Source: Candidatus Woykebacteria bacterium (GTDB lineage: Bacteria > Patescibacteriota > Microgenomatia > Woykebacterales > RBG-16-39-9b). Taken from it: a stretch of 64,000 nucleotides of DNA. The translations under genes were made by a program, and so were the position numbers. Numbering within the stretch: the stretch's first letter is position 1; each line of letters starts with the position of its first letter. This document shows, one piece after another, positions 1 through 64,000 of this stretch. The DNA is taken from contig JBBDPM010000001.1 in assembly GCA_040876345.1 (NCBI GenBank), forward strand, positions 270,313 to 334,312, written 5' to 3'. The notes beneath the pieces were generated by a model. It was not told where the DNA came from. It saw only the letters and a list, made by a program, of their open reading frames with translations, and did no database searches.

Positions 1-975
1 TATGATCAAAATATGTCACCAATTTTCTTTGAAGAACTTTCTATAGCAGAGCCAGATTATAATCTTGAAATTGGTTCTGGTGGCCATGGCGAGCAAACTG
101 GGAAGATGCTTATCGAACTTGAAAAGGTTTTAATCAAAGAAAAGCCGCACATGGTATTAGTTTATGGGGACACAAATTCAACTGCAGCTGGAGCGTTGGC
201 GGCAGCAAAATTGCATATTCCAGTAGCTCACGTTGAGGCGGGACTACGAAGTTACAATCGAACTATGCCAGAGGAAATCAATAGAGTTTTAGCGGACCAC
301 TTATCTGAGTTGCTTATTTGTCCGACTGAGACAGCCGTAAGAAATCTCAAGAAGGAGGGTATTACAAAAGGGGTTTACAATGCAGGAGATGTGATGTATG
401 ACGCGCTGATCGTGAATAGAAAAGTTGCAGAAAACAAATCAAAAATACTCGAAACTATGAACTTAAGACCTAAGACTTATTTATTTGCTACAATTCATCG
501 GGCTGAGAACACAGATGATAAAGGAAATTTAAAAAATATTATTGAAGCTTTCAGACAAAGTAAAGAAATAATTGTATTTCCGGCACATCCGAGAACTCAA
601 AAAATGCTGAAAGAATATAACCTTAAACTATCTTCGAATTTAAAAATAATTGAACCGGTTGGATATTTGGACAGTTTACAACTTCAAACAAATTCCAAAA
701 AGGTTCTAACTGATTCTGGTGGTGTGCAAAAAGAAGCATATATTTTGAAAGTACCTTGCATAACTTTGAGGGAAGAAACTGAATGGGTTGAAACAGTAGA
801 TGATGGTTGGAATGTGCTTGTGGGCGCCGATAAGAAAAAAATTCTTAGGGCAATCGCAGACCTTAATCCGGAAGATAAACAACATACTTATTTTGGTACT
901 GGTAATTCTGCCTCTAGAATAACCAAGATTTTAGTGGATTATTTCAAAGTTATGAGTTTATCGAACCATGAGTAG
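1..975 (+). CDS. wecB: UDP-N-acetylglucosamine 2-epimerase (non-hydrolysing), 5'-truncated by window edge
   Basis: ORF 13..975; motifs HMVLVYGDTNSTAAGALAAAKLHIPVAHVEAGLRS, PEEINR, DSGGVQKEA typical of WecB/MnaA; N-terminus (~40 aa) missing so gene starts upstream of window. Confidence 0.8.
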   Translation, partial: YDQNMSPIFFEELSIAEPDYNLEIGSGGHGEQTGKMLIELEKVLIKEKPHMVLVYGDTNSTAAGALAAAKLHIPVAHVEAGLRSYNRTMPEEINRVLADHLSELLICPTETAVRNLKKEGITKGVYNAGDVMYDALIVNRKVAENKSKILETMNLRPKTYLFATIHRAENTDDKGNLKNIIEAFRQSKEIIVFPAHPRTQKMLKEYNLKLSSNLKIIEPVGYLDSLQLQTNSKKVLTDSGGVQKEAYILKVPCITLREETEWVETVDDGWNVLVGADKKKILRAIADLNPEDKQHTYFGTGNSASRITKILVDYFKVMSLSNHE

Positions 976-2002
976 AATACTTTTTTTATCAATGTATCCA
1001 CTTCAAGTGTTAGACAGCGCGCCCAAAGTGCGTTCTTTTTTTCTACATCAGGAGCTTAACAAAATTGAAAAGACAGATTTAATATCGGGTACTAGGTGGA
1101 AAAGAACACTAAAATTGGGTAAATATATTTTTAATGGTAACTTTTCTAAACTAAGATTTATTTATGTTGAGAGTTCAACTACTATTGGTTCACCGTTAGA
1201 GCTTTTTTTTCTTTTTGTCTCTAAAGTGTTGAACAAAAAGATCTTTATGTACATTCGTGATGCTTACCCCTTATTTCCTGAAGAATTCCCAGTCGGTAAT
1301 ATTAAAACCCAGTTGTTATATTGGGGTTGGAAAGTTTCAATAAGTGTTTATAAATCTGTAGGCACAAAGTTACTTTTTCCGACAAGAGAGTTGGCAAATT
1401 TGTTTAAACTGTCAAAAAGTAAAATAGGTTTATTACCGCCTGGAGCGAATGTTTTTAAATCTGTATCAATTCCAATGCTGTCCCATAAAATAGGCTATCT
1501 AGGAGAGCTTTCTTCCCAGACCGGATACGAACTAATGATTGAGGCTCTTAAAAAGGTTCGTAAACAGTTTTCAGACGCCCAGTTAATTATAGTTACCAGG
1601 AGAGATGAGGTAAAAAATATTAAGGAAGATTTTTTTGAGTATCGCTTTGCGCAGGCCCAAGATATTGATAAAGTATTATCTGATTGTTCTATATGTTTAA
1701 TAGCACGGCCCATCAAGGGATACAATTTATTAACCCTACCCGTAAAATTATTTGATTACATGGCTTTGGGTAAGGCAGTAGTAACCACAGATTTGCCCGC
1801 GGTTGCTAAAATTGTTGAGGCTGAAGGTATTGGGCTTATCGCGGAGGACAGCGCTGAGAATATTGCTAATAAAATAATTGCACTTCTTAAGGACCAGAAT
1901 AGACTAAAGGAAGCCCAAGAGAATGCTTTTAAGGCGATAAGAGATAAACACTCCTGGGCTCACAGGGCAAAGGACTTATACCAAATTTTGAACAATGCTT
2001 AA
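968..2002 (+). CDS. glycosyltransferase, GT4/group-1 family
   Basis: C-terminal GT-B fold signature (ELSSQTGYELMIEAL...LFDYMALGKAVVTTD...); overlaps neighbours by few nt (operon). Confidence 0.65.
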   Translation: MSRILFLSMYPLQVLDSAPKVRSFFLHQELNKIEKTDLISGTRWKRTLKLGKYIFNGNFSKLRFIYVESSTTIGSPLELFFLFVSKVLNKKIFMYIRDAYPLFPEEFPVGNIKTQLLYWGWKVSISVYKSVGTKLLFPTRELANLFKLSKSKIGLLPPGANVFKSVSIPMLSHKIGYLGELSSQTGYELMIEALKKVRKQFSDAQLIIVTRRDEVKNIKEDFFEYRFAQAQDIDKVLSDCSICLIARPIKGYNLLTLPVKLFDYMALGKAVVTTDLPAVAKIVEAEGIGLIAEDSAENIANKIIALLKDQNRLKEAQENAFKAIRDKHSWAHRAKDLYQILNNA

Positions 2003-3401
2003 ACTTAGAAACTTAACAAGCGTTTTGAAGAATCCGATTAGTTTAATACTAATTTATATAGTTCTCTGTGGAATTGTTAACGCACGGTTTATAAAATTCA
2101 ATGATCAAGCAAAAGATATAGCTCTGGTAGCCTTTCTGCTAATTACATTATTGATCTACATAATCTACAGTTGTAGGCTGAAGTTCTCAGCCTTTCTCCA
2201 TAAAGTTTTTACTTGGCCAAACCGGATAATTTTGGCCTATCTTACTTGGTCTTTAATTACCCTAGGCTTTGCGATTGATAAAAAGATAACGCTTTTTTAT
2301 ATGATTGGTGGTTTTTTGGTTTTTCTGACCAGTTTTGTTCTAACCAAAGATTTGGTTAACAAGGATAATTTTAAGAAAATTCTATATGCGGTTGGAGCTA
2401 CAGGGCTGATCTCTGTACTATATGTTTTAGGTACAATTATTTTAGGAATCACTAGTCCAGACTTTGACCCGGCTTTTGCTAGAGTTAATCTGGTTATTGG
2501 TTCTTATACAATATATAACCTTCCTTTTTTATTTTCATACTTTGAGCATCCCAACACTCTTGGTATAGCGCTATTTTTTTCAATATCCAGTTTTCTTACT
2601 CTAGCTCTTTTGGAAAAAAATAAAATCTTGAGGATGATGCTGTATTTATTTAGCATTTTGTTAGTGCTTGGTCTTGTTTTAACTTTTTCTAGGGCGTCAA
2701 TTTTAGCTACGTCTGTATTTGGTTTACTAATAGGTTATCAAGCCTTGAGAAAGAGTAATTACCTAATACCAGTTTTTTCGACATTTTTAATTTTAGTAAC
2801 TATATTAGCCACGCTTGGCGCCTATCAAATATTTTTAGTTAAGGAAAAATCAATGGTGAACACGAATAAAAGTAAGTCATTGGTTAAAACGGAAAATCGA
2901 TGGGAAATAAAAAAACTATCAGACGAAGTTAACTTTCAAAAACCAGAGTCTGGTAGGAAGGTAGTTAAAAGTGGGCTAACAAGTAGAGGGGTACTCTGGC
3001 GAAGCGCAGTTGAATATATAATGGGAAATCCTTTAGTAGGCGCAGGATTTGGAAATTCAGAAAAAGCAATTGAGAGTAAAATTATCCCTAATAATGAAAA
3101 TTTGGTTGGACTAACGCCGCACAATACTTATTTGAGGGTCGGTGTAGAATCTGGTGTTACTGGATTGATTTTATACCTAACAATTATGTTTTATTTCTTT
3201 AAGTCCTTTTTCATAAGGCTTAGAAGATTAAGTGTAGAGGAATTTGCCACTTTATCAATTGTGGTTAGTTATCTGGTATTACAATTTTTTGAAGCAAATT
3301 TTCTTTTTGGTACTGGATTTAAAAGTTTTTATTTATTAATATTTCTAGCTGCTGGTTTTGCTTTTATTAACTCTAAGACCTATGAAAATATTAATAATTA
3401 G
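1995..3401 (+). CDS. O-antigen ligase/polymerase-like polytopic membrane protein
   Basis: 468 aa, ~10 predicted TM helices plus a periplasmic loop, located inside a glycosyltransferase operon; resembles WaaL/Wzy-type proteins. Confidence 0.55.
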   Translation: MLKLRNLTSVLKNPISLILIYIVLCGIVNARFIKFNDQAKDIALVAFLLITLLIYIIYSCRLKFSAFLHKVFTWPNRIILAYLTWSLITLGFAIDKKITLFYMIGGFLVFLTSFVLTKDLVNKDNFKKILYAVGATGLISVLYVLGTIILGITSPDFDPAFARVNLVIGSYTIYNLPFLFSYFEHPNTLGIALFFSISSFLTLALLEKNKILRMMLYLFSILLVLGLVLTFSRASILATSVFGLLIGYQALRKSNYLIPVFSTFLILVTILATLGAYQIFLVKEKSMVNTNKSKSLVKTENRWEIKKLSDEVNFQKPESGRKVVKSGLTSRGVLWRSAVEYIMGNPLVGAGFGNSEKAIESKIIPNNENLVGLTPHNTYLRVGVESGVTGLILYLTIMFYFFKSFFIRLRRLSVEEFATLSIVVSYLVLQFFEANFLFGTGFKSFYLLIFLAAGFAFINSKTYENINN

Positions 3402-4620
3402 CCAATATTTTTATCCTGAATCTGGAGCCGGTAGTTCACGGGCCTACTTCTTTGCTAAATACCTGACGGAACTTGGTCATAGCATTAAAGTTCTTTGCGC
3501 TACTCCAAATTACCCCAGTGGAGAAGTGTACAAGGGTTACAAAAACAGCTGGAGAAATAAAGAAAATCTAAGTGGTATAAACGTTATAAGAACTCTGGTG
3601 TATCCAGCAAGATATTCGGGTTTTGCAAAGAGATTTTTCAACTATGCATCTTTTACTTTCTCCTCATCAGCTGAACTTCTAAGAGGAGAAGATTTTGACG
3701 TGATCTTAGTTAGTTCTCCGCCGATCTCCGTTTTTTTAGTTGGACTATTGGCCCGCAATGTTAAAAAAACACCCCTGGTTTTAGATGTGAGAGACGTGTG
3801 GCCAGGGGCGGCCGTAGCGACAGGAAACCTGAAAACTAAATGGGTTGTAAAGGCGTTGGAGACTCTTGAGAAATTATCATACAAAAAAGCCAATAAAATT
3901 GTGACGGTGAATGAAGAAACGAAAGGTATATTGCTAGAAAATAATGATTTTCTAGAAAAAGAAAATGTAGAAGTAGTGTTTAATGGGGTTGATTTGGAGC
4001 TGTTTAAACAAATTCCCAAACACTCTATTAAAACAAAAAATACAGTTACGCTCTCAATTGTTTACACAGGTACTATTGGTGAGCAGCACAGTTTCTCAAC
4101 TTTCTTAGAGACTTTATCAATGTTAAATAAAAAGGCTAAAAATGTAAAATTTAGCGTCATCGGGGAAGGCTCAAAGAGAGATTACTTTATCGAGGCTATT
4201 GATGAAAAGAAACTCAGCAATATCTCCTTTCGTAGAGACTTAAAGTACCGGGATATACCTTCACTTCTTAACAACTATGACTTGGGTTTAGCGCTTTTGC
4301 GAAGCAATAAGTATTTAGACTCAGCTTATCCGGTAAAGACATTTGATTATATGGCAGCTGGAAAGCCCGTATTAGTCAGTGGTGGTCTTGCGATGAGGAA
4401 GTTAGTAGAAGAGAACAAAATAGGTTTTTGGGTACCAGCAGAGGACCCGAAAGCACTAGCCTCTAAAGTTATTGAAATTTCCAGACTGCCAAGAAACAAG
4501 CTTTGGGAAATGGGGGAGCGGGGCAGAAAATTAGTAGAGGAGAGGTTTAATCGAGCAGAGCAGGCAAAAAAATTGGAAAAAATATTGGAGGACGTGGTTC
4601 AAAGTGAAAATCGTTCTTGA
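3382..4620 (+). CDS. glycosyltransferase, GT4 family (WbuB-like)
   Basis: MKILIISQYFYPESGAGSSRAYFFAKYL N-terminus typical of GT4 WbuB-like enzymes; start moved to ATG 3382 (ORF track begins upstream at 3358). Confidence 0.75.
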   Translation: MKILIISQYFYPESGAGSSRAYFFAKYLTELGHSIKVLCATPNYPSGEVYKGYKNSWRNKENLSGINVIRTLVYPARYSGFAKRFFNYASFTFSSSAELLRGEDFDVILVSSPPISVFLVGLLARNVKKTPLVLDVRDVWPGAAVATGNLKTKWVVKALETLEKLSYKKANKIVTVNEETKGILLENNDFLEKENVEVVFNGVDLELFKQIPKHSIKTKNTVTLSIVYTGTIGEQHSFSTFLETLSMLNKKAKNVKFSVIGEGSKRDYFIEAIDEKKLSNISFRRDLKYRDIPSLLNNYDLGLALLRSNKYLDSAYPVKTFDYMAAGKPVLVSGGLAMRKLVEENKIGFWVPAEDPKALASKVIEISRLPRNKLWEMGERGRKLVEERFNRAEQAKKLEKILEDVVQSENRS

Positions 4621-5728
4621 CGCTAGGTTTTTTGGAGCTGATGGTGGGGGAATTGGTAGATATACTGATAATCTTCTTTCAAATCTCTCTGAAATAGACA
4701 AGAAAAACGAATATGTAGTAATTTTACGAAAATCAAATTTTCATTTATTTAATCCTGTCGGTGATAATTTTAAAAAAATCTTAATAGATGCCCATTGGTA
4801 TTCCATCAAGGAGCAGATTTTACTCCCACTAATCCTTTATAAAGAAAAACCAGATTTGGTTCATTTCCCCCATTTCAATATTCCCGTTTTATGGAACGGT
4901 AAGTTTGTAGTGACAGTTCATGACCTAATCTTTAGTAGGTTTGGGCAGGCGATTTCTCAAAGTAAGGTTTATCCATTGAAAAAAACGCTTTATGAACTTA
5001 TTTTAAAAAAAGGAGTATCGAGAGCAGAAAAAATTATGGTTCCATCAAGTTCGGTACGCAAAGAGTTGTTAAAAAAGTTCAAAGTACCTGGAGAAAAAGT
5101 TGTGGTAGCTTATGAAGGGGCAGAAGAAGTTTTTACAAAATATGGAGAAAAAGATCTGTCAGAAGGGGAAAAGAAAAAAGTTTTGGCAACCTACGGAATC
5201 AAAGAACCTTTTATTATTACAGTTGGAAACTCCTATCCGTATAAGAATGTTGGAAGAGTTTTGGAAGCACTTGAGAATCTTCCTGGAAACTTAAATCTCG
5301 TCCATGTGACTAAAAGAGATACTTTTAGCATGGACCTTATAGATCAAGCTAAAAATCTTAATTTGAGCAAAAGGCTTATCATAACTGGCCATATATCTGA
5401 TGAAGACCTCGCTTCTTTGTATAATCTATCTGAGGCTTTTGTTTTCCCATCAATTTCAGAGGGTTTTGGTTTGCCGGGGCTTGAGGCGATGGCAGCTGGC
5501 GCCCCAGTCATTTGTTCGGATATTGTGGTCTTTAGAGAAGTTTACGGCGAAGGAGCTTTGTATTTTAACCCAAATAAACCAGTTGAAATTTCCGAAAAAG
5601 TATCTCTCATACTTCATGACTCGAAACTCAAGGTAGAGATGATAAAGAAAGGTTTTCTAGAAGTGGAAAAATATTCTTGGCGGAAAATGGCGCAACAGAC
5701 GTTAGATGTATATAATACTATTTTATGA
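4604..5728 (+). CDS. glycosyltransferase, GT4 family (mannosyltransferase-like)
   Basis: GTG start; GIGRYTDNLL N-term, EGFGLPGLEAMAAGAPVI C-terminal GT1 motif. Confidence 0.7.
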   Translation: MKIVLDARFFGADGGGIGRYTDNLLSNLSEIDKKNEYVVILRKSNFHLFNPVGDNFKKILIDAHWYSIKEQILLPLILYKEKPDLVHFPHFNIPVLWNGKFVVTVHDLIFSRFGQAISQSKVYPLKKTLYELILKKGVSRAEKIMVPSSSVRKELLKKFKVPGEKVVVAYEGAEEVFTKYGEKDLSEGEKKKVLATYGIKEPFIITVGNSYPYKNVGRVLEALENLPGNLNLVHVTKRDTFSMDLIDQAKNLNLSKRLIITGHISDEDLASLYNLSEAFVFPSISEGFGLPGLEAMAAGAPVICSDIVVFREVYGEGALYFNPNKPVEISEKVSLILHDSKLKVEMIKKGFLEVEKYSWRKMAQQTLDVYNTIL

Positions 5729-6840
5729 AGGTTAGTTTGGTGCATGATTACCTACGCGAATATGGTGGGGCGGAAAAAGTTCTAGAAGTACTTAATGAAG
5801 TTTGGAAAGATGCTCCTATTTACACCGCAACCTATGAACAAGATCTAATGGAAAAGTCTGGTCTTGAGGTTCCACCACCCTTAGTTCACACTGCTTTTAC
5901 TCAATTTTTACCTTTTCGTTATCAACTCCGAAAACATTATTTTTTCCTTTACCCGCTCGCATTTCGATCACTGAATTTGGACTCCGATGTGATTTTAAGC
6001 TCATGTTCATACGCGGCAAAATTTATCAACAAAAAAAGGAGTCTTCATATTTGTTATTTACATTCAGTGCCAAAATTTTTGTGGGGTTATGAGACGGAAA
6101 CTCCAAGTCTAGAAACTATCTTTATCGATAATTATTTAAAGCCAATTTACAAAGGAATTTTACCTCAAATGAAAAGAATTTTAAGGAAAATGGACTTTGA
6201 GGCCGCCCAAAAGGTCGATTTTTTCGTGGCAAATTCTCTAATCACTCAAGAAAGAATTAAAAAACACTATGGTCTATCTTCCAAAGTAATTTACCCACCA
6301 GTGGATATAAACGAGTTTGGTGGAGAGGTGGTGGATAAAGGATATTTTTTGGTTATAAGTAGGTTGAGTAAGTTCAAAAAGATTGAGATTGCAGCAGAGG
6401 CGTTTAATAAATTTAATAAGCCATTGAAAATAGTGGGCGATGGTCAAGAGTCTGCGAACCTTAAAAGGCTATCCAACTCAAATATTGAGTTTCTTGGTAG
6501 AGTTTCGCGGGAAAGGATCTCTGAACTTTTGCTAGAATGCACTGCTTTAGTATTTCCAACAGACGAAGATTTTGGGATAGTGCCAGTTGAAGCAATGGCG
6601 GCGGGAAAACCAGTTATTGCCTTTAGAGGTGGTGGAGCGTTGGAAACTGTGGTTGAAGGTAAAACCGGAAAGTTTTTTGATTATCAGACCAGCCAAAGTC
6701 TACTTAAAGTCTTAAAAGAGTTTGATCCGTCGCGTTATAATGCAAGGGATTGCAGAGAACAGGCAAAAAGATTTTCAAAGGAAAGATTTAAAAAGGAAAT
6801 CAAAGTTTTTTTAGAAGGAGCTTGGAAGAATAGAACATGA
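5725..6840 (+). CDS. glycosyltransferase, GT4 family
   Basis: VHDYLREYGGAEKV N-term, EDFGIVPVEAMAAGKPVIA motif; ATGA overlap with upstream gene. Confidence 0.7.
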   Translation: MKVSLVHDYLREYGGAEKVLEVLNEVWKDAPIYTATYEQDLMEKSGLEVPPPLVHTAFTQFLPFRYQLRKHYFFLYPLAFRSLNLDSDVILSSCSYAAKFINKKRSLHICYLHSVPKFLWGYETETPSLETIFIDNYLKPIYKGILPQMKRILRKMDFEAAQKVDFFVANSLITQERIKKHYGLSSKVIYPPVDINEFGGEVVDKGYFLVISRLSKFKKIEIAAEAFNKFNKPLKIVGDGQESANLKRLSNSNIEFLGRVSRERISELLLECTALVFPTDEDFGIVPVEAMAAGKPVIAFRGGGALETVVEGKTGKFFDYQTSQSLLKVLKEFDPSRYNARDCREQAKRFSKERFKKEIKVFLEGAWKNRT

Positions 6841-7916
6841 AAATTTGTGTTTTTTGTGGAGGGGTGGGCACTAGGATGTGGCCTTTGTCCCGGAAAAAAT
6901 TACCTAAGCAGTTTCAGCCCTTAATAGGGAATAAATCTCCTTTTCAGTTTATGATTGGTATGCTTTCTAAAGGATTTAAGTTGGAGGATATTTACGTAGT
7001 TTCTGGAAAAGAGTACGAAGACCTAGTTAAAAACCAAGTCCCGGCTCTTCCTTCAAGCAATATTATTTTAGAGCCTGAGATGCGAGATACCTTGGCGGCT
7101 GTTGGGCTTGCTGCCTCCATTCTTGAAAAAAAATTTCCCGGGGAAACTATGGCAACAATTTGGGGAGCAGATCACGTTGTAAAAAACGAGAAAGAATTTA
7201 TAAAAGCTCTAAAAGCAGCGGAAAATTTGGCTAAAGATAAACCGGTGATTGTGAAAATAGATGTTCGACCATCTTCCCCAAATGTTCATTTGGGTTATAT
7301 AAAGATAGGAAAAAAAATAGGAGAAACTTCCGGTTTTGAAATCCACGAGTTTATAAAGCATATTGAAAAACCTCCCCTTACAAAAGCTGCTGAATTTTTG
7401 AAGAAAGGATACTACCTTTGGAATACTGGTTACTTGGTTTGGAAAATATCGACAATTATGAATTTATACGAGAAACATACACCAGGGGTGTTCCGTATTA
7501 TAAAGAAGATTCAAAAAGAATTCGACAACGGTGGATCAGATATCTCTAATGATTTTAATAAAATACCCAAAATTTCAATTGATTACGGTCTTTTTGAGAA
7601 ACTGAAAAAAGGAGATCAGCTAGTTTTACTTTCAGATCTAGGCTGGTCTGATATTGGAGCTTGGGATGCCTTGAAAGAAGCACTAACAAAAGGCAATCGG
7701 GAAAACCTAATAAATGTATCTCATGAGATAATCGATACAGAAAACTCTTTCATAAAAGTTAAAGACAAGAACAAATTTGTTGCAACGGTCGGTTTGAAAG
7801 ATATGATTGTTATCGATGATGGGGATGTTCTTTTAATTTGCCCGAAAGATAGAACTTCTGAGATTAAAAATATAGTTGAAAAACTAAAGATGGGTAAGAA
7901 AGAAAAGTATCTCTAG
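6837..7916 (+). CDS. manC: mannose-1-phosphate guanylyltransferase (GDP-mannose pyrophosphorylase)
   Basis: CGGVGTRMWPLSRKKLPKQF nucleotidyltransferase motif, size 359 aa. Confidence 0.65.
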   Translation: MKICVFCGGVGTRMWPLSRKKLPKQFQPLIGNKSPFQFMIGMLSKGFKLEDIYVVSGKEYEDLVKNQVPALPSSNIILEPEMRDTLAAVGLAASILEKKFPGETMATIWGADHVVKNEKEFIKALKAAENLAKDKPVIVKIDVRPSSPNVHLGYIKIGKKIGETSGFEIHEFIKHIEKPPLTKAAEFLKKGYYLWNTGYLVWKISTIMNLYEKHTPGVFRIIKKIQKEFDNGGSDISNDFNKIPKISIDYGLFEKLKKGDQLVLLSDLGWSDIGAWDALKEALTKGNRENLINVSHEIIDTENSFIKVKDKNKFVATVGLKDMIVIDDGDVLLICPKDRTSEIKNIVEKLKMGKKEKYL

Positions 7917-7953
7917 TTTCTGCAAGTTTAATTTATGGTATAATTTGGACAAG

Positions 7954-7993
7954 GCAAAGGCAGCAATAAAATTTGGTTCCTTTGTCCTTTTTT
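7954..7993 (+). terminator. hairpin (GCAAAGG...CCTTTGT) followed by T6; intrinsic terminator after manC or leader attenuator
   Basis: 7-bp stem, 18-nt loop, TTTTTT run; preceded by extended -10 TGgTATAAT (7936-7944). Confidence 0.4.
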
Positions 7994-8003
7994 AGTCCTT
8001 GGA

Positions 8004-8642
8004 ATGTTGTATAAATTTTTAAAGAGAACTCTAGACTTGGGTGGAGCAATTTTTGGTTTATTATTTTTTTCTCCTATTTTTTTAGTTACCGCAGTTGCTA
8101 TAAAGCTCGATTCAAGAGGACCAGTTTTGGTAGAGAAATCAGATCGAGTTGGTGAAGAAGGCAAAATATTCAGAATGTATAAATTTCGTTCCATGGTGGC
8201 AGATGCACATGTTAAAATTAAAAAAGATCCTAGGTATAAAGATCTATATAAAAAATTTGAAAAGAACAATTTTAAGTTGGAAAATGACCCAAGAATTACC
8301 CAGGTTGGAGATTTTATAAGAAAAACTAGCATTGATGAGTTGCCTCAGTTTTTTAATGTTTTGGTAGGCAACATGAGTTTGGTAGGACCTAGAGCTTTGT
8401 ATCCAGAGGAGCTTGCGATTCGCAGAGACGAAAACCAGGATCTTTCAGATCAGATAGATGTTGCACTCAGTGTAAAGCCAGGTTTAACAGGGCCTTGGCA
8501 AGTTTCTGGTAGAGCAGAGCTCGATTTTAGGGAGAGAATCAAACTGGATTCAGAGTATGCTGGGAAAAAGTCGATTGTTTACGATTTTTCCGTATTAGTT
8601 AAGACAGTACCGGCTGTTATAAAAGGGAAAGGGGCTCAGTAA
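8004..8642 (+). CDS. bacterial sugar transferase (initiating phosphoglycosyl transferase, WbaP/PglC-like small form)
   Basis: single N-terminal TM, KLDSRGPVLV...RMYKFRSM...ELPQFFNVLVGNMSLVGPRA motifs diagnostic of the 'bacterial sugar transferase' family. Confidence 0.8.
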   Translation: MLYKFLKRTLDLGGAIFGLLFFSPIFLVTAVAIKLDSRGPVLVEKSDRVGEEGKIFRMYKFRSMVADAHVKIKKDPRYKDLYKKFEKNNFKLENDPRITQVGDFIRKTSIDELPQFFNVLVGNMSLVGPRALYPEELAIRRDENQDLSDQIDVALSVKPGLTGPWQVSGRAELDFRERIKLDSEYAGKKSIVYDFSVLVKTVPAVIKGKGAQ

Positions 8643-10534
8643 TGGGTATTTCTGAATTAAACATCGAGGGTGATAAAGTTGCCAAAAAGTCAAAACACAC
8701 TCTTTTGAAAAGATTAGCTATTATTTTTGGTGTTCTTTTTGTTTTAATCTTAGGGGCTGCGTCATATGTGGGACTTTATGTTGTTCCAAACGTAAAAGCC
8801 TTTCAGGTAAGTATCGAAGGTTCCTATGAAAAAGCTAAAAAAATTCAAAAAGCAGCTGAGGCAGAAGACATACCAAAGGTTAAGGAGGAAGCGACCAATC
8901 TAAAAGAGAGTTTGAATGAATTAAAGAATAATTTGGAAAAGTTTAGCTTTGCCCGCTTTGTGCCTATAGCAGGTGGTTACTATAATGATGCAAACCATCT
9001 TTTAGTAGCTGGAGTTGCCGCCGCCGAAGCTGGTGAAATCGCAGCTGATGGTATTTTGCCTTTTTCAGATGTGCTTGGTCTGAAGGGCCACAAAACAAAA
9101 ACTACAGCCAAAGAAAAAACTCAATTTATAGTAAAGAAGGTAGTTCCGTCGTTAGTCCCCTTACTCGGGGAGTTGGAGGGTAAAATAAATGTTATTGATG
9201 AAGAGCTAAACCAAGTAAACCCGGATAGATATCCAGCCTCTTTTAAAATAAAAGAATTTTCAGTTCGGCAAGGTCTAACTGATGCTAAAGGAAATGTCCA
9301 TCACGTAAGAAACTTTTTGCCGGACATAAAGTTAATTGTCAACACTTTGCCATCCATCTTGGGTGAGCCAAAGGAAAAAACTTACCTAGTTCTTTTTCAG
9401 AATGATAAAGAAATTCGAGCCACCGGTGGGTTCATAACCGCTTACGCTGTGGCTAAAGTCAGGGCTGGAGAACTTGTGGACATTGAAAGCGATGATATTT
9501 ACAAACTGGATAGAAAGTTTTCACCGAAAGAAGCACCGCCAGAACCTCTACGAAAATATTTGATATTAAAAATATTTCCTATCAGAGATTCTAATCTTTC
9601 CCCAGATTTCAAAACTTCCGCTGAGAAGTTCGAAAGCTTTTACAAGACAATTCCCGCTGTCTCCAAAGTTGACGGTATACTTGCCCTGGATACAGAATTT
9701 GTTAGAGCCTTTATGGAGATAACTGGCCCAATTAAGGTTGAAAAGCTTGGAGATACATTCTCAGCCAAGAATAATGAGTATGGTATATCGGATGTGGTGT
9801 ACAAACTTGAGCTTTACGCCGAAACGGTATTTAAGGGAAGTTCCGAGCGAAAAAGTTTTATTGGAGATCTGATGGACGCTCTTATCGACAAGGTTTTGAA
9901 TGCCAAGCCTGAGCAATTTGAGCCGTTGTTTAACACATTTTTGGAACAAGCCAATGAAAAGCACATCCTCTTTTATTTCCACGACGAGAGTGCTCAGAAA
10001 ATAGTGGAAAAGTTTAATTTTGCTGGGAGAATTAAAGACTACGACGGAGATTACTTACATGTAAACAATTCTAATTTTGCAGGGCTCAAGGCTAACCTAT
10101 TCATAACCCAGACTATCGAGCAGGATATTATTACGTCTTCGGATGGGACGATAACAAAGAAAGTTAAGGTGACCCTTAACAACCCAAATAATAAGTTGCT
10201 TGGTTGGTTGAATTCTTACTATCGAAATTGGATGAGGGTTTATGTCCCTAAGAATAGCAAACTAATAAATAAAGAAGTTCAGACTGATTTCAAGGAAAGT
10301 GCAGATTTGGATAAGAAGGTTTTTGAAGGTTTTACCGTTACGCCACCACTGGGAAACTCCGTAACGATCTTTACTTACGAGCTTCCTTTTAAAATAAAGC
10401 CGGGTGATGAGTACAAAATGCTCCTTCAAAGACAACCTGGAATGGACGCTACGAAGATGATTATTCGCCTGAATGGTAAAGAGGTAGAAAAATTTAACCT
10501 TTTGAACGATAAAGAGATAAAAATTAAGTTGTAA
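8642..10534 (+). CDS. DUF4012-like membrane-anchored protein of polysaccharide loci
   Basis: 630 aa, N-terminal TM, large extracytoplasmic domain, translationally coupled (TAATG) to the sugar transferase; family assignment from memory, moderate. Confidence 0.4.
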   Translation: MGISELNIEGDKVAKKSKHTLLKRLAIIFGVLFVLILGAASYVGLYVVPNVKAFQVSIEGSYEKAKKIQKAAEAEDIPKVKEEATNLKESLNELKNNLEKFSFARFVPIAGGYYNDANHLLVAGVAAAEAGEIAADGILPFSDVLGLKGHKTKTTAKEKTQFIVKKVVPSLVPLLGELEGKINVIDEELNQVNPDRYPASFKIKEFSVRQGLTDAKGNVHHVRNFLPDIKLIVNTLPSILGEPKEKTYLVLFQNDKEIRATGGFITAYAVAKVRAGELVDIESDDIYKLDRKFSPKEAPPEPLRKYLILKIFPIRDSNLSPDFKTSAEKFESFYKTIPAVSKVDGILALDTEFVRAFMEITGPIKVEKLGDTFSAKNNEYGISDVVYKLELYAETVFKGSSERKSFIGDLMDALIDKVLNAKPEQFEPLFNTFLEQANEKHILFYFHDESAQKIVEKFNFAGRIKDYDGDYLHVNNSNFAGLKANLFITQTIEQDIITSSDGTITKKVKVTLNNPNNKLLGWLNSYYRNWMRVYVPKNSKLINKEVQTDFKESADLDKKVFEGFTVTPPLGNSVTIFTYELPFKIKPGDEYKMLLQRQPGMDATKMIIRLNGKEVEKFNLLNDKEIKIKL

Positions 10535-10587
10535 GTCGCTTCGTGCTTTGAGTCTGTGAGACTAACGATTATTCGTAACCAAATAAG

Positions 10588-11340
10588 ATGCATACTTTCT
10601 CGACCGAGGGGATTATCTTAAAAAGGATTGATTTTGGTGAAGCAGATAGATTAGTTACTGTTTTTACAAAAAACAAAGGTAAAATTACAAGCTTAGCCAA
10701 AGGAATTCGCAGGATTGAGTCAAGGAGATCCGGTAATGTGGATCTTCTGAATAGAGTGAAACTTTTTTTTGCCCAGAGTAAGGGCTTGCCGATTCTAACT
10801 GAAGCTGAAGCTGTCGATACCTATAAAAACCTAAAAAAAGATTTAGGAAGGGTTGGGCAAGCTTATTATTTAATTGAGTTAACAGATCAATTTTTTCATG
10901 ATCAACAGGAAAATTTTAGAGTTTACGATTTGCTATCCGAGTCGTTGAGCTTGTTAGATAGGGGAGAAAGGGTTGAGAGTATAATTCGCGCGTTTGAGCT
11001 TAAGATTCTTTCTCTGGCTGGCTACAAGCCACAGCTTTTTAGTTGTCCCAAGTGTCGTGTAAGGATTTCTCAAACAGAAAATTTTCTCAGTCCCGAGGCA
11101 GGTGGAGTTTTGGATAAATCTTGTGCTAATGGGTCGGCTATTGTGAAGTCAATATCACCGCAGATAATTAAGCTAATGCGTTTTTCGAATGATAGGCCGT
11201 TGGAGGAGTCTTTAAGAGTGAGTGTGCCGGGCAGCTTGATGGGCGATTTTAAGGCTCATATGAGGTTTTATTTGGAGTATATTTTGGAGAAACAGCTTTC
11301 CTCGACTAATTTTGCGGAGAAAATAAATGGGTTGGGGTAG
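10588..11340 (+). CDS. recO: DNA repair protein RecO
   Basis: N-terminal OB-fold motif EGIILKRIDFGEADRLVTVFTKNKGKI, C-terminal CxxC zinc motif (SCPKCRVRIS). Confidence 0.8.
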   Translation: MHTFSTEGIILKRIDFGEADRLVTVFTKNKGKITSLAKGIRRIESRRSGNVDLLNRVKLFFAQSKGLPILTEAEAVDTYKNLKKDLGRVGQAYYLIELTDQFFHDQQENFRVYDLLSESLSLLDRGERVESIIRAFELKILSLAGYKPQLFSCPKCRVRISQTENFLSPEAGGVLDKSCANGSAIVKSISPQIIKLMRFSNDRPLEESLRVSVPGSLMGDFKAHMRFYLEYILEKQLSSTNFAEKINGLG

Positions 11341-11427
11341 CAGCAGGCCGCTTGTGTTTATTGACGAGCCTGCTGCTTTCGACCCCACCTCCTTTCCAGC
11401 GCCCGCTTGCTTAAGACTGGGGCTTGT

Positions 11428-11598
11428 TTAGCCCAGCTGGACGGGTTTTTTACCACCAAGTTCCTCGCGGAGGATCTCTAGTTCCTCCGGGGCTTCGATG
11501 CCGAGCTTAACTCGACGTTTGCCGATCGAGAGTACCTTGATGAAGATGCGCCCGTCGATCCAGAACCCTTCTTGGAGTTTTCGATCCAGCACGATCAT
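11428..11598 (-). CDS. csrA: carbon storage regulator CsrA-like RNA-binding protein (56 aa)
   Basis: Not in ORF track (short). Translation MIVLDRKLQEGFWIDGRIFIKVLSIGKRRVKLGIEAPEELEILREELGGKKPVQLG matches CsrA fold pattern (MLxLxRKxxExxxIxxxIxIxVLxIxGxxVxLGIxAPxExxIxRxEL); GGAGG SD 6 nt upstream; GC clearly higher than flanks. Confidence 0.7.
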   Translation of the reverse strand: MIVLDRKLQEGFWIDGRIFIKVLSIGKRRVKLGIEAPEELEILREELGGKKPVQLG

Positions 11599-11625
11599 GT
11601 TAGGCCTCCCTCTCCTCAGTTATTT

Positions 11626-11685
11626 ACGGCTATCCTGGCCGTATTCAGGGATGTGTATTCTATACTAAACTAGCCTAGATTGCAA
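11626..11685 (-). promoter_or_regulatory. csrA promoter (TTGCAA-17-TAGAAT) and leader hairpin with GGA in loop
   Basis: minus-strand -35 TTGCAA (11680-11685), -10 TAGAAT (11657-11662), leader hairpin ACGGC-CAGGAUA-GCCGU (11626-11642) and GGA-containing SD: resembles CsrA autoregulatory sites. Confidence 0.4.
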
Positions 11686-11715
11686 ATGCACCAAACAAGC
11701 AGTATACTTTTGCAT

Positions 11716-13026
11716 ATGAAAAATGAGGAATTGATGGAAAAAATCGTCTCTCTTGCCAAGAGGCGAGGCTTCGTTTTCCCTGGAAGTGAGGTTTATGGCG
11801 GGCTTGGTGGAATTTATGACCTTGGTCCTCTGGGAGTGGAACTAGCAAATAATATTAAGCGGTTTTGGTGGAAGACTGTTGTGCAGGATAGAGAAGATGT
11901 AGTTGGATTGGACAGCGCAATTTTGATGAATAGTGAGGTTTGGCGTACTTCCGGCCATGTAAAAAGCTTTAGTGATCCTTTGGTTGAGTGTAAAAATTGC
12001 CACAACCGCTTTCGCGAAGACACGTTGCCAGAATCTAAAAACTGCCCAAATTGTGAAAAGAACGCTTGGACTGACACGAGAATGTTTAATTTAATGTTTA
12101 AAACTCACATTGGTCCTGTTCAAGATGTAGGTTCCGAAACCTATCTTCGGCCAGAAACTGCTCAGGGGATTTTTGTAAATTTTGGAAATGTTATCGATAC
12201 CATGCGGGTAAAACTTCCATTTGGGATAGCTCAAATTGGTAAGGGTTTTAGGAACGAAATAACTACCGGTAATTTTCTTTTTAGAGTTCGTGAGTTTGAA
12301 ATGATGGAGCTTGAGTACTTTACTTATCCGGAAAAAGCAGAGAAAGATTTCGAATACTGGCAAGAGCAAAGAATGAAATGGCACGAGAGCCTAGGTGTAA
12401 CGAAAAAGAATTTGAGGTTTAGAGAACACGCCAATACAGAAAGAGCGCATTATGCCGCTCGTTCAGTCGACATCGAATACAACTGGCCATTCATGGGTTG
12501 GGGAGAGCTTGAGGGAATTGCTAATAGGACAGACTTTGACCTGAAAGCCCATTCAGAGGCTTCTGGCAAGGATTTATCTTACTTTGATGAAGAGACCAAG
12601 AAGAAAATAGTCCCATACGTTATCGAGCCGTCAGTTGGTGTAGGACGCTCAATGCTTGCGGTTTTGGTCGACTCGTATTTTGAAGATGGAGATCGAGTAG
12701 TGCTTAAATTAAAACCACACCTTGCTCCAGTGAAAGTGGCTGTTTTTCCACTTCTTGCCAACAAACCAGAACTCGTCAAGTTAGCTAAAAAAGTTTACTC
12801 AGAACTCAAAATTCATAACTTTGGCCTAGTCGTTTGGGATGATAGGGGAAATATCGGTAAGCGCTACTACGCTCAAGATGAAATTGGTACACCCTATTGT
12901 ATAACTGTTGATTTTCAATCGTTGGAAGATACTACTGTGACAATTCGCGATCGAGATACTACTAAACAGAAGAGGGTCAAAATTAAAGACTTGGAAAAAG
13001 AGTTGAAAGAAAAGTTCCCTTTCTAG
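11716..13026 (+). CDS. glyS: glycine--tRNA ligase, dimeric (alpha2, eukaryote/archaeal/Thermus type)
   Basis: EKIVSLAKRRGFVFPGSEVYGGLGGIYDLGPLGVELANNIK... near-colinear with Thermus-type GlyRS; class II motifs FRNEI, RVREFEMMELEYF; start set at ATG 11716 (ORF track 11680). Confidence 0.9.
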   Translation: MKNEELMEKIVSLAKRRGFVFPGSEVYGGLGGIYDLGPLGVELANNIKRFWWKTVVQDREDVVGLDSAILMNSEVWRTSGHVKSFSDPLVECKNCHNRFREDTLPESKNCPNCEKNAWTDTRMFNLMFKTHIGPVQDVGSETYLRPETAQGIFVNFGNVIDTMRVKLPFGIAQIGKGFRNEITTGNFLFRVREFEMMELEYFTYPEKAEKDFEYWQEQRMKWHESLGVTKKNLRFREHANTERAHYAARSVDIEYNWPFMGWGELEGIANRTDFDLKAHSEASGKDLSYFDEETKKKIVPYVIEPSVGVGRSMLAVLVDSYFEDGDRVVLKLKPHLAPVKVAVFPLLANKPELVKLAKKVYSELKIHNFGLVVWDDRGNIGKRYYAQDEIGTPYCITVDFQSLEDTTVTIRDRDTTKQKRVKIKDLEKELKEKFPF

Positions 13027-13781
13027 GGAAGATCGCGGGGTTGTGAGCCATCGTAGCTGACTTCGTCTTCTTCGAGGCGGCGCACTGGTTTTTCCCTGGT
13101 TTTTTCCTCATGAACGTGAGCCACTAGACCTGCGATTCTACTGATTATGAAAAAACCGTTGCCCAGCTCTGGCGCAAAGCCAAGTTCACTCATTACCGCT
13201 GCAGTTATCCCATCGATATTTAAGCAGAGCTTCTTGCCAACTGCTTTTTCCAGCTCTTTTTCGATTTCCAAGGCAATTTCTATATGTGGGCCTTTGAAAT
13301 CTTGTTCCCCAGCTACTTTCAAGATTGCTTGGGTTCTTGGATCTGTTTCGTAAATTTTGTGCCCATAACCTGGTATGCGCTCACTTTTAAAACGTGCTTT
13401 CTCGACTATATCAGAGGATTTTGAGCTTTTTTTCACTGCGTCTTGAAGAATTTTCGCGCAAGACTCAATTGCACCACCGTGGCTTTCTCCAATCGCTGCT
13501 ACACCATTTGCCACGGCAGTTGATAGAGGAACACCACATGAAGCTGTGATTCGCGCAACCGTAGTTGAAGGGGCCTCTACTCCATGGTCGATAGAAGCTA
13601 CCAAAATAGCATTCAACATCAACTCTTCTTTTTCATTTGGAAGTTCTCCCTTGAGAACAAGAAAAATCGCCTGCGTGAAGCTTACTTTTTTGAGCATTTC
13701 GGTCAATTTGTACCCCCGAATGTGAGGTACTCCGTTAAAGTGCCCAGTTATTCCGCTTTTCCACTTCTTTTCTTCAGCCAT
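13023..13781 (-). CDS. citrate-synthase-like small-domain protein (citryl-CoA lyase-like)
   Basis: 252 aa; citrate synthase family signatures ESHGGAIE, IPGYGHKIY...DPR, C-terminal catalytic Asp region; size and content match the stand-alone citryl-CoA lyase/ACL C-terminal domain. Confidence 0.55.
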   Translation of the reverse strand: MAEEKKWKSGITGHFNGVPHIRGYKLTEMLKKVSFTQAIFLVLKGELPNEKEELMLNAILVASIDHGVEAPSTTVARITASCGVPLSTAVANGVAAIGESHGGAIESCAKILQDAVKKSSKSSDIVEKARFKSERIPGYGHKIYETDPRTQAILKVAGEQDFKGPHIEIALEIEKELEKAVGKKLCLNIDGITAAVMSELGFAPELGNGFFIISRIAGLVAHVHEEKTREKPVRRLEEDEVSYDGSQPRDLP

Positions 13782-13789
13782 AGGATTTA

Positions 13790-14686
13790 CTATTTTAACA
13801 TCTTTTTAAGTAATTTTGGTAAGTCGTCGGGTATTTCGGCAATAGCGACTCCGGCGCTTTCAAGCGCTTTTAATTTGTCGACTCTGTGGCCCATACCAGC
13901 TTCAATTATAGCACCTGCGTGTCCAAGAGCTTGGCCGTGGGGGAGCATTTCAGCAAAAAGTCCGGAGATAAAAGCGGCAACCGGTTTGGTAAATTTCTTG
14001 GATTTAATGAATTCGGCTGCTTCTTCTTCGTAAGTTCCCCCATGCTCGCCAAAAAGCACAACCCCCTTGGTTTCTGGATCTTTCTCAAAAAGTTCAAGTA
14101 AATCGACAAAAGTAGATCCAACAATCATATCTCCGCCTATTCCGGTGACTGTCGATTGCCCAAACCCTTCTTTTTTTAAAATATATGAAACTTCACTTGC
14201 CATCCCACCACTTTTGGAAATTACTCCAACATTACCTGGGGTAAAAGAAAAATTAGGATCGTCTCCACCAATACTTCCAAGTTTCACTTTTCCCGGTGAA
14301 ATAATACCAATGGAAGAAGGACCAACGACCCGAACACCTTTTTCCTTTGCGTAGGCAACTGCATATGCAGTATCTGATATTGGCATATGTTCAGTGAGGA
14401 CGTTAACCAAGGAGATTTTGTGAGCGGCTGCTTCCAATACGGCATCTTTGGCACCCATTTTTGGTACAGCGATGAAGGAGGTGTTTATCTTGGGAAATTT
14501 ATTCAAGGCTTCTTCCACAGTGTCAAAAACAGGGACAGTTTCAACTTTCTGACCGCCTTTTCCGGGAGTTACTCCAGCAAGCACGGCTGTGCTATAAGCA
14601 ACCATCTGCTTGATTGCTCGTTGGCCCTCTTTCCCAGTTGCCCCTTGAACTAAGACTTTTGTGTTTTTATCGATCAAAATAGACAT
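13790..14686 (-). CDS. sucD: succinyl-CoA synthetase alpha-subunit-like (CoA-binding, phosphohistidine GHAGA)
   Basis: KVLVQGATGKEG, GHAGAII catalytic His loop; 298 aa. Confidence 0.8.
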   Translation of the reverse strand: MSILIDKNTKVLVQGATGKEGQRAIKQMVAYSTAVLAGVTPGKGGQKVETVPVFDTVEEALNKFPKINTSFIAVPKMGAKDAVLEAAAHKISLVNVLTEHMPISDTAYAVAYAKEKGVRVVGPSSIGIISPGKVKLGSIGGDDPNFSFTPGNVGVISKSGGMASEVSYILKKEGFGQSTVTGIGGDMIVGSTFVDLLELFEKDPETKGVVLFGEHGGTYEEEAAEFIKSKKFTKPVAAFISGLFAEMLPHGQALGHAGAIIEAGMGHRVDKLKALESAGVAIAEIPDDLPKLLKKMLK

Positions 14687-14688
14687 AT

Positions 14689-15132
14689 CTAAACTAAATT
14701 TACAACTTCAGATACTTTATTGATTTTATGATTTGGTTTTTCATCTGATTTTTCCGGCAGCTCTTTTAGTCTAGGGCCAAATAAAAATTGACAAGTCTCC
14801 ATACCTTTTTGGTTACCAATCTTTATCTCACTTCTTACCCTATCTCCCACAACCAAAAATTCTTGTGGTTCAAATCCAAATTTTTCTATTATTGGGTCAA
14901 ACTCCTTCGTTCCTTCAAGCGGCATCACTTCTATGTAGTCAAAATATGTGTTTAAACCAAGATTACTTATTTGTTCTAGTCTTTTTTGCACGTCTTTTGT
15001 GCGACTTACCAAAGCTAATTTCAAACCCTTTTCATGTACTTCTTCTAAGGCTTCAATCGCCCCGTCTACAAGTTTTTCGTTTTCCGGATCATAAATTGTG
15101 TAGCCAAAATCGAAGATAATAGCTTTTATCAT
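14689..15132 (-). CDS. HAD-superfamily hydrolase (short)
   Basis: IIFDFGYTIYD (DxD motif I), ...VSRTK..., ...VGDRVRSE motif IV. Confidence 0.55.
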   Translation of the reverse strand: MIKAIIFDFGYTIYDPENEKLVDGAIEALEEVHEKGLKLALVSRTKDVQKRLEQISNLGLNTYFDYIEVMPLEGTKEFDPIIEKFGFEPQEFLVVGDRVRSEIKIGNQKGMETCQFLFGPRLKELPEKSDEKPNHKINKVSEVVNLV

Positions 15133-16343
15133 CTGCCCTCTTTACGTTTGTGTTCATTAACTAGATCAACCAAAACTTTGGCTGTGCTGGTCATTGGTGT
15201 TTCTGGGCCAAAGATGTGAAAGTTAAATCCTTCTTTCTTACCTACCTCTTTGAGCATCTCAAATGCTTCTTCGAAGCGCGGACCACCGCGGCGGATTACG
15301 ATTGGGTAAGAGGGTTTTGGTTTGATTGACCGCAAAGCATCAACAAAGCCAGCCAAAGTTTCGTAAATATCGGTAAAATTAGCGGTTGCCCCAACAAACC
15401 AAGCACCATTTAAGCCTTTTTTAGAAAGAATTAGTTTAGAAAGTTTTTCAAGTTTTTCTCTTGGAGGGTTTCCAGAATGTTCAGTGTAATTTGCTGGCTT
15501 TCCGCCAAGAGCAATCAAAGCGTCCATATTCACTAATGATCCACCACCACCGGCTGCAATTACTGCTATATCACCATCAAGCTCAATATAAGTAGAACCA
15601 GCACTTCCCCGGTGATCATTAGCGTCAATTTCTTTTGCCGCAAGTTCTGCTTCTGTTGGTTTGCGACCAAGTACATCTCGCGGTGGAAAATCAAGGTCAG
15701 TGTGGCGGAAATCGGCTTCATCATCCAAGATGACTTTAGCATCAGCAGCGTAAAATTCTTCATCTTCAGTTTCAATCAAAGGGTTTATCTCAACAAGCCT
15801 AGCATCATACTTGTTAAAGACCTCCCACATACTGAGCAAGATCTTAGTTAAAGAGAGGAAATGAATTCCTGAAAAACCTGCCTCAGAAAGTATCTCTCGT
15901 GCTTGCCAAGGTTGCAAACCCTCAGTTGGATTAACAGCAATTTTTTGGATAGATTCTTTATCCCTGGCTAATTCTTCGATTTCTACACCACCTTTTTTTG
16001 AAACTAAGGCAACGGGGGATTGGGCCGAAGTGTCAAAAGTAATACTTAAGTAGTATTCAGCCGTTTTATCAATTAGATATGGTTCGATTAGAACTTTTTC
16101 TATTTTTTCAGCACCTGTTTCCTTACCAATTAATTCTCTAACTGCGCTTTTAACCTCATCAAGACTTTTGCAAGGTTTAATTAGGCCGGATTTACCCCGA
16201 CTGCCAGATAAAACTTGAGCCTTTACTATTACTGGAAGGTCAAGGTCTTTAATGTCTTCTACAGAAGAAAAAACTTGGCCGTTAGGTACCGGAATTTGGG
16301 AGTTTTTGAAAAGTTTTTTGCCTTCAAATTCATAGAGCCTCAT
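15129..16343 (-). CDS. sucC: succinyl-CoA synthetase beta-subunit-like (ATP-grasp)
   Basis: MRLYEFEGKKLF N-term, ATP-grasp and CoA-ligase C-terminal domain (GGGGS...), 404 aa. Confidence 0.8.
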   Translation of the reverse strand: MRLYEFEGKKLFKNSQIPVPNGQVFSSVEDIKDLDLPVIVKAQVLSGSRGKSGLIKPCKSLDEVKSAVRELIGKETGAEKIEKVLIEPYLIDKTAEYYLSITFDTSAQSPVALVSKKGGVEIEELARDKESIQKIAVNPTEGLQPWQAREILSEAGFSGIHFLSLTKILLSMWEVFNKYDARLVEINPLIETEDEEFYAADAKVILDDEADFRHTDLDFPPRDVLGRKPTEAELAAKEIDANDHRGSAGSTYIELDGDIAVIAAGGGGSLVNMDALIALGGKPANYTEHSGNPPREKLEKLSKLILSKKGLNGAWFVGATANFTDIYETLAGFVDALRSIKPKPSYPIVIRRGGPRFEEAFEMLKEVGKKEGFNFHIFGPETPMTSTAKVLVDLVNEHKRKEGR

Positions 16344-16348
16344 AAAAG

Positions 16349-17014
16349 TTAATTTTTATCTACAATTTCTAGTTGGGGCTTATATTTAACGATTTTGTTG
16401 GCAGGTATATTACCGCGTATTGCGGCAAGTGGGTAAACAAGAGTATTCTTTCCGACAAAGGTGCCTGGATCTGTCACCACATTGCATCCAAGTTTAACAC
16501 CATCTCCGACAATTGCTCCGAATTTTTCCAATCCAGTTCCAACTTTCTTACCTTCGACTTCAACTTTTATCTCTAGGTCGGCGGCGCCATTTTTGTAATT
16601 AGCAAGAACAGCTCCGGCGGCTAAATTAACATCGCTTCCGACGACTGAGTCGCCTGCGTAGTTAAAATGAGATAGATTTGTGCTGTTGCCGACTATTGAG
16701 TGCTTAACCTCGGACCCATGTAAAACCCTGGAGTTTACGCCAATAATTGCCCCGTCTCTTATGAGAACGCCTTGACCAACTTTTGTTCCGTTTCCGATTA
16801 ATGCTGGGCCGATAATCTTTGCACTTGAGTCAATCTTGACATTTTCATCAGCGTAAACACCTTCGGAGATTTCTTTAAATCCCTCTAATCTTTGGCCATT
16901 TTCTTCGACAAATTTTTCGATTTGAGAAAGTGCATCCCAAGGGTGTTCTAGATTTTCGAAAAGACCTTTGAAATAAAGTTTGTCAGTATCAATAAACTCA
17001 GTCAAATTGACCAT
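16349..17014 (-). CDS. left-handed beta-helix (hexapeptide-repeat) acyltransferase-like protein; possible stand-alone GlmU C-terminal domain
   Basis: multiple [LIV]GxxxxI/V hexapeptide repeats (IGNGTKVGQGVLIRDGAIIGVNSRV...). Confidence 0.55.
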   Translation of the reverse strand: MVNLTEFIDTDKLYFKGLFENLEHPWDALSQIEKFVEENGQRLEGFKEISEGVYADENVKIDSSAKIIGPALIGNGTKVGQGVLIRDGAIIGVNSRVLHGSEVKHSIVGNSTNLSHFNYAGDSVVGSDVNLAAGAVLANYKNGAADLEIKVEVEGKKVGTGLEKFGAIVGDGVKLGCNVVTDPGTFVGKNTLVYPLAAIRGNIPANKIVKYKPQLEIVDKN

Positions 17015-17105
17015 AAGAAGCTAGATTATACCTGAAATTGCCCAAACTTAGCAAGTTTAAGACCTGTAGGATCATTTATCAGGGTTCAAAGTGGTTATTT
17101 AAAGC

Positions 17106-17178
17106 TTGACAAAGCCCATCTAAAGCTATACTATATAAATAGTGGTAAAAAAGGGTAAAAAGTGGAGCTAAGTGTAAC
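17106..17178 (+). promoter_or_regulatory. dcw-cluster promoter (TTGACA ... TATACT/TACTAT) followed by four 10-bp-phased GTGG-type direct repeats (candidate MraZ operator)
   Basis: TTGACA 17106-17111; -10 candidates 17127-17134; repeats aGTGGtaaaa/aAGGGtaaaa/aGTGGagcta/aGTGTaacat at 17141-17178. Confidence 0.45.
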
Positions 17179-17308
17179 ATCACTAGGCTCAAACCTTCCA
17201 CAACCGCGTTAAGCGCGATGCATAGCCTGCCTTTCTGGACAGCAGGTTCCTCTTCAACTCACAAAATTATAGTGGGTTTCCTGCCCTAGGAACCGTAAAT
17301 TCAAAGTA

Positions 17309-17740
17309 ATGTTCCTAGGCGAATACAAACACTCTATTGATTACAAAGGAAGGGTTTCAGTACCTAAAAAATTTAGAGCAGAGCTTGGCAAAGGATCTGT
17401 TTTAACAAAAGGTCTTGACCGCTGTCTCTTTCTATACACAAAACAGGCTTGGGAGTCTCTGAGTCAGAGTATACGGTCCATGCCTGTTACAGCTTCTGAT
17501 GCAAGAGCTTTTAGCCGCTATTTATTTTCTGGGGCGATTGAGATTGAATTTGATCAACTTGGAAGAATTTTTATTCCCGAGTATTTACGCTCCTACTCAT
17601 CTATAAAAAAAGAAGTGGTAATTGTTGGAGTACTAGAAAGAGTTGAAATTTGGGATAAAAAGACTTGGGGTAGGGTTAGCAAAGGCATCGAGAATAAGGG
17701 TGAGGAGATAGCCGAAAAGCTGACAGGAGCCCCTTTATGA
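17309..17740 (+). CDS. mraZ: transcriptional regulator MraZ
   Basis: MFLGEYKHSIDYKGRVSVPKKFR and second SpoVT/AbrB-like half; first gene of dcw cluster. Confidence 0.9.
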   Translation: MFLGEYKHSIDYKGRVSVPKKFRAELGKGSVLTKGLDRCLFLYTKQAWESLSQSIRSMPVTASDARAFSRYLFSGAIEIEFDQLGRIFIPEYLRSYSSIKKEVVIVGVLERVEIWDKKTWGRVSKGIENKGEEIAEKLTGAPL

Positions 17741-18594
17741 GTACTTTTCACAAAAGTGTACTTTACCAAGAAGTTTTGGAAGGATTAAACGTAAGGCCAG
17801 GGGAAGCCTATATCGATGCGACCTTAGGTGGTGGTGGGCATAGCCAAGGAATTTTAGAGCGTGGGGGAAGAGTGCTTGGAATTGATCAAGACCCGCAGGC
17901 CCTAGAGTTTGTCAAAAAGCACATTAAATCTGAGGATCTAATTTTAGAGGAAGGAAATTTTGCTGATATAGACAAAATTGCAGCTGATCGTGGGTTGCTG
18001 GAAATATCAGGGATTGTTTTTGACCTTGGAGTTTCAAGCTACCAATTAAACCAGGTATCTCGAGGATTTAGTTTTAGAAACAGCGCTGCGCTAGACATGC
18101 GGATGAGTCCAAAACTTGCAGTTACAGCAGCGGACTTAGTTAACGGACTCACCGATAAGGAGCTTTATGAACTATTTTATAGGTTTGGTGAGGAACGCAA
18201 TGCACGACGTATTGCTCGTGCTATCGTTCGATCCAGATCGAAGGATCCGATAAAAAAAACCGATCAGTTGGCGGCCTTAATTGAAGCAACAGTTGGTCGG
18301 GGTCAAAAGATTCACCCGGCCACACGGGTATTTTTGGCTTTAAGAGCTGCCGTAAACAGCGAACTTAGAAATTTAAGAGAAGCGTTGCCAAAATCAGAAA
18401 ATCTTTTGAAGACAAACGGAAGACTGATAGTCATTAGTTTTCATTCTCTTGAGGACCGGTTAGTAAAGAATTTTATTAAGGAGAGTAAAAATTTGGTTGA
18501 AGTCAATAAAAAGCCGGTAGTGCCTTCTGAAGAAGAGATTATGGAAAACCCAAGAGCAAGAAGCGCAAAGATGCGGGTTGCCGAAAAAGTTTAA
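17737..18594 (+). CDS. rsmH: 16S rRNA (cytosine1402-N4)-methyltransferase RsmH (MraW)
   Basis: HKSVLYQEVLEGL...DATLGGGGHS...FDLGVSSYQL motifs. Confidence 0.9.
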   Translation: MSTFHKSVLYQEVLEGLNVRPGEAYIDATLGGGGHSQGILERGGRVLGIDQDPQALEFVKKHIKSEDLILEEGNFADIDKIAADRGLLEISGIVFDLGVSSYQLNQVSRGFSFRNSAALDMRMSPKLAVTAADLVNGLTDKELYELFYRFGEERNARRIARAIVRSRSKDPIKKTDQLAALIEATVGRGQKIHPATRVFLALRAAVNSELRNLREALPKSENLLKTNGRLIVISFHSLEDRLVKNFIKESKNLVEVNKKPVVPSEEEIMENPRARSAKMRVAEKV

Positions 18595-18629
18595 AATTCA
18601 AAAATCGTAAGTTAAGGATATTCCTGCCC

Positions 18630-18971
18630 ATGAAGATCCTATCAAAGGAAAAAATTAGTGAACAAAAAAATAAGATCCTTAGGTTTTTACCCTATCCAAA
18701 AGCTATTCTTTTTTTAATAGCGTTTCTATTTTTATTAGTAGGCATAAAACTGTATTTTACCAATCTTCTTGCTACTTCTGGGGTAAGAATTACTGCCACA
18801 TCTCAAAAAATAGAAAAGCTTGAAAAAGAAAAAGCGGATTTGGAAAACAAAATCAGTGATCTTGGTTCTATTTACAAATTACAGAAAGAGGCAAAGAAGA
18901 TAGGTTTGAAGGGAAGTGATAGGGTAGAGGTTTTAACAGTGCCTAACAAGCCATTGGCTCAGAAGCCATGA
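18630..18971 (+). CDS. ftsL: FtsL-like cell-division protein (small bitopic, coiled coil)
   Basis: 113 aa, one TM, EKLEKEKADLENKISDL coiled coil, position between rsmH and ftsI. Confidence 0.5.
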   Translation: MKILSKEKISEQKNKILRFLPYPKAILFLIAFLFLLVGIKLYFTNLLATSGVRITATSQKIEKLEKEKADLENKISDLGSIYKLQKEAKKIGLKGSDRVEVLTVPNKPLAQKP

Positions 18972-20743
18972 AGTCATGGAGGTTAGTTTTAGTTCAAATA
19001 TTTTTCCTTTTTATTGCGGTCAGTATCACTGGCCGTCTTCTTTATTGGCAAGTTGTTAAAAAAGATGTACTTTCGGCAAGAGCAGCTGGCCAGCACGAGG
19101 TAACTACCCATCTGGAGGCGAAAAGAGGTCGTTTATTTGCTACCGATGACTCATTAATAGTTGGTAATGAGCCTGCTTTCCTGCTTTATGCCAACTTAAA
19201 TGAGTTTAATAAGCAATACTCTGAGAAGGAGGACAGAGAAGATCAAGCTGATAAAATTACCGAAGCTCTATTTTCCGAAATTTTAGGATCCCAAAAGGAC
19301 TCGAAAAAACTTTCCAAAGTCGATAAGGAAAAACTTTTTACTGGTACAAAAAAAGAAATAATAAAGAAATTAAACTTGCAGAATTTAGTTTGGGTACCGC
19401 TCGAAAAGAAAGTATCTGCCCAAACTAAGGAAAAACTTGAACAACTTAAAATTTCAAGCTTAGGTTTTGAAGAGCTATCTAAGCGTTTTTACCCCGAGGG
19501 ATCATTGGCCTCTCAGCTTATCGGTTTTGTTGGTAATGATACCTACGGTAATGATGCTGGCTATTTTGGCCTGGAGGGATATTATGATAGGGAGCTGAAA
19601 GGCAGGGCAGGCAGGCTTATTCAAGAACTGGATGCTTCTGGAAACCCTATTCTAACAAACGATGAGGATGGTTCTTTTCCAACAGATGGATTTGATTTGG
19701 TTACAACAATTGACAGGAATGTCCAGTATGTGGTGGAAGAGGAAATTCAAAAAGCAGTTAAAAAGTTTGGCGCTAAGCTCGGAAGTGTGGTAGTTTTAGA
19801 TCCTAAAACCGGTGGGATACTGGCTTTAGCGAACTCCCCAAGCTTTGATCAAGATAAATGGCAGTCTTACGAAGGAGAGGATTTTAAAAATTCAGCGATT
19901 TCTGATATTTACGAACCAGGGTCCACTTTTAAACTTGTAACCATCGCCTCAGCTCTGGACGCTCAAGCTGTTAAACCCAATACGGTCTGTCCTTGTAAAG
20001 GACCGATAAAGGTAAGTGGCTACGAAGTTCAAACTTGGAATAACAAGTATCACCCAAACGCTACTATTTTAGAGATTTTACAACACTCAGATAATGTTGG
20101 GGCGGCTTTCGCTGGCGAAAAATTGGGTACAGATAGATTCTTAGAATACATCAAAAATTTTGGGTTTGGCAGCTCTTTAGGAGTTGATCTTCAGGGTGAG
20201 GAAAAAGGACTTGTAAAGGAAAGGCAAAATTGGTCTAAAGTTGATTTGGTAACTGCTTCTTTCGGCCAAGGTTTATCAGTTACTGCACTTCAAATGACTT
20301 CAGCGCTTTCGGTAATAGCAAATGATGGTAAGTTGATGAAACCTTTTGTTGTTAAGAAAATCAAAGAGAACGACACTGAGATTAATATTGAACCTAAGGT
20401 GATTAGACAAGTAATTAAACCAGAAACAGCGAGTCTTATGAAAGAACTTCTTTTGGCAGCAGTTGAGGGTGGGGAAGCGCGAAATATAATTCCAAAAGGA
20501 TACCGAGTTGCTGGTAAAACTGGTACTGCCCAGGTACCAATTGCTGGTCATTATGACCCTTCGAAGGCAACTGCTTCTTTTGTGGGTTTTGGGCCGGTGG
20601 AAGATCCAAAATTTGTGGCAATTGTTAAATTTGTTGACCCCACACCGATATACGGTGCTGAGACGGCCGAACCTACTTTTTTTGAAATCGCTAAAAGGCT
20701 CTACCCTTACTGGGGAATTCCGGTCCGCACGAGTGGAAATTAG
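18968..20743 (+). CDS. ftsI: penicillin-binding protein / peptidoglycan D,D-transpeptidase FtsI
   Basis: N-terminal TM, dimerisation domain, transpeptidase motifs STFK, SDN (HSDNVG), KTGT(A). Confidence 0.85.
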   Translation: MKSWRLVLVQIFFLFIAVSITGRLLYWQVVKKDVLSARAAGQHEVTTHLEAKRGRLFATDDSLIVGNEPAFLLYANLNEFNKQYSEKEDREDQADKITEALFSEILGSQKDSKKLSKVDKEKLFTGTKKEIIKKLNLQNLVWVPLEKKVSAQTKEKLEQLKISSLGFEELSKRFYPEGSLASQLIGFVGNDTYGNDAGYFGLEGYYDRELKGRAGRLIQELDASGNPILTNDEDGSFPTDGFDLVTTIDRNVQYVVEEEIQKAVKKFGAKLGSVVVLDPKTGGILALANSPSFDQDKWQSYEGEDFKNSAISDIYEPGSTFKLVTIASALDAQAVKPNTVCPCKGPIKVSGYEVQTWNNKYHPNATILEILQHSDNVGAAFAGEKLGTDRFLEYIKNFGFGSSLGVDLQGEEKGLVKERQNWSKVDLVTASFGQGLSVTALQMTSALSVIANDGKLMKPFVVKKIKENDTEINIEPKVIRQVIKPETASLMKELLLAAVEGGEARNIIPKGYRVAGKTGTAQVPIAGHYDPSKATASFVGFGPVEDPKFVAIVKFVDPTPIYGAETAEPTFFEIAKRLYPYWGIPVRTSGN

Positions 20744-20771
20744 ATTTTTTGTGGTAAAATTCTAAGACGTT

Positions 20772-22058
20772 ATGGAGTTTGTAAAGAGGGTTGTACCTCA
20801 AGGAATTAAAAATATTTATCATTATCTTCAGGCTTTTTTGGCCGCCCTCTTTTATGGTTTTCCTTCCCGAAAATTGAAAGTAATAGGAATTACCGGCACT
20901 GATGGAAAAACAACTACTGTAAGCCTAGCCTATCACATTCTAAAATCAGCCGGTGTCAAAGCTTCGATGATTTCCTCTGTTAAAGCGGTGATTGGCCAAG
21001 CTAGCCTTGATACAGGATTTCATGTTACAACTCCATCCCCACTTGAATTACAGAAATATTTAAATATGATGGTTAAAGCCGGCAGTGACGTTGCGCTGCT
21101 GGAAGTAACCTCTCATGGTCTTGATCAAGGCAGAGTCGCTTTTATAGATTTTTTTGAAGGTGTAGTTACCAACGTTACTCGTGAGCATTTGGATTATCAT
21201 AAGACTTATAAGCGGTATTTGGAAGCAAAATCAAAAATTTTAAACGATGTGAAGTTTAGAATATTAAATGCGGACGATCCGTCGTTTGAGGAACTTTCAA
21301 AAAAAGGTTCTGGTCAGATGCTCAGTTTTGGTGTGCGCGGTGATGCTGATTTTACAGCCAAAAATATTAACCAATCTGAGAAATATACTAATTTTGATGT
21401 GAAGATAAAAGGAAGAGAAAAGCAGGAGAAAACCTTGAATATAGCTACACCACTTTACGGTGAATTCAACATATCAAACTGTTTGGCAGCGATTGCTATA
21501 TCCAAGACTTTTGATGTGGAAGACGCCACAATCGTAAGTTCTTTAAAAGAGTTTCCTGGGGTAGAAGGTAGAATGGAAAGGATAGATGAGGGGCAAAAAT
21601 TCCAAGTCATTATAGATTTTGCTCATACACCAAACTCATTTGAGCACACTCTGAAATCCTTGAAGAAGGCGGCCAAAAATAAACTTATTTGTGTGTTTGG
21701 CGCAGCAGGGGAAAGAGATAAGTCTAAAAGAGCTGTGATGGGTAATATCGCCGGGAGAATCTGCAACTACTCTATTTTGACTGCCGAGGATCCAAGGCAT
21801 GAGAATGTAAATGATATTATTGGCGAAATTGCAAAGGGTTTAGAGGAGGCCGGGGGCGTTTTAGGAAGTACATATTGGAAAATTCCAGATAGAGCTAAGG
21901 CTATTCGAGAAGCAATTATATCGTTGGCAAGCGATGGTGACACTGTTGTTCTGCTCGGAAAAGGGCACGAAAAGAGCCTGAATTTAGAAGGTGTCGAGTA
22001 TCCTTGGAGTGATCAAATTTCGGCAAGAAATGCTCTTTTGGAGAAACTTAAAAAATGA
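20772..22058 (+). CDS. murE: Mur ligase, probable UDP-MurNAc-L-Ala-D-Glu:diamino-acid ligase (MurE), short form
   Basis: GITGTDGKTTT P-loop, Mur ligase middle/C domains; 428 aa (short). Confidence 0.65.
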   Translation: MEFVKRVVPQGIKNIYHYLQAFLAALFYGFPSRKLKVIGITGTDGKTTTVSLAYHILKSAGVKASMISSVKAVIGQASLDTGFHVTTPSPLELQKYLNMMVKAGSDVALLEVTSHGLDQGRVAFIDFFEGVVTNVTREHLDYHKTYKRYLEAKSKILNDVKFRILNADDPSFEELSKKGSGQMLSFGVRGDADFTAKNINQSEKYTNFDVKIKGREKQEKTLNIATPLYGEFNISNCLAAIAISKTFDVEDATIVSSLKEFPGVEGRMERIDEGQKFQVIIDFAHTPNSFEHTLKSLKKAAKNKLICVFGAAGERDKSKRAVMGNIAGRICNYSILTAEDPRHENVNDIIGEIAKGLEEAGGVLGSTYWKIPDRAKAIREAIISLASDGDTVVLLGKGHEKSLNLEGVEYPWSDQISARNALLEKLKK

Positions 22059-22798
22059 AAAATGTTACAGCAGTTGTAGTTGGTGGTGGTGAAGGGACAC
22101 GTTTAAACGAAGGGATGCCTTCCCCGCGCCCGAAGGTCCTTTACGAAGTTTTGGGTAAGCCGTTGATATCATATTCTTTAAAGGCTTTGAAAGACGTTGG
22201 AATCAACGATATTATTGTAGTTGTCGGTTACATGGGCGAAGAAATAAAGAAGGTTTTAGGACCATCGTACCGATACACTATTCAAAAAGAACCCTTAGGT
22301 ACGGCCGATGCAGCTCTCTCAGCTCTATCAAGAATTCCAGACGAAACCCTTCACGTCGCTGTGCTGTACGGAGCTGATATCTACACAAATTATCTTTTAA
22401 AGGAGGTTATATCTTTGCACTTGGAGAAGGAGCCAGAGGTCACATTAGTTACTAAAATTATGGAAGAGCCTGGAAAACTAGGAAGGATTGTTCGAGATGA
22501 GTCTGGAGAAATTTCCGCAATTGTTGAGGAAAAGGTCGCTACAGACGAGCAGAAAAAAATTAAAGAGGTCAATGATGGTTGCTTTATCTTTAAGAAAGAC
22601 TGGCTTTTAGAGAATATCAAAGCGATCTCACTATCTGCTGCCAAGGAATATTTCCTGACCGATCTTGTTGAAATTGCAATCAATCAAAAAGTTAAAGTGG
22701 CAACTTACACAATCGAGCGTGATGGAGATTGGATTGGAGTCGATACGACAGAGGATATCAAAAGCGCGGAAGAGTTACTGAAAGGGCAGGAAAGATGA
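22055..22798 (+). CDS. sugar-phosphate nucleotidyltransferase (GlmU N-terminal-domain-like, stand-alone)
   Basis: VVVGGGEGTRLNEGMPSPRPKVLYEVLGKPLISY nucleotidyltransferase signature; 247 aa without LbH domain. Confidence 0.6.
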   Translation: MKNVTAVVVGGGEGTRLNEGMPSPRPKVLYEVLGKPLISYSLKALKDVGINDIIVVVGYMGEEIKKVLGPSYRYTIQKEPLGTADAALSALSRIPDETLHVAVLYGADIYTNYLLKEVISLHLEKEPEVTLVTKIMEEPGKLGRIVRDESGEISAIVEEKVATDEQKKIKEVNDGCFIFKKDWLLENIKAISLSAAKEYFLTDLVEIAINQKVKVATYTIERDGDWIGVDTTEDIKSAEELLKGQER

Positions 22799-24105
22799 AT
22801 ATTCACTTTATGGGTATTGGTGGTGCTGGTACTTCGGCGGCCGCTGCCCTTGCAAAAGAGCGGGGGTTTGAAGTAAGTGGGTGTGATATAGACAAAGATT
22901 CCGTCTATTTAAAAGAGCAGGAAAAATTGGGTATCAACATCGAACTTGGTCATAGCGGCACTCATCTTACTAATTCAGATCTTCTGATCGTCTCTAATGC
23001 AGTAGGAAAAATCGACAAGGCAAATCAAGAACTGGTCGAGGCAGAGAAAAGCGGAATTAAATTATTCTCAACCGAAAAGTTCGTGGCGAGCTATTTAATT
23101 AGTGGTAAGTTTCTGATTGCTATATCCGGCACCCACGGTAAATCTACGACAACAGCGATGGTTGGAGAAATATTAGAAGAGGCTGGTTTTGACCCTACCG
23201 TTTACTTAGGTGCAATAGATGTAAATTGGGGAAGAAACTATCGAGCAGGTAGCAGCAAATATTTTGTCCTGGAGGCTGATGAATACGAGGATAAATTTTT
23301 ACATTATCATCCCGAGGTTGGGGCGATAACGAATATAGATTATGATCATCCAGATTATTTCAAAGATAAAGACCAGTTGGTAGAAAGTTTCGCCCGCTTT
23401 GTTAAGGGATTTAAGGAGGAATCTATGCTTGTACTCGGCACAGATACATCCCAAAGCGAAAATATTAAGGAGCTTGTTTCAAAAACCAAAGATTTAACAG
23501 GTATTATTGAGGGTTCTTGGGATTTTCCTGTAAATCTTAAAATTCCCGGTGAACACAACATTTTAAACGCAAAAGTGGCAGTTTTGTGCGCAAGATCAAT
23601 TGGTATAAATGAAGAAAGTATAAACTCTGCTTTAAGTAAATTTGCTGGTACTGGAAGGCGTTTTGAATTCAAAGGCGAGGTCAACAATATAAAAGTTTTT
23701 GACGATTACGCGCACCACCCTACTGAGGTTATTGCAACACTGTCATCAGCCCGCGAAAAATTTCCTGCACAGCGAATTTGGTGTGTTTTTCAACCCCACA
23801 CTTTTTCTAGAACGCAGGCTTTATTTAACGATTTTGTAAACGCGTTTGAAGAAGCAAAGGTTGATAATCTAGTTTTCGTAGATATATATGCGGCTAGAGA
23901 AAAAAATCCTGGTGGTGTAAGTTCGCTAGATATTGCAAAGAGTATTAAAGGTAAAAAGGTTGTTTATATTGGCGATTTAGAAAAAGCAGCGGTTTATGTT
24001 GCTGAAAACGCAGCAGCTGGAGATACTATTATTAACATGGGAGCAGGGGATATTTACAAAATATCAAAAATGATTCTGGACAAATTGGAGGAGCAAGTTG
24101 GGTGA
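22795..24105 (+). CDS. murC: UDP-N-acetylmuramate--L-alanine ligase
   Basis: MNIHFMGIGGAGTSAAAALA, GTHGKSTTTAM P-loop; start at ATG 22795 overlapping upstream stop (ATGA). Confidence 0.85.
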   Translation: MNIHFMGIGGAGTSAAAALAKERGFEVSGCDIDKDSVYLKEQEKLGINIELGHSGTHLTNSDLLIVSNAVGKIDKANQELVEAEKSGIKLFSTEKFVASYLISGKFLIAISGTHGKSTTTAMVGEILEEAGFDPTVYLGAIDVNWGRNYRAGSSKYFVLEADEYEDKFLHYHPEVGAITNIDYDHPDYFKDKDQLVESFARFVKGFKEESMLVLGTDTSQSENIKELVSKTKDLTGIIEGSWDFPVNLKIPGEHNILNAKVAVLCARSIGINEESINSALSKFAGTGRRFEFKGEVNNIKVFDDYAHHPTEVIATLSSAREKFPAQRIWCVFQPHTFSRTQALFNDFVNAFEEAKVDNLVFVDIYAAREKNPGGVSSLDIAKSIKGKKVVYIGDLEKAAVYVAENAAAGDTIINMGAGDIYKISKMILDKLEEQVG

Positions 24106-24994
24106 AGAATTAATTAAGAGATTGGGAGAAGAGCGTGTTAGAAAAAACGAACCTATGAGTTTGCATACCCAGATGAAGGTTGGGGGGCCAGCCGATTTTT
24201 ATTATGAAGCTCAAAGTGCTAAAGAGCTTGAGGATGCGGTTCGGTTTGCTATCGAATCGAGATTACCCTACACCGTAATAGGTAATGGGGCCAATGTTTT
24301 GGTGTCGGATAAAGGAATTCGTGGTTTGGTCATAGCAAGTAGGGCCAATCAAGTTAAGTTTTTACCGCATGGGTTTGTTGAAGCAGAATCTGGTGTGGAT
24401 AATAACGTTTTGATAATGGAGGCGGCAAAGAACGGTCTGACTGGAGTTGAGCGACTTATGAAAGTGCCGGGAACTGTGGGTGGAGCAGTGTTTATGAACG
24501 CTGGTGATACAGGAAAAGGAGAATTCTTTGGCGATTTAGTCGAGTCAGTGCGAGTTATCGGCGAGGAAGGGAAGGTTAAAACGTTAGCTCACGACGAAGC
24601 AAACTTTTCATATCGATCTTCTCGTTTTCAAACCTCAGGAGAAGTTATTTTAAGCGCAAAAATATTGTTAAAACAAGCAGCCCAGGCCGAAATTGAGGCT
24701 AAAGTAAAAGATATTTTGATCCGCAAAGTTAATCATCCTGCCGGGGCGACAGTTGGTTCCACTTTTAAAAATCCCGAAAACTATCATTCGGGAGAACTTA
24801 TCGAAAAATCAGATTTAAAAGGAACCAAAATTGGTGGTGCCAAAATAAGTGAAAAACACGGTAATTTTATTATTAATGAAGGAAATGCAACTGCCTCGGA
24901 TGTTAAGGATTTAATTGATCTGATGAAAAAAACTGTCAAAGATAAATTTGGAGTAAACCTTGAAGAAGAGGTCCGCTATATCGGTAAGTGGTAA
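24098..24994 (+). CDS. murB: UDP-N-acetylenolpyruvoylglucosamine reductase
   Basis: FAD-binding PCMH domain, KVGGPADFYYEA..., C-terminal GSTFKNP motif. Confidence 0.85.
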   Translation: MGEELIKRLGEERVRKNEPMSLHTQMKVGGPADFYYEAQSAKELEDAVRFAIESRLPYTVIGNGANVLVSDKGIRGLVIASRANQVKFLPHGFVEAESGVDNNVLIMEAAKNGLTGVERLMKVPGTVGGAVFMNAGDTGKGEFFGDLVESVRVIGEEGKVKTLAHDEANFSYRSSRFQTSGEVILSAKILLKQAAQAEIEAKVKDILIRKVNHPAGATVGSTFKNPENYHSGELIEKSDLKGTKIGGAKISEKHGNFIINEGNATASDVKDLIDLMKKTVKDKFGVNLEEEVRYIGKW

Positions 24995-25084
24995 ATAACT
25001 CATAGTACCGACCCCAGGGGTTGATATTATAGGTTAAATGTAGTATTTGACATTGGAACACTAGTTATCTGATAATTAAATCAG

Positions 25085-25723
25085 ATGGATGAGACTGGCC
25101 AACCGGTCCAAAACACAGCAAACCCCAACCCAAAACCCGTTTCCTGGCCGAGAGTTTTGTTAACTGTATTAATAATAGTACTGGTGGTGAGTATATTAGC
25201 CGGTGGCTATTGGTATTTTGTACTCAACAAGCCGTCAGAGACGGTCGATACCAGCCCAATCAAAGTCTCCACTCAATCTTCAAAAAAAGCAACAGAATCT
25301 TCAAAAAAAGCCACTTCTTCTGCCAAAAAAGACGAAACTGCTAACTGGAAGGTTTACGAAGAAAAACAACTTGGATTTTTAATTAAATATCCTGGGACTT
25401 GGTCGATAAAAGCTGGGACGAGCGGTAGCGTTAGAGTCGTAAAACTAAACAAAGATCGGGAATCAATTGAAATTTATGAGGATGGAGGCATAGAAGGCGG
25501 AACTGACACGACAGTAGAACTCGCTGTTGGTTCCCACAAGCTAGAGTTCTGGGTATTCGACTCAGAGACAAACAGTCAAATTACATATGTTAATAGTAGT
25601 CCGAGATTAGAATCCAGGACATCTTCGTTGCTATTATTTTACATAATTCTTGACAGAAAAACACACGATCAGAGTTTAGCAGAGGTTAAAAAGATCCTTT
25701 CAACCTTCAAACTCCTGGACTAA
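25085..25723 (+). CDS. paralog-family member 1: Pro/Gln-rich N-tail, signal-anchor TM, S/T/K-rich linker, globular domain ending ILSTFKLLD
   Basis: shares N-terminal block (VSWPR/K-TM-WYFVLNKxS-TVDTxPIKVST-KKATESSKKATSS) and C-terminal STFKFLD motif with ORFs at 35400, 42280, 43866 and decayed copy 31283-32050. Confidence 0.5.
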   Translation: MDETGQPVQNTANPNPKPVSWPRVLLTVLIIVLVVSILAGGYWYFVLNKPSETVDTSPIKVSTQSSKKATESSKKATSSAKKDETANWKVYEEKQLGFLIKYPGTWSIKAGTSGSVRVVKLNKDRESIEIYEDGGIEGGTDTTVELAVGSHKLEFWVFDSETNSQITYVNSSPRLESRTSSLLLFYIILDRKTHDQSLAEVKKILSTFKLLD

Positions 25724-25908
25724 TTCGATTTTCGATGCTAGATACTCGATGTTCGATGATCCTAAATCCTAGATCCTGAATCAAGTTCAGGATGGCAAAC
25801 GGTTGTCAATTTGCAATCCGTACCATCCTACCTTAAAATTCACTCATGGCCAAAGAGTTACGCAATATATAGTTTGTTATTGACATGTTTTGTGGTTTTT
25901 GATACAAA

Positions 25909-26178
25909 TAAGTCATAATTGAATTAAAAGAGCCAAAAGTTTATACTCCAGAGCAAGTGGCAAGGATGCTGCAGCTTTCTAAAAATACTGTTTACGATCT
26001 TATTAATCGAGGCGAAATTTTGGCAAAAAAGGTTGGGAAAGTTTACCGTATTCCCGAAAGCTCAATTTCTTTTGTTTTTACTGGTTTAGACTCCGACCTC
26101 CTTCAAGTTGAGCAAGAGGATTTGAAAAATATCGAAACTGTCAAAAAGGAAATCTCCGGCGCCCGCAGGAAATTATAG
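25909..26178 (+). CDS. excisionase/AlpA-family HTH DNA-binding protein (putative antitoxin)
   Basis: ...KVYTPEQVARMLQLSKNTVYDLINRGEILAKKVGKVYRI HTH; conserved helix-1 extends upstream of the first ATG (25957) in an open frame back to 25903, so start is probably a non-ATG codon (ATA/ATT ~25906-25911); start coordinate uncertain. Confidence 0.55.
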
Positions 26179-26186
26179 CCCCCTCC

Positions 26187-26609
26187 ATGAAAGTTTTTGT
26201 GGATTCAGACGTGGTTATCTCATCTTTACTTTCTCAATCTGGGGCAGCTTATATTTTGACCAACGCCAAAAACCTTCAACTTTTTATTTCAAATATTGCC
26301 TATCAAGAATTAAAAATTGTTACTGAAAGGTTGGGAATAGAAAAGCAAAAACTTGATGATCTTTTAAGAGAACGGTTTAAGACAGTTGAATTAGAAGAAA
26401 ATTTATCTGTAATAAAAGGAAAATATGGAAATCTTGTATTAGATCAAAATGATGCTCATATTTTGGCTGGTGCAAAAGCAGAAAGTGCAAGGTTTTTGGT
26501 TTCATATAGCACCAAACATTTTAAGGCCGAGGAAATTAAGAGAGTCTTTAATATTATTAGTTTAAAACCGGCTTTTATGCTTCAATATTTGAGGAGTTTG
26601 CAAAAATAG
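26187..26609 (+). CDS. PIN-domain protein (VapC-like toxin)
   Basis: MKVFVDSDVVISSL N-terminal acidic motif of PIN domains, 140 aa, 9 nt downstream of HTH gene. Confidence 0.6.
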   Translation: MKVFVDSDVVISSLLSQSGAAYILTNAKNLQLFISNIAYQELKIVTERLGIEKQKLDDLLRERFKTVELEENLSVIKGKYGNLVLDQNDAHILAGAKAESARFLVSYSTKHFKAEEIKRVFNIISLKPAFMLQYLRSLQK

Positions 26610-26624
26610 CTTACAATTTAACAC

Positions 26625-27941
26625 ATGGCCAAATATGTTATTGAAGGTGGGGTTCCGCTTCACGGGAGAGTGAAAATCCCTGGCGCTAAAAATGCTGGGT
26701 TTAAAATGATGATTGCTTCCCTTCTTTCGGATGACCTTTCCACCCTAACTAATATCCCCTACATACGTGACGTTATCTCTATAAGTAAAATAATTGAATC
26801 TCTAGGAGCAAAGGTAGAGCGATCTGAAGACACGGTTCAGGTTAGCGGGGGAATTAAAAATTGGGAGGTTCCAGAAGAGCTGGGTTTAAAATCTCGGGCC
26901 TCTTTTATGTACTTGCCCATACTGCTCGCTCGTTTTAAAAAGGGAAAAGTGCCCCTCCCTGTTGGAGATCAAATAGGTGAGCGACCAATCAGTTGGTTTT
27001 TGGAGGGCTTACAAAAAATGGGGGCTGAGGTTGTACTTGAAGAAAAGTTAATCGAAGTATCGGCGCCTAGTGGTCTTTCAGGGGTTAATTTCACCTTTCC
27101 AAAAAACTCGCACACCGGAACAGAAGGATTAATTATGGCAGCGTGTCTCGCTAAAGGTAACACAAGGATAGAAAATGCAGCTACCGAGCCAGAAGTTGAT
27201 GATCTAATCGCATTTTTGAATAAAATGGGTGCGAAAATTAAAAGAGTCGAGAATAAAATAATCGAAATTAATGGCATAGAATCCCTAAAAGGAGCAACCC
27301 ACTCGGTTATGCCGGATAGAAACGAGGCTGTTACATTTGGTTGCATGGCTCTTGGTACAAGAGGCGAGGTGGAAATCGAAGGGGTGAGAGTAGCCGATAT
27401 TGGATCATTTCTGAAAGAGACTAGTGAAGCAAGAGGCGTGTTCGAAAATACAGAGGGGTTACTGACGATTTCATATCAAGAAGATCTAAAACCCACTTTT
27501 ATTAAAACCACTCCTCACCCTGGATTCATGACCGATTGGCAAAGCATTTGGTGCGCTCTTATGACCCAAGCTCTGGGAGAGTCCATAATTCATGAGACAA
27601 TTTTTGAAAACAGATTTAGTTATGCGCCGTATTTACAGAAAATGGGAGCTAAAATAGAGCTTTTTGAGCCCAAAGTGGAGAACCCCGACGAATTTTATAA
27701 TTTTGAATGGAACGAAGAGTCAAAGAGATACCCTCACGCTGTAAAAGTCTTAGGTCCTACAAAACTTGCGCCAACAAAACTTGAGGTAGCCGATATACGA
27801 GCCGGTGCAACGCTTGTTTTTGCTGCTTTAATGGCCGAGGGAAAAAGCGAAATTGAAGGTGTGGAGCATATCGAAAGAGGTTATGAAGATCTTGATGGTA
27901 GGCTAGAAAATCTAGGTGCTAAAATAACAAAGGTGGATTAA
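26625..27941 (+). CDS. murA: UDP-N-acetylglucosamine 1-carboxyvinyltransferase
   Basis: EPSP-synthase fold, KIPGAKNAGFKMMIASLL, catalytic-Cys loop region. Confidence 0.9.
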   Translation: MAKYVIEGGVPLHGRVKIPGAKNAGFKMMIASLLSDDLSTLTNIPYIRDVISISKIIESLGAKVERSEDTVQVSGGIKNWEVPEELGLKSRASFMYLPILLARFKKGKVPLPVGDQIGERPISWFLEGLQKMGAEVVLEEKLIEVSAPSGLSGVNFTFPKNSHTGTEGLIMAACLAKGNTRIENAATEPEVDDLIAFLNKMGAKIKRVENKIIEINGIESLKGATHSVMPDRNEAVTFGCMALGTRGEVEIEGVRVADIGSFLKETSEARGVFENTEGLLTISYQEDLKPTFIKTTPHPGFMTDWQSIWCALMTQALGESIIHETIFENRFSYAPYLQKMGAKIELFEPKVENPDEFYNFEWNEESKRYPHAVKVLGPTKLAPTKLEVADIRAGATLVFAALMAEGKSEIEGVEHIERGYEDLDGRLENLGAKITKVD

Positions 27942-27943
27942 AT

Positions 27944-29062
27944 ATGGCAATCGAAAGGCTTGCTTGGTGTAAAATTTCAAAAAAGGCAATTGAGCACAAC
28001 ATTGGGCAGATACAAAAATTTGTCGGAAAAGATGTTGGCATAATGGCAGTGGTGAAAGGTAATGCTTATGGACATGGTGCGATAGAGGTCTCGAAGATTG
28101 CATTGGAGTCTGGAGTAAAATGCCTAGGAGTGTCGTCTTTTTACGAAGCTAAGAGACTTCGCGAATCAGGTATTAAGGATCAAATTGTAATTCTAGGTTT
28201 TACTCCAACGGAGAATTATTACGATATGGTTGAAAACGATATTACTGTAACTATTCGTAGTTTAGATGTCGCCCACTCCTTAGTGACGGCAGCAAGAAGG
28301 TTAAATAAAATTGCAAGGGTTTGGATAAAGGTTAACACTGGTCTAAACCGGCTAGGGCTTAAACCTGGAGAAGTATTGTTCTTTGCAAAGAAGCTTCAAG
28401 ATTTGCCAAACCTTGAAGTTGAAGGTATTTTTACGCATTTTGCGGGAGATGATGAAGATACAGAAGCTACCTTCACAAAGCAACAACTTCACGTGTTCAA
28501 TAAAGTTTTAGACGAACTAAAAAAGGAAAAAATTGAAATATCAATCAAATCGGCCGCAAACACAGCGGCTATTTTTTCTGTGCCAGAAAGTCATTTTGAT
28601 ATGGTTCGAGCCGGGATTGGGCTTTGGGGATTTGACACCTCAGGGTTAGGTAAAGTGAGACTTGAAAAAGCACTTACTTTCAAGACAGAAATCGTCCAAA
28701 TTACCGAAATCCAGGTGGGAGAAACAGTTGGTTACAGCCGGACTTTCAAAGCAACTAGGCCAACAACAGTAGCCACAATTGCGGTTGGCTATGCAGATGG
28801 TTTTCGCAGAGCCCCAAAAAATTGGGGTGAGGTGCTAATTGCTGGGCAAAAAGCACCTTTAGTGGGTCGTGTCTCCATGGATCAGGCTGCAGTTGACATA
28901 ACGGACCTAGAAGGTGATATTCGGCGTGGTGTAGAGGTAATTTTAGTTGGAAAAAGCAGGGATTTAGAGCTTTCAGCTGATGATGTGGCCGAGAAGCTTG
29001 GAACAAGTCCATACGAAGTTTTAACCAGTATTTCTGCAAGAGTGAGTCGATTTTATGTCTAA
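27944..29062 (+). CDS. alr: alanine racemase
   Basis: VVKGNAYGHG PLP-lysine motif; C-terminal beta domain. Confidence 0.85.
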   Translation: MAIERLAWCKISKKAIEHNIGQIQKFVGKDVGIMAVVKGNAYGHGAIEVSKIALESGVKCLGVSSFYEAKRLRESGIKDQIVILGFTPTENYYDMVENDITVTIRSLDVAHSLVTAARRLNKIARVWIKVNTGLNRLGLKPGEVLFFAKKLQDLPNLEVEGIFTHFAGDDEDTEATFTKQQLHVFNKVLDELKKEKIEISIKSAANTAAIFSVPESHFDMVRAGIGLWGFDTSGLGKVRLEKALTFKTEIVQITEIQVGETVGYSRTFKATRPTTVATIAVGYADGFRRAPKNWGEVLIAGQKAPLVGRVSMDQAAVDITDLEGDIRRGVEVILVGKSRDLELSADDVAEKLGTSPYEVLTSISARVSRFYV

Positions 29063-30080
29063 AAAATTAAAGTTGGCAATAATTTTTGGAGGAAAGAGTG
29101 GGGAGCATGAAATATCGATAGTTTCAGCTCGGTCCATCATCAAAGAAGTCGATAAGGTAAAGTACGAGGTTAAGGAAATTTTAATAACTAAAAAAGGCGG
29201 TTGGCTGGTGAGTGGTAAAGCCTGCTCTATCTCGGAAGCACTAGACGGAGTAGATGTAGCCTTTCCAGTTTTGCACGGGCCTTACGGAGAAGATGGAACT
29301 ATCCAAGGGTTGTTCGAAATTGTTGGCGTTCCTTATGTTGGCTCTGGTGTTTTAGCTTCGGCTGTAGCCATGGATAAAGCCCTTGCGAAGGATTTATTCA
29401 AAGCAAATAGCCTTCCAGTGGTAGATAGTTTTGTTGTTAAAAAGCTTCACTGGGGAAAAGAAGAAAATTCCATAGTCAATAAAATAGAGGAAAAAATTGG
29501 ATTTCCTAGCTTTGTAAAGCCTGCAAATTTAGGATCAAGCGTGGGAGTCTCAAAAGTTAAAAAGAAAGACGATCTAAACAAAGCTATTGAGGAAGCGTTT
29601 GAATATGATAACAAAGTTTTGGTTGAAAAAGCAGTCCAAAACGCCCGGGAGATTGAGGTGGCCGTGCTGGGCAATGAAAGCCCTATACCATCCGTCTGTG
29701 GGGAAATAGTCCCTTCACAAGAATTTTATTCGTATGAGGCAAAATACGTTGATGAAAGTTCGGAATTAATAATTCCGGCCAAGATCACTGAAAAATTGTC
29801 CAAAGAAATTAGAAGTTTAGCAATTATGGCTTATAAAGCGGTTGATGGGTCTGGGATGGCCAGGGTTGATTTCCTGTTTGATGATAAATCTGAGAATATA
29901 TATTTGAATGAAATTAACACAATTCCTGGATTTACCTCAATTAGCATGTACCCAAAGCTTTGGGAGAAGTCTGGGCTACCCTACCCGAAATTAATTAACA
30001 GGCTGATCCAACTTGGTATAGATAGATTCAATAGTAAAAATTCCCTGAGGGTTGACTACCCGTCTAAAATTAATCCTTAG
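29055..30080 (+). CDS. ddl: D-alanine--D-alanine ligase
   Basis: LAIIFGGKSGEHEIS, ATP-grasp, FVKPANLGSSVG, EINTIPGFT. Confidence 0.9.
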   Translation: MSKKLKLAIIFGGKSGEHEISIVSARSIIKEVDKVKYEVKEILITKKGGWLVSGKACSISEALDGVDVAFPVLHGPYGEDGTIQGLFEIVGVPYVGSGVLASAVAMDKALAKDLFKANSLPVVDSFVVKKLHWGKEENSIVNKIEEKIGFPSFVKPANLGSSVGVSKVKKKDDLNKAIEEAFEYDNKVLVEKAVQNAREIEVAVLGNESPIPSVCGEIVPSQEFYSYEAKYVDESSELIIPAKITEKLSKEIRSLAIMAYKAVDGSGMARVDFLFDDKSENIYLNEINTIPGFTSISMYPKLWEKSGLPYPKLINRLIQLGIDRFNSKNSLRVDYPSKINP

Positions 30081-31280
30081 ATGAAAATAAAAAAATTTAT
30101 TGCCCCGCCATTTCATTTTTCAAGAAGAGTTATAGCAAAACTTTGGATTATTGCTCATCCAAAAGCTACTATTATTGGTGTTACTGGAAGCTACGGCAAA
30201 ACAAATACCACTATGGCAATAGCCTATGTATTGGGGGCCAAGTTCAAAACTATAGTTACCGATGTCAATCTTGATACGCTCCACAATATTCCAATTACTA
30301 TTCTGCATCTTGGGGATCACGAGAAATTAGTTTTGGAGTATGGGGTTGATCATCCAGGGGAGATGAGTACCCATCTTTTTACAACTAAGCCAAAAGTCGC
30401 AATTGTCACTGGTATTTCTCCAGTGCATGCGGACAAAGAACATTTTGGAAGCTTGGAGAAGATTATTGCGGAGAAAGCAAAGCTTGTTTCAGCACTGCCG
30501 AGGAAAGGTTTCGCAATTCTCAACTGGGATGATCAAAATGTACGTCGTATGTCTCAAGCAACCAAGGCACAGGTTATTTTTTACGGAACAGATCCGACAA
30601 ACTGCAGCCTTTGGGCAGATAGGGTAAAGGTAAGCTTCAAAGGAACAGAGTTTTATTTGCATGTTCAAGGAGAGCAAATAAAAATTAAAACTCAATTAGT
30701 CGGCCGCCACTATATCTACAATTTAATGGCAGCAGCAGCCGTTGCACTTACCCAAAAAATGACTCTCAAGGAAATAGCATCCGCCATTGAAAATCTGAAA
30801 CCACTTCCAGGCCGGCTTAGTGTTGAGCCCGGGCCAAAAAATACAGTTATATTGAATGATTCACGCAGGGCCAATCCTGCTTCTACAATTGCTGGGCTGC
30901 AAACCCTGGATGACCTTATTGCAAAGAGAAAAATTGCGGTAATTGGGGAGATGGGGGAGTTGGGTCAGTACGATGAGGAGGGTCACAGAGAGGTTGGTAA
31001 GTTTACTAAAAATATAAAGATTGATTATTTGGTGGGAATTGGTCCCTCCACCAAATATATAATTGATGAGGCAAAGAAATCGATGAGGAAGGGAAGGGCG
31101 ATCCATACAAAAGATGTTTTTGAAGCTGCTGGAGTACTAGGAACAATTCTTCAAAAAGGGGATCTTTGGTATCTTAAGGGATCATTGCTCAAGCATGTGG
31201 AGCGGATTATTTTACTGCTTGAGGGAAAAGACGTAGATTCTGATGAGACAGCCTTCCACCGCTATGAAGTCTACCGTTGA
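30081..31280 (+). CDS. murF: UDP-MurNAc-tripeptide--D-alanyl-D-alanine ligase (MurF), lacking the usual N-terminal domain
   Basis: IGVTGSYGKTNT P-loop, Mur ligase C domain; follows ddl; 399 aa. Confidence 0.7.
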   Translation: MKIKKFIAPPFHFSRRVIAKLWIIAHPKATIIGVTGSYGKTNTTMAIAYVLGAKFKTIVTDVNLDTLHNIPITILHLGDHEKLVLEYGVDHPGEMSTHLFTTKPKVAIVTGISPVHADKEHFGSLEKIIAEKAKLVSALPRKGFAILNWDDQNVRRMSQATKAQVIFYGTDPTNCSLWADRVKVSFKGTEFYLHVQGEQIKIKTQLVGRHYIYNLMAAAAVALTQKMTLKEIASAIENLKPLPGRLSVEPGPKNTVILNDSRRANPASTIAGLQTLDDLIAKRKIAVIGEMGELGQYDEEGHREVGKFTKNIKIDYLVGIGPSTKYIIDEAKKSMRKGRAIHTKDVFEAAGVLGTILQKGDLWYLKGSLLKHVERIILLLEGKDVDSDETAFHRYEVYR

Positions 31281-31282
31281 TA

Positions 31283-32050
31283 CTAGTCGAGGAATTTGAG
31301 GGTTGATACTATGGAATCTAGAGCTGGTTCAAACTGACCCCTAACAAAATATGCTGTGAAAATGAAAACAGTAGTTTTGTTTGCTTCAATATAGATAGAT
31401 ACTGTCCTAAGTTCTTTTAAATAACCTTGATAACTTATATTTTTATAAACAGTAAAATTCCCCAGTTTCTTTGATTCCAAGTCTTCATACGACGAAGGAG
31501 GACAGCAATCTGATCTATTTGATAAGGCAAAATTTTTAAGATTATTATCACCTTTCTTTAAAACCTTGTTGATAGCAATTTTATACTATCCTTCCCTTCA
31601 ATTAATTCTCTTCCAGCAGCATTTTCTGGGTCGTAATTAGTAATATTTGCTGTAGCTTGTCTGTCATAAGCTGTTTTCCCAGACCAACTTTTTGCAGATT
31701 CAATAAACCATTTATTTGGGTACCTCAACTCAAACCCTAGAACTATATCTTTATAAGTCTTCCACCCAGTAGTCTCGTCTTTTTTGGCAGAAGGTGTGGA
31801 AGAGGGTGTAGCTTTTTTCGCGGTCGGGGTAGAGACTTTGATTGGGGTTTGGTCGACAGGTTATGTTGACTTACCTAACACAAAATACCAAAGCCCACCT
31901 CCGATTAATCCGGTAATTATAACTACAACAATTACTATAATAATTATTTTTGACCAAGAAAGTCCTTTCGAAGTCGATACAACTTGGGGAGTTGGTGTCG
32001 AAGGTTAAATCTGTGGTTGTGTTTGAACAGGATCTTCAGGCACTAATTTA
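31283..32050 (-). pseudogene. decayed copy of the STFKFLD paralog family (in-frame TAA near N-term, stop after TM, -1 frameshift mid-gene)
   Basis: minus-strand translation gives ...PEDPVQTQPQI*PSTPTPQVVSTSKGLSWSKIIIIVIVVVIITGLIGGGLWYFVLGKST*PVDQTPIKVSTPTAKKAT...WKTYKDIVLGFELRYPNKW...(frameshift)...FEPALDSIVSTLKFLD*; track ORFs 31283-31480(-) and antisense 31784-32008(+) are fragments/shadows of it. Confidence 0.55.
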
Positions 32051-32124
32051 TCAAATGTAAACTTAGTATTGTCGAGCTCGAGCGTTTGCTTGCAAGGCTG
32101 AAGAGTGATAAAATAAGCTTCAAT

Positions 32125-33159
32125 ATGGCTGATATTTTGGGGGTTTTGCTTTTCTCTTTTGGAGTTACTTTTCTGGCTGCAATTCCCTTTATAAACTTAC
32201 TTTACAGGCTAAAATTCCAACGTCAGAGAGAGCAACAAAAGGATATTTTTGGGGTAATCACTTCAATTGTCAACCGCTTGCACGGTTGGAAAGTTGGCAC
32301 ACCAAATGCAGGTGGAGTTTTGATAATTATCGTGAGTATCGTTCTTTCTGCAGTTTTTTATAAATTAGTGCCAGGTTATGATATTCGGACCAAGCTTCAT
32401 GGAGTGAATTGGGCGGCAGTGAGTCTTTATCTTACTTTAATTTTATTTGGAGCCCTTGGTCTTTATGATGATCTTCGGAAATTTTACGGGTTTGGTTTGG
32501 AAGGGGTTTGGGGTCTTAGGCTTAGGTACAAATTTATTTTGCAGTGGGCTTTTGCGTTATTCATAGGCTGGATTTTATACTCGAAGCTTGGGTTTTCCAG
32601 CATTCACGTACCAGTTGTTGACTCGGACTTGAATTTAGGTGCTTGGTATATTCTGTTTTCTGCTTTTGTAATTGTGGCTACAAGTAATGCTGTTAATATC
32701 ACTGATGGTCTGGATGGACTCGCCACTGGCCTTACAATTATCACCCTTTCTGCTTTTTGGGTTTTGGCCAGCTTTTCTGGACAGCTAGATACTGTTTTGT
32801 TTATTGCGGTGATGATGGGCTCCCTCCTGGCTTTTCTCTACTTTAACATCTTTCCTGCCAGAGTCTGGCTGGGGGATACAGGCGCACTGGCCCTTGGAGC
32901 AATGATTGCCGTAATTGCCCTTGTGTTAAATGCGTCTTTAGTACTTCCTTTTATTGGCCTTGTATTTCTTGTCGAGACCCTTTCTTCTTTACTTCAGTGG
33001 TTGTCAAAGGCCATAAGAGGCGGGAAGAAAATATTTTTGTCTGCACCAGTTCACCATCATTTTGAAGCAAAGGGGTGGGATGAGACCAAAGTCACAATGC
33101 GGTTTTGGCTTGCTGGGGCAGTAAGCGCATTTATCGGCCTTTTCCTTGCCTTTGTGTAA
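32125..33159 (+). CDS. mraY: phospho-N-acetylmuramoyl-pentapeptide transferase
   Basis: polytopic, NAVNITDGLDGLA and VHHHFE motifs; start set to ATG 32125. Confidence 0.9.
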   Translation: MADILGVLLFSFGVTFLAAIPFINLLYRLKFQRQREQQKDIFGVITSIVNRLHGWKVGTPNAGGVLIIIVSIVLSAVFYKLVPGYDIRTKLHGVNWAAVSLYLTLILFGALGLYDDLRKFYGFGLEGVWGLRLRYKFILQWAFALFIGWILYSKLGFSSIHVPVVDSDLNLGAWYILFSAFVIVATSNAVNITDGLDGLATGLTIITLSAFWVLASFSGQLDTVLFIAVMMGSLLAFLYFNIFPARVWLGDTGALALGAMIAVIALVLNASLVLPFIGLVFLVETLSSLLQWLSKAIRGGKKIFLSAPVHHHFEAKGWDETKVTMRFWLAGAVSAFIGLFLAFV

Positions 33160-33162
33160 TTC

Positions 33163-33894
33163 ATGATAAAGCTAGATAGGGGCTTTTACACTTTTAAAAC
33201 CTTTTCTTTATACCCTAAACTTTTAGGTATCGTCACAACAAAACTTGCCGGGAACTTCAAGAGTCTTAAAAACAACGATACTAGGCCACTTTTTATTTTG
33301 GAACAGTTAGGAATCGATCACCGTAAAGTCGTCCAAGCCCAGCAGATTCACAGTGGTAATGTAGCTTGGGCTCATGATTATAATGCGGCTAGCACTATGC
33401 AAGGGTATGATGGTCTAATAACTAGTGAAAGAAACCTTTTTTTAACAGTTCTTGTAGCAGATTGTGTTCCGATTTTATTCTTTGACCCGGTCCAGAATTT
33501 TATTGCAGTTGCTCACAGCGGCTGGCGTGGTGCTTTGCAAAAGATAAGCCTTGCGGTTGCCGAGGAATTTACAAAATTTGGCTCTAATAAAGAAAATATT
33601 TTGGTTGCGGCCGGACCCTCTATAGGCAACTGCCATTACGATATTGACTCCTCTCGCGCGCAACTCTTTGATCTCTCTTTTGGTAAAGATAAAGTCACAA
33701 GAGAAGAGAAGGGAAAGATTTATTTAGATTTGGTAGCGGCTGCAACTAACCCCTTATTGGAATTTGGAATTCCGGAGAAAAATATTGAAGTATCTGGAGT
33801 TTGTACTGCGGAAAGCAGTGAATTTTATTCTTATCGAAGGGAAAAAGAAAGTGGGGGAAGATTTGCCGCTATAATTGGAATGAAGAATGAATAG
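33163..33894 (+). CDS. pgeF: peptidoglycan editing factor PgeF / YfiH (DUF152) family protein
   Basis: ADCVPILFFDP...AVAHSGWRG...CTAE motifs of YfiH/PgeF family; sits between mraY and murD. Confidence 0.7.
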   Translation: MIKLDRGFYTFKTFSLYPKLLGIVTTKLAGNFKSLKNNDTRPLFILEQLGIDHRKVVQAQQIHSGNVAWAHDYNAASTMQGYDGLITSERNLFLTVLVADCVPILFFDPVQNFIAVAHSGWRGALQKISLAVAEEFTKFGSNKENILVAAGPSIGNCHYDIDSSRAQLFDLSFGKDKVTREEKGKIYLDLVAAATNPLLEFGIPEKNIEVSGVCTAESSEFYSYRREKESGGRFAAIIGMKNE

Positions 33895-35269
33895 TTTAGG
33901 AGCTAATTTTGAAGGTAAAAAAGTTGCAATTTTGGGCCTTGGAGTTGAAGGTCTCTCCTCCTTGAAATTTTTTGCAAAAACCAAGGCTGAAATTTCTGTT
34001 CGTGATCAAAAAGAACAAAAAGATTTTGACCCCGCTTTATTAGCCCAGGTAAAAAACTACACCCAAGATTATGTTTTTGGTGCAAATTACCTTTCAAATA
34101 TTTCTGGATTTGATGTAATCGTACGCTCCCCTGCTCTTCGACCAGATTTACCTGAAATCTTAAAAGCTACAACTTCCGGCGCTCGGTTAACCAGCAACCT
34201 GAAACTTTTTTTTGATTTTTGCAAAGGTAAAATAATTGGAGTTACTGGCACAAAAGGTAAGGGAACCACTTCTACTCTAATCTTTGAGATGTTAAAAAAG
34301 GCTGGAAAAAAGGTTTTTATCGGTGGAAATATCGGCACAGCCCCACTCGATTTTCTAGAGGATGTTACGGAAGATTCTTGGGTAGTCTTAGAAATATCAA
34401 GCTTTCAACTCATTGACATGCAGACAAGCCCTTATATTGCGGTGGTCCTCATGATCGCAAGTGAGCACCTAGATTGGCATAAAAGTACTGAAGAGTATAT
34501 CAAAGCTAAGACTAGTATTGTATCGCATCAAACCGAGCAAGATTTTGTGGTTATAAACGTGGACCATCCAATTTCTGAAGGCTTTGCAAAGCTATCCAAA
34601 GCTAATAAAGCGTTTGTCAGTTTATTTAAAGAGCAAAACCCAGGGGTTTACTTGAAGAATGAAGTGGTGACACGATCCTTCGAAGGAAAAGTCGAAGAAA
34701 TATTACCAATAAAGGAGGTTTTTTTGCGAGGGAGACATAATTTAGAAAATATTACCACCGCCGCGGCTGTCTCGTCACTTGCGGGAGTTTCAGTCCAAGA
34801 TATTGCGTCAGTTGCTCGGGAGTTTAAAGGTCTCCCACATCGCCTTGAATTTGTTCGGGAAGTAAGTGGCGTAAAATATTACGATGATTCTTTCTCCACT
34901 ACACCAGAGACTGCAATTGCTGCTATTCGAAGCTTTAGCGAGCCTTTAGTAATTATTTTAGGAGGTAGTGAGAAAGGATCTGATTATACGGATTTGGGCT
35001 CGGTTGTAAGAAGCGCAAAAAACATTAAAGGGGTTATTTTAATTGGGGAGACAGCCGACAAAATCGAGAGTGAAATTACCAGTATTAGTGGGTTTGGCGG
35101 AAAAATAATCAAAGGGCCCAGGACTACGCAAGAAATAATTACCACCGCAAAATCTTTAACCCAGCCAGGCGATATAGTCCTTCTTTCCCCCGCTTGTGCT
35201 AGTTTTGGGCTCTTCGTAAATTATAAGGACCGCGGAGATCAGTTTAAAGAAGTCGTGAATAGAATTTAA
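33887..35269 (+). CDS. murD: UDP-N-acetylmuramoylalanine--D-glutamate ligase
   Basis: VAILGLGVEG Rossmann N-term, GVTGTKGKGTT P-loop. Confidence 0.85.
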   Translation: MNSLGANFEGKKVAILGLGVEGLSSLKFFAKTKAEISVRDQKEQKDFDPALLAQVKNYTQDYVFGANYLSNISGFDVIVRSPALRPDLPEILKATTSGARLTSNLKLFFDFCKGKIIGVTGTKGKGTTSTLIFEMLKKAGKKVFIGGNIGTAPLDFLEDVTEDSWVVLEISSFQLIDMQTSPYIAVVLMIASEHLDWHKSTEEYIKAKTSIVSHQTEQDFVVINVDHPISEGFAKLSKANKAFVSLFKEQNPGVYLKNEVVTRSFEGKVEEILPIKEVFLRGRHNLENITTAAAVSSLAGVSVQDIASVAREFKGLPHRLEFVREVSGVKYYDDSFSTTPETAIAAIRSFSEPLVIILGGSEKGSDYTDLGSVVRSAKNIKGVILIGETADKIESEITSISGFGGKIIKGPRTTQEIITTAKSLTQPGDIVLLSPACASFGLFVNYKDRGDQFKEVVNRI

Positions 35270-35338
35270 TAGTTTAGCTTCCAACCTGCCTACCGGCAAG
35301 GCAGGGGCCTGGCCTTGGAACGTATATTTTAAATCTAT

Positions 35339-35362
35339 GTACAGTATACCAGTATACTGTAC
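35339..35362 (+). promoter_or_regulatory. perfect 10-bp inverted repeat GTACAGTATA-ccag-TATACTGTAC immediately upstream of the promoter of paralog 2
   Basis: exact palindrome seen in sequence; adjacent TTGACT (35366-35371) -35-like element. Confidence 0.3.
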
Positions 35363-35399
35363 TTTTTGACTTCGATATTACTTTTGTGGAACAATTAAA

Positions 35400-36125
35400 T
35401 TGATGGATAATCCTGTTCAGGCTAGCCAACCACAGTCAAATCAAACACCCTTAAGCCCAACTCAAGCGTCAGTAGCAAAACCAGTTTCTTGGCCAAAAAT
35501 TATTTTAACTGTTTTAGTTATTGCGATTGCTGTTGGATTATTAGGCGGTGGGCTCTGGTATTTTGTTCTAAATAAATCATCAGATACAGTTGACACAACC
35601 CCAATCAAAGTCTCTACCCCATCTGCAAAGAAAGCAACAGAATCTTCAAAAAAAGCCACCTCTTCTACCACAAAAGACGAAATATCTAATTGGGAAACTG
35701 ATGTTGAAAATTTCATGGGATTAAAGTTCAGCTTAAAGTACCCTGCTAAATTCACTATTTACAGGAGTCATAATGCAGATGCCGTTTATACGACCGACGA
35801 AGGTTCCGAGAAGTTTTATGTCGTGACAAACAGAAGTTCGCTCATAACGAATTATGAGAACGGTGATGTTAGCTTATCTGTTTATGTTGAAGATAATCCT
35901 GTCTTGGCTCAAGGGATTAAATATGTGGATGCGGAATTCGCTGGAGTGGAAGCCAAAATGGGTGAGGGAGAGAGTCAAGGCGGTGGAAAAGTAGAGTATT
36001 ACACTAACAACCAACCATCAGCCAAGGGTAAATATGTAACTTTCTCATGCCTTTTTTACCCCTCCACTGATTTAGACCTTAAGAAAATATGTGACTTGAT
36101 GGCCTCAAACTTCAAATTCCTCTGA
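35400..36125 (+). CDS. paralog-family member 2 (ends ...MASNFKFL)
   Basis: N-terminal 90 aa and underlying DNA (tcttcaaaaaaagccac(c/t)tcttct...) nearly identical to member 1; C-terminal FKFL motif. Confidence 0.5.
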   Translation: MMDNPVQASQPQSNQTPLSPTQASVAKPVSWPKIILTVLVIAIAVGLLGGGLWYFVLNKSSDTVDTTPIKVSTPSAKKATESSKKATSSTTKDEISNWETDVENFMGLKFSLKYPAKFTIYRSHNADAVYTTDEGSEKFYVVTNRSSLITNYENGDVSLSVYVEDNPVLAQGIKYVDAEFAGVEAKMGEGESQGGGKVEYYTNNQPSAKGKYVTFSCLFYPSTDLDLKKICDLMASNFKFL

Positions 36126-36297
36126 GTTTCGATCTTCGATAATCGATATTGGATCTTAGATATCATAAATCCTAAATCATACATCCCGCATCCAAAATCC
36201 AAATTGGATTAAGCTTATAACATATAGTATAATATTACTCATCCTTTAACCTGCCCACCCTTCGACTTCGCTCAGGGTCGGCACTTAATGTGCCAAG

Positions 36298-37395
36298 ATG
36301 GTAATTAGTAAATCTACAGAACATCGACCTGATTTTATTTTGCTCTTCACTAGTATTGTTCTTCTCCTTTTTGGACTTTTAATGGTTTATAACGCTTCTC
36401 CTGTCACGGCCCTTAGGGATTTTGGAGATCCATTTTATTTAGCAAGGCTACAACTTATTTGGACACTAGTTGCCGTGGTAGCTGGTATTGTTGCCTACAA
36501 AATTAATTATAAGATTTTCGAGCAGTTTGCGCCGATTTTTATGATTGGGGCAATACTCCTCTTGCTTGCAGTGTTTATTCCCGGCTTTGGAGTAAAAATC
36601 TATGGGGCCCAGCGTTGGATTAGCGTTGGTGGGATTTTTTCGATTCAGCCAGCCGAAATTGCTAAACTTGCCTATGTAGCCTATTTGGCTGCATTATTTT
36701 CAAAAAAACTGAAACTTACCCCCTTCCTAGTGGTTACAGCCTTAGTAGCCGCGATTGTACTGCTTCAGAGAGATTTGGGTACGACTGTGGTTATCTCCAC
36801 TGTCGGGCTGATAATGTATTTTTTGGCAGAAGCCCCACTAGCCCATTTTTTCACGATAATACCAGTTGGTATTTTAGCTGCCGCCGTCTTTGTTCTTGGA
36901 TCTGATTACAGAAGAAGTCGCCTTCTAAGTTTTCTTGATCCGACGCAAGACCCCCAGGGGACTTCCTACCACATAAATCAGATACTTATCGCCTTGGGTT
37001 CTGGAGGGATCTTTGGAGTGGGTCTAGGACAGTCGAGGCAAAAATATGGTTTTATTCCAGAGGTTACTACAGATTCAATTTTTGCGATAGTTGGAAACGA
37101 GTTTGGATTCATCGGATCTTTGATTCTAATAATTTTATTTGCGATTATAATAATTAGGGGTTTTCAAATCGCTAAGGGCACCAACGACAGGTTTGGAAAA
37201 TTATTGGCTTTGGGTATCACTTCATGGATTGGTGTCCAAACTTTTATTAATCTTGCCGGAATGGTGGCGCTTTTACCTCTTACTGGAATTCCACTACCAT
37301 TCATTTCTTACGGCGGTAGCTCACTAGTATCGGTTATAATGTCTGTTGGAATTCTTTTGAATATTTCCAAATACACCAGTAAGAATACACGATAG
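36298..37395 (+). CDS. ftsW: SEDS-family peptidoglycan glycosyltransferase FtsW
   Basis: 10 TM, GxSRQKYGFIPE, PLPFISYGGSS motifs; between murD and murG. Confidence 0.85.
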   Translation: MVISKSTEHRPDFILLFTSIVLLLFGLLMVYNASPVTALRDFGDPFYLARLQLIWTLVAVVAGIVAYKINYKIFEQFAPIFMIGAILLLLAVFIPGFGVKIYGAQRWISVGGIFSIQPAEIAKLAYVAYLAALFSKKLKLTPFLVVTALVAAIVLLQRDLGTTVVISTVGLIMYFLAEAPLAHFFTIIPVGILAAAVFVLGSDYRRSRLLSFLDPTQDPQGTSYHINQILIALGSGGIFGVGLGQSRQKYGFIPEVTTDSIFAIVGNEFGFIGSLILIILFAIIIIRGFQIAKGTNDRFGKLLALGITSWIGVQTFINLAGMVALLPLTGIPLPFISYGGSSLVSVIMSVGILLNISKYTSKNTR

Positions 37396-37411
37396 TATAT
37401 AATATCTAGTT

Positions 37412-38521
37412 ATGAAAATTGCACTTAGTGGTGGGCACCTAACTCCGGCGCTTGCCGTAATTGACGAGTTTAAAAAAATGGCTAATGTTGAGATTATTTT
37501 TATTGGTAGAGCGCGCTCAACCGAGGGGGACGTGACGCCAAGTGCAGAATCGGTTGTGATTCCAAATTTAGGAATAAAGTTTTACGCAATTTCCGCAGGT
37601 AGGCTGCAGCGCCATTTAAGTTTGTATACTATTCCAAGTATAGCAAAAGTGCCTCTGGGAGTTATTCAATCCCTTGCGATTTTGGGCAAGGAAAAGCCAG
37701 ATATCATTATTTCCTTTGGAAGCTATGTTGCCCTACCGGTGGTTTTTTCAGGTTGGATCTTAGGAATTCCAACAATTACTCACGAGCAAACACTTAAAGG
37801 AGGGCTCGCGAATAAATTTATAACAAGATTTGCTAAAAAAATTGCGCTTTCTTGGGAAGAATCAAGAAAATACTTTCCAGGGGAAAAAACGGTAGTGGTT
37901 GGTAATCCGATAAGAAAGGAAATTTTAAATCTCAAGAGAGTTAGAACAAGCCGTCCGGTAATTTTTATTACTGGAGGCAATCAGGGGGCTCACATTATAA
38001 ACGAAACAGTTGGCGATGTTTTGCCTGATTTGTTGAAAAAATATGAAGTAGTTCATCAAACTGGTGGAAGTGAAGCTTTTAAGGATTACGAAAAGCTCAA
38101 GGCAGCTTCATCAATTTTGCCCAAAAGATTTCAAAACCGATATATTATTGAAAAATGGTTTAGTTCCGAGGAGATTTCTAAAATTCTCGCCAAGACCAGT
38201 GTTCTAGTTGGAAGATCAGGAGCAAATACAGTAAGTGAGACAGCTGCTCTTGGGGTACCGGCTATTTTCATTCCTTTGCCCCATTCTGCGGGTGGTGAGC
38301 AGACTATAAACGCGCAGATTTTGGAGAATCTTCAAGCGGCTGTAATTCTTCCGCAAGAGAGATTAACACCAAAAAGACTTTTAAATTCAGTAGACCATGT
38401 TGTTAAGAATTATAATCTGTTTAAAGGTAAAGCGCGGGAGGCAAGGAAAATAATAGACCCGAAAGCCGCTAAAAAACTAGTTGAAGAAACCCTGGCAGTC
38501 GCCAAATTATATGTTAAATAG
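37412..38521 (+). CDS. murG: UDP-GlcNAc:lipid I N-acetylglucosaminyltransferase
   Basis: KIALSGGHLTPALAV N-term, GGNQGAH, GRSGANTVSE motifs. Confidence 0.85.
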   Translation: MKIALSGGHLTPALAVIDEFKKMANVEIIFIGRARSTEGDVTPSAESVVIPNLGIKFYAISAGRLQRHLSLYTIPSIAKVPLGVIQSLAILGKEKPDIIISFGSYVALPVVFSGWILGIPTITHEQTLKGGLANKFITRFAKKIALSWEESRKYFPGEKTVVVGNPIRKEILNLKRVRTSRPVIFITGGNQGAHIINETVGDVLPDLLKKYEVVHQTGGSEAFKDYEKLKAASSILPKRFQNRYIIEKWFSSEEISKILAKTSVLVGRSGANTVSETAALGVPAIFIPLPHSAGGEQTINAQILENLQAAVILPQERLTPKRLLNSVDHVVKNYNLFKGKAREARKIIDPKAAKKLVEETLAVAKLYVK

Positions 38522-39008
38522 AAGAAAGAAATTCTTAAAAAGGGGCGCGCCTCGGTTCGTCCAAATTGAGAAACCCCATACCAAAGCACGTAATAAACTA
38601 ATTTTTGTCGAGGTCTTACTCGTCTTAGTTGTTCTGGTTGGGATTGCCTACGGAGTAGTGAGAGTAACTAAGGTATCGTTACCCAATATTATTCACAACG
38701 CCTTTAGTGATGTTATCCCCAAATCTCCAATTGCAAATAGAAAAGAGGTTGTTGAGAGCAAGGCTACCCAGATTATTAAATCTTTGCCAGCCGGGCTCTT
38801 TTCTCTAAAAAAAGAATTATCAAGAACGGATGATAAATTAGTTATCAGTTCAAAGGAAGGAGTGACGGCAGTTTTTTCACTTAAAAAGGATGCTGCTTCC
38901 CAGCTTACTACTTTACAAAATCTTTTAACTAAAGCTAAAATAAATAAGAGGAAGATCGAAAAGATAGATTTTCGTTTTGATAAGTTGGTGGTCGTATACA
39001 AAAAATGA
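38511..39008 (+). CDS. FtsQ/DivIB-like small bitopic protein
   Basis: basic N-tail, one TM, short periplasmic domain; positional (murG-X-ftsA) evidence only; start set to ATG 38511. Confidence 0.4.
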   Translation: MLNRRKKFLKRGAPRFVQIEKPHTKARNKLIFVEVLLVLVVLVGIAYGVVRVTKVSLPNIIHNAFSDVIPKSPIANRKEVVESKATQIIKSLPAGLFSLKKELSRTDDKLVISSKEGVTAVFSLKKDAASQLTTLQNLLTKAKINKRKIEKIDFRFDKLVVVYKK

Positions 39009-39114
39009 CGCCCTGACCGACATAGAGTTTGGTGTGGGTGCAGCGTTTTCACATCCGATGTGTGATAAACTCAATAAGGAACTTAAAAATTAACATCCAT
39101 TGATTTAGAGACTG

Positions 39115-40431
39115 TTGGATGGAATACAATTGGGGAAAGTTGTGGCCAAAGAAAGAATAATTGTTGGAATAGACTCAGGGTCTTCAAAAATTGCAACTGT
39201 AGTCGCTAGTTTAGCTTCTGAGGGGGCACTTACGGTAATTGGTGTTTCAACTGTTGCCTCAAAGGGTATTAGAAAGGGGCAGGTGGTGGATATTGATGAG
39301 GCAGTAAGTGCGATGTCTGAGAGCCTTGAACAGGCAGAGCGGATGGCTGGTGTATCTATTGGTAGTGCCTTTGTTTCGGTTGGTGGCTCCCACATAAGTT
39401 CAGTCAATTCTCGAGGTGTGGTAGCCGTTGCCGGTGGAGAAAATGAAATTGCCGAAGAAGATGTCCAGAGAGTTACTGAAGCGGCCAGGGCAATTTCAAT
39501 TCCATCCAGCAGGGAAATAATTCATGTTATTCCCAGAGAGTTCGTGGTTGATTCTCAGGAAGGGATAAAAGATCCGGTCGGAATGACGGGTGTTCGGCTA
39601 GAAGTGGAGACTCATATCATATCTGGCGCAACAACCTCAATGAGAAACTTAGTGAAATGTATTCAGCAAGTGGGTATTGATGTGGAAGGACTGGTTTTTT
39701 CAGGGGTGGCATCTGCCGAAAGCACTCTTACCGACACCGAAAAGGAGTTGGGAGTTGCTCTAGTGGATATCGGCGGGGGCACAACTGATGTCGCCTTTTT
39801 TGTAGACGGATCAATTTCTCATTCAGTAGTAATTCCGATTGGTGGTAAAAATATAACAAATGATCTGGCAATTGGACTGCGCAGCTCTTTAGAAACAGCC
39901 GAGAAGATTAAAGTTGCTCTTAGTGACCAGTCTAAAAAAGTCTATCCCAAAGAGGAAAGTGAGGATAGCGAGAGCAAGCATGAAAGAAAAGATGATACTT
40001 TGGACCTTTCTAAAATTGGTATAACGGAAGATATTGGAACAGTGTCTAAGAAAACCTTGCTAGATGGGATCATTAAGCCCCGTCTCGTAGAAATTTTTAC
40101 CCTTATCGGTATGGAGATTAAGCGTTCTGGTTTCGCTGGACTACTGCCTGCTGGAATTGTAATAACTGGTGGCTCCGCTAAGACTTACGGTATTGAGGCT
40201 GTCGGTAAAGAAGTTCTAAGGATGCCGACCAGAGTGGCTGAGCCTTCGGGTGTGGGTGGCATAATTGATGAAATTTCATCCCCAGAATATTCAACCGCTG
40301 TTGGCCTACTTTCTTACGGCGAGAAAGTGACAGAGACGTCCTTTGGTCTCAGTCTAACAATAGGTAAGGGGTTTGCAGCTGCCAATTTGATAAAAAATTT
40401 GCTTCGTTGGCTACGCTCCTTTCTACCCTAG
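39115..40431 (+). CDS. ftsA: cell division protein FtsA
   Basis: actin-like ATPase motifs VGIDSGSSK, DIGGGTTD, C-terminal amphipathic tail. Confidence 0.9.
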   Translation: MDGIQLGKVVAKERIIVGIDSGSSKIATVVASLASEGALTVIGVSTVASKGIRKGQVVDIDEAVSAMSESLEQAERMAGVSIGSAFVSVGGSHISSVNSRGVVAVAGGENEIAEEDVQRVTEAARAISIPSSREIIHVIPREFVVDSQEGIKDPVGMTGVRLEVETHIISGATTSMRNLVKCIQQVGIDVEGLVFSGVASAESTLTDTEKELGVALVDIGGGTTDVAFFVDGSISHSVVIPIGGKNITNDLAIGLRSSLETAEKIKVALSDQSKKVYPKEESEDSESKHERKDDTLDLSKIGITEDIGTVSKKTLLDGIIKPRLVEIFTLIGMEIKRSGFAGLLPAGIVITGGSAKTYGIEAVGKEVLRMPTRVAEPSGVGGIIDEISSPEYSTAVGLLSYGEKVTETSFGLSLTIGKGFAAANLIKNLLRWLRSFLP

Positions 40432-40479
40432 ACTTAGCTTGACAAACGTAACAAATTAGTTATACTCTTTCTGCTACAT

Positions 40480-41562
40480 ATGCTGATCAAACCAGAAGTA
40501 AATCGGTTTGCCAAGATTAAAGTTATTGGAATTGGTGGTGCGGGGTGCAACGCCCTGAATTCAATGATTAGCCTCCAACAAATCCAGGGGGTTGATTTTA
40601 TTGGTGTTAATACCGATGCCCAGGCACTTCTTACTTGCCAAGCCCCAACAAAGGTTCAAATAGGAGAGCAACTTACCCGCGGTTTAGGTTCTGGAGGCGA
40701 TCCGGAGATGGGTAGAAAAGCTGCTGAAGAATCAGTGGAAAAACTCTTAGAGATAGTTGCAGATTCTGATATGGTTTTTGTTACAGCTGGTATGGGTGGT
40801 GGTACTGGCACGGGAGCATCCCCGGCTATAGCTGAAGCTGCCAGGAAAAGTGGCGCTCTCACAGTGGCGGTAGTGACAAAGCCCTTCGCTTTTGAAGGAG
40901 CTCACCGAAGGATTGTGTCAGAAGAAGGTGTCGACAACCTGAAAGACAAAGTTGACACCATGATTGTTATCCCCAACCAGAGGCTTCTTGACGTGGTAGA
41001 TAAGAAAATGAGCCTGCTAGAAGCTTTTAAAGTAGCTGATTCGGTGCTCGGTCAAGGAGTTCAAGGAATATCCGACATAATAGTAATGCCAGGGCTAATA
41101 AATGTAGATTTTGCTGATGTGCGCACTATCATGACTAATGCCGGCAGTGCTCTTATGGGTATTGGTTTTGGCTCAAGTGAAGGAAAAGCAGCGTCAGCCG
41201 CCAGAAGTGCGATCGCCTCTCCACTTCTTGAAGTTTCAATTGAAGGCGCCAAAGGAATACTCTTTAATGTTACTGGTGGGCCAGACCTTTCAATGTTTGA
41301 GGTTGATGAGGCTGCAAAAATTATCTCTTCAGCTGCAAATTCAGATGCCAATATTATTTTTGGCGCCGCTATTGATGACGCTATGGTAGATCAAGTGAAA
41401 ATTACTGTTATTGCAACAGGATTTTCCGAAGATAAACTTCGTTCAATTGAAGCAAGGGAAGCAGCTGAAGCCCTCCCGAGCATGTCTGAGGGTTCCGAAG
41501 AAGGCGAAGAAAAGAAAGAAGAAGACGAATTTGATATTCCGACATTTATGCGCCAACGCTAG
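40480..41562 (+). CDS. ftsZ: cell division GTPase FtsZ
   Basis: GIGGAGCNA, GGGTGTG tubulin signature, C-terminal DIPTFMR tail. Confidence 0.95.
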   Translation: MLIKPEVNRFAKIKVIGIGGAGCNALNSMISLQQIQGVDFIGVNTDAQALLTCQAPTKVQIGEQLTRGLGSGGDPEMGRKAAEESVEKLLEIVADSDMVFVTAGMGGGTGTGASPAIAEAARKSGALTVAVVTKPFAFEGAHRRIVSEEGVDNLKDKVDTMIVIPNQRLLDVVDKKMSLLEAFKVADSVLGQGVQGISDIIVMPGLINVDFADVRTIMTNAGSALMGIGFGSSEGKAASAARSAIASPLLEVSIEGAKGILFNVTGGPDLSMFEVDEAAKIISSAANSDANIIFGAAIDDAMVDQVKITVIATGFSEDKLRSIEAREAAEALPSMSEGSEEGEEKKEEDEFDIPTFMRQR

Positions 41563-41571
41563 GTTTCAGGT

Positions 41572-42112
41572 TCACCACCTCGCAGATACTCTCTTTTTTA
41601 ATTTTTCGTAAAAGTTTTCTCTTAGTCCAATCATTATCACAACCGCAGAGTTTAGCTTAGGATAAATCACGTAAGCTACTCTATATTGCTTACCTTGATA
41701 AGAAAAGTGGGTAGGAGCGATAAACAGAAAGGCCACCTTTTAAAGGCTCTCCAACCGACGGGTCTTCAGAAATAGTCTTTAGTGATTGTAAGACTTTGTC
41801 TTTAAATTGCTTATCTAATTTGCGAAAATCCTTTTGAGCGGCTTTTTCTAGATTGATTGAGTACATTTACACTTCTTGGAGAAGTTTTTCGATGGGAACG
41901 GTGTCTGCAAGGGGGTCTTTTTTGGTAAGTAGAGAACGAACTCTAGACTTTAATTCGTCACTAAAATCTCTGTCAGAAAGAATATCCAACCCTTCGGCTT
42001 CCTGAGGCGAAAGTTTCTTAAACCTCTCCCAAGGCACAAGAACATACGAAGGCTTACCCTACTTATCAAGGACGATTTTTGATTTTGTAGCTAGAGTTGT
42101 TTTATAAGTCAT
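41572..42112 (-). pseudogene. decayed type II toxin-antitoxin pair: antitoxin with in-frame TAG (41867-42112) plus RelE/ParE-family toxin with +1 frameshift (41572-41866)
   Basis: minus-strand translations MTYKTTLATKSKIVLDK*GKPSYVLVPWERFKKLSPQEAEGL... and MYSINLEKAAQKDFRKLDKQFKDKVLQSLKTISEDPSVGEPLKGGLSVYRSY..(shift)..GKQYRVAYVIYPKLNSAVVIMIGLRENFY (RelE/ParE core). Confidence 0.5.
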
Positions 42113-42203
42113 ACTAAAATTATAATATCATAGTATAAAATTTTAAGAAAGAACAACATTGTGTGACGCGAACAATGTATCCTGACCATATTGAAATTAA
42201 GGC

Positions 42204-42219
42204 TTGACTGGGGGGGGGG
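42204..42219 (+). repeat. TTGACT followed by G10 homopolymeric tract in promoter region of paralog 3
   Basis: gggggggggg at 42210-42219 directly abutting a -35-like hexamer. Confidence 0.6.
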
Positions 42220-42279
42220 CAGGACGAATTAAAATTAAAACAGTTGATTATTTACTAGAACTTTTTATATACTAAAACT

Positions 42280-42999
42280 ATGCCAGAGAACACTAACCAA
42301 CCAACACCAACTCAACCAGCATCACAAGGAATTAATTGGAAAAATATCCTTATTGGAGTAATTATTGGTGCAGTTCTAGTTGGTGGTGGAGGCTTTCTAG
42401 TTTACAACGCCTATCAACCCAGGAAAGAAGAGCTAATCCAAACTACCACAACTCCAACAAAAACAGCGATGCCATCTGCTTCAAAAGATAAGTCTGGTAA
42501 GTGTGATACCTATTCAAATAAGGTTGTGGGAGTAGAATTTAAATGCCCAGAGGGCTGGTTTTTTGAAGAAACTACGATACATGAAGTTAAAACAGTAGGT
42601 CTTTCAGACAAACCTTTTGACTACGAAGGTAAAGATAATATTATGATTACTATAAATACTGGAGATAATAGCAATGACGCTAAATTCAGATTCAGGGACG
42701 TGGAAGAATTAAAAATTGGTGCAACGGAGACACGCAAACCAGATTCGGATAACCCGTACACAGCAAAGACAACTAGATTGGCGGACGTCGAACTTGGTGG
42801 GGTTAAAGGTTTGCAATTTGAAGAAATTGATATTCCAGTGAGTAAGAAGGAGGATATTACACCATACAATTTATACATCTACTTTAAGCGAAACGACGAA
42901 TACGGAGACATCAGTTTAACAGTTAGAGGTGAAACTACTTATAAATCTGCAAAGGAAATACTGAAAGAAATTCTTTCAACCTTCAAATTCCTCGACTAA
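42280..42999 (+). CDS. paralog-family member 3 (ends ...ILSTFKFLD)
   Basis: Pro/Thr-rich N-tail, TM (ILIGVIIGAVLVGGGGFLVYNAY), C-terminal domain ending KEILKEILSTFKFLD. Confidence 0.5.
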   Translation: MPENTNQPTPTQPASQGINWKNILIGVIIGAVLVGGGGFLVYNAYQPRKEELIQTTTTPTKTAMPSASKDKSGKCDTYSNKVVGVEFKCPEGWFFEETTIHEVKTVGLSDKPFDYEGKDNIMITINTGDNSNDAKFRFRDVEELKIGATETRKPDSDNPYTAKTTRLADVELGGVKGLQFEEIDIPVSKKEDITPYNLYIYFKRNDEYGDISLTVRGETTYKSAKEILKEILSTFKFLD

Positions 43000-43387
43000 G
43001 CCTTTTAGTTTTGGTGCCAGTCCTGTAACTACGTTTTAGTGGGTTGACTACGTTAATGTTAAGTACTATATTAGAAATAATTAAAGTGATTTCTTAGTAT
43101 TAATTGATATAGCAAGAATAAGACGAATTAGATATTCCAGCGTTTATTCGGCAAAGATAGCCCCTATAATCTTCCTACAAGTTACTTATCTTCCAAATAA
43201 CATTAATTTAGCCTAAAAACCACGTCGCTTATCGCTTATTGCCCAACATTTTAGTAAATTTGCTTGAAAGACGTATAATAATCCATGACAACAGCGAAAC
43301 CTGTTGGTAAAAGATAGAGATCGAAATTGCGGTAGTCTTGAGGAGGCTTGCTGTCAAGCTTCCGAGCACCTGCGAGGGAGGTGACTT

Positions 43388-43642
43388 GTGTCACGCAGGA
43401 TAATCGTCATAACCGTCTCCAGGGAGTGGTGGGTGATTATTGGATTCATTCTGCTACTCATTGCCTTTCAGATAGGATGCAGCTTCCTAATCGGAAAGGT
43501 GTTTCAAGAGTTGCAGGAACCGCCGCTGGCCATACCAGTTGTGCTGGTGGTAGTAAGCCCCGCACTCACCCTCCTCTTCTACCGGCTTGCTGAAAGGAGG
43601 GCCGATATACAGATCAACCGTTGTACAGAACCCGATTTCTGA
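43388..43642 (+). CDS. hypothetical 84-aa two-TM membrane protein in a GC-rich island
   Basis: GTG start preceded by GGAGG-6nt; two clean hydrophobic helices (WWVIIGFILLLIAFQIGCSFLIG, AIPVVLVVVSPALTLLFY); TATAAT at ~43273 and hairpin leader; GC clearly above flanks. Confidence 0.35.
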   Translation: MSRRIIVITVSREWWVIIGFILLLIAFQIGCSFLIGKVFQELQEPPLAIPVVLVVVSPALTLLFYRLAERRADIQINRCTEPDF

Positions 43643-43670
43643 TCAGCGGCCCAACTAGTAGCGGTGCTAA

Positions 43671-43709
43671 GAGCGTCTTCTTGGTTGAGGACGCTCTTCT
43701 CGCTTTTGG
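43671..43709 (+). terminator. intrinsic terminator (GAGCGTC-loop-GACGCTC + T-rich tail)
   Basis: 7-bp GC-rich stem, 12-nt loop, followed by TTCTCGCTTTTGG. Confidence 0.5.
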
Positions 43710-43865
43710 ATACAGAGTTAGCCTCTAGTTAGGTCGTTGGGTTGACACTTGAGTATTTTCCAGCTATATTTTAAACAATGTCTAAAACTGCTCAAGACCC
43801 GCTTTTTTTAATTTCTTCAAGTAGTTCTGCAAGGTATGTTATCCTAAATTTCACAAGAGAGGAGG

Positions 43866-44198
43866 TTGAAAATTATGGCTGATGCACCAGTTCAGGTGCC
43901 GCAAACACCCCAAGCCCCACAAACACCACCGGTCTCACAAGTTGTTCAGGGAGGTGGTAAGGGTATATCGTGGGGAAAAGTGATACTAACCGTAGTAATT
44001 ATTGTAGTTGTAACGGCTGCTATAGCCGGGGCTTTATGGTATTTTGTATTAAACAAAACTTCGGATAGTGAAGAGTCTTTAGGTAACGTCAGAATAACCA
44101 CCCCCAAGACTACCGCTTCAACAGACTCCGCTACGAAGTCGGCGACAAAATCCGCTGAAGCTACTAAATCTGCTACAAAGTCTGCAAACAGCGAATAG
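43866..44198 (+). CDS. paralog-family member 4, truncated (110 aa: N-tail + TM + S/T/K-rich repeats KSATKSAEATKSATKSA, no globular domain)
   Basis: shares ISWGKVILTVVIIVVV...WYFVLNKTSDSEE block; strong promoter TTGACA-17-TATATT (43742-43770) and GAGGAGG SD. Confidence 0.45.
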   Translation: MKIMADAPVQVPQTPQAPQTPPVSQVVQGGGKGISWGKVILTVVIIVVVTAAIAGALWYFVLNKTSDSEESLGNVRITTPKTTASTDSATKSATKSAEATKSATKSANSE

Positions 44199-44203
44199 TT
44201 TTA

Positions 44204-44313
44204 GGGCCCACAGTTAATTTACATGTTGACAAAGGGGTGGACTTATTTGATAGAATGATGGTGGGCCCCTAAACCAAGTATAACTTGGACCCCTCTAAAG
44301 GAGGCCTTTTTTC
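44204..44313 (+). promoter_or_regulatory. pyrG promoter (TTGACA 44226-31, TAGAAT 44251-56) bracketed by 8-bp inverted repeat GGGCCCAC/GTGGGCCC; predicted transcript starts GGGCCCC
   Basis: seen directly; leader contains CCCCUCU-AAA-GGAGG hairpin + U6 upstream of ATG. Confidence 0.4.
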
Positions 44314-45942
44314 ATGGCAAAAAAAGAAACTAAGTACATATTCGTTAGTGGTGGAGTTATTTCTGGGATTGGTAAAGGTATCACCACTGCTTCCCTGGCT
44401 GCGATTCTACAATCTAAGGGCTTCAAGGTTTCCCCAGTAAAAATTGATATGTATTTAAATGTTGATGCGGGAACTATTCGCCCTCAGGAGCATGGTGAGG
44501 TTTTTGTGACCGATGACGGAGTCGAGACTGACCAGGATTTAGGTCATTACGAAAGATTTTTGAATACACCCTTGAGATCAGCCAATTACATTACAACTGG
44601 TCAAGTCTATCAGGAGGTAATTAATAAAGAACGCTCTTTTGATTATGATGGTGAGGATGTTGAAGCAATACCCCATGTTACCGATGAGATAATTAGGAGA
44701 ATAAAAGAGGCTGGTACTTCTAGAGAAGCAGAGATTGTTTTAATTGAGCTAGGCGGAACTGTAGGTGAGTACCAAAACGCCCTTTTCTTTGAAGCCTCCC
44801 GTATTATGCAGCTTAAAAATTCTGGTACGGTAGCTCATGTGCACGTGGCCTACTTACCAATTCCTAAAAGCCTAGGAGAGATGAAATCTAAACCCGCCCA
44901 GCAATCAGTAAGGAGTTTAAATGAGATGGGAGTGCAGCCAGATATTTTGGTGGGAAGAAGCGAGTTACCAATTGATGAGCGTCGGAAAGAGCGTCTTGCG
45001 CTTTTTTGTAATGTGCAAGCAGAGGATGTGATATCAAATCCGGATGTAGGGACAATTTACGAAGTGCCCCTTATTCTTGAAAACCAACATATTGGTGAGA
45101 GAGTCCTTTCTAAACTAAATCTGGAATCTAAAGAAAAGGACCTTTCCGAATGGAAAGAACTATTAGCTAGGATTGATAACTTAAAAGATGAGGTGAATAT
45201 AGCGATTGTTGGTAAGTACTTTGCAACCGGCAATTTTCAGCTTGAGGATGTTTATGTATCAGTAATTGAGGCAATTAAGCACTCTGCATGGGCAAACTCT
45301 GTTAAACCAATTCTTCATTGGATCGATTCTGAGGATTTCGAGAAGGGTAAGTCTGCTGAGGAAGTTTTGGGCAACATGGATGGAGTAGTTGTACCAGGTG
45401 GTTTTGGAGGCAGAGGCATAGAAGGGGTAATAAAGGCGATCACTTACGCAAGAGAAGCAAAAAAACCCTATCTTGGTCTTTGCTACGGTATGCAACTTGC
45501 CACTATCGAATTTGCCCGCAGGGTTGCTAATATTAGTGAGGCTCATACAACCGAAGTTGATAAAGACTCGACCGATCCTGTGATTAATGTAATGCCAGAG
45601 CAAGAAAAATTGATGATCGGTAAAGAGTATGGTGGTACGATGAGACTTGGATCGTTTCCTTGTAAACTTAAAGACGGTACATTAGCAAGGAAGATTTATG
45701 GTGAAGAGGTGATTCATGAACGCCACCGCCATCGCTACGAATTCAATAATAGTTATAGAGAAAAATTGGAAGAAGCTGGCTTGGTAATTTCTGGAACTAG
45801 TTTGAACGGAAAATTAGTGGAAATGATTGAGCTATCTAACCACCCTTTCTTTGTTGGTACCCAATTTCACCCCGAATTTAAATCACGACCTTTACAGCCT
45901 CACCCAATCTATCTTTCTTTTATAGAAGCCTGTAAGAAATAA
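44314..45942 (+). CDS. pyrG: CTP synthase
   Basis: KYIFVSGGVISGIGKGITTAS, GYGMQLA glutaminase Cys motif. Confidence 0.95.
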   Translation: MAKKETKYIFVSGGVISGIGKGITTASLAAILQSKGFKVSPVKIDMYLNVDAGTIRPQEHGEVFVTDDGVETDQDLGHYERFLNTPLRSANYITTGQVYQEVINKERSFDYDGEDVEAIPHVTDEIIRRIKEAGTSREAEIVLIELGGTVGEYQNALFFEASRIMQLKNSGTVAHVHVAYLPIPKSLGEMKSKPAQQSVRSLNEMGVQPDILVGRSELPIDERRKERLALFCNVQAEDVISNPDVGTIYEVPLILENQHIGERVLSKLNLESKEKDLSEWKELLARIDNLKDEVNIAIVGKYFATGNFQLEDVYVSVIEAIKHSAWANSVKPILHWIDSEDFEKGKSAEEVLGNMDGVVVPGGFGGRGIEGVIKAITYAREAKKPYLGLCYGMQLATIEFARRVANISEAHTTEVDKDSTDPVINVMPEQEKLMIGKEYGGTMRLGSFPCKLKDGTLARKIYGEEVIHERHRHRYEFNNSYREKLEEAGLVISGTSLNGKLVEMIELSNHPFFVGTQFHPEFKSRPLQPHPIYLSFIEACKK

Positions 45943-45953
45943 ATCTGGGGATT

Positions 45954-46265
45954 TCAGAAAATTGAGCTTTCGGGGAAGTCCGGAAAAGAAACTTTTTGGG
46001 TATCAAAATCTTTTTTATCGAATTTTTCCATGAGCTCAAACACACATCTCACACCGGCCAAATTAATATTCCTTTTTGTGGTGAGGTAGCGGATAAATTG
46101 AAGTTTCTCGATATCTTTCTGGGAGTAGCGTCTTCGGTTGGTTTTTGTCCTTGATGGGATAACTAATCTTTGACTTTCATAGATCATCAGTGTTCTTGGG
46201 TGAACGCTTAAGATTTCGGCAGCGACCGAAAGAGTAAATAAGGGCTTAGAATTCTTTTCCTCCAT
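45954..46265 (-). CDS. MerR-family transcriptional regulator (HspR-like)
   Basis: FTLSVAAEILSVHPRTLMIYESQRLVIPSRTKTNRRRYSQKDIEKLQFI = MerR HTH + dimerisation helix. Confidence 0.75.
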   Translation of the reverse strand: MEEKNSKPLFTLSVAAEILSVHPRTLMIYESQRLVIPSRTKTNRRRYSQKDIEKLQFIRYLTTKRNINLAGVRCVFELMEKFDKKDFDTQKVSFPDFPESSIF

Positions 46266-46501
46266 GGACGTTTATACTATAACAAAATGTTATACTATTT
46301 CAAGTGTAAATAGTGTCTCCACCCCGATTATATTAGAAAATTTCCGGCCCTCTTTTGTAATCTAGGCTACTTGACAAGGTGTATAAAAGGTGTTACATCC
46401 ATGTTGTAAGGTTTTTGAAAAAGTAACCTAGTTTCTGCCCACTTTTAATTTCTACTGCCCAAAAGAAAAAAAGATCGAATTGGATTTTTGCCTGAAAGGA
46501 G

Positions 46502-46816
46502 GTGAAAAAGCTCAAAGAGATACTTTCTGTAAAGAAGGCATCAACTGGACAGCGCGTTATGACAATGACAACAGAGGAAGCAGGTCGTCGTGGTGGTCTA
46601 GCTGTTAAAAAGAAGTACGGCCCAACATTTTATTCAGAAATTGGTAGAAAAGGGGGACAGTCCACTAAGCGCAACTATGGACCAGACTTTTACTCAAAAA
46701 TCGGGGAAAAAGGTGGTGAGGTGGTTAAAGATAAGCATGGCGTAGTTTTTTACTCGGAGATTGGTAGACTTGGCGGAAAGTCCCGTGCTAAAAAGCAGAT
46801 GAAATTTGAGTTTTAG
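46502..46816 (+). CDS. KGG-repeat general stress protein (GsiB/YciG-like)
   Basis: four tandem repeats of ~20 aa (GRRGGLAVKKKYGPTFYSEIGRKGGQSTKRNYGPDFYSKIGEKGGEVVKDKHGVVFYSEIGRLGG) matching the KGG/stress-induced acidophilic repeat. Confidence 0.7.
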   Translation: MKKLKEILSVKKASTGQRVMTMTTEEAGRRGGLAVKKKYGPTFYSEIGRKGGQSTKRNYGPDFYSKIGEKGGEVVKDKHGVVFYSEIGRLGGKSRAKKQMKFEF

Positions 46817-46823
46817 TTTTTTT

Positions 46824-46921
46824 AGCTTTAAAAAAAGCTAAATCCCCAGTAAAACTGGGGGAAATTATCTTGGTTTTTCAAACAAAAATACAAATCGCTT
46901 GTTAAGCAGGCGATTTTTTGG
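46824..46921 (+). terminator. three consecutive hairpins after the KGG gene (AGCTTT/AAAGCT; CCCCAG/CTGGGG; AATCGC/GCGATT + T6), the last 20 nt before ileS ATG
   Basis: seen directly. Confidence 0.4.
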
Positions 46922-46937
46922 TTTAATTTACCCTGTT

Positions 46938-49805
46938 ATGTTTAAAGAAGTTTCGTCAAAAGTCGATTTTGCTGACCTGGAAAGAAAAGTCCTTTCTCAT
47001 TGGGACAAGATCTCTCTTAACAAGAAATATCTAGAGAGAAACCAATCGTCGGCGAAGAAATTCTCTTTTCTTGATGGCCCTATAACCGCTAATAACCCGA
47101 TGGGCGTGCACCACGCGTGGGGTAGGTCTTACAAAGATCTGTGGCAGCGTTTTTTCAATATGAAAGGGTTTCGCCAAAGGTTTCAGAATGGCTTTGATGA
47201 GCAGGGACTTTGGATTGAAGTAGAAGTGGAAAAAGAACTTGGTTTAAAAAGTAAGAAGGATATTGAGAATTTAGTACCTGGAAATGTTTTCGAATCGATT
47301 GCTAAGTTTGTAGATCTTTGCAAAGAACGAGTCAAGAAATTTTCGGCCGTTCAAACCGAACAATCTAAACGTTTGGGATACTTCATGGATTGGGAAAATT
47401 CCTATCACACTTCTTCTGATCAAAATAATTACGCCATTTGGCACTATCTAAAAACTGTTCATGAAAAAGGCTGGCTTTATAAGGGCCGCGACTCTGTACC
47501 TTGGTGCCCGCGTTGCGGTACGGCTATTTCTCAACACGAAATTTTAACTGAAGAGTATAAAGAAATAACTCACAAGGCACTTTTTGTAAAGTATCCGGTA
47601 GTTGCTGAGGATTATAGTCTTTTGGTGTGGACAACAACTCCTTGGACCCTTCCTGGTAATGTAGCTGTAGCAATTGATCCAAAAAAAGACTATGCAATTA
47701 CCAAAGACAATCTAGTTGTCATGTCATCCCGAATCCATGCTCTTGGACTAGAGAAAGTAAAAATAATTAAGGGTAAAGATTTAATTGGTAAAAAATATAT
47801 TGGACCCTTTGACCAACTTGAAAGGGTAAAAGAAAGTTTGGAAAGCTTTGGACACATCGTAATAGACGGTAGAGAACTTGTGAATGAGGATGAAGGTACT
47901 GGGCTTGTTCACATTGCTCCAGGTGCCGGAGAAGAAGATTTTAAATTACACAAAGACCAAAACTTACCGCTTATCGAACTTATAGACGAAGAAGCATCTT
48001 ATATTGATAGCTTAGGGGAGTTTTCTGGAAAAAATGCCAAGAAACTCCCTGAATTAATTATTGATTATCTTGATAGAAAAGACGGTGGGAAGTTTCTTTT
48101 TAAGGTGGAGAATTATAAACATCGCTATCCTACCTGCTGGCGGTGCAAGACTGAGCTCGTTTGGAGAGTAGTGGATGAGTGGTACATAGCAATGGACTCA
48201 CCCTCGCGCCAGGATATGGGAAGCAAGCCAAAAACCTATCGGGAGATGATGAAAGAAGTGATTAAAGATATAAATTGGCTTCCGAAGTGGGGATACGATA
48301 GAGAGCTAGATTGGCTGAACAATATGCACGATTGGCTAATTTCCAAGAAGCGCTATTGGGGTTTGGCTTTGCCAATTTGGGAATGTACAAATTGTGGTAG
48401 TTTCGACGTTTTCGGTTCAAAGGAAGATCTGAAAAAAAGAGCGGTTGAGGGTTGGGATAAATTTGAGGGAATATCTCCCCATAGGCCAATAATAGATTTG
48501 GTTAAGATTAAATGTTCCAAGTGTGGCGAGACAGTTTCACGGATTCGAGATGTTGGAAATGTGTGGCTCGATGCTGGAATTGTTTCCTACTCCACGCTGA
48601 AATATTTTGAAGATAAAAATTATTGGCAAGAGTGGTTTCCAGCCGATTTCATCACCGAAAGTTTCCCAGGGCAGTTCAAAAACTGGTTTTATTCGCTGAT
48701 TGCAATGTCTACTGCACTTGAGGCCAAAGCGCCATTCAAAACTCTTTTAGGGCATGGCCAAGTGCGCGACGAGAAAGGTGACGAGATGCACAAGAGCAAG
48801 GGAAATGCGATTTGGTTTGATGAAGCAGCTGAAAAAATGGGCGTGGATGTAATGCGCTGGATTTACTTGACCACAAACCCCGAACACAATGTTAACTTCG
48901 GCTACCATGTGGCAGATGAAGTCCGTCGCCGTTTTTTTCTGATTTTCTGGAACGTTTACGTGTTTTTTGTTACCTATGCCAATATCGATAAATGGGAGCC
49001 TTCGGCAACCGAAAAAGCGGAACTTTCCGATCCGCTAGATCGGTGGATTATTTCTGAGCTGAATCGGTTGATCGATTCTGTTAATAGAAAATTAGAAAAT
49101 TATGATGCGGCTACCTCCTCTCGGGAGATAGAAAAGTTTGTTATCGATCTTTCTACTTGGTATGTAAGGCGAATTCGCGATCGAGTTGGGCCAACAGCTA
49201 AAAATGGGCTGTCGAAGGTAACTACTTACCAGATGCTCTACACTACTCTTACAGCTTTAAGTAAACTTTTGGCGCCTTTTACGCCTTTCATCGCGTACGA
49301 GATTTATAAAAATCTTACTGATGAAGAGTCTGTGCATCTTGCAGACTACCCTGGAGCGGATAAAAGCGCTATTGATAAGGATTTGATTTTAAACATGGAT
49401 CAGGTTCGCAAATTGGCCGAGGTTGGTCACTCTTTGCGTAAAGAAAAAGGGATAAAGTTAAGGCAGCCTTTAGCGGTATTCTTTTATGGGAAAGATATCG
49501 AGAAACTTCCAAAAGAACTCGAAGATGTTTTGGATGCCGAGCTCAATGTTAAAAAAATAGTTTATGACAAAGGTAAAAAACCTTCTTTCGATTTCTATAT
49601 CACGGAAAGTCTCGCTGCTGAGGGTGAGGCAAGAGAGCTTGTTCGGAAAATCCAGGAAGTTCGCAAAGAGTTAGGGTGTAAGATGGATGAGTTCGTGAGT
49701 GTTGAGCTTCCAGATTGGCCAAAAGAATTTGAAGATTATCTAAAAAAAGAAACTCTCGCCAAAAACCTCACTAAAGGCGAAAAAATCCTCGTATCAAAGT
49801 CATAG
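46938..49805 (+). CDS. ileS: isoleucine--tRNA ligase (eukaryote-like type)
   Basis: class I HIGH-like region GPITANNPMGVHHAWGRS...GFDEQGLWIE (cf. IleS GWDCHGLPIE), KMSKS = MHKSKGN; start set at ATG 46938 (track used TTG 46899). Confidence 0.75.
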   Translation: MFKEVSSKVDFADLERKVLSHWDKISLNKKYLERNQSSAKKFSFLDGPITANNPMGVHHAWGRSYKDLWQRFFNMKGFRQRFQNGFDEQGLWIEVEVEKELGLKSKKDIENLVPGNVFESIAKFVDLCKERVKKFSAVQTEQSKRLGYFMDWENSYHTSSDQNNYAIWHYLKTVHEKGWLYKGRDSVPWCPRCGTAISQHEILTEEYKEITHKALFVKYPVVAEDYSLLVWTTTPWTLPGNVAVAIDPKKDYAITKDNLVVMSSRIHALGLEKVKIIKGKDLIGKKYIGPFDQLERVKESLESFGHIVIDGRELVNEDEGTGLVHIAPGAGEEDFKLHKDQNLPLIELIDEEASYIDSLGEFSGKNAKKLPELIIDYLDRKDGGKFLFKVENYKHRYPTCWRCKTELVWRVVDEWYIAMDSPSRQDMGSKPKTYREMMKEVIKDINWLPKWGYDRELDWLNNMHDWLISKKRYWGLALPIWECTNCGSFDVFGSKEDLKKRAVEGWDKFEGISPHRPIIDLVKIKCSKCGETVSRIRDVGNVWLDAGIVSYSTLKYFEDKNYWQEWFPADFITESFPGQFKNWFYSLIAMSTALEAKAPFKTLLGHGQVRDEKGDEMHKSKGNAIWFDEAAEKMGVDVMRWIYLTTNPEHNVNFGYHVADEVRRRFFLIFWNVYVFFVTYANIDKWEPSATEKAELSDPLDRWIISELNRLIDSVNRKLENYDAATSSREIEKFVIDLSTWYVRRIRDRVGPTAKNGLSKVTTYQMLYTTLTALSKLLAPFTPFIAYEIYKNLTDEESVHLADYPGADKSAIDKDLILNMDQVRKLAEVGHSLRKEKGIKLRQPLAVFFYGKDIEKLPKELEDVLDAELNVKKIVYDKGKKPSFDFYITESLAAEGEARELVRKIQEVRKELGCKMDEFVSVELPDWPKEFEDYLKKETLAKNLTKGEKILVSKS

Positions 49806-49933
49806 TTGAACTTATCACCACATTGTTATAACATTTCCACAACACTCAATCTTTTGTTATCGGTGGGAAAGGAGGATGGAAAACCAAGCCGATAATCCAG
49901 TAGGGTAACATCGCACGGAAGTGAAAGGAACTT

Positions 49934-50218
49934 ATGGTAACCGCAACACCTACGCAAGCAAGGTATGGAGGGCTCTCTGCTCCAGCAGTCACGTCTCGGC
50001 CCGGGGTGCCAACGCGTCCCGTTCTGCCTGAGCGTTTCAATGACGCCCGGGAAGCGGCGACCTGTCTGAGGGTGCAAGCGATCGCGAGGGGCATGACCAT
50101 CGATGAGGCCAACCGCATCGACAGGCACTGCAACTGCGGGTCGCGCGAGTACGCCATACCGGAGTACTGCGAGTACCTGGGGATCAAGGAGGCCCTGGTC
50201 TACCAGCGCATCGGGTGA
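49934..50218 (+). CDS. hypothetical 94-aa Cys-containing protein in GC-rich island
   Basis: AAAGGA-5nt-ATG RBS; promoter TTGAAC...TGtTATAAC at 49806-49836; terminator-like hairpin CACACC-GAT-GGTGTG at ~50257-50271; GC ~65% vs ~38% flanks; overlapping antisense ORFs are artefacts of high GC. Confidence 0.3.
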   Translation: MVTATPTQARYGGLSAPAVTSRPGVPTRPVLPERFNDAREAATCLRVQAIARGMTIDEANRIDRHCNCGSREYAIPEYCEYLGIKEALVYQRIG

Positions 50219-50332
50219 TAACGCAAGTAACCGGGTCGCGCTGACGCCACCAGTACCACGAACCCACCCCAAAGGATCACACCGATGGTGTGGGCTTCAC
50301 ACTTTCTTGGCTCACCTGTTAAAATACTCTTC

Positions 50333-51415
50333 ATGCGCTTTTTTCAAGGAATCGATTGGATACTATTCTTCCCAATGCTTTTCTTAACCTCGCTTGGGAT
50401 TTTAATGATTTACAGCACTTCAATTGAAGCAAATGGTGTTGATTATACATTTGTTTCCCGCCAGACCATATACCTCTTGCTTGGCCTTCTTATCTTTTTT
50501 ATCGTTTCAAGGATAGACTACAAACTTATTTCTAGTTTTTCTTATTTAATGTACGCTCTGGTCATAGCCCTTTTGTTGACCACTTTTTTCTACGGCGAAA
50601 TTACTCGGGGCTCAAGAAGATGGATAGATTTAGGTATTATTACTATCCAAGCTTCTGAGGTGGCTAAACCGGTAATTATCCTTACCCTCTCCTCCTTTTT
50701 TTCAAGATTTTCTCCAAAAGATTTAAAAAATGTTATAGTTTCTTTTTTGATCGTGGCGGTACCGGCAGCTTTAGTATTTATCCAACCTGATTTGGGAAAT
50801 GCGGTAATAATCATGTCACTTTGGGCCGTTTTGGTTTTTGGTGCGGGTGTCAAGATCCTCCATGCGGCTTCACTAGTATTTATAGCCTTAGTTCTTTTGC
50901 CCTTGTCTTGGTTTTTCTTGGAAGATTATCAAAAAGAGAGGCTACTGACTTTCCTTAGCCCGGAAAGGGATCCTCATGGGTCTGGTTACAACCTTGTTCA
51001 ATCAATAATCGCAGTTGGTAGTGGTGGTTTAAAGGGAAGAGGTTTCGGGAGGGGGACACAGAGCCATTTAAATTTCCTACCTGAGCAAAAGACTGATTTC
51101 ATCTTTGCCACCACAGCTGAGGAACTGGGATTTTTTGGAGTTAGTATTATATTAGGTGCCTTTGGTTTTATAATTTATCGAACTTTGGTTGCAGTTAACA
51201 AGGCAGCCGATATTCAGGGTTCTATAATTTCTCTGGGGGTTGCTGCTATGATTGCCATACACCTTTTTATAAATATTGGTATGAATATAGGAATTTTTCC
51301 GGTTACTGGTATCACGCTTCCACTTATTTCTTTTGGCGGCAGCTCTCTAATATCAGTAATGTTTAGTTTGGGGCTTGTGAACTCAGTTTCTTCTTTTTCA
51401 AAAAAATCTCACTAG
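50333..51415 (+). CDS. rodA: SEDS-family peptidoglycan glycosyltransferase RodA (second SEDS paralog)
   Basis: 10 TM, RGxGxGTQSHLNFLPE, PLISFGGSS motifs; start likely ATG 50333 (track 50285 reads through GC island edge). Confidence 0.8.
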   Translation: MRFFQGIDWILFFPMLFLTSLGILMIYSTSIEANGVDYTFVSRQTIYLLLGLLIFFIVSRIDYKLISSFSYLMYALVIALLLTTFFYGEITRGSRRWIDLGIITIQASEVAKPVIILTLSSFFSRFSPKDLKNVIVSFLIVAVPAALVFIQPDLGNAVIIMSLWAVLVFGAGVKILHAASLVFIALVLLPLSWFFLEDYQKERLLTFLSPERDPHGSGYNLVQSIIAVGSGGLKGRGFGRGTQSHLNFLPEQKTDFIFATTAEELGFFGVSIILGAFGFIIYRTLVAVNKAADIQGSIISLGVAAMIAIHLFINIGMNIGIFPVTGITLPLISFGGSSLISVMFSLGLVNSVSSFSKKSH

Positions 51416-51476
51416 TTTTCTGATATAATACGAACCAGTTGACACAAGATTGAGAAGCCTATATTATTAGGGGGTT

Positions 51477-51788
51477 ATGAAATATGCTGTTTTCGCTTCC
51501 GGAAGCAAACAATACATAGCTTCAGAAGGTGATACTATCACCGTCGAAAAAATAAATACCGAAAAAGGTAAACCTGTAGAGTTTGACAGGGTGCTATTGT
51601 CAGTTGACGGGGATAAAGTAGAAATTGGAAAGCCTCACCTAAAGGCTAAGGTAAAGGCTACAGTGGACGATCACATTAAAGATAAGAAGATAAGAGTATT
51701 CAAGTATAAAGCGAAAACAGGTTATCATAAGACGCAAGGGCACAGGCAAGAATTAACTTCGGTGAAGATTGAAAAAATTGAAGTATAA
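51477..51788 (+). CDS. rplU: 50S ribosomal protein L21
   Basis: MKYAVFASGSKQYIASEGD... Confidence 0.9.
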   Translation: MKYAVFASGSKQYIASEGDTITVEKINTEKGKPVEFDRVLLSVDGDKVEIGKPHLKAKVKATVDDHIKDKKIRVFKYKAKTGYHKTQGHRQELTSVKIEKIEV

Positions 51789-51843
51789 AGCATCGAAATT
51801 TGAAATAGTTTAGGGTTTCGGATTCCCTAACTAAAGGAGTAAT

Positions 51844-52101
51844 ATGGCTCATAAAAAATCAGGTGGAGCAAAAGCAAAGCAAGGTAGTAAAACAGCTGGA
51901 AAAAGGCTTGGAGTAAAAATTTACTCAGGTCAAAAAATTAAAGCCGGACAGATTGTAGTTCGCCAAAAAGGCACAAAGTTTCACGCGGGTGAAGGAGCCG
52001 GCCTAGGACGTGATCATACAGTGTTTTCCACAAAAGATGGGGTAGTCTCAGTTAAAGTATTGAAAGATAAAAAATATATTGAAGTGTTGAGCAAGGTGTA
52101 A
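51844..52101 (+). CDS. rpmA: 50S ribosomal protein L27
   Basis: MAHKKSGGAKAKQGSKTAGKRLGVKIYSGQ. Confidence 0.95.
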   Translation: MAHKKSGGAKAKQGSKTAGKRLGVKIYSGQKIKAGQIVVRQKGTKFHAGEGAGLGRDHTVFSTKDGVVSVKVLKDKKYIEVLSKV

Positions 52102-52103
52102 TT

Positions 52104-52898
52104 ATGCAAGTTGGGACAGAAGCACTTGAGATAGATATTGAAGCTCTACAACCAAATCCACTGCAGCCTCGAGGCCAGATTTTACCAGATAGTTTAGTTG
52201 AACTAGCCGAATCAGTCCGCGAACACGGAATTCTAGAGCCAATTATTGTGGCCAAAACCCCTGCCGGCTACCAAATTATTGCTGGGGAACGCCGTTGGCG
52301 TGCAGCAAAGCTTGCCGGAGTCTCAAAAATCCCGGCTGTTATTAAAGAGACTGATACTCAAGGGATGTTGGAAATGGCAATTGTTGAAAATGTGCAAAGG
52401 GTGGATTTAAATCCCCTCGAGCGTGCGCAGGCCTATAAAAGATTAATTGAGGAGTTTAGCATTGGGTCAGCTGAAATAGGTCAGAGAGTGGGAAAGAGTG
52501 GGCCTTATATTTCAAATACACTGAGACTTTTGGAGTTGCCAGATGCTCTTAAAGACGGTCTTCTTTCCAACGCAATTGCTGAGGGTCACGCAAAGGCAAT
52601 TCTTGGTTTAGAAGATGTTAACCTCATGATTCAAGCCTATAAGCAAGTATTAGCCGATAATTTGGGTGTTCGTTCCACTGAAGAGATGGTAAGAAGAATG
52701 AAAGCTGGTGCCCAAATCAAGCCTCGTACGGGAAGAACATACGAGTATACTCCAGATATTGCCCGGATGGAAGAAGAAATATCTGGTTCAACTGGTGTAA
52801 AGACTAAACTTTTAAAATCCTCAAAGGGTGGAAGGCTTCTTTTGATTTTCAAGACTGATGAAGAGTTAGAGGCTCTTCACAAGAAGCTTACTTCTTAG
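52104..52898 (+). CDS. parB: ParB/Spo0J-like partition protein
   Basis: ParB N-terminal GERRWRAAKLAG motif, HTH, no adjacent parA. Confidence 0.8.
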   Translation: MQVGTEALEIDIEALQPNPLQPRGQILPDSLVELAESVREHGILEPIIVAKTPAGYQIIAGERRWRAAKLAGVSKIPAVIKETDTQGMLEMAIVENVQRVDLNPLERAQAYKRLIEEFSIGSAEIGQRVGKSGPYISNTLRLLELPDALKDGLLSNAIAEGHAKAILGLEDVNLMIQAYKQVLADNLGVRSTEEMVRRMKAGAQIKPRTGRTYEYTPDIARMEEEISGSTGVKTKLLKSSKGGRLLLIFKTDEELEALHKKLTS

Positions 52899-53469
52899 TA
52901 GCATCGATAGCTCTGACGAATGAAATTTTTGCAGCTGGCCAGTAGCGAAACCAAGCTTTTCCAATTATATTTTTCCTTGGGAGTAAACCCCATTCTCTAG
53001 AGTCAAAGCTTTGATTGCGGTTATCCCCCAAAACAAAAAAGTTACCCTCATCGATCTTTAATTCCTTACCATTTTCTAGGAGACTACCTGGATTATTATT
53101 TTGGGTTGATGGATAACTCTCATCTAAAGAAATTCCACCTGGATTCTCAGAGTTTTTTATAACAATTTTACCTTCCTTGATTTGGACTGTTTCTCCAGGA
53201 AGACCAATTATTCTTTTTATGTAGTCGAAATTTTCATCAACTGGAGCCTTAAAAACAATTATTTCACCTCTTTTTGGGTCTCGAAACCGGTAAGTTATTT
53301 TGTCGGTAAGTATGTATTGCCCGTCATGCAGGTTTGGTTCCATGCTGGCTCCTCGAACCTGGTGGGGTTGTAATAGAAATAGATAAACTACTACAAAAAT
53401 TGCAGCCGCAACTACAATAGTTTCGATAATGTCAACAAAATATCCCCATATGGGGTGCTTTTCTTCCAT
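52888..53469 (-). CDS. lepB: signal peptidase I
   Basis: N-terminal TM, GASMEPNLHDGQYIL (Ser box), KRIIGLPGE (Lys box), GDNRNQSFDSR. Confidence 0.85.
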   Translation of the reverse strand: MEEKHPIWGYFVDIIETIVVAAAIFVVVYLFLLQPHQVRGASMEPNLHDGQYILTDKITYRFRDPKRGEIIVFKAPVDENFDYIKRIIGLPGETVQIKEGKIVIKNSENPGGISLDESYPSTQNNNPGSLLENGKELKIDEGNFFVLGDNRNQSFDSREWGLLPRKNIIGKAWFRYWPAAKISFVRAIDATKK

Positions 53470-53540
53470 ATTTAAACTGTAAAAAGTATAACTTTTTTAG
53501 CTTTGATTTTCAACAGGAAGATTTGGTAAAATGCACTAAC

Positions 53541-53615
53541 GGGCACTTAGCTCAGTGGTAGAGCACTGCGTTCACATCGCAGGGGTCGTAGGTTCAAATC
53601 CTACAGTGCCCACCA
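53541..53615 (+). tRNA. tRNA-Val (anticodon CAC), CCA encoded
   Basis: cloverleaf read by hand: acceptor GGGCACU/AGUGCCC, D GCUC-AGUGGUA-GAGC, anticodon stem CUGCG/CGCAG loop UUCACAU, T GUAGG-UUCAAAU-CCUAC; promoter TTGATT-18-TAAAAT upstream. Confidence 0.85.
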
Positions 53616-53726
53616 TCTATTTTCTTGCTACAAATTCAGGATTATTGGCATCAGCAAAAAATTTAGTTGTAAAAAGAATCCACGATCCTACTTGCCAAAA
53701 TGGTTTCTTCTTGATATACAAGCAGA

Positions 53727-54851
53727 ATGGGTAGGAAATTAGATCAGGTAGATTATAATTCTCTAGATGATGCGAAGATTGCTTTTATTGAAGCAAGCAG
53801 AAGAACTTTGGGTTTTGCAAAAAATTATGGTTTTGTGCCAGATAAGAGGCTTGGTTCAAGTGCAAATATTTTTACCCTGAACCTAAAACCATTTATAAAA
53901 TTTAATCCCAGTCTCTATACTACTTTAATAACTGAAGGGCTTGGGACTGCGGATGATGCCAGGCCAGATGACTTGACTTCCGCTGAGGAAGAGAAGTTTT
54001 GGTACAACATAGCCTTCAAAACTTTGGGCGCTTTAACTAATGATGTTGCCTCAGCTGGAGTCCAACCTATTTTGATTTCTCTTTATCTACCTTCCAGCTC
54101 CCCCGAGATTGTTTTTAATAAGAGCTTCCGCAAAGGGTTTTTATCTGGGATTGTTGATGGTTGTCGAAAGATCGGGTGCGTCTATATATCGGGCGAGACT
54201 CCCCAATTAAAAAGTAAAATCTTTAAAGGTAAGCTGGATATTGCCGGTGCTGTGTTCGGTGTTGTACCCTCTGGTAGAAAACCGACTGCGGGTAGCGTCA
54301 AGGCTGGGGACAAAATAGTTTTTGTCGAAAGTTCTGGACCTCACGAGAACGGCTTTACCCCTATTAGAGAACTGGCTGGAAGGATTAAAAAGGGTTTTAG
54401 AACAAAGCTTCCTGGCGGTCGGGACTTTTGGGAGGGGGCCAATGAACCTTCGGTTCTTTACTCACCACTGGTGCAATCAATTTTGTCGGTGGGAATAACG
54501 CCGACAAACATCGAGCCAATTACAGGGCACGGTTGGTTAAAACTTATGAGATCAAATAAACCAATCAGGTATGTTATCGAAAAAATACTTCCAATCCCAA
54601 ATATCTTCAAATTTATTGAAAAAGAAAACGGCTCAACGACAGAAGAAATGATAAAAATTTTCAACTATGGTGTTGGACTTGTAGTCTTTATAAAAGATGA
54701 TAAAGACGCAGTTAAAGTAGTTGAGGTTGCTAAGGGTCACAAACTTAAGTCTATAGTGGCAGGTTATACTGAGAGATCAACAAAAAGGGAAGTTTACGTA
54801 AAACCTCTAGGTATCCTCTTGACAGGTAAAGAATTTGTATTAAGAAAATAG
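53727..54851 (+). CDS. purM: phosphoribosylformylglycinamidine cyclo-ligase-like (PurM/AIR-synthase family)
   Basis: colinear blocks vs PurM: EGLGTAD~DGVGTK, NDVASAGVQPILISLY~NDLVVQGAEPLFFLDY, ISGETPQL~VGGETAEM, SSGPHENGF~SSGPHSNGY, FNYGVGLVV~FNCGVGMII. Confidence 0.6.
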   Translation: MGRKLDQVDYNSLDDAKIAFIEASRRTLGFAKNYGFVPDKRLGSSANIFTLNLKPFIKFNPSLYTTLITEGLGTADDARPDDLTSAEEEKFWYNIAFKTLGALTNDVASAGVQPILISLYLPSSSPEIVFNKSFRKGFLSGIVDGCRKIGCVYISGETPQLKSKIFKGKLDIAGAVFGVVPSGRKPTAGSVKAGDKIVFVESSGPHENGFTPIRELAGRIKKGFRTKLPGGRDFWEGANEPSVLYSPLVQSILSVGITPTNIEPITGHGWLKLMRSNKPIRYVIEKILPIPNIFKFIEKENGSTTEEMIKIFNYGVGLVVFIKDDKDAVKVVEVAKGHKLKSIVAGYTERSTKREVYVKPLGILLTGKEFVLRK

Positions 54852-54855
54852 ATTT

Positions 54856-55254
54856 ATGAACTGGAAATTTTTTGTTTATGAAATGGAAAAGCTATACAAG
54901 AAAACAGACTATGACCCAGATATAGTTGTTGGTATTGCCAAAGGTGGAATTGTTCCAGCAAGACTTTTAGCATCCTATCTTGGAGTCGGTGAGATGTACT
55001 GTCTAACCATAAGGAAATTTGGTCAGGAAAGAAAGTTAGTCTCAAAAATCACTGGCGATTTAGAGAATAAAAAAGTTTTACTGGTTGAAGATATGTTGGA
55101 AACTGGAGGCAGCCTCATAGCTGCTAGGAAATATTTGGAGTCGAAGGGAACAGTGGTTAAAACTGTTTGTTTGTATACTACACCTACTTCTAAAGTTGAA
55201 CCAGATTTTTATCTAAAAAAAATCAACAAAGTAGAAAAGTTTCCGTGGGAGTAA
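54856..55254 (+). CDS. type I phosphoribosyltransferase-domain protein (purine PRTase-like)
   Basis: VLLVEDMLETGGSL PRPP-binding motif; 132 aa. Confidence 0.55.
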   Translation: MNWKFFVYEMEKLYKKTDYDPDIVVGIAKGGIVPARLLASYLGVGEMYCLTIRKFGQERKLVSKITGDLENKKVLLVEDMLETGGSLIAARKYLESKGTVVKTVCLYTTPTSKVEPDFYLKKINKVEKFPWE

Positions 55255-55315
55255 ACTGGTGAGCGCCGTAAAACCCTTCTTGCCAAAAAGGTCTTCGCCT
55301 GTTATATAATCTAGT

Positions 55316-56752
55316 ATGGCAGGAAGATTTAAGGGACTAGCACTGACCTTTGACGATATTCTTCTTGAGCCTCAGGATAGCTCTGTTTTACCCTCACAAG
55401 TCCGTTTAGAAACTCAGATCACGAAAAAAATAAAAATAAATATACCGATTATTAGCGCTGCATCCGATACTGTTACTGAGTCTTCGATGGCAATTGCGAT
55501 GGCGAGAGCCGGTGGTCTTGGTGTAATTCACCGAAATCTATCCATTGAAGATCAAGCAAAGGAAGTGCGGCTTGTAAAAAGAAGTGAAAGCAGCTTGATA
55601 CAGGAGCCTATTACACTTCGGCCCCAAGCGAGTTTACAAGAAGCACTTGAGGTAATGAGTACCTATAAAATCTCGGGTGTTCCGGTAGTAAATGATAATA
55701 AATTAAAAGGAATTATTAGCGGTAGAGATCTAAGACTGGAAGCCGATTTAACTAAAAAAGTATCAGAGGTAATGACAAAAGAGGGGTTAATAACTGCCAA
55801 GCAGGGAACGACTCTTGAGGAAGCTGAGAAAATATTTAAGAAGCACAAAATTGAAAAACTTCCAATAGTGGATAAGGAAGGGAAACTAAATGGTTTGATA
55901 ACTTGGAGAGATCTCAACAAAATTAGAGAATTTCCGCTTGCCTGTAAGGATAAGTACGGAAGGCTGCTGGTTGCAGCCGCAATCGGAGTTGGGGAAGATA
56001 TGGAGAGTAGAGTCGGCGCGCTTGTTAATGAGGGAGTTGATATTTTAGTCATCGATACCGCCCATGGACATCACAAAAACGTCGTAAGTTCTATTCCTTT
56101 TTTGAAAAAAACTTTTCCCAAGGTTCAAATCATTGCTGGCAATATAGCCACAAGGGAAGCGGCGGAAAGCTTAATTAAAAAGGGAGCGGATGCTGTTAAA
56201 ATTGGCGTGGGTTCTGGTTCAATTTGTTCAACTCGTGATGTGGCTGGTGTTGGGGTACCGCAGTTTACGGCTGTTTTGGAATGTGCCAAAGTTGCTAATA
56301 GATACAAAGTGCCAGTAGTTGCCGATGGCGGTTTAGTTTATCCGGGGGATATGGTAAAAGCACTAGCGGCTGGTGCTTCTTGTGTAATGCTTGGTAATAT
56401 GTTGGCCGGCACGGACGAGTCTCCTGGGGAGGTTATAATCAATAGTGACGGCCGTCGTTTTAAGAGCTATCGCGGTATGGGGTCGTTTGAGGCAATTAAA
56501 GTGCGAGGACACGATAGATATTTCCAAAAAGAGGTGGAGGAAGGAGTTAGTGCTAGAGTCTCCTATAAAGGATCGGTCATAAATGTTGTCAGAAAGCTCT
56601 CCTCTTCTCTCAAAACAGCAATGGGATATTTCGGTGCTAAAGAGATAGGTAACCTTTGGGTAGTAAAGTACTGGCAAATTACTGGGGCCGGTATCCGAGA
56701 ATCTCACCCCCACTCGGTTATCTTAGATTCTAATACTGCCACCTTTAATTAA
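55316..56752 (+). CDS. guaB: IMP dehydrogenase
   Basis: LTFDDILL, two CBS domains, catalytic loop IGVGSGSICSTR; promoter TTGCCA...TATATAAT ends ~7 nt before ATG (near-leaderless). Confidence 0.9.
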   Translation: MAGRFKGLALTFDDILLEPQDSSVLPSQVRLETQITKKIKINIPIISAASDTVTESSMAIAMARAGGLGVIHRNLSIEDQAKEVRLVKRSESSLIQEPITLRPQASLQEALEVMSTYKISGVPVVNDNKLKGIISGRDLRLEADLTKKVSEVMTKEGLITAKQGTTLEEAEKIFKKHKIEKLPIVDKEGKLNGLITWRDLNKIREFPLACKDKYGRLLVAAAIGVGEDMESRVGALVNEGVDILVIDTAHGHHKNVVSSIPFLKKTFPKVQIIAGNIATREAAESLIKKGADAVKIGVGSGSICSTRDVAGVGVPQFTAVLECAKVANRYKVPVVADGGLVYPGDMVKALAAGASCVMLGNMLAGTDESPGEVIINSDGRRFKSYRGMGSFEAIKVRGHDRYFQKEVEEGVSARVSYKGSVINVVRKLSSSLKTAMGYFGAKEIGNLWVVKYWQITGAGIRESHPHSVILDSNTATFN

Positions 56753-58030
<1,278 letters not shown>

Positions 58031-58043
58031 ATTAGAGTCCCTA

Positions 58044-59654
58044 ATGAAAAATTCAAAAAGTGCCTTAATTAGTGTTTATAAAAAAACTAGTCAATTAATA
58101 ACTCTTGCACACAAACTCAAAGAATTGGGTTTTAGGATTTACGCAAGTGGAGGTACGGAAAAGTTCCTCTTAGGTAAAGATGTTGAGGTTGTTAACGTTG
58201 AAAAATTGACTGGATTTCCACCAATTCTCGACCACAGGGTAGTTACGCTTCACCCAAAAATCCACGCCGGCATTCTTTCCAAAAATACTAAAGAACATGA
58301 AGACGAATTGAAGATATTGAAAGTTTCTAAATTCGATTTAGTAATCGTTGATCTTTACCCTGTTTGGGAAGGGATAAAGTCTGGTAATCTAGAAAAAGTT
58401 TTAGATATGGTCGATATTGGTGGCCCAACAATGCTTCGTGCGGCCGCTAAGAATTTTAATAACGAAAGAATAGTAGTATGTGATATGAGCGATACAGCGT
58501 TAGTTGTTAGTCAATTAGAGAGTAACGGTCAGGTGGACTTTGAAGTAAGAAAGAAGCTTGCCGCAAAAGTTTTTAGTTTGATGGAAAAATACGATGGGGC
58601 AATAGCATCCTTTCTATCAAGCGATCCCGATAGGTTATCTGTCGACAAGTCAGACCGGACAATTGCTTTGAGTTTTAATCAGGGTAAAAAACTAAGATAC
58701 GGGGAAAATCCCCATCAGAAAGCTTGGGTTTACGCTGGTGAGTCGAATAAAGACCCACTGGCGATTCAAAAATTTAAACAGCTTCAAGGGAAAGAGTTGT
58801 CGTTTAACAACTACTTAGATATAGACGCTGCTATCAGTTGTTTATCCGAAGTTGGAGGCGCAAAACCCTCTTGTGTAATAATCAAACACACAAATCCAGC
58901 TGGATTTTCCCTCAAAAACTCTATCGAAAAAGCTTATGAATATGCTTGGTATGGAGGGGACCCACTTGCCGCTTTCGGAGGGGTTGTCGGAGTTAATCGT
59001 AATGTTACAAAAAATCTGGCCAAGGAAATGTTGCTTGGGAAAAACAAGGCGAAGAAGTTTTTTGAAGTTTTGATAGCGCCGAGCATTGATAAAGAAGCTT
59101 TGCAAGTTTTTTCTGAACGAAAAGACCTTAGAATTCTGGTTAATCCGTTTTTGAAAAATCCAAAACCTGCGAAAAATCCTGATTTTAAAAAAATTCGGGG
59201 TGGGATTTTGTATCAAGATGCAGATGTGAGGTACATCGGGGAAAAAGATCTGAAAGTGGTAACAAAGAAAAAACCAACAAAAAGAGAGATCAAGAATCTT
59301 CTTTTTGCTTGGAGGGTTGTCAAAATTTGTAAATCAAACGCTATTTGCCTTGTTAAAGATGATGTTTTGATTGCTTCTGGAGTAGGACAACAAGATCGTA
59401 AAGAGTCCTGCAAAATTGCAGTTGCAAAGGCGACTGACCCTAATCGGGGTAAGTCAAAAATGACTATAATTGACTCGGTCGCTGCCTCCGATGCCTTCTT
59501 TCCTTTCCCTGACGGGCCAGAAATTTTAATTAAGGCAGGTGTAAAGGCTATTATCCAACCAGGTGGTTCGATCCGCGATCAAGAAACGATAGATATTTGT
59601 AAACGCAACAACGTTGCTATGGTTTTTACCTCAACCCGTTCCTTTAGCCACTAA
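58044..59654 (+). CDS. purH: bifunctional AICAR transformylase / IMP cyclohydrolase
   Basis: MGS-like N-domain ALISVYKKT..., C-terminal AICARFT domain. Confidence 0.9.
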   Translation: MKNSKSALISVYKKTSQLITLAHKLKELGFRIYASGGTEKFLLGKDVEVVNVEKLTGFPPILDHRVVTLHPKIHAGILSKNTKEHEDELKILKVSKFDLVIVDLYPVWEGIKSGNLEKVLDMVDIGGPTMLRAAAKNFNNERIVVCDMSDTALVVSQLESNGQVDFEVRKKLAAKVFSLMEKYDGAIASFLSSDPDRLSVDKSDRTIALSFNQGKKLRYGENPHQKAWVYAGESNKDPLAIQKFKQLQGKELSFNNYLDIDAAISCLSEVGGAKPSCVIIKHTNPAGFSLKNSIEKAYEYAWYGGDPLAAFGGVVGVNRNVTKNLAKEMLLGKNKAKKFFEVLIAPSIDKEALQVFSERKDLRILVNPFLKNPKPAKNPDFKKIRGGILYQDADVRYIGEKDLKVVTKKKPTKREIKNLLFAWRVVKICKSNAICLVKDDVLIASGVGQQDRKESCKIAVAKATDPNRGKSKMTIIDSVAASDAFFPFPDGPEILIKAGVKAIIQPGGSIRDQETIDICKRNNVAMVFTSTRSFSH

Positions 59655-59752
59655 ATCTCCACCCTATAGTTCTTGACTTACGAACTTAATATTAATATAA
59701 TCGCTTTTAATCAGGACTCCTTCATGTAAACCGTAGATTTGAGGAGGAAGAG

Positions 59753-60124
59753 GTGGAAAGTACAAGAAATAGGGTCTACAAAGTGATCCGGCGAGAGGGT
59801 GATAGACTTTACTCCTCCTTTGCCCGGGCTTATTTATGGCGGTGCGAGTACAAAGTTGACGGTCGGACTATACCCAGAGGAGAATCGGTACTATTTGCTT
59901 TTCAGGACCTCGAGTCTGCCGAAAGCTACAGAGAATCGTTGGAGAAAAAGGCAGACATCGAAGTTTGGGAGGCGAAAGCAAGAGGGTGTTCATCAATCGG
60001 TAAGGTTGGCATCTATCCTTATGACTGGGTTGATTTTTGGGCCAAAGAGAAGGTTCCGAAGCAACCACCTCCTAAGGGTACGATTGCATGCGACTCCCTC
60101 CAGTTAGTTCAACGGGTGGCTTAA
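59753..60124 (+). CDS. hypothetical 123-aa protein, GC-elevated, inserted in pur cluster
   Basis: consensus promoter TTGACT-17-TATAAT (59672-59700), GAGGAGG-6-GTG start; no recognisable family; GC ~48%. Confidence 0.35.
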   Translation: MESTRNRVYKVIRREGDRLYSSFARAYLWRCEYKVDGRTIPRGESVLFAFQDLESAESYRESLEKKADIEVWEAKARGCSSIGKVGIYPYDWVDFWAKEKVPKQPPPKGTIACDSLQLVQRVA

Positions 60125-60231
60125 TTTAGCGGTGGAAAGGAGAGAGCCATCCACCAGAATTTCCCCTTCACAATAAAAATTTTTTGTGCTATTTTATTTA
60201 TATGCTGCCGTGGGGCAGCTTGTATTTTTAA

Positions 60232-60915
60232 ATGACTAAAAACATTGCCATTCTTATCTCCGACAAAGGAACAGGAACAAATCTTCAAGCAATAATTGAT
60301 TTGTGCGAAAAAGACGAGATAAAAGGTCAAATCTGTGTGGTAGTTAGTAACACTTCAAATGCTTTGGGATTAGAAAGAGCCAAAAAGCACAAAATTCCAG
60401 CAGAAGTTTTTGGTTGGTCGCATTACAAAGAAGCTGGAAAAGGGCGTAACGAATATACTAAGGACTTAGCGGGGCTTTTGAAGGATAAATACAATCCTGA
60501 TTTAGTAGTTTTGGCTGGGTGGATCTTAATTTTGACGAAAGAGTTTTTTGAGATTTTCCCAAATGTTTTGAATATCCACCCGGGTTTAATACCGGACAAG
60601 GCTGGTTCTAAAGTTTATTTTCCAGACGGTAGAGAAGCCCCAACCAATGAAGAAATTCATACCGATGATGCAATTTCAGCATTTTTAGAGGGTGGTTACC
60701 AATATGCAGGATCCACAATTCACTTTGTTACTCCAAGTGTAGATTGGGGGCCAGTAGTTTTTCGGGATTTTGAAAAAATTGAGAAAGATGACACAGTTGA
60801 TACTTTATACACTAGATTAAAGAAAAAAGAGCACGCGATACTTATAAAAACAGTCTCACTTTTCTGCCAAGGAAAACTTTCTCTTGAAGATTCTAGTGTT
60901 AAAGTTCTAAAATAG
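60232..60915 (+). CDS. purN: phosphoribosylglycinamide formyltransferase
   Basis: IAILISDKGTGTNLQAII, NIHPGLIP motifs. Confidence 0.85.
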   Translation: MTKNIAILISDKGTGTNLQAIIDLCEKDEIKGQICVVVSNTSNALGLERAKKHKIPAEVFGWSHYKEAGKGRNEYTKDLAGLLKDKYNPDLVVLAGWILILTKEFFEIFPNVLNIHPGLIPDKAGSKVYFPDGREAPTNEEIHTDDAISAFLEGGYQYAGSTIHFVTPSVDWGPVVFRDFEKIEKDDTVDTLYTRLKKKEHAILIKTVSLFCQGKLSLEDSSVKVLK

Positions 60916-60918
60916 ATT

Positions 60919-62229
60919 ATGAAAGTACTAGTGATAGGCGGTGGTGCTCGTGAACACGCTCTTGTTTCCAAATATATTGAAAGCTCTAAAGTAAGAAAAG
61001 TTTATTCTATTCCTGGTAATGGTCTAATGGATTATAAACCTGCGAAACCTGTCAAAATTTATCCCAGTATTAGTCCAACTGACAAAAGTTCTATTTGGGA
61101 AGTTATAAAACGTGAAAAAATCTACCTTGTTGATGTTGCACAAGACGATCCTTTGGCAGAAGGTATGGTGGATTTCCTTGAAGAGAAGGGTGTAGCAACG
61201 TTTGGTCCAACGAAACTTGCATCTCAAATTGAATGGAGTAAGGAGTGGTCCCGAAATTTCATGAGGGAGTACTCACTTCCTATTCCTCACTTTGCCTCTT
61301 TCACAAAAGCGCAAAAGGCAAAAGACTACCTAAAAAAGCTCCCCCAAGGAGTTTTTTTCGTTAAAGCATCCGGTCTTGCAGCCGGTAAAGGAGCTATTAG
61401 GGCTAATGATAAGTCGGAAGTAATAGAGGCAATTGATCAAATGAAAAGTTTTGGGAAATCAGGGGAGACTTTTTTGATTGAAGAGGCTTTAGTGGGCGAA
61501 GAAGTGTCAGTGTACGCTATTTCAGACGGGAAAAACTTCAAAATTTTGAAAGCGGCGCAAGATAATAAGACAGTCAATAACTTTGACGAAGGGCCGAATA
61601 CCGGTGGGATCGGCGCAAACGCCCCGGCTTTATTAGCCTCGAATAACAAGATTCAGAAAAAGGTAGAGGAAATCATTGTAAAAACAATAAAAGGTATGGA
61701 AAAAGAAGGAAGGCTGTATAAAGGGATATTATATCTTGGTTTGATCATTGATAAGAAAAAAAATCTAAAAATAATTGAGTTTAACGCGCGTTGGGGAGAC
61801 CCTGAAGCCCAGGTTGTTTTACCAGGGATTAAAAACGATTACTTGGAAGTTGCTACTTCGGTAATTGACGGTGAGTTGGATAAGTTAAAAATTTTGGAAG
61901 ATAAAAAAACAAGAGTATGCATAGTTGGTGCAAGTCGCGGGTATCCAGGGGACTATTCCAAAGTAAAAAATAAACAGATTTTTGGTATCGACGAAGCGCT
62001 AAAAACTCCTGGAGTTAGTATTTACGGTGCCGGACTTAGACGTGTAGGTACAAGGTTTTTTGCCAACGGTGGTCGATTATTTAACGTGGTCGGTGAAGGG
62101 AAAGATGTGGTTGAAGCAAGAGCCCGCGCTTATCAAGCTATTTCTCTAATTAACATCCAAGGCAACAATCTGCATTACCGAACGGATATTGGTTGGCGAG
62201 ATGTTGAAAGGATCTCTGCCTATGCTTGA
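60919..62229 (+). CDS. purD: phosphoribosylamine--glycine ligase
   Basis: MKVLVIGGGAREHAL, ATP-grasp. Confidence 0.9.
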   Translation: MKVLVIGGGAREHALVSKYIESSKVRKVYSIPGNGLMDYKPAKPVKIYPSISPTDKSSIWEVIKREKIYLVDVAQDDPLAEGMVDFLEEKGVATFGPTKLASQIEWSKEWSRNFMREYSLPIPHFASFTKAQKAKDYLKKLPQGVFFVKASGLAAGKGAIRANDKSEVIEAIDQMKSFGKSGETFLIEEALVGEEVSVYAISDGKNFKILKAAQDNKTVNNFDEGPNTGGIGANAPALLASNNKIQKKVEEIIVKTIKGMEKEGRLYKGILYLGLIIDKKKNLKIIEFNARWGDPEAQVVLPGIKNDYLEVATSVIDGELDKLKILEDKKTRVCIVGASRGYPGDYSKVKNKQIFGIDEALKTPGVSIYGAGLRRVGTRFFANGGRLFNVVGEGKDVVEARARAYQAISLINIQGNNLHYRTDIGWRDVERISAYA

Positions 62230-63649
62230 AGATTCAAAGCCAAAAGAAGAATGTGGCGTCTTTGGGATATATGCCCCTGGAGAGGATGTAGCAAGGCTTG
62301 CTTTTTATGGTCTTTTTACACTCCAGCACCGTGGTCAGGAGAGCGCGGGTATAGGGGTGCTTGATGGGAAAAGATATTTTTTACATAAAAAAATGGGGTT
62401 GGTAAATCAAGTTTTTGATGAGGAGAGGATAGCAAAGATGCAAGGAAATATCGCAGTGGGGCACAATCGGTATTCTACTACCGGTACCAGTAATATCAAA
62501 AACGCTGGTCCTTTTGTGTCTCGTAGAAAAATGGAAACTTTTGTAGTTGCCCATAACGGAAACGTTGTTAATGCCGCAAGTCTAAAGAAAGTTCTGGAAA
62601 AAAAGGGCAAGAAATTTAAATCCACGTGCGATAGTGAGATACTTGCCGAATTAATTGCTGATTCAAAATATAAAGACCCAGTTAAAAAGATTTTCTCCAT
62701 GATGTATCGGGTTAGCGGTGCCTACAGTTTGGTTATCGGCACTAAAAACGAGCTTATTGGTGTGCGCGACCCCCTTGGTTTTCGTCCATTGTCTTTAGGT
62801 AAGTTGAACGGCTGGTACGTTCTAGCCTCCGAATCTTGTGCATTTTCCGCAATTGGCGCTTCTTTTATAAGAGAGATTGAACCGGGTGAGATGGTGGTTA
62901 TTAATTCTAAAGGCCTAAGCTCCTTTAGGTTTAGTGCTAAAAAAAGAGCTAGTTTTTGTATTTTCGAATATGTTTATCTAGCTCGTCCGGACTCGATATT
63001 AAATAATCAGTCCGTTTATTTGTCACGTGAAAATCTTGGTAAGCTTCTAGCCAAGGAGCATCCAGCCGAAGCTGATATTGTGATAGCAGTTCCGGACTCT
63101 GGAGTTGCCGCAGCTATTGGCTATTCTCAAGAATCTGGCCTTCCTTATCGCGAAGGCCTAATTAAAAATAGGTACATAGCCAGAACTTTTATTCTACCTG
63201 ATCAGAGAATGCGGGATTTAGGTGTAAAAATGAAACTTTCACCCTTGTCAGAAGTTGTTTCGGGTAAAAGAGTTGTTTTGGTTGATGATTCAATTGTAAG
63301 AGGCACAACTTCACTCAAAATAATAAGACTTCTTAAAGAAGCTGGTGCAAAAAAAGTGCATGTCAGAATCTCTTCACCTCCAATTAAAAACCCCTGCTAT
63401 TACGGTGTGGATATGCCAAATAGAGAGGATTTTATTGCTAACGAGCGTGGGGTTGAGGAAATTAGAAGGTTTATTGAGGCAGATTCTTTAGGATATTTGT
63501 CCGTCGAAAATATGATTAAAGCAACTGGAGAGTCCGAAAATTCAGTTTGTGCAGCTTGTTTTACGGGCAGATACCCGCTAAAAGGAGAGTTTTTGAACGA
63601 AATTAATAAGGAAACACTAGAGAAGAAGCTGGAAGGCGCAATATTATAG
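62222..63649 (+). CDS. purF: amidophosphoribosyltransferase
   Basis: CGVFGIY Ntn-Cys, PRTase motif VVLVDDSIVRGTT, C-terminal Cys cluster; start set to ATG 62222 overlapping purD end. Confidence 0.9.
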   Translation: MLEDSKPKEECGVFGIYAPGEDVARLAFYGLFTLQHRGQESAGIGVLDGKRYFLHKKMGLVNQVFDEERIAKMQGNIAVGHNRYSTTGTSNIKNAGPFVSRRKMETFVVAHNGNVVNAASLKKVLEKKGKKFKSTCDSEILAELIADSKYKDPVKKIFSMMYRVSGAYSLVIGTKNELIGVRDPLGFRPLSLGKLNGWYVLASESCAFSAIGASFIREIEPGEMVVINSKGLSSFRFSAKKRASFCIFEYVYLARPDSILNNQSVYLSRENLGKLLAKEHPAEADIVIAVPDSGVAAAIGYSQESGLPYREGLIKNRYIARTFILPDQRMRDLGVKMKLSPLSEVVSGKRVVLVDDSIVRGTTSLKIIRLLKEAGAKKVHVRISSPPIKNPCYYGVDMPNREDFIANERGVEEIRRFIEADSLGYLSVENMIKATGESENSVCAACFTGRYPLKGEFLNEINKETLEKKLEGAIL

Positions 63650-63720
63650 ATTGATAAACGCTTTACTTTAGTTTAAATTAAAGCTGAAAATTTAAAACTG
63701 CCTAAAGGGCGGTTTTTTGG

Positions 63721-64000
63721 ATGAAAATATCTAAAGTATATGTTAGCGATAAAGAAGGATTTAGCAGTAAACTAAAGAGGAGTATTGATAATCTTGGTAT
63801 TAAGGGTATTGAAAGTGTTAGGGAATTTAGTGTTTTTTGGCTTGCTCAAGCTTCGATAAAAGATCTGAACGTTTTATCTGCAAAACTTCTTCACAGTAGT
63901 TTCACTCAGGAAGTTTTCATAAATACTATACCCAAAAGTTTAACTAAAGGAGCGTTGAAGGTAGAGGTTGTATCAGATTTGGGTGTTATCGATCCACGAG
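63721..64000 (+). CDS. PurS-like / FGAM-synthase N-terminal-like protein, 3'-truncated by window edge
   Basis: MKISKVYVSDKEGFSSKLKRSIDNLGIKGIESVREFSVFW resembles PurS fold pattern; weak. Confidence 0.3.
   Translation, partial: MKISKVYVSDKEGFSSKLKRSIDNLGIKGIESVREFSVFWLAQASIKDLNVLSAKLLHSSFTQEVFINTIPKSLTKGALKVEVVSDLGVIDPR

Follow-up and report, generated by a model that had tools for sequence, protein, structure and literature searches.

A short, GC-rich gene lying between recO and glyS in the genome of a Candidatus Woykebacteria bacterium (Patescibacteria/CPR, Microgenomates) encodes a member of the CsrA family, and the gene is real. We consider it very probable that it is a functional Woykebacteria csrA, that it is a xenolog derived from Dehalococcoidia, and that it represents one allele of a recurrent replacement at the recO–glyS slot. 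The gene was studied within a contiguous stretch of 64,000 nucleotides (hereafter, the window), in which the following features of the locus were located:

10588–11340, plus strand: recO, native flank; Pfam RecO_N and RecO_C; NCBI name RecO, Candidatus Woykebacteria
11325–11395, no strand assigned: long GC-rich hairpin; arms 11325–11348 and 11368–11395; −53.4 kcal/mol, z = −4.1
11341–11427, minus strand: csrA 3' untranslated stretch; 58.6% GC; without homology to any compared locus
11428–11598, minus strand: csrA coding sequence; minimal CsrA that ends in a 9-residue tail and has no predicted C-terminal helix
11458–11598, minus strand: codons 1–47 of csrA, the putatively xenologous core; the sole stretch with cross-phylum homology
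11605–11617, minus strand: Shine–Dalgarno sequence (SD), purine-rich GAGGAGAGGGAGG with two GGA; 6 nt upstream of the ATG
11625–11643, minus strand: leader hairpin UACGGC-CAGGAUA-GCCGUA with a 7-nt GGA loop; in the MFE structure; candidate CsrA-binding site
11657–11685, minus strand: csrA promoter-like site TTGCAA-17-TAGAAT; TTGCAA 11685–11680, 17 nt, TAGAAT 11662–11657
11680–11708, plus strand: glyS promoter-like site TTGCAA-17-TATACT, divergent from csrA
11734–13026, plus strand: glyQS-type glycyl-tRNA synthetase gene (glyS), native flank; Pfam tRNA-synt_2b and HGTP_anticodon; start as in the public 430-aa call (L001)

Identity and predicted fold of the 56-residue CsrA

The csrA reading frame (11428–11598, minus strand) begins with ATG and specifies a protein of 56 aa, MIVLDRKLQEGFWIDGRIFIKVLSIGKRRVKLGIEAPEELEILREELGGKKPVQLG. 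The initial annotation had proposed a CsrA-like protein for this 56-codon minus-strand ORF, and a search with Pfam PF02599 (CsrA) bore this out; the protein scored 58.3 bits against a cutoff of 27 (E = 7.5e-16), with its residues 1–48 aligned on model positions 1–48 of 53. Sequence matches to CsrA chains in the PDB (e.g., 1t3o and 5dmb) were obtained at E values of about 1e-5. The cutoffs of the NCBIfam equivalogs were missed (TIGR00202, 55.3 vs 70.1; NF001844, 50.3 vs 106; NF002469, 45.1 vs 73) because the C-terminal third is missing. The gene is present in public gene calls and in NCBI annotation, where its product is named [quoted passage not shown], and was thus already annotated.

The predicted fold agreed with this assignment. 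The AF2 monomer (pLDDT 80.8) was composed of strands without any helix, and the best 15 Foldseek matches in the PDB were all CsrA, RsmA or RsmE chains (probability 0.75–1.0, TM 0.49–0.61). The model and these matches showed the CsrA-type beta core of five strands. Strands 1 and 5 were unpaired in the monomer, as is expected of a domain-swapped dimer. No C-terminal alpha-helix followed strand 5 in the AF2 model, the residues past L47 being GGKKPVQLG. Based on family membership, the five-strand core would form an interdigitated homodimer, and the dimer would bind GGA in mRNA leaders, typically over the SD, and control translation.

The RNA-contacting positions, which we take to be those of strand 1 (2–7) and of strand 5 and the start of the helix (40–47), especially R44, from studies of mutants and structures of E. 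coli CsrA and RsmE, were identical or conservative in the window protein (I2, L4, R6, K7, L40, I42, R44 and L47). The alignment was gapless and 1:1, with E45 and E46 likewise aligned, and R6, R44, E46 and L47 were invariant in 64 homologs. Departures were seen in strand 1, where I2 was unique to the window protein at a position at which L2 is nearly invariant among homologs, and where D5 stood in place of the usual T or S. At 56 aa the protein is shorter than the range of 61–100 aa given for the family (PMC13443453). Nearly all of its relatives were longer, at about 63–95 aa, and other natural family members of 55–57 aa were found (P0021, P0028 and P0269). Tails differ widely from one family member to another and are probably dispensable for RNA binding. 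Across the core, dN/dS relative to Dehalococcoidia genes was 0.07–0.11.

Expression signals and candidate partners of csrA

The gene had been credited with its own TTGCAA-17-TAGAAT promoter, and a sigma-70-like site of this form was found upstream of it. The search for promoter-like sites returned 4, compared with 0.9 expected. The TTGCAA at 11680–11685 is palindromic and is the −35 common to the csrA site and the divergent glyS site. The motif AGTATA..GTTTGCAAAC..TAGAAT/TAAAAT was kept in all occupied Woykebacteria loci, irrespective of the csrA allele, and the TTGCAA-17-TATACT half was retained in a locus with an empty slot (L093). Transcription of csrA would start from this native sigma-70-type promoter, with its palindromic −35 common with divergent glyS and a 5' end predicted near 11650, and the transcript would end at a strong hairpin common with convergent recO.

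That hairpin (11325–11395) sits where recO and csrA converge, extends over the recO stop codon, and is probably a bidirectional terminator or a 3'-end stabilizer. It contains the inverted repeat that had been described as closing the unit on the recO side; this repeat of 10 bp, AGCAGCAGGC/GCCTGCTGCT, is present (11339–11348 and 11368–11377), but it belongs to an ordinary hairpin of the convergent-terminator type, which had a counterpart of different sequence at the same place in each related locus. The GC-rich 3' untranslated stretch probably came in together with the csrA core. The idea that a frameshift had turned a longer donor tail into this stretch was rejected; the 32-aa open peptide ...RKQQARQ was no better than shuffles (P = 0.48).

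The csrA gene of E. coli is autoregulated by CsrA, which binds its leader at sites that include one overlapping the SD. A comparable layout had been suggested for the window gene, and its two elements, a hairpin with GGA in the loop (11635–11633) and a GGA-containing SD, were both located in the leader, the hairpin lying 37 nt ahead of the ATG. The autoregulatory layout as such is by analogy, and when the hairpin was sought in the leaders of other csrA alleles it was not conserved, being missing from the other Woykebacteria leaders. In its place, the Dehalococcoidia relatives have a site of the CAUGGAUGU type that covers the start codon and was lost in window csrA, and they have long G/A-rich SDs, which the window SD resembles. 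By itself the folding energy of the leader hairpin was unremarkable (z = 0.12), nor was the number of GGA in the leader remarkable (3, compared with a mean of 1.17, sd 1.11, in 59 leaders). Hairpins with GGA in the loop and at least six Watson–Crick pairs numbered 16 in the window, counting both strands (P about 0.007 per 60-nt leader), and no start codon in the 64-kb window other than that of csrA had one in the 120 nt preceding it. Autoregulation through the hairpin and the SD, spaced about 20–25 nt, is plausible by this analogy.

In line with the reported lack of fliW, no FliW domain was found among the 29 window proteins scanned. An Rfam scan of the 64-kb window returned one tRNA only and no CsrB/RsmZ-like RNA, and no intergenic 120-nt stretch in the window reached a CsrB-like GGA density, the densest holding 6–7 GGA. 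The stretch 25712–25831 (minus strand) was rejected as a sponge RNA, as its tandem AGGATNT repeats resemble an operator and precede an HTH-PIN pair. We also noted that the stretch 49853–49972 (plus strand) holds 7 GGA and lies upstream of a 94-aa ORF of a second GC island.

Origin of the coding core and probable exchange at the recO–glyS slot

The observation that the segment has a GC content far above background was confirmed. Positions 11341–11640 are 55.3% GC, compared with 39.9% for the window, and form the second highest 300-bp peak in the 64 kb; the two other GC-rich peaks of the window had no Rfam identity at E ≤ 1. The GC3 of csrA was 0.649, about 6 SD from the 0.345 ± 0.049 of window ORFs of at least 100 aa, and its neighbors recO and glyS had values of 0.386 and 0.383. 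Codon bias linked to expression was not supported as an explanation of the high GC3, the ribosomal gene rplU (0.356) and ftsZ (0.346) being ordinary. Every csrA allele in the slot was GC-rich relative to its own genome (GC3 0.50–0.65 vs 0.29–0.39), and an older-looking allele with saturated dS (L092) still had a GC3 of 0.55. Selection for GC-rich csrA sequence may thus contribute to the composition beside recent import, because all slot alleles, including older-looking ones, keep a raised GC3.

The coding core is, as judged from its relatives, of foreign, Dehalococcoidia-type origin. All of its named top homologs were from Dehalococcoidia or Chloroflexota, on contigs of 64–70% GC. Compared with csrA of Dehalococcoidia MAGs of 65–70% GC, the core was 91–94% identical in amino acids and 82–85% in nucleotides, versus 49–74% and 56–67% when compared with csrA at the same slot of related Woykebacteria. 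The values were 85% nt and 91% aa for L083 (dS 0.66, dN 0.075) and 82% nt and 94% aa for L003, a Dehalococcoidia MAG of 70% GC. The tail and flanks had no match among the compared loci. In a tree based on 47 residues, the window allele was nested inside the Dehalococcoidia clade. The suggestion of an apparently foreign composition was therefore upheld insofar as the core appears to be Dehalococcoidia-derived, but the GC excess is not peculiar to the present genome. The true donor is unsampled, the best match being at a dS of 0.66. Synonymous differences from L083 lean toward A/T in the window copy (7:1), and the core would represent a GC-rich Dehalococcoidia (Chloroflexota) csrA lineage that has only partly drifted toward its 40% GC host. 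Synonymous codons differed in 35% of cases between csrA and L083, compared with 45–64% for recO among Woykebacteria genomes; the transfer therefore appears to be younger than the Woykebacteria splits.

In most sampled relatives of the Woykebacteria clade, csrA was found in the same slot, and the order recO, csrA, glyS was observed in five other related contigs, including one 915-kb single-contig genome. At least three unrelated csrA types occupied the slot among related genomes. It was empty in three relatives (L093, L103 and L104), and deeper relatives were among those without csrA there. The contents of the slot differed between close relatives. L089 and L090 have RecO proteins that are 86% identical, and from the recO stop to the −35 they were entirely non-homologous. 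L086 and L087 have identical RecO and csrA cores that are 79% identical, with a breakpoint within the gene, and the L087 slot holds two tandem csrA domains in an in-frame fusion. The L092 core was identical over 51 aa (79% nt identity) to that of a protein encoded on a contig of 65% GC whose gene context is common to named Dehalococcoidia contigs. Synonymous sites were saturated for L092 vs L108 and for L089 vs L085. Dehalococcoidia MAGs were observed to have several csrA paralog types, the same assemblies giving L025 and L106, and L026 and L107.

As the slot would thus hold either nothing or one of a set of interchangeable cassettes, with at least three separate Dehalococcoidia-like types among them, the window copy would be one allele of a recurrent replacement polymorphism, not a unique insertion. 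In the Woykebacteria clade csrA is a recurrent, exchangeable cassette and no oddity, because the slot holds at least three types or none and cassettes differ between close relatives. The view that such a regulator is unusual in a reduced genome was not sustained, given this distribution, its NCBI annotation, and a report that csrA is among the genes with high expression in ultra-small prokaryotes of groundwater (PMC9938205). Published mentions of csrA in CPR or Dehalococcoidia were found only in passing, and both groups were absent from the main-text discussion of a 2026 survey of CsrA diversity.

The likely route would be DNA uptake from co-occurring Dehalococcoidia, after which recombination within the conserved recO and glyS sequences on either side may have carried cassettes from one Woykebacteria genome to another; we infer this mechanism of exchange from homology breakpoints alone. 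A tblastn search found no phage or plasmid homologs of the cassette, on which ground carriage by such elements was rejected. Transposition-type insertion was likewise rejected, as there were no flanking direct repeats around the cassette, and its neighbors were recO and glyS, not an integrase, a transposase or a tRNA target.

Other accounts of the locus were weighed against recurrent replacement. If csrA were native and vertically inherited, its GC would be kept by selection (codon preference or mRNA structure), and its likeness to Dehalococcoidia would reflect purifying selection or a deep kinship of CPR and Chloroflexota. The raised GC of all slot alleles relative to their own genomes, of any type or apparent age, is consistent with this, as are the reported high expression of csrA in ultra-small prokaryotes (PMC9938205) and the strong constraint evident in L092, the core of which has 100% protein identity to a Dehalococcoidia-type CsrA despite saturated dS. 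However, vertical descent does not accommodate identities that are higher to Dehalococcoidia (up to 94% aa and 82–85% nt) than to relatives' alleles (49–74% aa and 56–67% nt), different cassettes in genomes with 86% or 100% identical RecO, fewer synonymous differences from Dehalococcoidia csrA than are found in recO within the clade, an rplU without GC3 excess, and deeper relatives without csrA in the slot. We regard native inheritance as improbable and as largely refuted by this evidence. Somewhat less probable again is an ancestral tandem array of csrA paralogs, obtained in a single old acquisition and then differentially lost, with no repeated transfer. Such an array could have left the two in-frame tandem domains of L087, and several paralog types do occur per Dehalococcoidia MAG; yet it predicts equal dS saturation, which is contradicted by the dS of 0.66 for the window copy vs L083 beside the saturated L092/L108 and L089/L085 pairs. 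Leaders and terminators were also wholly different between cassettes, and the window had no relics of extra copies, with no further csrA match by tblastn and no significant relic in other frames.

It is quite unlikely that the window gene is a decaying remnant, i.e., a truncated and non-functional csrA that lost its tail and original autoregulatory site after transfer. Its 56 aa (compared with about 63–95 aa in nearly all relatives), the loss of the CAUGGAUGU start-codon site and the unique I2 would suit such decay, but the frame, promoter, strong SD and terminator are intact, the core dN/dS is low, and all invariant columns of the family are kept, save the nearly invariant L2. The existence of natural members of 55–57 aa and the hypervariable, probably dispensable tails also argue against it. 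The remaining alternative, Chloroflexota reads joined into a CPR contig, is barely credible. A chimeric or contaminant join, which had been named as what could overturn the annotation, would give a sharp local GC jump and a best match in another phylum, as seen here, but was ruled out by two other assemblies, from other sequencing runs, which reproduced 14–20 kb around csrA with 0 mismatches, and by the same gene order in the five related contigs. The gene was carried by six contigs and its protein by three NCBI MAGs, the nearest Chloroflexota gene was just 85% identical in nucleotides, and the promoter was Woykebacteria-specific.

Relation to known Csr systems and implications

The window CsrA belongs to the same Pfam family as E. 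coli CsrA and P. fluorescens RsmE (PDB 1Y00 and 2JPP), with a gapless alignment over residues 1–48 and ~32% identity to E. coli CsrA, and it shares with them the predicted strand order, R44, and the strand-1 and strand-5 positions. The leader is similar to that of E. coli csrA in having a GGA hairpin and a GGA-containing SD, binding here being proposed by analogy. Unlike CsrA and RsmE, the protein has no C-terminal alpha-helix (G48-G49-...-P52), is 56 aa long, and has D5 for T5 and FW at 12–13; in contrast to the E. coli and P. fluorescens systems, the window yielded no CsrB/RsmZ-like RNA, and the host is a CPR bacterium. The best matches among solved structures were those of the CsrA–FliW partner switch (B. 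subtilis and Geobacillus; 5DMB and 1T3O), with 45–49% identity over the core. In contrast to those systems, the window protein lacks the C-terminal extension contacted by FliW, no FliW was found among the 29 scanned window proteins, and there are no flagellar genes nearby.

The closest likeness in sequence was to the Dehalococcoidia/Chloroflexota csrA genes of the "MLVLDRK.QEGFWI" type (e.g., MEX1254050.1 on JBBEBM010000036.1), which share core identity, a long purine-rich SD and a variable helix-free tail with the window gene. Those genes encode 75–77 aa, have a GC3 of 0.77–0.85 and CAUGGAUGU over the start codon, and adjoin a MarR/TrmB-like gene, whereas window csrA has a 9-residue tail, a GC3 of 0.65–0.68, an upstream GGA hairpin leader and a Woykebacteria promoter. 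In Legionella, csrA paralogs are found on integrative conjugative elements, as csrT and lvr-associated copies (literature on Legionella csrA paralogs, e.g., PMC4471563). Those copies are similar to window csrA in moving horizontally and differing between close relatives. In contrast to them, the window gene has no integrase, conjugation genes, target-site duplication or phage/plasmid homolog, and it forms a cassette of one gene at a fixed chromosomal position, with cross-phylum exchange.

The gene itself is ordinary, and its interest is in the evolutionary pattern, that of a single-gene regulator cassette of apparent cross-phylum origin which occupies one fixed position in a streamlined CPR genome and, among closely related genomes, has undergone more than one replacement. 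A natural, helix-free CsrA of 56 residues would also help to delimit the smallest functional unit of the family. A more speculative idea, to which we give only a small chance, is that the Woykebacteria clade has a dedicated slot for repeated csrA uptake from Dehalococcoidia that are its physical partners or hosts, a host-matching CsrA being beneficial. If so, a host-matched CsrA might recognize GGA signals of the host type on RNAs that are scavenged or shared, or might evade or imitate CsrA-directed factors of the host or of phages, and the csrA allele would serve as an inherited marker of the host with which an uncultured CPR lineage associates. Pairing CPR bacteria with their hosts is a persistent open problem, and if the link to Dehalococcoidia reflects physical association, csrA alleles could help to pair uncultured Woykebacteria with theirs.

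A short CsrA homolog between recO and glyS

The initial annotation had read a GC-rich micro-island of the window as encoding a CsrA-like protein, and the 56-codon ORF was present exactly as it had been described. The promoter, the hairpin with GGA in its loop and the GGA-containing Shine-Dalgarno (SD) sequence that had been assigned to it were likewise found in place:

11428-11598, minus: csrA ORF, ATG start, 56 codons
11685-11657, minus: csrA promoter-like site TTGCAA-17-TAGAAT (TTGCAA 11685-11680, 17-nt spacer, TAGAAT 11662-11657)
11680-11685, divergent: TTGCAA as -35 of the glyS promoter-like site TTGCAA-17-TATACT
11643-11625, minus: leader hairpin UACGGC-CAGGAUA-GCCGUA
11617-11605, minus: long purine-rich SD GAGGAGAGGGAGG

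A profile search confirmed the proposed family, with Pfam CsrA (PF02599) matched end to end over residues 1-48 at 58.3 bits (gathering score 27). Solved CsrA structures (1T3O, 5DMB, 2JPP) were matched by sequence with E values of 1e-5 to 1e-4, and an AlphaFold2 model based on an alignment of 64 homologs (mean pLDDT 80.8) had CsrA, RsmA or RsmE chains as all 15 of its top 15 PDB matches. Positions I2, L4, R6, K7, L40, I42, R44 and L47 of strands 1 and 5, established as RNA contacts by studies of E. coli CsrA and RsmE, were kept or conservatively replaced. The product missed NCBIfam equivalog cutoffs (TIGR00202, 55.3 versus 70.1) because only GGKKPVQLG follows residue 47 and no C-terminal helix is predicted in the model. 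HMM, residues and fold all place the protein in the CsrA family, where it represents a short variant, lacking the helix, of a subfamily that is common in Chloroflexota. In a 2026 survey, csrA was found in about 30% of bacterial genomes, with subunits of 61-100 aa (PMC13443453).

The exact protein was already in NCBI (MEX0616516.1, MEX1130618.1, MEX2354467.1) under the title 'MAG: carbon storage regulator [Candidatus Woykebacteria bacterium]', and the RecO next door carries the same organism name, Candidatus Woykebacteria, of the Microgenomates group of Patescibacteria. Assembled contigs from two other sequencing runs repeated 14 and 20 kb around csrA with zero mismatches. This rules out an assembly artefact, including the chimeric or contaminant join that the initial annotation had considered.

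Expression signals and self-regulation

The TTGCAA at 11680-11685 is a palindrome and is the -35 hexamer common to the csrA and glyS promoter-like sites, so both promoters would compete for one RNA polymerase position. The csrA leader is ~50 nt long. The folding energy of its hairpin was nothing unusual (z = 0.12), nor was its GGA count of three exceptional (mean 1.17, sd 1.11). Hairpins with at least 6 Watson-Crick pairs and a GGA in a 4-9 nt loop were rare, numbering 16 in the 64 kb with both strands counted, and no other lay upstream of a start codon at a distance of up to 120 nt. The GC-rich 3' stretch of csrA folds into an extended hairpin with an energy of -53.4 kcal/mol (z = -4.1), which takes in the inverted repeat noted earlier on the recO side and overlaps the recO stop codon.

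Based on what is known of the family, a CsrA homodimer would bind leaders at their GGA motifs, usually across the SD, and so modulate translation. The loop GGA is about 20-25 nt from the two SD GGAs, within the range that one CsrA dimer can bridge between two sites, and by analogy self-repression of csrA through these motifs is plausible. The analogy is weakened because the hairpin is missing from other Woykebacteria csrA leaders and because the window copy lacks the start-codon site of its Dehalococcoidia relatives. In those relatives the start codon is covered by CAUGGAUGU-like sequence, and five Dehalococcoidia-type loci (L003 at 5992-6006, L005, L008, L083 and L085) have G(G/A)CA(U/C)GGAUGUU in common, with the AUG start codon inside. 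The SELEX consensus for CsrA is RUACARGGAUGU, and the common sequence is a near-consensus candidate CsrA site overlapping initiation. This suggests that autorepression may have been conserved in the donor lineage and lost in the window copy. Autoregulation was overstated in the initial annotation.

No CsrA antagonist was found within the 64-kb window, neither FliW among the 29 proteins scanned nor a multi-GGA sRNA, and the lack of a C-terminal extension speaks against control of the FliW type. In the related Woykebacteria locus L086, a 286-nt spacer (4154-4439, minus; 49% GC) from the csrA stop to the recO stop has eight GGA motifs and could be a 3'UTR-derived or independent candidate CsrA-binding RNA; nothing comparable was found in the window.

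Composition and origin of the csrA core

The GC content of the window is 39.9%, and 11341-11640, at 55.3%, is its second highest 300-bp peak. The foreign composition proposed initially held up, as csrA had a GC3 of 0.649 (0.681 in the core, codons 1-47) versus 0.345 +/- 0.049 in ORFs of at least 100 aa. GC3 was ordinary in rplU, a ribosomal protein gene (0.356), and in ftsZ (0.346), which rules out ordinary expression-linked codon bias as the cause. All csrA alleles between recO and glyS, in the window and in related loci, were GC-rich versus their own genomes (GC3 0.50-0.65 versus 0.29-0.39). Such an excess is consistent with csrA having been imported repeatedly from GC-rich donors, and leaves room for a contribution from selection favouring GC-rich csrA sequence too.

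GC content in the window peaks in an island at about 49947-50300 (63-65% GC). There, a 94-aa ORF (49934-50218, plus; GC3 0.74) lies between ileS and an ftsW/rodA-like gene; the sole NCBI annotation at this place is a hypothetical protein of 41 aa (MEX0616557.1). The ORF had no Pfam or Rfam match and homologs in only 5 clusters among 1.8 billion representatives (motif ...AA..LR.QAIARGM...ADRIDQHC.C.SREYAIPEYC...), and like csrA is probably a small gene of foreign origin. Seven GGA motifs occur in the 120 nt upstream (49853-49972). A third GC-rich peak (43328-43680, 53% GC) contained no ORF that was convincing and matched nothing in Rfam at E<=1; it may encode a structured RNA that has yet to be recognised. 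Elsewhere, an HTH_17 and PIN-domain gene pair (25957-26178 and 26187-26609, both plus) looks like a toxin-antitoxin module, and in the intergenic DNA before it (25724-25956) AGGATNT is repeated in tandem (minus strand: aggatctaggatttaggatc); these repeats are probably operator sites.

The named close homologs of the window csrA were all from Dehalococcoidia or Chloroflexota MAGs, and those contigs examined were 64-70% GC. Over codons 1-47, the window copy had 94% aa and 82% nt identity to L003 (Dehalococcoidia), 91% and 85% to L083, and 49-74% and 56-67% to csrA alleles of related Woykebacteria. Synonymous codons differed at 35% between csrA and its L083 counterpart, and at 49-61% between recO of the window genome and its relatives. 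These identities and synonymous divergences indicate that the core came from a Dehalococcoidia-type lineage after the split from the sampled relatives. The homology is confined to codons 1-47; the csrA tail, 3' stretch and leader had no match in the loci compared, save for the promoter region, which matched other Woykebacteria. Between the window and L083, dS was 0.66 and dN/dS 0.11, and the core has been kept under purifying selection since acquisition. Synonymous differences from L083 were 7 to 1 toward A/T in the window, and amelioration of the core is only partial (its GC3 of 0.68 lies between 0.77-0.85 for the relatives and 0.35 for the host).

In Dehalococcoidia the csrA copies seem to be native, with a GC3 that fits their genomes and with conserved contexts: one type lies in the order response regulator, hypothetical, csrA, hypothetical, sigma factor, and the window type has a MarR/TrmB-like neighbour. 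The window protein and that of L003 (MEX1254050.1) are in one NCBI accession series, which hints that both MAGs are from the same study. Transfer of genes from other phyla into Patescibacteria is documented in general (PMC12455944); we found no report in the literature that Dehalococcoidia and Woykebacteria exchange csrA, nor any describing a slot at which csrA is replaced.

Replacement of csrA cassettes at the recO-glyS slot

Related contigs were reached through RecO homologs. The order DUF4012-recO-csrA(minus)-glyS was repeated in L086/L087, L089/L094, L090/L091, L092 and L095, whose RecO proteins are 60-73% identical to that of the window. All occupied related loci keep the promoter frame AGTATA...GTTTGCAAAC...TAGAAT/TAAAAT. 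In L093 (RecO 64%) there is no csrA and recO is followed directly by glyS, with 105 bp between; this empty slot still has TTGCAA-17-TATACT. In the deeper relatives L103 and L104 (RecO 44-46%), csrA was absent from the slot. Adjoining glyS in the window (13023-16343, minus) are genes similar to those for ATP-citrate lyase or succinyl-CoA ligase (with Citrate_synt C-terminal, CoA_binding/Ligase_CoA, HAD and ATP-grasp_2/Citrate_bind domains), a cluster kept in relatives and missing in L103. The rarity of csrA in a reduced genome had been overstated, as the order recurs in related contigs and the gene was already annotated. In a groundwater study, csrA was one of the genes listed as highly expressed in ultra-small prokaryotes (PMC9938205).

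At least three csrA types occupy the slot: 'EGFWI' (window and L089), 'DQGIVI...VERDRVK' (L086, L087, L090 and L092) and 'QQGIWIGDD' (L095). In a tree, the Dehalococcoidia sequences with which the window allele grouped were not those with which the L095 allele grouped, L089 was beside the clade holding the window allele, and the 'DQGIVI...VERDRVK' type formed its own clade. Over 51 residues the L092 core matches the homologous protein P0188 exactly, with nucleotide identity of only 79% and GC3 down from 0.90 to 0.55 in L092; the P0188 contig is 65% GC and shares with named Dehalococcoidia contigs the gene context csrA, hypothetical, sigma factor.

Comparison of close pairs indicates that csrA cassettes have been exchanged. 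L089 and L090 have RecO proteins 86% identical and flanks 80-90% identical, but between the recO stop and the -35 hexamer they are unrelated. For L086 and L087, RecO is identical and identity through recO and the csrA tail is 99%, falling to 79% inside the core, with the sequences unalignable upstream; the drop from 99% to 79% marks a putative recombination breakpoint within csrA. L087 (1498-1893, minus) has two CsrA domains fused in one frame, a tandem csrA-csrA, at the counterpart of L086 4440-4724 (minus), with the second domain in the unalignable upstream part.

The data demonstrate that the gene belongs to the CsrA family in profile and fold, keeps its RNA-binding residues and is under purifying selection; they also demonstrate a foreign origin of the core and polymorphism of the slot, with an intact expression frame. 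What was already known was an annotated CsrA; our analysis adds that the gene is one allele of a single-gene cassette of cross-phylum origin that has been replaced repeatedly.

What the first reader, a model, noticed from the sequence alone, without database searches (positions are those of the whole stretch)
13023..16343. SucC-like + SucD-like + stand-alone citrate-synthase-like domain: candidate citryl-CoA synthetase / citryl-CoA lyase (split ATP-citrate-lyase) module
On the minus strand there is an ATP-grasp beta subunit (15129-16343), a CoA-binding alpha subunit with GHAGA phosphohistidine loop (13790-14686), and a 252-aa protein carrying citrate-synthase signatures (HGGA, GYGHKIY...DPR) but only the small catalytic domain (13023-13781). 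A HAD hydrolase lies in between. This gene set matches the two-enzyme citryl-CoA synthetase + citryl-CoA lyase system known from Hydrogenobacter, and the domain content of ATP-citrate lyase. It is not an ordinary TCA succinyl-CoA synthetase context. In an organism of this reduced type, a citrate/acetyl-CoA/oxaloacetate interconversion module would be metabolically significant.
Basis: partly seen in the sequence, partly recalled or inferred. Interest (0 to 1): 0.55.

Follow-up and report, generated by a model that had tools for sequence, protein, structure and literature searches.

The report
Split citrate-cleaving enzyme beside cell-wall genes
A tiny-genome (CPR, Woykebacteria-type) bacterium carries a three-gene, unfused version of ATP-citrate lyase in one operon with the acetyl-CoA-using half of a split GlmU, which suggests it makes acetyl-CoA from scavenged citrate for cell-wall sugar synthesis rather than for carbon fixation.

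Summary
On the minus strand, 13023-17014 is one tightly packed five-gene operon: LbH acetyltransferase, CcsA-like beta, small HAD protein, CcsB-like alpha, Ccl.

- **Ccl:** the 252-aa protein passes NCBIfam's citryl-CoA lyase cutoff. It matches Hydrogenobacter CCL (241 bits) far better than any citrate synthase (92 bits or less).
- **Beta:** it has an ACL-type citrate-binding domain, not the SucC domain. It falls in the CCS/ACL clade.
- **Alpha:** it scores slightly higher to archaeal SucD, but carries both CcsB-specific insertions.
- **Not SCS:** both subunits miss the SucC/SucD cutoffs.

The exact Ccl protein is already named citryl-CoA lyase in an NCBI Woykebacteria MAG, and a 2022 preprint noted CCS/CCL homologs in CPR and DPANN. 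So this is a new member of a known kind.

What is new here is the context. In 13 of 17 CPR loci a GlmU-like or LbH acetyltransferase gene directly precedes CcsA. In this genome GlmU is split, with its uridylyltransferase half in the mur cluster. In one relative the whole cassette sits inside the mur operon.

Most likely role: citrate plus ATP plus CoA gives acetyl-CoA for GlcN-1-P acetylation, plus oxaloacetate. The direction and the citrate source are inferred, not shown.

The parts
17025..17054 (-). Sigma-70-like promoter candidate (TTGCTA-18-TATAAT) for the operon, in the divergent intergenic region shared with mraZ
   Evidence: 10 of 12 matches, ending about 10 nt before the LbH start codon at 17014. 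This is a consensus match only; such sites are not enriched in the region (4 found, 9.1 expected).
16349..17014 (-). Stand-alone left-handed beta-helix (LbH) acetyltransferase, the acetyl-CoA-dependent GlcN-1-P N-acetyltransferase half of a split GlmU. First gene of the operon.
   Evidence: Hexapep. TIGR03992 Arch_glmU, positions 209-391 of 393, 142.6 bits; best solved match is the C-terminal acetyltransferase domain of S. tokodaii ST0452 (residues 202-393, 91.8 bits), then GlmU C-terminal domains; 28-38% identical to the LbH or GlmU C-terminus upstream of CcsA in other CPR loci.
15129..16343 (-). CcsA/AclB-like beta subunit: N-terminal ATP-grasp domain plus C-terminal ACL-type citrate-binding domain
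   Evidence: PF08442 155 bits and PF16114 95 bits (cutoff 26.8), with no PF00549; 6hxq_B 231 bits. C-terminal domain scores CCS 124, ACL 75-85, SCS 40 or less; clade placement and the motifs GGGGS(265), SG291NPP, AN322FT324D, RR352GGP.
14689..15132 (-). Small cap-less HAD-superfamily protein inserted between the beta and alpha genes. Motif I is DFGYT, with Gly at the Asp+2 position. Role unknown.
   Evidence: HAD_2 and Hydrolase hits, no equivalog reached; an ortholog about 50% identical, in the same position and with the same DFGYT motif, occurs in L083, whose CcsA is only 56% identical.
13790..14686 (-). CcsB-like alpha subunit: CoA-binding Rossmann domain (G15-A-T-G-K-E-G) plus phosphohistidine domain (G-H256-A-G-A)
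   Evidence: CoA_binding and Ligase_CoA; below the SucD cutoffs (307.9 against 336); 2yv2 SucD 284 bits, 6hxq_A CcsB 242 bits; shares the CcsB-type insertions IGGDDP (139-144) and the 3-residue insert before GHAGA, plus SKSGG (157), all absent from 7 SucD sequences.
13023..13781 (-). Citryl-CoA lyase (Ccl), a truncated citrate-synthase fold. Last gene of the operon.
   Evidence: NF004869 288.5 bits, above the cutoff of 212; 6hxp_A 241 bits over residues 4-252. H66, H101, H141, R149, D190 and R215 are invariant in 19 diverse homologs; the identical protein is named citryl-CoA lyase in an NCBI Woykebacteria MAG.
13015..13030 (-). Terminator-like hairpin at the Ccl stop codon, convergent with the end of glyS
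   Evidence: A pattern match only, with no enrichment over shuffles.
22055..22798 (+). Uridylyltransferase (N-terminal) half of the split GlmU, between murE and murC. Inferred functional partner of the LbH protein.
   Evidence: NF010934 GlmU, 177.4 bits, model positions 2-237 of 447; the same arrangement occurs in L083; in L036 this half lies directly upstream of LbH-CcsA-CcsB-Ccl.

Best explanation
The operon encodes an unfused, three-polypeptide ATP-citrate-lyase system, meaning citryl-CoA synthetase CcsAB plus citryl-CoA lyase Ccl. It is co-transcribed with the acetyltransferase half of a split GlmU.

Mechanism, inferred by homology to solved CCS, ACL and CCL structures:
1. ATP bound in the beta ATP-grasp domain phosphorylates His256 of the alpha subunit.
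2. The phospho-His loop moves to the citrate site, formed by the beta C-terminal domain (G291, N322, T324, R352), and makes citryl-phosphate.
3. CoA, bound to the alpha Rossmann domain, attacks it to give citryl-CoA plus Pi.
4. Ccl cleaves citryl-CoA by a retro-Claisen reaction to acetyl-CoA plus oxaloacetate, using citrate-synthase-type residues (H101, H141, D190; oxaloacetate binders H66, R149, R215).

Proposed physiology, inferred from conserved gene neighbourhood:
- Acetyl-CoA is used by the co-encoded LbH enzyme to acetylate glucosamine-1-phosphate.
- The separately encoded uridylyltransferase half then makes UDP-GlcNAc for the adjacent peptidoglycan and glycan pathways.
- CoA is recycled.

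This is an anabolic acetyl-CoA supply from scavenged citrate, like the cytosolic role of eukaryotic ACLY, and not part of a reductive TCA cycle.

Shown: gene content, family assignment, motifs, clade placement and conservation of the neighbourhood. Inferred: substrate, direction, coupling to LbH, the source of citrate and the fate of oxaloacetate.
For: **Enzyme identity**
- Ccl passes NF004869 and scores 241 bits to 6hxp_A against 92 or less to citrate synthases. Six catalytic or oxaloacetate-binding residues are invariant.
- The beta has PF16114 Citrate_bind. Its best solved match is 6hxq_B CcsA. Its C-terminal domain discriminates CCS/ACL from SCS by 35 bits or more.
- The beta motifs SGNPP, ANFTD and RRGGP are identical to the positions aligned with human ACLY G309, N346, T348 and R379.
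- The CCS/ACL clade is separated from SucC at 91% bootstrap.
- The alpha has the GHAGA loop and two CcsB-type insertions.

**One operon**
- Spacers are 5, -4, 2 and 8 nt, with a promoter-like site upstream and a terminator-like hairpin downstream.

**Coupling to GlmU and cell wall**
- An LbH-only or full-length GlmU-like gene lies directly upstream of CcsA in 13 of 17 CPR loci. These fall in two different flanking backgrounds, one mraZ-divergent and one Nramp-associated.
- The GlmU uridylyltransferase half is separate, in the mur cluster.
- In L036 the cassette lies inside the mur operon: MurE-like, GlmU-NT, LbH, CcsA, CcsB, Ccl, MurC, MurB.
- The window around the operon is cell-envelope genes and holds no TCA genes.
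Against: - No biochemistry exists for any CPR or DPANN member.
- The ACL/CCS reaction is close to equilibrium (established knowledge), so sequence cannot give direction.
- In DPANN relatives the same module lies in PEP carboxylase-aconitase-IDH operons. That is a different role and possibly the opposite direction.
- Four of 17 CPR loci lack the GlmU/LbH neighbour.
- No citrate transporter or oxaloacetate-consuming enzyme was found in the 64-kb window. The rest of the genome could not be inspected, so it is unknown whether other acetyl-CoA sources exist.
- By overall score the alpha is nearer archaeal SucD than CcsB, and its grouping with CcsB has only 64% bootstrap.
- The 17 loci are phylogenetically related, so 13 of 17 is not 13 independent events.
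- The HAD protein has no role in this model.
Confidence: 0.6

Rival explanations
1. Same enzymes, opposite direction. The module works as an ATP-conserving citrate synthase (acetyl-CoA + oxaloacetate + ADP + Pi gives citrate + CoA + ATP). This would either feed a short oxidative branch or conserve thioester energy during fermentation.
For: In Diapherotrites (L086, whose Ccl is 100% identical to P0043) the module is the last part of a PEP carboxylase-aconitase-isocitrate dehydrogenase-CcsA-CcsB-Ccl operon, next to malic enzyme. L091 has aconitase-IDH-CcsA-CcsB. In those operons the module occupies the place where a citrate synthase would be expected. The reaction is near equilibrium (established knowledge).
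Against: In this window and its CPR relatives there is no aconitase, IDH or PEP carboxylase near the module. The conserved neighbour is instead an acetyl-CoA consumer (LbH/GlmU), which would compete with citrate synthesis. Citrate would be a dead end unless it is exported.
Confidence: 0.15
2. Citrate cleavage is real, but the LbH neighbour is only a syntenic hitch-hiker. The module supplies acetyl-CoA and oxaloacetate for general use, for example acetate plus ATP formation or aspartate-family needs, with no special link to amino-sugar acetylation.
For: Four of 17 CPR loci and all DPANN loci lack the LbH/GlmU neighbour. The operon readily accepts unrelated guest genes: HAD, an IMPase-family protein, 23S_rRNA_IVP, toxin-antitoxin genes, a membrane protein, and thioredoxin with DsbD. 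Aspartate-consuming PurA and the mur pathway are also in the window.
Against: The LbH/GlmU-CcsA adjacency survives in two unrelated flanking contexts, and in both the split and the fused form of GlmU. In L036 the cassette is embedded in the mur operon directly after the GlmU N-terminal half.
Confidence: 0.15
3. An ordinary succinyl-CoA synthetase (SucCD) next to a degenerate or truncated citrate synthase.
For: The alpha's best solved matches are archaeal SucD (284 and 255 bits). Both subunits give strong sub-threshold hits to the SucC and SucD models.
Against: Both subunits are below the curated SucC/SucD cutoffs (243.7 against 370; 307.9 against 336). The beta's C-terminal domain is PF16114, not PF00549, and scores 40 bits or less to any SCS. 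The SucC motifs NGAGL, GGI(T/V)R and R(V/L)xGT are replaced. The beta separates from SucC at 91% bootstrap. The alpha has CcsB-type insertions. The 252-aa protein passes the CCL cutoff and fails every citrate-synthase cutoff.
Confidence: 0.03
4. Part of a complete reductive TCA cycle for autotrophy, as in Hydrogenobacter and Leptospirillum.
For: CCS and CCL are the signature enzymes of that pathway in Aquificaceae and Nitrospirae (papers cited). Ccl relatives from those groups are in the same family.
Against: The organism is a Woykebacteria-type CPR bacterium, and its closest complete relative has a 915-kb chromosome. No rTCA enzyme occurs in 64 kb. The module is in a clade separate from the autotrophs' CCS. 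The genomic context is cell wall.
Confidence: 0.03
5. The same fold and mechanism act on a related acid, for example 2-methylcitrate giving propionyl-CoA, or citramalate or malate, rather than on citrate.
For: The citrate-synthase fold also includes 2-methylcitrate synthases, which give sub-threshold hits. The CPR/DPANN clade is uncharacterised and distinct from both tested enzymes.
Against: All four positions aligned with the ACLY citrate-site residues are identical. The oxaloacetate-binding His and Arg residues of Ccl are invariant. The best hits are consistently to citrate-specific enzymes.
Confidence: 0.04

Closest known systems
Hydrogenobacter thermophilus citryl-CoA synthetase (CcsA/CcsB, PDB 6HXQ) plus citryl-CoA lyase (Ccl, PDB 6HXP)
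   Same: Three separate polypeptides with the same domain content. These are the best solved relatives of the beta (231 bits) and of Ccl (241 bits). The alpha shares both CcsB-specific insertions and SKSGG. The phosphohistidine loop and the citrate-synthase-type catalytic residues are conserved.
   Different: - It is not in the Aquificae/Nitrospirae CcsA or CcsB clades, each of which has 100% bootstrap support and excludes it.
- The citrate-site motifs are ANFTD and RRGGP, where H. thermophilus CcsA has ANNTR and RRNGP.
- The alpha is 298 aa and lacks the C-terminal extension that H. thermophilus and Leptospirillum CcsB share.
- The genes are collinear (beta-alpha-Ccl), whereas Aquificaceae loci show ccl alone within 7 kb either side.
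- The host is a non-autotrophic CPR bacterium and the context is cell wall, not rTCA.
Two-subunit ATP-citrate lyase (Chlorobium AclB/AclA, PDB 6HXJ) and human ACLY
   Same: The beta groups with Chlorobium AclB (81% bootstrap, one ACL sequence only) and has ACL-type motifs: SG, ANFT and RRGGP, at the positions aligned with ACLY G309, N346, T348 and R379. The gene order beta, alpha, Ccl mirrors the domain order of ACL. The proposed physiological role, making anabolic acetyl-CoA from citrate, is that of eukaryotic cytosolic ACLY (established knowledge).
   Different: The alpha and the Ccl module are separate ORFs with a stop codon and an 8-nt spacer, and this is conserved across CPR and DPANN loci. 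Ccl is much closer to free CCL (241 bits) than to the AclA C-terminal module (about 80 bits) or the ACLY module (about 47 bits). Whether the three proteins assemble into an ACL-like complex is unknown.
Succinyl-CoA synthetase SucCD
   Same: Same superfamily and catalytic logic: ATP-grasp domain, phosphohistidine, CoA-binding Rossmann domain. The alpha's highest raw scores are to archaeal SucD.
   Different: It fails both curated cutoffs. The beta's substrate domain is PF16114, not PF00549. The diagnostic motifs and indels differ. It separates from SucC in the tree. In Nitrospirae genomes, bona fide SucCD are encoded alongside CCS and are clearly distinct.
CCS/CCL homologs of DPANN archaea (for example the Diapherotrites operon in L086)
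   Same: Same CPR+DPANN clade of beta subunits (81% bootstrap) and the same collinear CcsA-CcsB-Ccl order. Their existence in DPANN and CPR was noted in bioRxiv 10.1101/2022.10.25.513756.
   Different: The DPANN contexts are TCA-branch genes (PEP carboxylase, aconitase, IDH, malic enzyme). The CPR context is GlmU acetyltransferase and peptidoglycan genes.

Membership tests
Citryl-CoA lyase (NCBIfam NF004869 / H. thermophilus Ccl) | Scores above the curated family cutoff and well above citrate-synthase models | tested here: met
   NF004869 288.5 bits against a cutoff of 212. The best citrate-synthase model scores 100 bits against a cutoff of 421.
Citryl-CoA lyase (NCBIfam NF004869 / H. thermophilus Ccl) | End-to-end similarity to the solved CCL; a truncated citrate-synthase fold of about 250-260 aa lacking the citrate-synthase N-terminal region | tested here: met
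   6hxp_A residues 2-253 align with query residues 4-252, 241 bits; only positions 164-355 of 357 in PF00285 are covered.
Citryl-CoA lyase (NCBIfam NF004869 / H. thermophilus Ccl) | Citrate-synthase-type catalytic His/His/Asp and oxaloacetate-binding His/Arg/Arg are conserved | tested here: met
   H66, H101, H141, R149, D190 and R215 are invariant in 19 diverse homologs. Their correspondence to pig citrate synthase H238, H274, H320, R329, D375 and R401 is from established knowledge and was not aligned here.
Citryl-CoA lyase (NCBIfam NF004869 / H. thermophilus Ccl) | Cleaves citryl-CoA to acetyl-CoA plus oxaloacetate | not testable with these tools
   Needs an enzyme assay.
Citryl-CoA synthetase CcsAB (Hydrogenobacter type) | Large subunit is an ATP-grasp domain plus an ACL-type citrate-binding domain, and its closest solved relative is CcsA | tested here: met
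   PF08442 and PF16114; 6hxq_B 231 bits is the top hit; the C-terminal domain scores 124 bits to CCS and 40 or less to SCS.
Citryl-CoA synthetase CcsAB (Hydrogenobacter type) | Small subunit carries the CcsB-specific insertions and SKSGG, plus the GHAGA phosphohistidine loop | tested here: met
   IGGDDP, the 3-residue insert before GHAGA, and SKSGG are shared with H. thermophilus and Nitrospirae CcsB. All are absent in 7 SucD sequences.
Citryl-CoA synthetase CcsAB (Hydrogenobacter type) | Falls inside the clade of the characterised Aquificae/Nitrospirae CcsA and CcsB | tested here: not met
   those clades have 100% support and exclude the window proteins. The window beta lies in a CPR+DPANN clade that groups with AclB (81%). 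The tree is neighbour-joining with limited sampling.
Citryl-CoA synthetase CcsAB (Hydrogenobacter type) | CcsB C-terminal extension beyond the SucD-like core (353 aa in H. thermophilus) | tested here: not met
   the 298-aa alpha aligns to 6hxq_A residues 13-292 only. Leptospirillum CcsB aligns through residue 336.
ATP-citrate lyase (AclAB / ACLY) | CoA-binding/phosphohistidine subunit fused to the citryl-CoA-lyase module in one polypeptide | tested here: not met
   separate ORFs with a stop codon and an 8-nt spacer; they are separate in all CPR and DPANN loci.
ATP-citrate lyase (AclAB / ACLY) | Citrate-site residues (human G309, N346, T348, R379; the list is from Sun et al. 2010, recalled from memory because the paper could not be opened) | tested here: met
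   the alignment to 3mwd_A places these at window beta G291, N322, T324 and R352, all identical; the same motifs occur in Chlorobium AclB.
Succinyl-CoA synthetase SucCD | Reaches the curated SucC and SucD equivalog cutoffs | tested here: not met
   beta 243.7 against 370; alpha 307.9 against 336.
Succinyl-CoA synthetase SucCD | Beta C-terminal domain is PF00549 Ligase_CoA with the GGI(T/V)R and R(V/L)xGT motifs | tested here: not met
   PF16114 is found instead; the motifs are ANFTD and RRGGP.
Citrate synthase | Full-length fold of about 370-430 aa that passes a citrate-synthase family cutoff | tested here: not met
   The protein is 252 aa, and all citrate-synthase models score 100 bits or less against cutoffs of 332 or more.
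GlmU (bifunctional GlcN-1-P acetyltransferase / GlcNAc-1-P uridylyltransferase), here split | An LbH domain homologous to the GlmU/ST0452 acetyltransferase domain, and a separate NTP-transferase domain homologous to the GlmU N-terminus | tested here: met
   for LbH (16349-17014). for the N-terminal half (22055-22798; 177 bits, positions 2-237 of 447). Neither reaches a full-length cutoff, as expected for half proteins.
GlmU (bifunctional GlcN-1-P acetyltransferase / GlcNAc-1-P uridylyltransferase), here split | Acetylates GlcN-1-P with acetyl-CoA | not testable with these tools
   Needs an enzyme assay. The acceptor specificity of LbH enzymes cannot be read from sequence.

The most novel reading that the evidence does not exclude
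Microgenomates-type CPR bacteria carry a mobile, conserved cassette (GlmU acetyltransferase, CcsA, CcsB, Ccl) that works as a prokaryotic counterpart of the eukaryotic cytosolic ACLY route. In this reading, citrate taken from the host or environment is the acetyl donor for cell-wall amino sugars in cells that have no TCA cycle. The CPR+DPANN enzymes would also be the unfused sister lineage, or the direct precursor, of fused ATP-citrate lyase, since they combine ACL-type citrate-site motifs and collinear beta-alpha-Ccl genes with a free Ccl.
Probability: 0.35. Interest if true: 0.65.

Novelty: new member of a known kind. Interest (0 to 1): 0.45.

Why it matters
CCS and CCL are usually read as markers of the reductive TCA cycle and of autotrophy. 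This case shows the same enzymes in an ultra-small, host-dependent bacterium, wired to peptidoglycan precursor synthesis instead. That has three consequences:

1. It warns against scoring carbon-fixation potential from these genes in MAG surveys.
2. It gives a concrete, testable answer to where some CPR bacteria get acetyl-CoA, and it names citrate as a metabolite they may need from a host. That is useful for cultivation attempts.
3. It provides an unfused, ACL-like lineage for studying how ATP-citrate lyase was assembled from CCS and CCL.

Tried and rejected
- **Ordinary SucCD plus truncated citrate synthase:** rejected on cutoffs, domain content, motifs, indels and tree.
- **Recent horizontal insertion into this genome:** suggested because the operon is almost the only minus-strand block and local GC skew flips. 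Rejected because the same position between glyS-recO and mraZ-rsmH-ftsL-PBP is conserved in L001-L004, L083 and L088, and GC content is unremarkable.
- **HAD insert unique to this genome:** my first impression. Rejected because L083 has an ortholog at the same position.
- **Riboswitch or other RNA element in the divergent promoter region:** none found at E of 1 or below, and none at gathering score in the whole window except one tRNA.
- **Literature confirmation of the ACLY citrate-site residue list:** five attempts failed and Sun et al. 2010 is not held, so the list is marked as recalled from memory.
- **Prior description of a GlmU-CCS/CCL link:** no paper in the library holds both 'citryl-CoA' and 'GlmU'. 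This is not proof of absence.
- **Structure prediction and fold search:** not run, because sequence matches to solved CCS, CCL and ACL structures were already decisive.
- **Whole-genome inventory of other acetyl-CoA or citrate genes:** could not be done.

Full report
**Observation**

The quoted motifs are there: GHAGA at alpha 255-259; SHGGA at 100, GYGHKIY at 138 and DPR at 147 in the small protein. The domain assignments are highly significant.

A fifth gene belongs to the unit, an LbH (hexapeptide-repeat) acetyltransferase at 16349-17014. The five genes are separated by 5, -4, 2 and 8 nt. A TTGCTA-18-TATAAT promoter-like site ends about 10 nt before the first start codon, and a terminator-like hairpin sits at the last stop codon. 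Both are consensus matches only. No Rfam element is present. This is almost the only minus-strand block in the 64-kb window.

**Source organism**

The 252-aa protein is 100% identical to an NCBI protein named 'MAG: citryl-CoA lyase [Candidatus Woykebacteria bacterium]', found on contigs up to 469 kb. Woykebacteria belong to the Microgenomates group of the Patescibacteria (CPR). The nearest species-representative genome is a 915-kb chromosome (L003).

**The lyase**

The 252-aa protein passes the curated NCBIfam citryl-CoA lyase model NF004869 (288.5 bits, cutoff 212). All citrate-synthase models score 100 bits or less against cutoffs of 332 or more. Its best solved relative is Hydrogenobacter thermophilus CCL (6hxp_A, 241 bits, end to end). 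The best citrate synthase scores 92 bits, the Chlorobium AclA C-terminal module about 80, and human ACLY about 47.

In an alignment of 19 homologs down to 51% identity, H66, H101, H141, R149, D190 and R215 are invariant. From established knowledge of citrate synthase, these correspond to the catalytic His/His/Asp and the oxaloacetate-binding His/Arg/Arg.

**The beta subunit**

Pfam finds ATP-grasp_2 plus PF16114, the ATP-citrate-lyase citrate-binding domain (95 bits, cutoff 26.8), rather than the Ligase_CoA domain of SucC. The protein is far below the SucC cutoffs (243.7 against 370).

| Query | H. thermophilus CcsA | Chlorobium AclB | Methanothrix ACL | Human ACLY | Best SCS |
|---|---|---|---|---|---|
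| Whole beta (bits) | 231 | 188 | 121.5 | 122.7 | 173 |
| C-terminal domain only (bits) | 124 | 85 | 79 | 75 | 40 or less |

In the alignment to human ACLY (3mwd_A), the residues I recall as the citrate site (G309, N346, T348, R379; Sun et al. 2010, a paper I could not open) fall on identical residues G291, N322, T324 and R352.

A multiple alignment shows these motifs:
- GGGGS, where SucC has NGAGL.
- SGNPP, where SucC has GGGA.
- ANFTD, as in AclB and ACLY; H. thermophilus and Nitrospirae CcsA have AN/SNTR and SucC has GGI(T/V)R.
- RRGGP, as in ACL; CcsA has RRN/SGP and SucC has R(V/L)xGT.

**The alpha subunit**

This is the least clear-cut part. It has the CoA-binding and phosphohistidine domains and misses the SucD cutoffs only narrowly (307.9 against 336). 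Its best solved matches are archaeal SucD (284 and 255 bits), ahead of H. thermophilus CcsB (242). For comparison, a Leptospirillum CcsB scores 430 bits to H. thermophilus CcsB and 175 to SucD.

However, the window alpha, and all CPR and DPANN alphas encoded between a CcsA-like and a Ccl gene, share three features with CcsB: a 4-residue insertion (IGGxDP), a 3-residue insertion just before the GHAGA loop, and SKSGG in place of SRSGT. None of these occurs in any of the seven SucD sequences examined, including the SucD paralogs of the same Nitrospirae genomes. The window alpha lacks the C-terminal extension of H. thermophilus and Leptospirillum CcsB.

**Trees**

I built neighbour-joining trees (BLOSUM62 distances, 100 bootstraps, 26-27 sequences).
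- *Beta:* a CCS/ACL clade is separated from SucC (91%). Inside it are a CPR+DPANN clade (81%) that groups with Chlorobium AclB (81%), and a separate H. thermophilus + Nitrospirae CcsA clade (100%).
- *Alpha:* CPR+DPANN join CcsB with only 64% support.

Sampling is thin, with one ACL for beta and none for alpha, so the sister relationship to ACL is a lead and not a result.

**Distribution and prior knowledge**

A scan of one genome per GTDB species found at least 574 species encoding a Ccl relative. They include:
- Aquificaceae and Leptospirillum/Nitrospirae, the classical CCS/CCL users.
- Many Zixibacteria and Ignavibacteria.
- CPR lineages: Woykebacteria, Curtissbacteria and others. The beta-subunit protein search adds Daviesbacteria and Microgenomates.
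- DPANN archaea.

JGI already labels some of the beta homologs 'citryl-CoA synthetase large subunit'. NCBI names for the beta are vague: hypothetical, ATP-grasp, or acetate-CoA ligase family.

A 2022 preprint (bioRxiv 10.1101/2022.10.25.513756) explicitly reports CCS/CCL homologs in DPANN and CPR that are mis-annotated as SCS or citrate synthase. A DPANN survey lists them in a few MAGs. A 2025 paper notes aclAB annotations enriched in Saccharimonadia. So the presence of the module in CPR is not new.

**Gene order across lineages**

- In Aquificaceae, Zixibacteria and Ignavibacteria, ccl stands alone within 7 kb on either side.
- In Nitrospirae, ccsA-ccsB and ccl are separated by another gene, and bona fide sucCD lie downstream.
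- In CPR and DPANN the three genes are collinear and nearly abutting, in the same order as the domains of ACL.

**Genomic context, the new element**

The window around the operon is cell-envelope biosynthesis:
- UDP-GlcNAc 2-epimerase, glycosyltransferases, a Wzy-like protein, a ManC-like protein and a Bac_transf protein.
- The mraZ-rsmH-ftsL-PBP-murE...murC-murB cluster.
- MurA, Alr, Ddl and MurF.
- MraY, MurD, FtsW, MurG, FtsA and FtsZ.

The window contains no TCA enzyme, citrate carrier or other acetyl-CoA enzyme.

The LbH protein matches only the C-terminal acetyltransferase domain of archaeal-type GlmU (TIGR03992 positions 209-391 of 393). Its best solved match is the acetyltransferase domain of S. 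tokodaii ST0452, followed by GlmU. The missing uridylyltransferase half is encoded separately between murE and murC (22055-22798; 177 bits to GlmU, positions 2-237 of 447). GlmU is therefore split, and its acetyl-CoA-using half heads the CCS/CCL operon.

**Conservation of the link**

Among 17 CPR loci, 13 have an LbH-only gene or a full-length GlmU-like gene directly upstream of ccsA on the same strand.
- *LbH-only, divergent from mraZ:* the window, L001, L002, L004, L083 and L088.
- *Full-length GlmU-like gene:* L003, which keeps the same mraZ-divergent position, and L081, L082, L085, L089 and L090, where it lies next to an Nramp gene.
- *Inside the mur operon:* L036.
- *No such neighbour:* L045, L053, L078 and L084.

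The window LbH is 28-38% identical to these neighbours or to their C-terminal domains.

In L036 the order is MurE-like, GlmU-NT, LbH, CcsA, CcsB, Ccl, MurC, MurB. Relative to the window's murE, GlmU-NT, murC, murB, the cassette sits inside the mur operon right after the GlmU N-terminal half.

The linkage therefore persists through at least three different flanking arrangements and through fusion or fission of GlmU. The loci are related, so this does not amount to 13 independent events. No paper in the searchable library mentions citryl-CoA together with GlmU.

**A contrasting context**

In a Diapherotrites archaeon (L086, whose Ccl is identical to P0043), the module ends a PEP carboxylase-aconitase-IDH-CcsA-CcsB-Ccl operon next to malic enzyme. 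L091 has aconitase-IDH-CcsA-CcsB. The same enzyme clade is thus used in a TCA-branch context elsewhere. Because the ACL reaction is near equilibrium (established knowledge), the direction may differ there.

**Guest genes**

- The HAD gene between ccsA and ccsB is not unique to this window. L083, whose CcsA is 56% identical, has an ortholog about 50% identical in the same place. Both have motif I DFGYT, with Gly where HAD phosphatases normally have the second Asp.
- L003 has instead an IMPase-family gene between the GlmU-like gene and ccsA.
- L083 and L004 have a homologous 160-aa hydrophobic protein between ccsB and ccl.
- Other loci carry 23S_rRNA_IVP, toxin-antitoxin or thioredoxin/DsbD genes inside the operon.

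I have no supported role for the HAD protein.

**Conclusion**

With high confidence (about 0.85-0.9), this is a CCS/CCL-type, unfused ACL system and not an SCS plus citrate synthase. With moderate confidence (about 0.5), its job in this organism is to cleave citrate to supply acetyl-CoA to the co-encoded GlcN-1-P acetyltransferase for UDP-GlcNAc and peptidoglycan synthesis, with oxaloacetate as a by-product of unknown fate. The composite confidence is 0.6.

The finding is a new member of a known kind, because the enzymes are already annotated and already noted in CPR. Its operon context gives a specific, testable physiological hypothesis. It also warns against reading these genes as evidence for autotrophy.

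Noticed in passing
window 22055-22798 (+) and 16349-17014 (-): GlmU is split into two genes 5 kb apart on opposite strands. The uridylyltransferase half lies between murE and murC. The acetyltransferase half heads the CCS/CCL operon. Close relatives have either the same split (L083, L036) or a fused GlmU-like gene (L003, L081, L082, L085, L089, L090).
   Followed up: yes
L086 1184-8907 (Diapherotrites archaeon; Ccl identical to P0043) and L091 1702-7120: DPANN-type operons: PEP carboxylase-aconitase-isocitrate dehydrogenase-CcsA-CcsB-Ccl, with malic enzyme and an ADP-forming acyl-CoA synthetase-like gene nearby. The module may act there as an ATP-conserving citrate synthase feeding 2-oxoglutarate synthesis, or as a short reductive branch.
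   Followed up: partly
window 14689-15132; L083 9137-9580: A conserved 147-aa cap-less HAD protein inside the operon has motif I DFGYT, with Gly at the Asp+2 general acid/base position. This suggests a non-canonical or non-phosphatase function. L003 has a non-homologous IMPase-family phosphatase as an operon guest instead.
   Followed up: partly
L001 (DASVHF010000076.1), L003 (OZ246414.1), L036 (CAZXEC010000001.1): The public record labels look wrong. L001, labelled 'Candidatus Nanoarchaeia archaeon', carries bacterial MraZ, RsmH, FtsL and GlyRS in Woykebacteria synteny. L003, labelled 'uncultured Gammaproteobacteria', is a 915-kb chromosome syntenic with this CPR window. L036 carries the same label and has the CPR-type cassette.
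   Followed up: partly
L081, L082, L085, L089, L090 (gene just upstream of the GlmU-like gene): An Nramp-family divalent-metal transporter gene recurs next to the GlmU-like-CcsA-CcsB-Ccl cassette in Daviesbacteria/Microgenomates-type loci. A possible link to metal-citrate chemistry is pure speculation.
   Followed up: no
L083 10480-10962; L004 6516-7001: A homologous, strongly hydrophobic protein of about 160 aa with no Pfam match lies between ccsB and ccl in two CPR loci. It is absent from the window and might be a small membrane or transport component.
   Followed up: partly
L081 11394-12692; L082 11437-12807; L090 7842-9317: A 432-491-aa protein with no Pfam match follows ccl in several Daviesbacteria/Microgenomates loci. 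Its function is unknown.
   Followed up: partly
window 53727-63649: A cluster of purine-nucleotide genes: AIR-synthase-related, HPRT-like, IMPDH, PurA, PurH, PurN, PurD and PurF-like. It is notable in a CPR genome, because these organisms are often described as unable to make nucleotides. PurA also consumes aspartate, a possible sink for oxaloacetate.
   Followed up: no
window 26187-26609: A PIN-domain (toxin-like) gene sits in the middle of the mur gene run, just before murA.
   Followed up: no
window 8642-10534: A 630-aa DUF4012 protein is conserved next to recO in L002, L003 and L004 (47-58% identity). Function unknown.
   Followed up: no
result list: The window's own beta subunit did not return at 100% identity in the large protein collection (best 83%), although its Ccl neighbour did (P0001). 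The beta may be missing from, or differently called in, the source assembly's annotation.
   Followed up: no
window 1-64000: Strong strand bias: nearly all genes are on the plus strand and the cumulative GC skew rises steadily. The only real dip is over the minus-strand CCS/CCL operon (about 14-16 kb). Only one tRNA (Val-CAC, 53541-53615) is found in 64 kb.
   Followed up: partly

Follow-up and report, generated by a model that had tools for sequence, protein, structure and literature searches.

Proteins of Patescibacteria that match Pfam PF18933 (PsbP_2) share with the family described here the same ectodomain, the same boundary motifs and an N-terminal anchor that precedes the domain, whereas the copies analyzed here fall short of the Pfam threshold or give no match. 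No tested function for the PsbP_2 or "PsbP-related protein" family was found among the sources consulted. The best profile-to-sequence matches were PsbP/CyanoP (2xb3, 2lnj, 8z9d_P) and the PnsL subunits of chloroplast NDH, which are extrinsic, non-enzymatic binding subunits on the outer side of a membrane. The PsbP/CyanoP alignment ran from the Y..GY.F.YP.gW hairpin to the ..ivsSF.v C-terminus, but identity was 9-17%, and the present family, which is multi-copy and hypervariable, has an N-terminal helix and a long spacer as its tether. To our knowledge, CPR bacteria are not photosynthetic.

Other structural relatives are exported cell-envelope proteins: LpqN (6e5d), Apa (5zx9/5zxa) and MTC28 (4pws) of mycobacteria and DcrB (6e8a) of enterobacteria. 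The LpqN entry describes lipid binding and cell envelope biogenesis and offers the closest functional analogy to a role linked to the cell-wall/division (dcw) cluster; in their PDB titles, DcrB is an inner-membrane lipoprotein and MTC28 is a secreted antigen. LpqN and Apa are lipoproteins or secreted rather than signal-anchored. In contrast to these four proteins, the present family is signal-anchored, lacks a lipobox and does not belong to their families at the sequence level; we know of none of the four that is encoded in a dcw cluster. A further group, Tsi3 (3wa5_B), TplEi (5h7y), the Tli4-like PA3488 (7wdk_B) and Smlt3025 (6pdk), comprises Mog1/PsbP-fold immunity proteins to secreted effectors; Tsi3 was solved bound to the peptidoglycan muramidase Tse3, and PA3488 bound to PldA. 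The present family differs from them in having no adjacent cognate effector and no type VI or IV secretion context, and the similarity is at the superfamily level only.

Within the Patescibacteria, the saccharibacterium Southlakia epibionticum encodes SEML1_0245, a 220-aa hypothetical protein whose residues 66-220 are assigned in Tables S1 and S2 to an ECOD Mog1p/PsbP-like domain and which was scored as essential in three of three Tn-seq analyses (Wang et al., 2023; PMC10633639). As described there, it resembles the present family in length and domain layout, and it adjoins a histidine kinase and a response regulator and is not in the dcw cluster.

Copies of the family in the window

The window is a 64-kb stretch of a Candidatus Woykebacteria MAG that contains the dcw cluster. 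The four ORFs (M1-M4) and the decayed minus-strand copy proposed in the initial annotation were all recovered at the positions given there, five copies within 19 kb. E-values from tblastn ranged from 1e-5 to 1e-35 across the copies (M1/M2, 1e-35; M1/pseudogene, 4e-28; M2/M4, 1e-17; M3/pseudogene, 3e-10), well past chance, and by this sequence comparison they are paralogues. Neither tblastn nor a family-profile scan detected further copies in the window.

Family members begin with a short N-terminal tail rich in Pro, Gln and Thr, in most cases opening with MPE or MDE, and continue with a single transmembrane helix, a spacer of 20-40 residues rich in Ser, Thr, Pro and Lys, and a domain of ~130-170 residues. 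The hydrophobic helix is 19-27 residues long and preceded by a tail of 22-35 residues, with a net flanking charge of +1 to +2 before it and 0 to -2 after it. The earlier reading of multi-copy, single-pass, membrane-anchored proteins is supported. The C-terminal domain is predicted to be extracytoplasmic: the bias around the lone helix is weakly positive-inside, the spacer is rich in Ser, Thr and Pro, paired cysteines occur in the ectodomains of several homologues, and the bacterial structural relatives among the matches listed are mostly exported. No L-x-x-C lipobox follows the hydrophobic helix of the window's copies, which are thus not assigned as lipoproteins.

M1 (25085-25723, plus strand; 212 aa; family HMM, 5e-37) consists of a cytoplasmic tail (aa 1-23), a transmembrane helix (~aa 24-42), a Ser/Lys/Thr linker and a PsbP-like ectodomain (aa 82-212; nt 25328-25720). 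M2 (35403-36125, plus strand; 240 aa; family HMM, 1e-38) likely starts at ATG 35403 rather than at TTG 35400, which opens the ORF, and has its helix at ~aa 33-51 and its ectodomain at aa 91-240 (nt 35673-36122). M3 (42280-42999, plus strand; 239 aa) has the anchor QGINWKNILIGVIIGAVLVGGGGFLVYNAY and an ectodomain at aa 69-239 (nt 42484-42996). M4 (43875-44198, plus strand; 107 aa) likely starts at ATG 43875 behind a GAGGAGG Shine-Dalgarno sequence, the ORF opening at TTG 43866; it comprises an anchor plus a KSAT-rich tail but lacks the ectodomain, of which no remnant was found between its stop codon and pyrG. By its sequence M4 is an anchor-plus-spacer-only form, and similar short forms occur in the ftsZ..pyrG interval of L031 and after ftsZ in L011. 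The decayed copy (~32040-31283, minus strand), between murF and mraY, carries in-frame TAA codons at 32007-32005 and 31863-31861 and a single frameshift near 31560-31590.

The motif blocks reported earlier are real (SWPK-TM-WYFVLNK, PIKVST, KKATESSKKAT, W.xY..GF.xKYP..W and STFK[FL]LD), although two anchor types are present: type A in M1, M2, M4 and the pseudogene, and type B (QGINWKNILIGVIIGAV..GGGGFLVYNAY) in M3. The C-terminal ending claimed for all full-length copies holds for M1 (ILSTFKLLD) and M3 (ILSTFKFLD) but not for M2 (ASNFKFL); the pseudogene ends in IVSTLKFLD. Similarly, TCGAT and ATCCTAAATC repeats recur in the 3' flanks of both M1 and M2 (71% identity over 90 nt), as had been noted, but the 5' segments of the two genes are 78% identical over 219 nt and not near-identical over 270 nt. 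The low-complexity linker and fast-diverging ectodomain were confirmed. Ectodomains are ~28% identical within and between genomes, close to the lowest value such alignments give, and anchor identity reaches 65-81% among some paralogues; the membrane anchors are therefore the better conserved part at the sequence level.

A promoter-like site, defined by consensus match only, precedes each of M1-M4 with 9-11 of 12 matches, in line with the prediction that each copy has its own TTGAC-type promoter. The site before M1 (25047-25076, plus strand; TTGACA-18-GATAAT, 11/12) leaves 8 nt between the end of its -10 element and the ATG; as no Shine-Dalgarno sequence was found at M1, the M1 mRNA is probably leaderless. 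The -10 elements end 7 nt before ATG 35403 for M2 (35366-35395, plus strand; TTGACT-18-AACAAT, 9/12) and 6 nt before the ATG for M3 (42244-42273, plus strand; TTGATT-18-TATACT, 9/12), and on these spacings M2 and M3 are probably leaderless as well. The M4 site (43742-43770, plus strand; TTGACA-17-TATATT, 11/12) is followed by a ~100-nt leader with the GAGGAGG sequence. Downstream of M1 is a hairpin (25773-25793, plus strand; ATCCTGAA-TCAAG-TTCAGGAT), probably a terminator; the 29 nt around it are 93% identical to L003 positions 12260-12288, just downstream of the family member there. A terminator-like hairpin also follows murD (35339-35362, plus strand), ahead of the M2 promoter-like site.

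Family identity and predicted fold

The initial annotation did not recognize the family and regarded it as lineage-specific. A family profile search returned 21,699 cluster representatives at E<=1e-3, and every match with a credible source name was from CPR. Rather than lineage-specific, the family is thus very large, already catalogued and, as far as source names tell, one of CPR (Patescibacteria). NCBI labels some homologues "PsbP-related protein".

Profile and model comparisons assign the ectodomain to the Mog1p/PsbP fold as a divergent relative of PF18933. Scores of M1 (16.4 bits, E 0.0097) and M3 (18.8 bits) fell below the PF18933 gathering threshold of 27 bits; M2, M4 and the pseudogene had no PF18933 match, and M2 had no Pfam match of any kind. 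PF18933 was matched by 11 of 17 homologues (best E 9e-8), and carriers of the domain are homologous to the window's copies: P0003 aligned with M3 at E 2e-22 (32% identity over 100% of M3) and P0015 with M1 at E 1e-30 (53% identity over 61% of the length). Alignment of the window's ectodomains with PF18933-positive ectodomains by hhalign gave a probability of 99.3% and E 8e-21 over the first 37 columns only. The top match in profile searches was cyanobacterial PsbP 2xb3 (E 0.023 and 0.0018), with both boundary motifs covered.

Foldseek with predicted models, the check proposed at the outset, placed M2 and M3 in the Mog1p/PsbP superfamily. The M3 model (pLDDT >90 across most of the ectodomain) matched PsbP at 8e-7 and also CyanoP, Apa, LpqN, DcrB and Tsi3. 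The M2 AlphaFold model (pLDDT 78) matched Tsi3, PnsL, MTC28, CyanoP and LpqN, with Tsi3 as the top PDB match (TM-score 0.61, normalized to target length). The superfamily is marked by an antiparallel beta-sheet packed on helices, including a C-terminal helix, and by significant structural matches to PsbP, Mog1 and DcrB, and the predicted structures fit this description. PsbP proper, the photosystem II extrinsic subunit, was rejected as an identity for a protein of a Candidatus Woykebacteria MAG: PF01789 was matched weakly by three of 17 homologues (best E 0.0093) and does not figure among the matches to Pfam listed for copies in the window. No photosystem genes occurred in the portions of the window that were read.

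The C-terminal motif had been put forward as a possible sorting or anchoring signal. In the M3 model the C-terminus is formed by a helix (218-233) and a strand (236-237), and ILSTFKFLD covers the end of the domain's final helix together with its final strand; KDETADWKTY..GFS.KYP..W corresponds to the first beta-hairpin, the other structural edge of the domain. More than one motif was present in 21 of 256 homologues, and tandem-domain relatives have ...ILSTFKF(I/L)E-KDETADWKTY... at every domain junction. After the motif come 0-2 residues (for example LD, L or LE) and no hydrophobic segment. Because it lies inside the folded domain, is internal in tandem proteins and lacks a hydrophobic tail, the motif does not act as a sorting or targeting signal. 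The LPXTG sortase, PEP-CTERM exosortase and GlyGly-CTERM rhombosortase types were likewise rejected, since the motif also occurs internally and has no hydrophobic helix with a basic tail.

Positions in the dcw cluster

The copies had been described as each sitting alone between cell-wall genes, but a toxin-antitoxin pair comes after M1, and M3 and M4 both lie between ftsZ and pyrG. In the window, the copies have as neighbors pyrG, genes of the mur and fts sets, and toxin-antitoxin pairs of type II (HTH_17 with PIN_3; ParE-like). One intact and one decayed toxin-antitoxin module share gaps with family members, so these gaps accept accessory genes.

Members lie in the same gaps (MurB|MurA, MurF|MraY, MurD|FtsW and FtsZ..PyrG) in relatives that share 49-90% identity with the window in their dcw proteins. 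Members occupy dcw slots in L003, L004, L005, L011, L021, L022, L026, L030, L031 and L033, and the same slots as in the window are filled in L004 (three slots), L003, L005, L026 and L031. L004 has an intact member in the MurF|MraY slot of the pseudogene, in the same opposite-strand orientation. The shared gaps indicate that the arrangement is old and that the copies are not recent insertions, contrary to the first description of them as inserted and recently duplicated. By their distribution, the genes appear to be long-standing residents of specific dcw gaps in Woykebacteria and relatives. Occupancy of the same cell-wall/division gaps across several related genomes is new here; literature reports of dcw linkage, two anchor types or leaderless promoters for this family were not found.

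Among the sampled long contigs, which are skewed towards relatives of dcw-embedded copies, a member was inside the dcw cluster in four of 12 and outside in eight of 12, often beside toxin-antitoxin modules. As most sampled members lie outside the cluster, the linkage may reflect tolerated insertion sites at operon boundaries and not function.

Proposed role and alternatives

We consider it probable that these proteins are paralogues of a large CPR PsbP-like family, resident in dcw gaps, that serve as tethered binding modules. The most likely role is that of a membrane-tethered extracytoplasmic binding module in the cell envelope. The helix would tether the domain to the membrane, the spacer would position it within the wall zone or slightly outside, and the variable sheet face and loops may bind a partner such as a protein, an envelope lipid or an envelope precursor, with different paralogues specific for different partners. 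The process served may be peptidoglycan synthesis, remodeling or division, as the conserved dcw linkage suggests. Against this reading, individual copies are dispensable, given that one in the window has decayed and M4 has no domain.

Less probable is that the proteins are variable surface adhesins or host-interaction proteins, with the spacer carrying the domain through the wall and selection by hosts or partners driving ectodomain divergence. The contrast between divergent ectodomains and conserved anchors, the multi-copy genes with tandem arrays and the Ser/Thr-rich spacers are consistent with such a role, as is the account of all cultivated Patescibacteria as episymbionts given in PMC12206443. 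However, nothing ties the proteins to a host, the small lone domain lacks the repeats or stalk usually seen in adhesins, and dcw slots conserved across genomes would not be predicted.

We regard as improbable a role as immunity-like inhibitors, each paralogue binding and neutralizing its own target among enzymes that degrade wall or membrane, whether autolysins or effectors of the cell itself or foreign enzymes, as Tsi3, TplEi, Tli4 and Smlt3025 do. Tsi3 led the PDB matches of M2, and the family is multi-copy, variable, predicted to be extracytoplasmic and membrane-tethered, and found within a peptidoglycan gene cluster, with members often next to toxin-antitoxin modules. Nonetheless, no effector-like gene (hydrolase or lipase) adjoins any copy in the window, PADLOC yielded nothing meaningful, and the structural matches are superfamily-level (10-14% identity) in a fold put to other uses too: lipid binding in LpqN, sensing in PknH and scaffolding in PsbP.

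That the copies are lineage-specific accessory genes, lately inserted or duplicated and bearing a sorting signal at the C-terminus, is very improbable and largely refuted, since the clustering of five copies, the M1/M2 similarity and the accompanying toxin-antitoxin modules are set against filled slots in five relatives, a motif that is internal in tandem-domain proteins and lacks a hydrophobic tail, and no family member found in viral contigs.

Family copies in the dcw cluster of the window

The dcw cluster of the window is complete and contains, in order, mraZ, rsmH, an ftsL-like gene, ftsI, murE, an NTP-transferase gene, murC, murB, murA, alr, ddl, murF, mraY, a pgeF-like gene, murD, ftsW, murG, ftsQ, ftsA and ftsZ, followed by pyrG. 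Five elements of one protein family were detected in its gaps: M1 (25085-25723) between murB and murA, a decayed copy on the minus strand (approximately 32040-31283) between murF and mraY, M2 (35400/35403-36125) between murD and ftsW, and M3 (42280-42999) and M4 (43866/43875-44198) between ftsZ and pyrG. The five elements matched each other with E-values of 1e-35 to 1e-5 in tblastn searches, and neither tblastn nor the family profile detected further copies in the 64 kb. Exact database matches were to a Candidatus Woykebacteria MAG (locus tags WD231_01800 and WD231_01895). Decay of the minus-strand copy shows in two in-frame TAA stops and a single frameshift; an alternative genetic code was rejected because the stops are TAA and the adjoining genes use all three stop codons normally.

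The repeated genes reported in the initial annotation are real, and all of the shared motifs it described were found in the window copies. Its description of the architecture held in part. M1 and M2, said to be nearly identical, share 78% identity over 219 nt, the anchor of M3 differs from the one thought common to all members, and M4 lacks the globular domain ascribed to every ORF. Its interpretation of the family as novel, recently inserted and equipped with a sorting signal did not survive.

Fold, extent and architecture of the family

The PsbP_2 domain (PF18933) matched M1 and M3 below the Pfam threshold (E = 0.0097 and 0.0018, respectively), is borne by database homologues of the window copies at E-values of 1e-22 to 1e-31, and was matched in 11 of 17 aligned family members. 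The ectodomain profile retrieved 233 proteins, several of which are named "PsbP-related protein" by NCBI and originate from Woykebacteria, Berkelbacteria or an unclassified bacterium; Gottesmanbacteria was among the other named matches. The top PDB match of the family profiles was cyanobacterial PsbP (2xb3), aligned from the first hairpin through the C-terminal motif. AlphaFold models of M3 (ectodomain pLDDT mostly greater than 90) and M2 (mean pLDDT of 78) were compared with the PDB by Foldseek. The M3 model matched PsbP (8e-7) and then PnsL, CyanoP, Apa, MTC28, LpqN, DcrB, Tsi3, EagT6/SciW and Mog1p, and the M2 model matched the same set with Tsi3 at the top. The predicted fold of the ectodomain is Mog1p/PsbP-like and the family is a divergent branch around PF18933. 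Matches in NCBIfam, PADLOC and PHROGs were all weak and ran through transmembrane or low-complexity parts, the best being the SAG1386/EF1546 surface protein at 24 bits vs. a cutoff of 80 bits. Replacement of W...Y by C...C (disulfide) in the first hairpin was seen in M3, the homologous protein P0006 and one copy in the related contig L004, yet a regular expression found it in 1 of 213 sequences, and it was set aside as anecdotal.

An exhaustive profile search detected 21,699 cluster representatives (50% clustering) at E ≤ 1e-3 and 3,603 at E ≤ 1e-10, many of them with two to six domains. Reliable-looking source names were all CPR, and two non-CPR labels, a "Cloacimonetes" bin and OZ246414.1, look mis-assigned. 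OZ246414.1 (915 kb; the source of L003, L013, L014 and L018) is titled "uncultured Gammaproteobacteria" and its FtsZ is 90% identical to that of the window; it looks mislabelled because its dcw proteins share 58-90% identity with the products of the window's Woykebacteria genes. At least seven family copies were present in the four stretches fetched from it. A scan of viral contigs found no family member. The fold and the family are already catalogued (Pfam PF18933, NCBI "PsbP-related protein", ECOD "Mog1p/PsbP-like"), and with this many representatives the idea of a novel, lineage-specific family was not borne out. A large part of bacterial diversity belongs to the CPR, whose membrane proteins mostly lack an assigned role; by its number of representatives and its copy number in the fetched parts of one genome, the family is one of the large CPR expansions.

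The conserved C-terminal motif had been proposed as a sorting or anchoring signal. The pattern ST[FL][KR][FL] occurred in 191 of 256 homologues and lay at most three residues from the end in 161 of these, usually followed by LD or L; no hydrophobic tail follows it. In the M3 model, the C-terminal helix (218-233) closes with the residues AKEILKEILS, and KF makes up a last short strand. The pattern occurred more than once in 21 of the 256 homologues, and the junction sequence in these tandem-domain proteins was ...ILSTFKF(I/L)E-KDETADWKTY.... Because both conserved blocks recur at internal junctions and no hydrophobic tail is present, they mark the two ends, C- and N-terminal, of a domain that can be repeated, which effectively refutes a sorting function. 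A processing site at KDETAD, particular to the spacer-domain junction, was dropped as well since the motif is found at internal junctions too, in 24 of 54 later domains, and KDETAD is more likely structural. Annotation thereby loses a false lead and gains simple boundary motifs for calling the domain.

Two anchor types were found, both across genomes. Type A (SW.K(I/V)ILTV...WYFVLNK...PIKVST) is carried by M1, M2, M4 and the pseudogene, and type B (QGINWKNILIGVIIGAV..GGGGFLVYNAYQPKKEE) by M3. Mean identity within a genome was 43% for anchors (several pairs at 65-81%) and 28% for ectodomains; between genomes it was 30.5 and 28%, respectively. Maximum identity of anchors was 81% in the same genome and 69% in different genomes, and that of ectodomains was 39-43%. 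Such a pattern could have come from 5' gene conversion or paralogue recombination, or else the ectodomain may have diverged strongly. P0010, a metagenomic protein of 249 amino acids, has a type-B anchor nearly identical to that of M3 and a C-terminal region with neither boundary motif, which suggests that the anchor is a reusable cassette. M4 matched most closely, at 51%, the anchor of a full-length copy in L003. Anchor-only proteins of 91-94 amino acids with the same KSAT-rich tails as M4 were detected in the ftsZ-pyrG interval of L031 and after ftsZ in L011, and no ectodomain remnant was detected downstream of M4; for these reasons M4 may be a short form that is tolerated, not one truncated recently.

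Conserved dcw positions and possible role

The genomes of relatives were scanned using an alignment of 13 sequences. L004 (JACZRW01), whose FtsZ is 87% identical to that of the window, has members between MurB and MurA, between MurF and MraY (opposite strand, intact) and between MurD and FtsW, and these correspond to the three slots that the window has upstream of ftsA-ftsZ. L003 (OZ246414) has one between MurD and FtsW and three between FtsZ and PyrG, one of these frameshifted, and L005, another Woykebacteria MAG, has one between MurB and MurA. For L026 and L011, the occupied positions are MurD-FtsW (two members) and the stretch after FtsZ (one full copy plus short forms). L031 has members between MurA and Alr and between FtsW and MurD and short forms between FtsZ and PyrG, and L033 has one after FtsZ. 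Other members lie between MraY and MurD in L022 (Saccharibacteria), before FtsA and between FtsA and FtsZ in L021, and after FtsI as a tandem array of four in L030. The dcw gaps that hold members are conserved across relatives, and the occurrence of relatives' members in the same gaps effectively refutes a recent insertion. Same-slot counterparts differ in ectodomain type, and the type found in M2 occurs after FtsZ in L033. In the literature searched (PsbP in Patescibacteria/Saccharibacteria, PF18933, dcw in CPR), the association with dcw was not described, and no report was found of the dcw embedding, the two anchor types, the contrast between anchor and ectodomain, or leaderless promoters.

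Twelve additional homologues were picked solely for their long contigs. Of these, four are in the dcw cluster, which is far above chance if the cluster makes up about 2-3% of a CPR genome, with the sample skewed towards relatives of the dcw copies and the cases non-independent. One of the 12 adjoins ftsK and a RodZ-like gene, two are a few kilobases from a class A PBP, and several adjoin toxin-antitoxin pairs. In the window, toxin-antitoxin modules gather in the same dcw gaps as the family members. A pair on the plus strand (25957-26609), HTH_17 (E = 3e-10) followed by PIN_3 (E = 5e-8), lies between M1 and murA, and a decayed module on the minus strand (41572-42037) lies between ftsZ and M3. 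The ParE-like toxin gene of the latter (41572-41866) is split by a frameshift into ORFs of 58 and 54 amino acids (PF15781, E = 2e-6 and 7e-7), and the 56-aa ORF upstream of it had no Pfam match. Because toxin-antitoxin modules accumulate in these gaps, it is a live alternative that the gaps are sites that tolerate extra genes, as opposed to reflecting a functional link.

Members of this large paralogous family combine a single-pass anchor, a spacer and a PsbP/Mog1-fold domain, and they repeatedly occupy conserved dcw slots. The ectodomain probably sits outside the membrane and would be a non-enzymatic binding module. Other proteins with this fold are known to bind partners or lipids; they include PsbP, which binds photosystem II, LpqN of mycobacterial envelope biogenesis, and Tsi3 and TplEi, which bind effectors. 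The conserved position among mur and fts genes favors a function in synthesis or remodelling of the wall or in division, in which paralogues would differ in partner. Only tentatively can the dcw-embedded members be cast as CPR-specific accessory ectoproteins of the peptidoglycan-synthesis and division machinery. On this view the transmembrane anchor, which is relatively well conserved, would attach to a partner in the membrane, e.g., MraY, FtsW or a PBP, and outside the membrane the hypervariable PsbP-like domain would bind wall enzymes or hold them back. Such a role, if true, would explain why members have stayed in the same dcw gaps across Woykebacteria, Saccharibacteria-like and Parcubacteria-like genomes, and would fit with an essential protein of similar build in Southlakia. 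Table S2 of PMC10633639 assigns ECOD "Mog1p/PsbP-like" to two Southlakia proteins, and one of these, SEML1_0245, similar to the family in size and layout, was scored essential (PMC10633639). That the ectodomain serves surface adhesion or host interaction, as the initial annotation read it, is doubtful, and that it acts in immunity-like inhibition of lytic enzymes is improbable. A binding-scaffold fold in repeated, fixed dcw gaps turns "hypothetical membrane proteins" into a testable hypothesis on how ultrasmall cells build or protect their wall, with the conserved dcw linkage as its testable point.

Tandem arrays of four to seven family genes were also seen in other CPR (L030, 9986-12838; L032, 8804-15936; L016, 7800-19270). 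The L030 array directly follows ftsI with overlapping stop and start codons (TAATG), and in L032 nucleotidyltransferase/HEPN and AbiEii modules are interspersed among the copies, in the vicinity of ftsK and a RodZ-like gene. A second short single-pass ORF, absent from the window, directly follows ftsZ in L031 (4185-4541, minus strand) and L011 (2694-3005, plus strand). The two products are 56% identical, with an N-terminal PPLIQDPE..TPKPV, one helix and a coiled-coil-like QNLEQRVAELEN segment, and are reminiscent of FtsB/DivIC-type proteins.

Expression signals and flanking elements

Expression signals were judged by consensus match only. For M1, M2, M3 and the majority of the relatives examined, 6-8 nt separate the end of a -10 hexamer from the ATG, no Shine-Dalgarno sequence is present, and a good -35 element is often found. 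The predicted promoter sites in the window are at 25047-25085, 35366-35403 and 42244-42280, and the same layout was seen in L003, L004, L013, L018, L023, L031, L032, and L033. The proximity of the -10 hexamer to the ATG and the lack of a Shine-Dalgarno sequence imply that M1-M3 and most relatives have putatively leaderless mRNAs. An MPE or MP[DE] start was present in 93 of the 256 homologues. M4, unlike M1-M3, has a leader that contains GAGGAGG.

Short TCGAT and ATCCTAAATC repeats follow family genes in the window (25724-25800 and 36126-36200). A hairpin, ATCCTGAA(N5)TTCAGGAT, also follows family genes, and the surrounding 29 nt are 93% identical between the window and L003 (12260-12288). A GC-rich stretch on the plus strand (43296-43705), visibly above the background of about 40%, has an MFE of -157 kcal/mol (z = -3.8 vs. 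shuffles) and closes with the strongest terminator-like hairpin of the region (43669-43698). The stretch contains "ACAGAACCCGA", but RNase P RNA was rejected since Rfam gave no match at E ≤ 1; DNA-level conservation was absent in L003. Within it, an 84-aa ORF (43388-43642) has two hydrophobic stretches and no Pfam match. The stretch could be a new small RNA or encode a small membrane protein.
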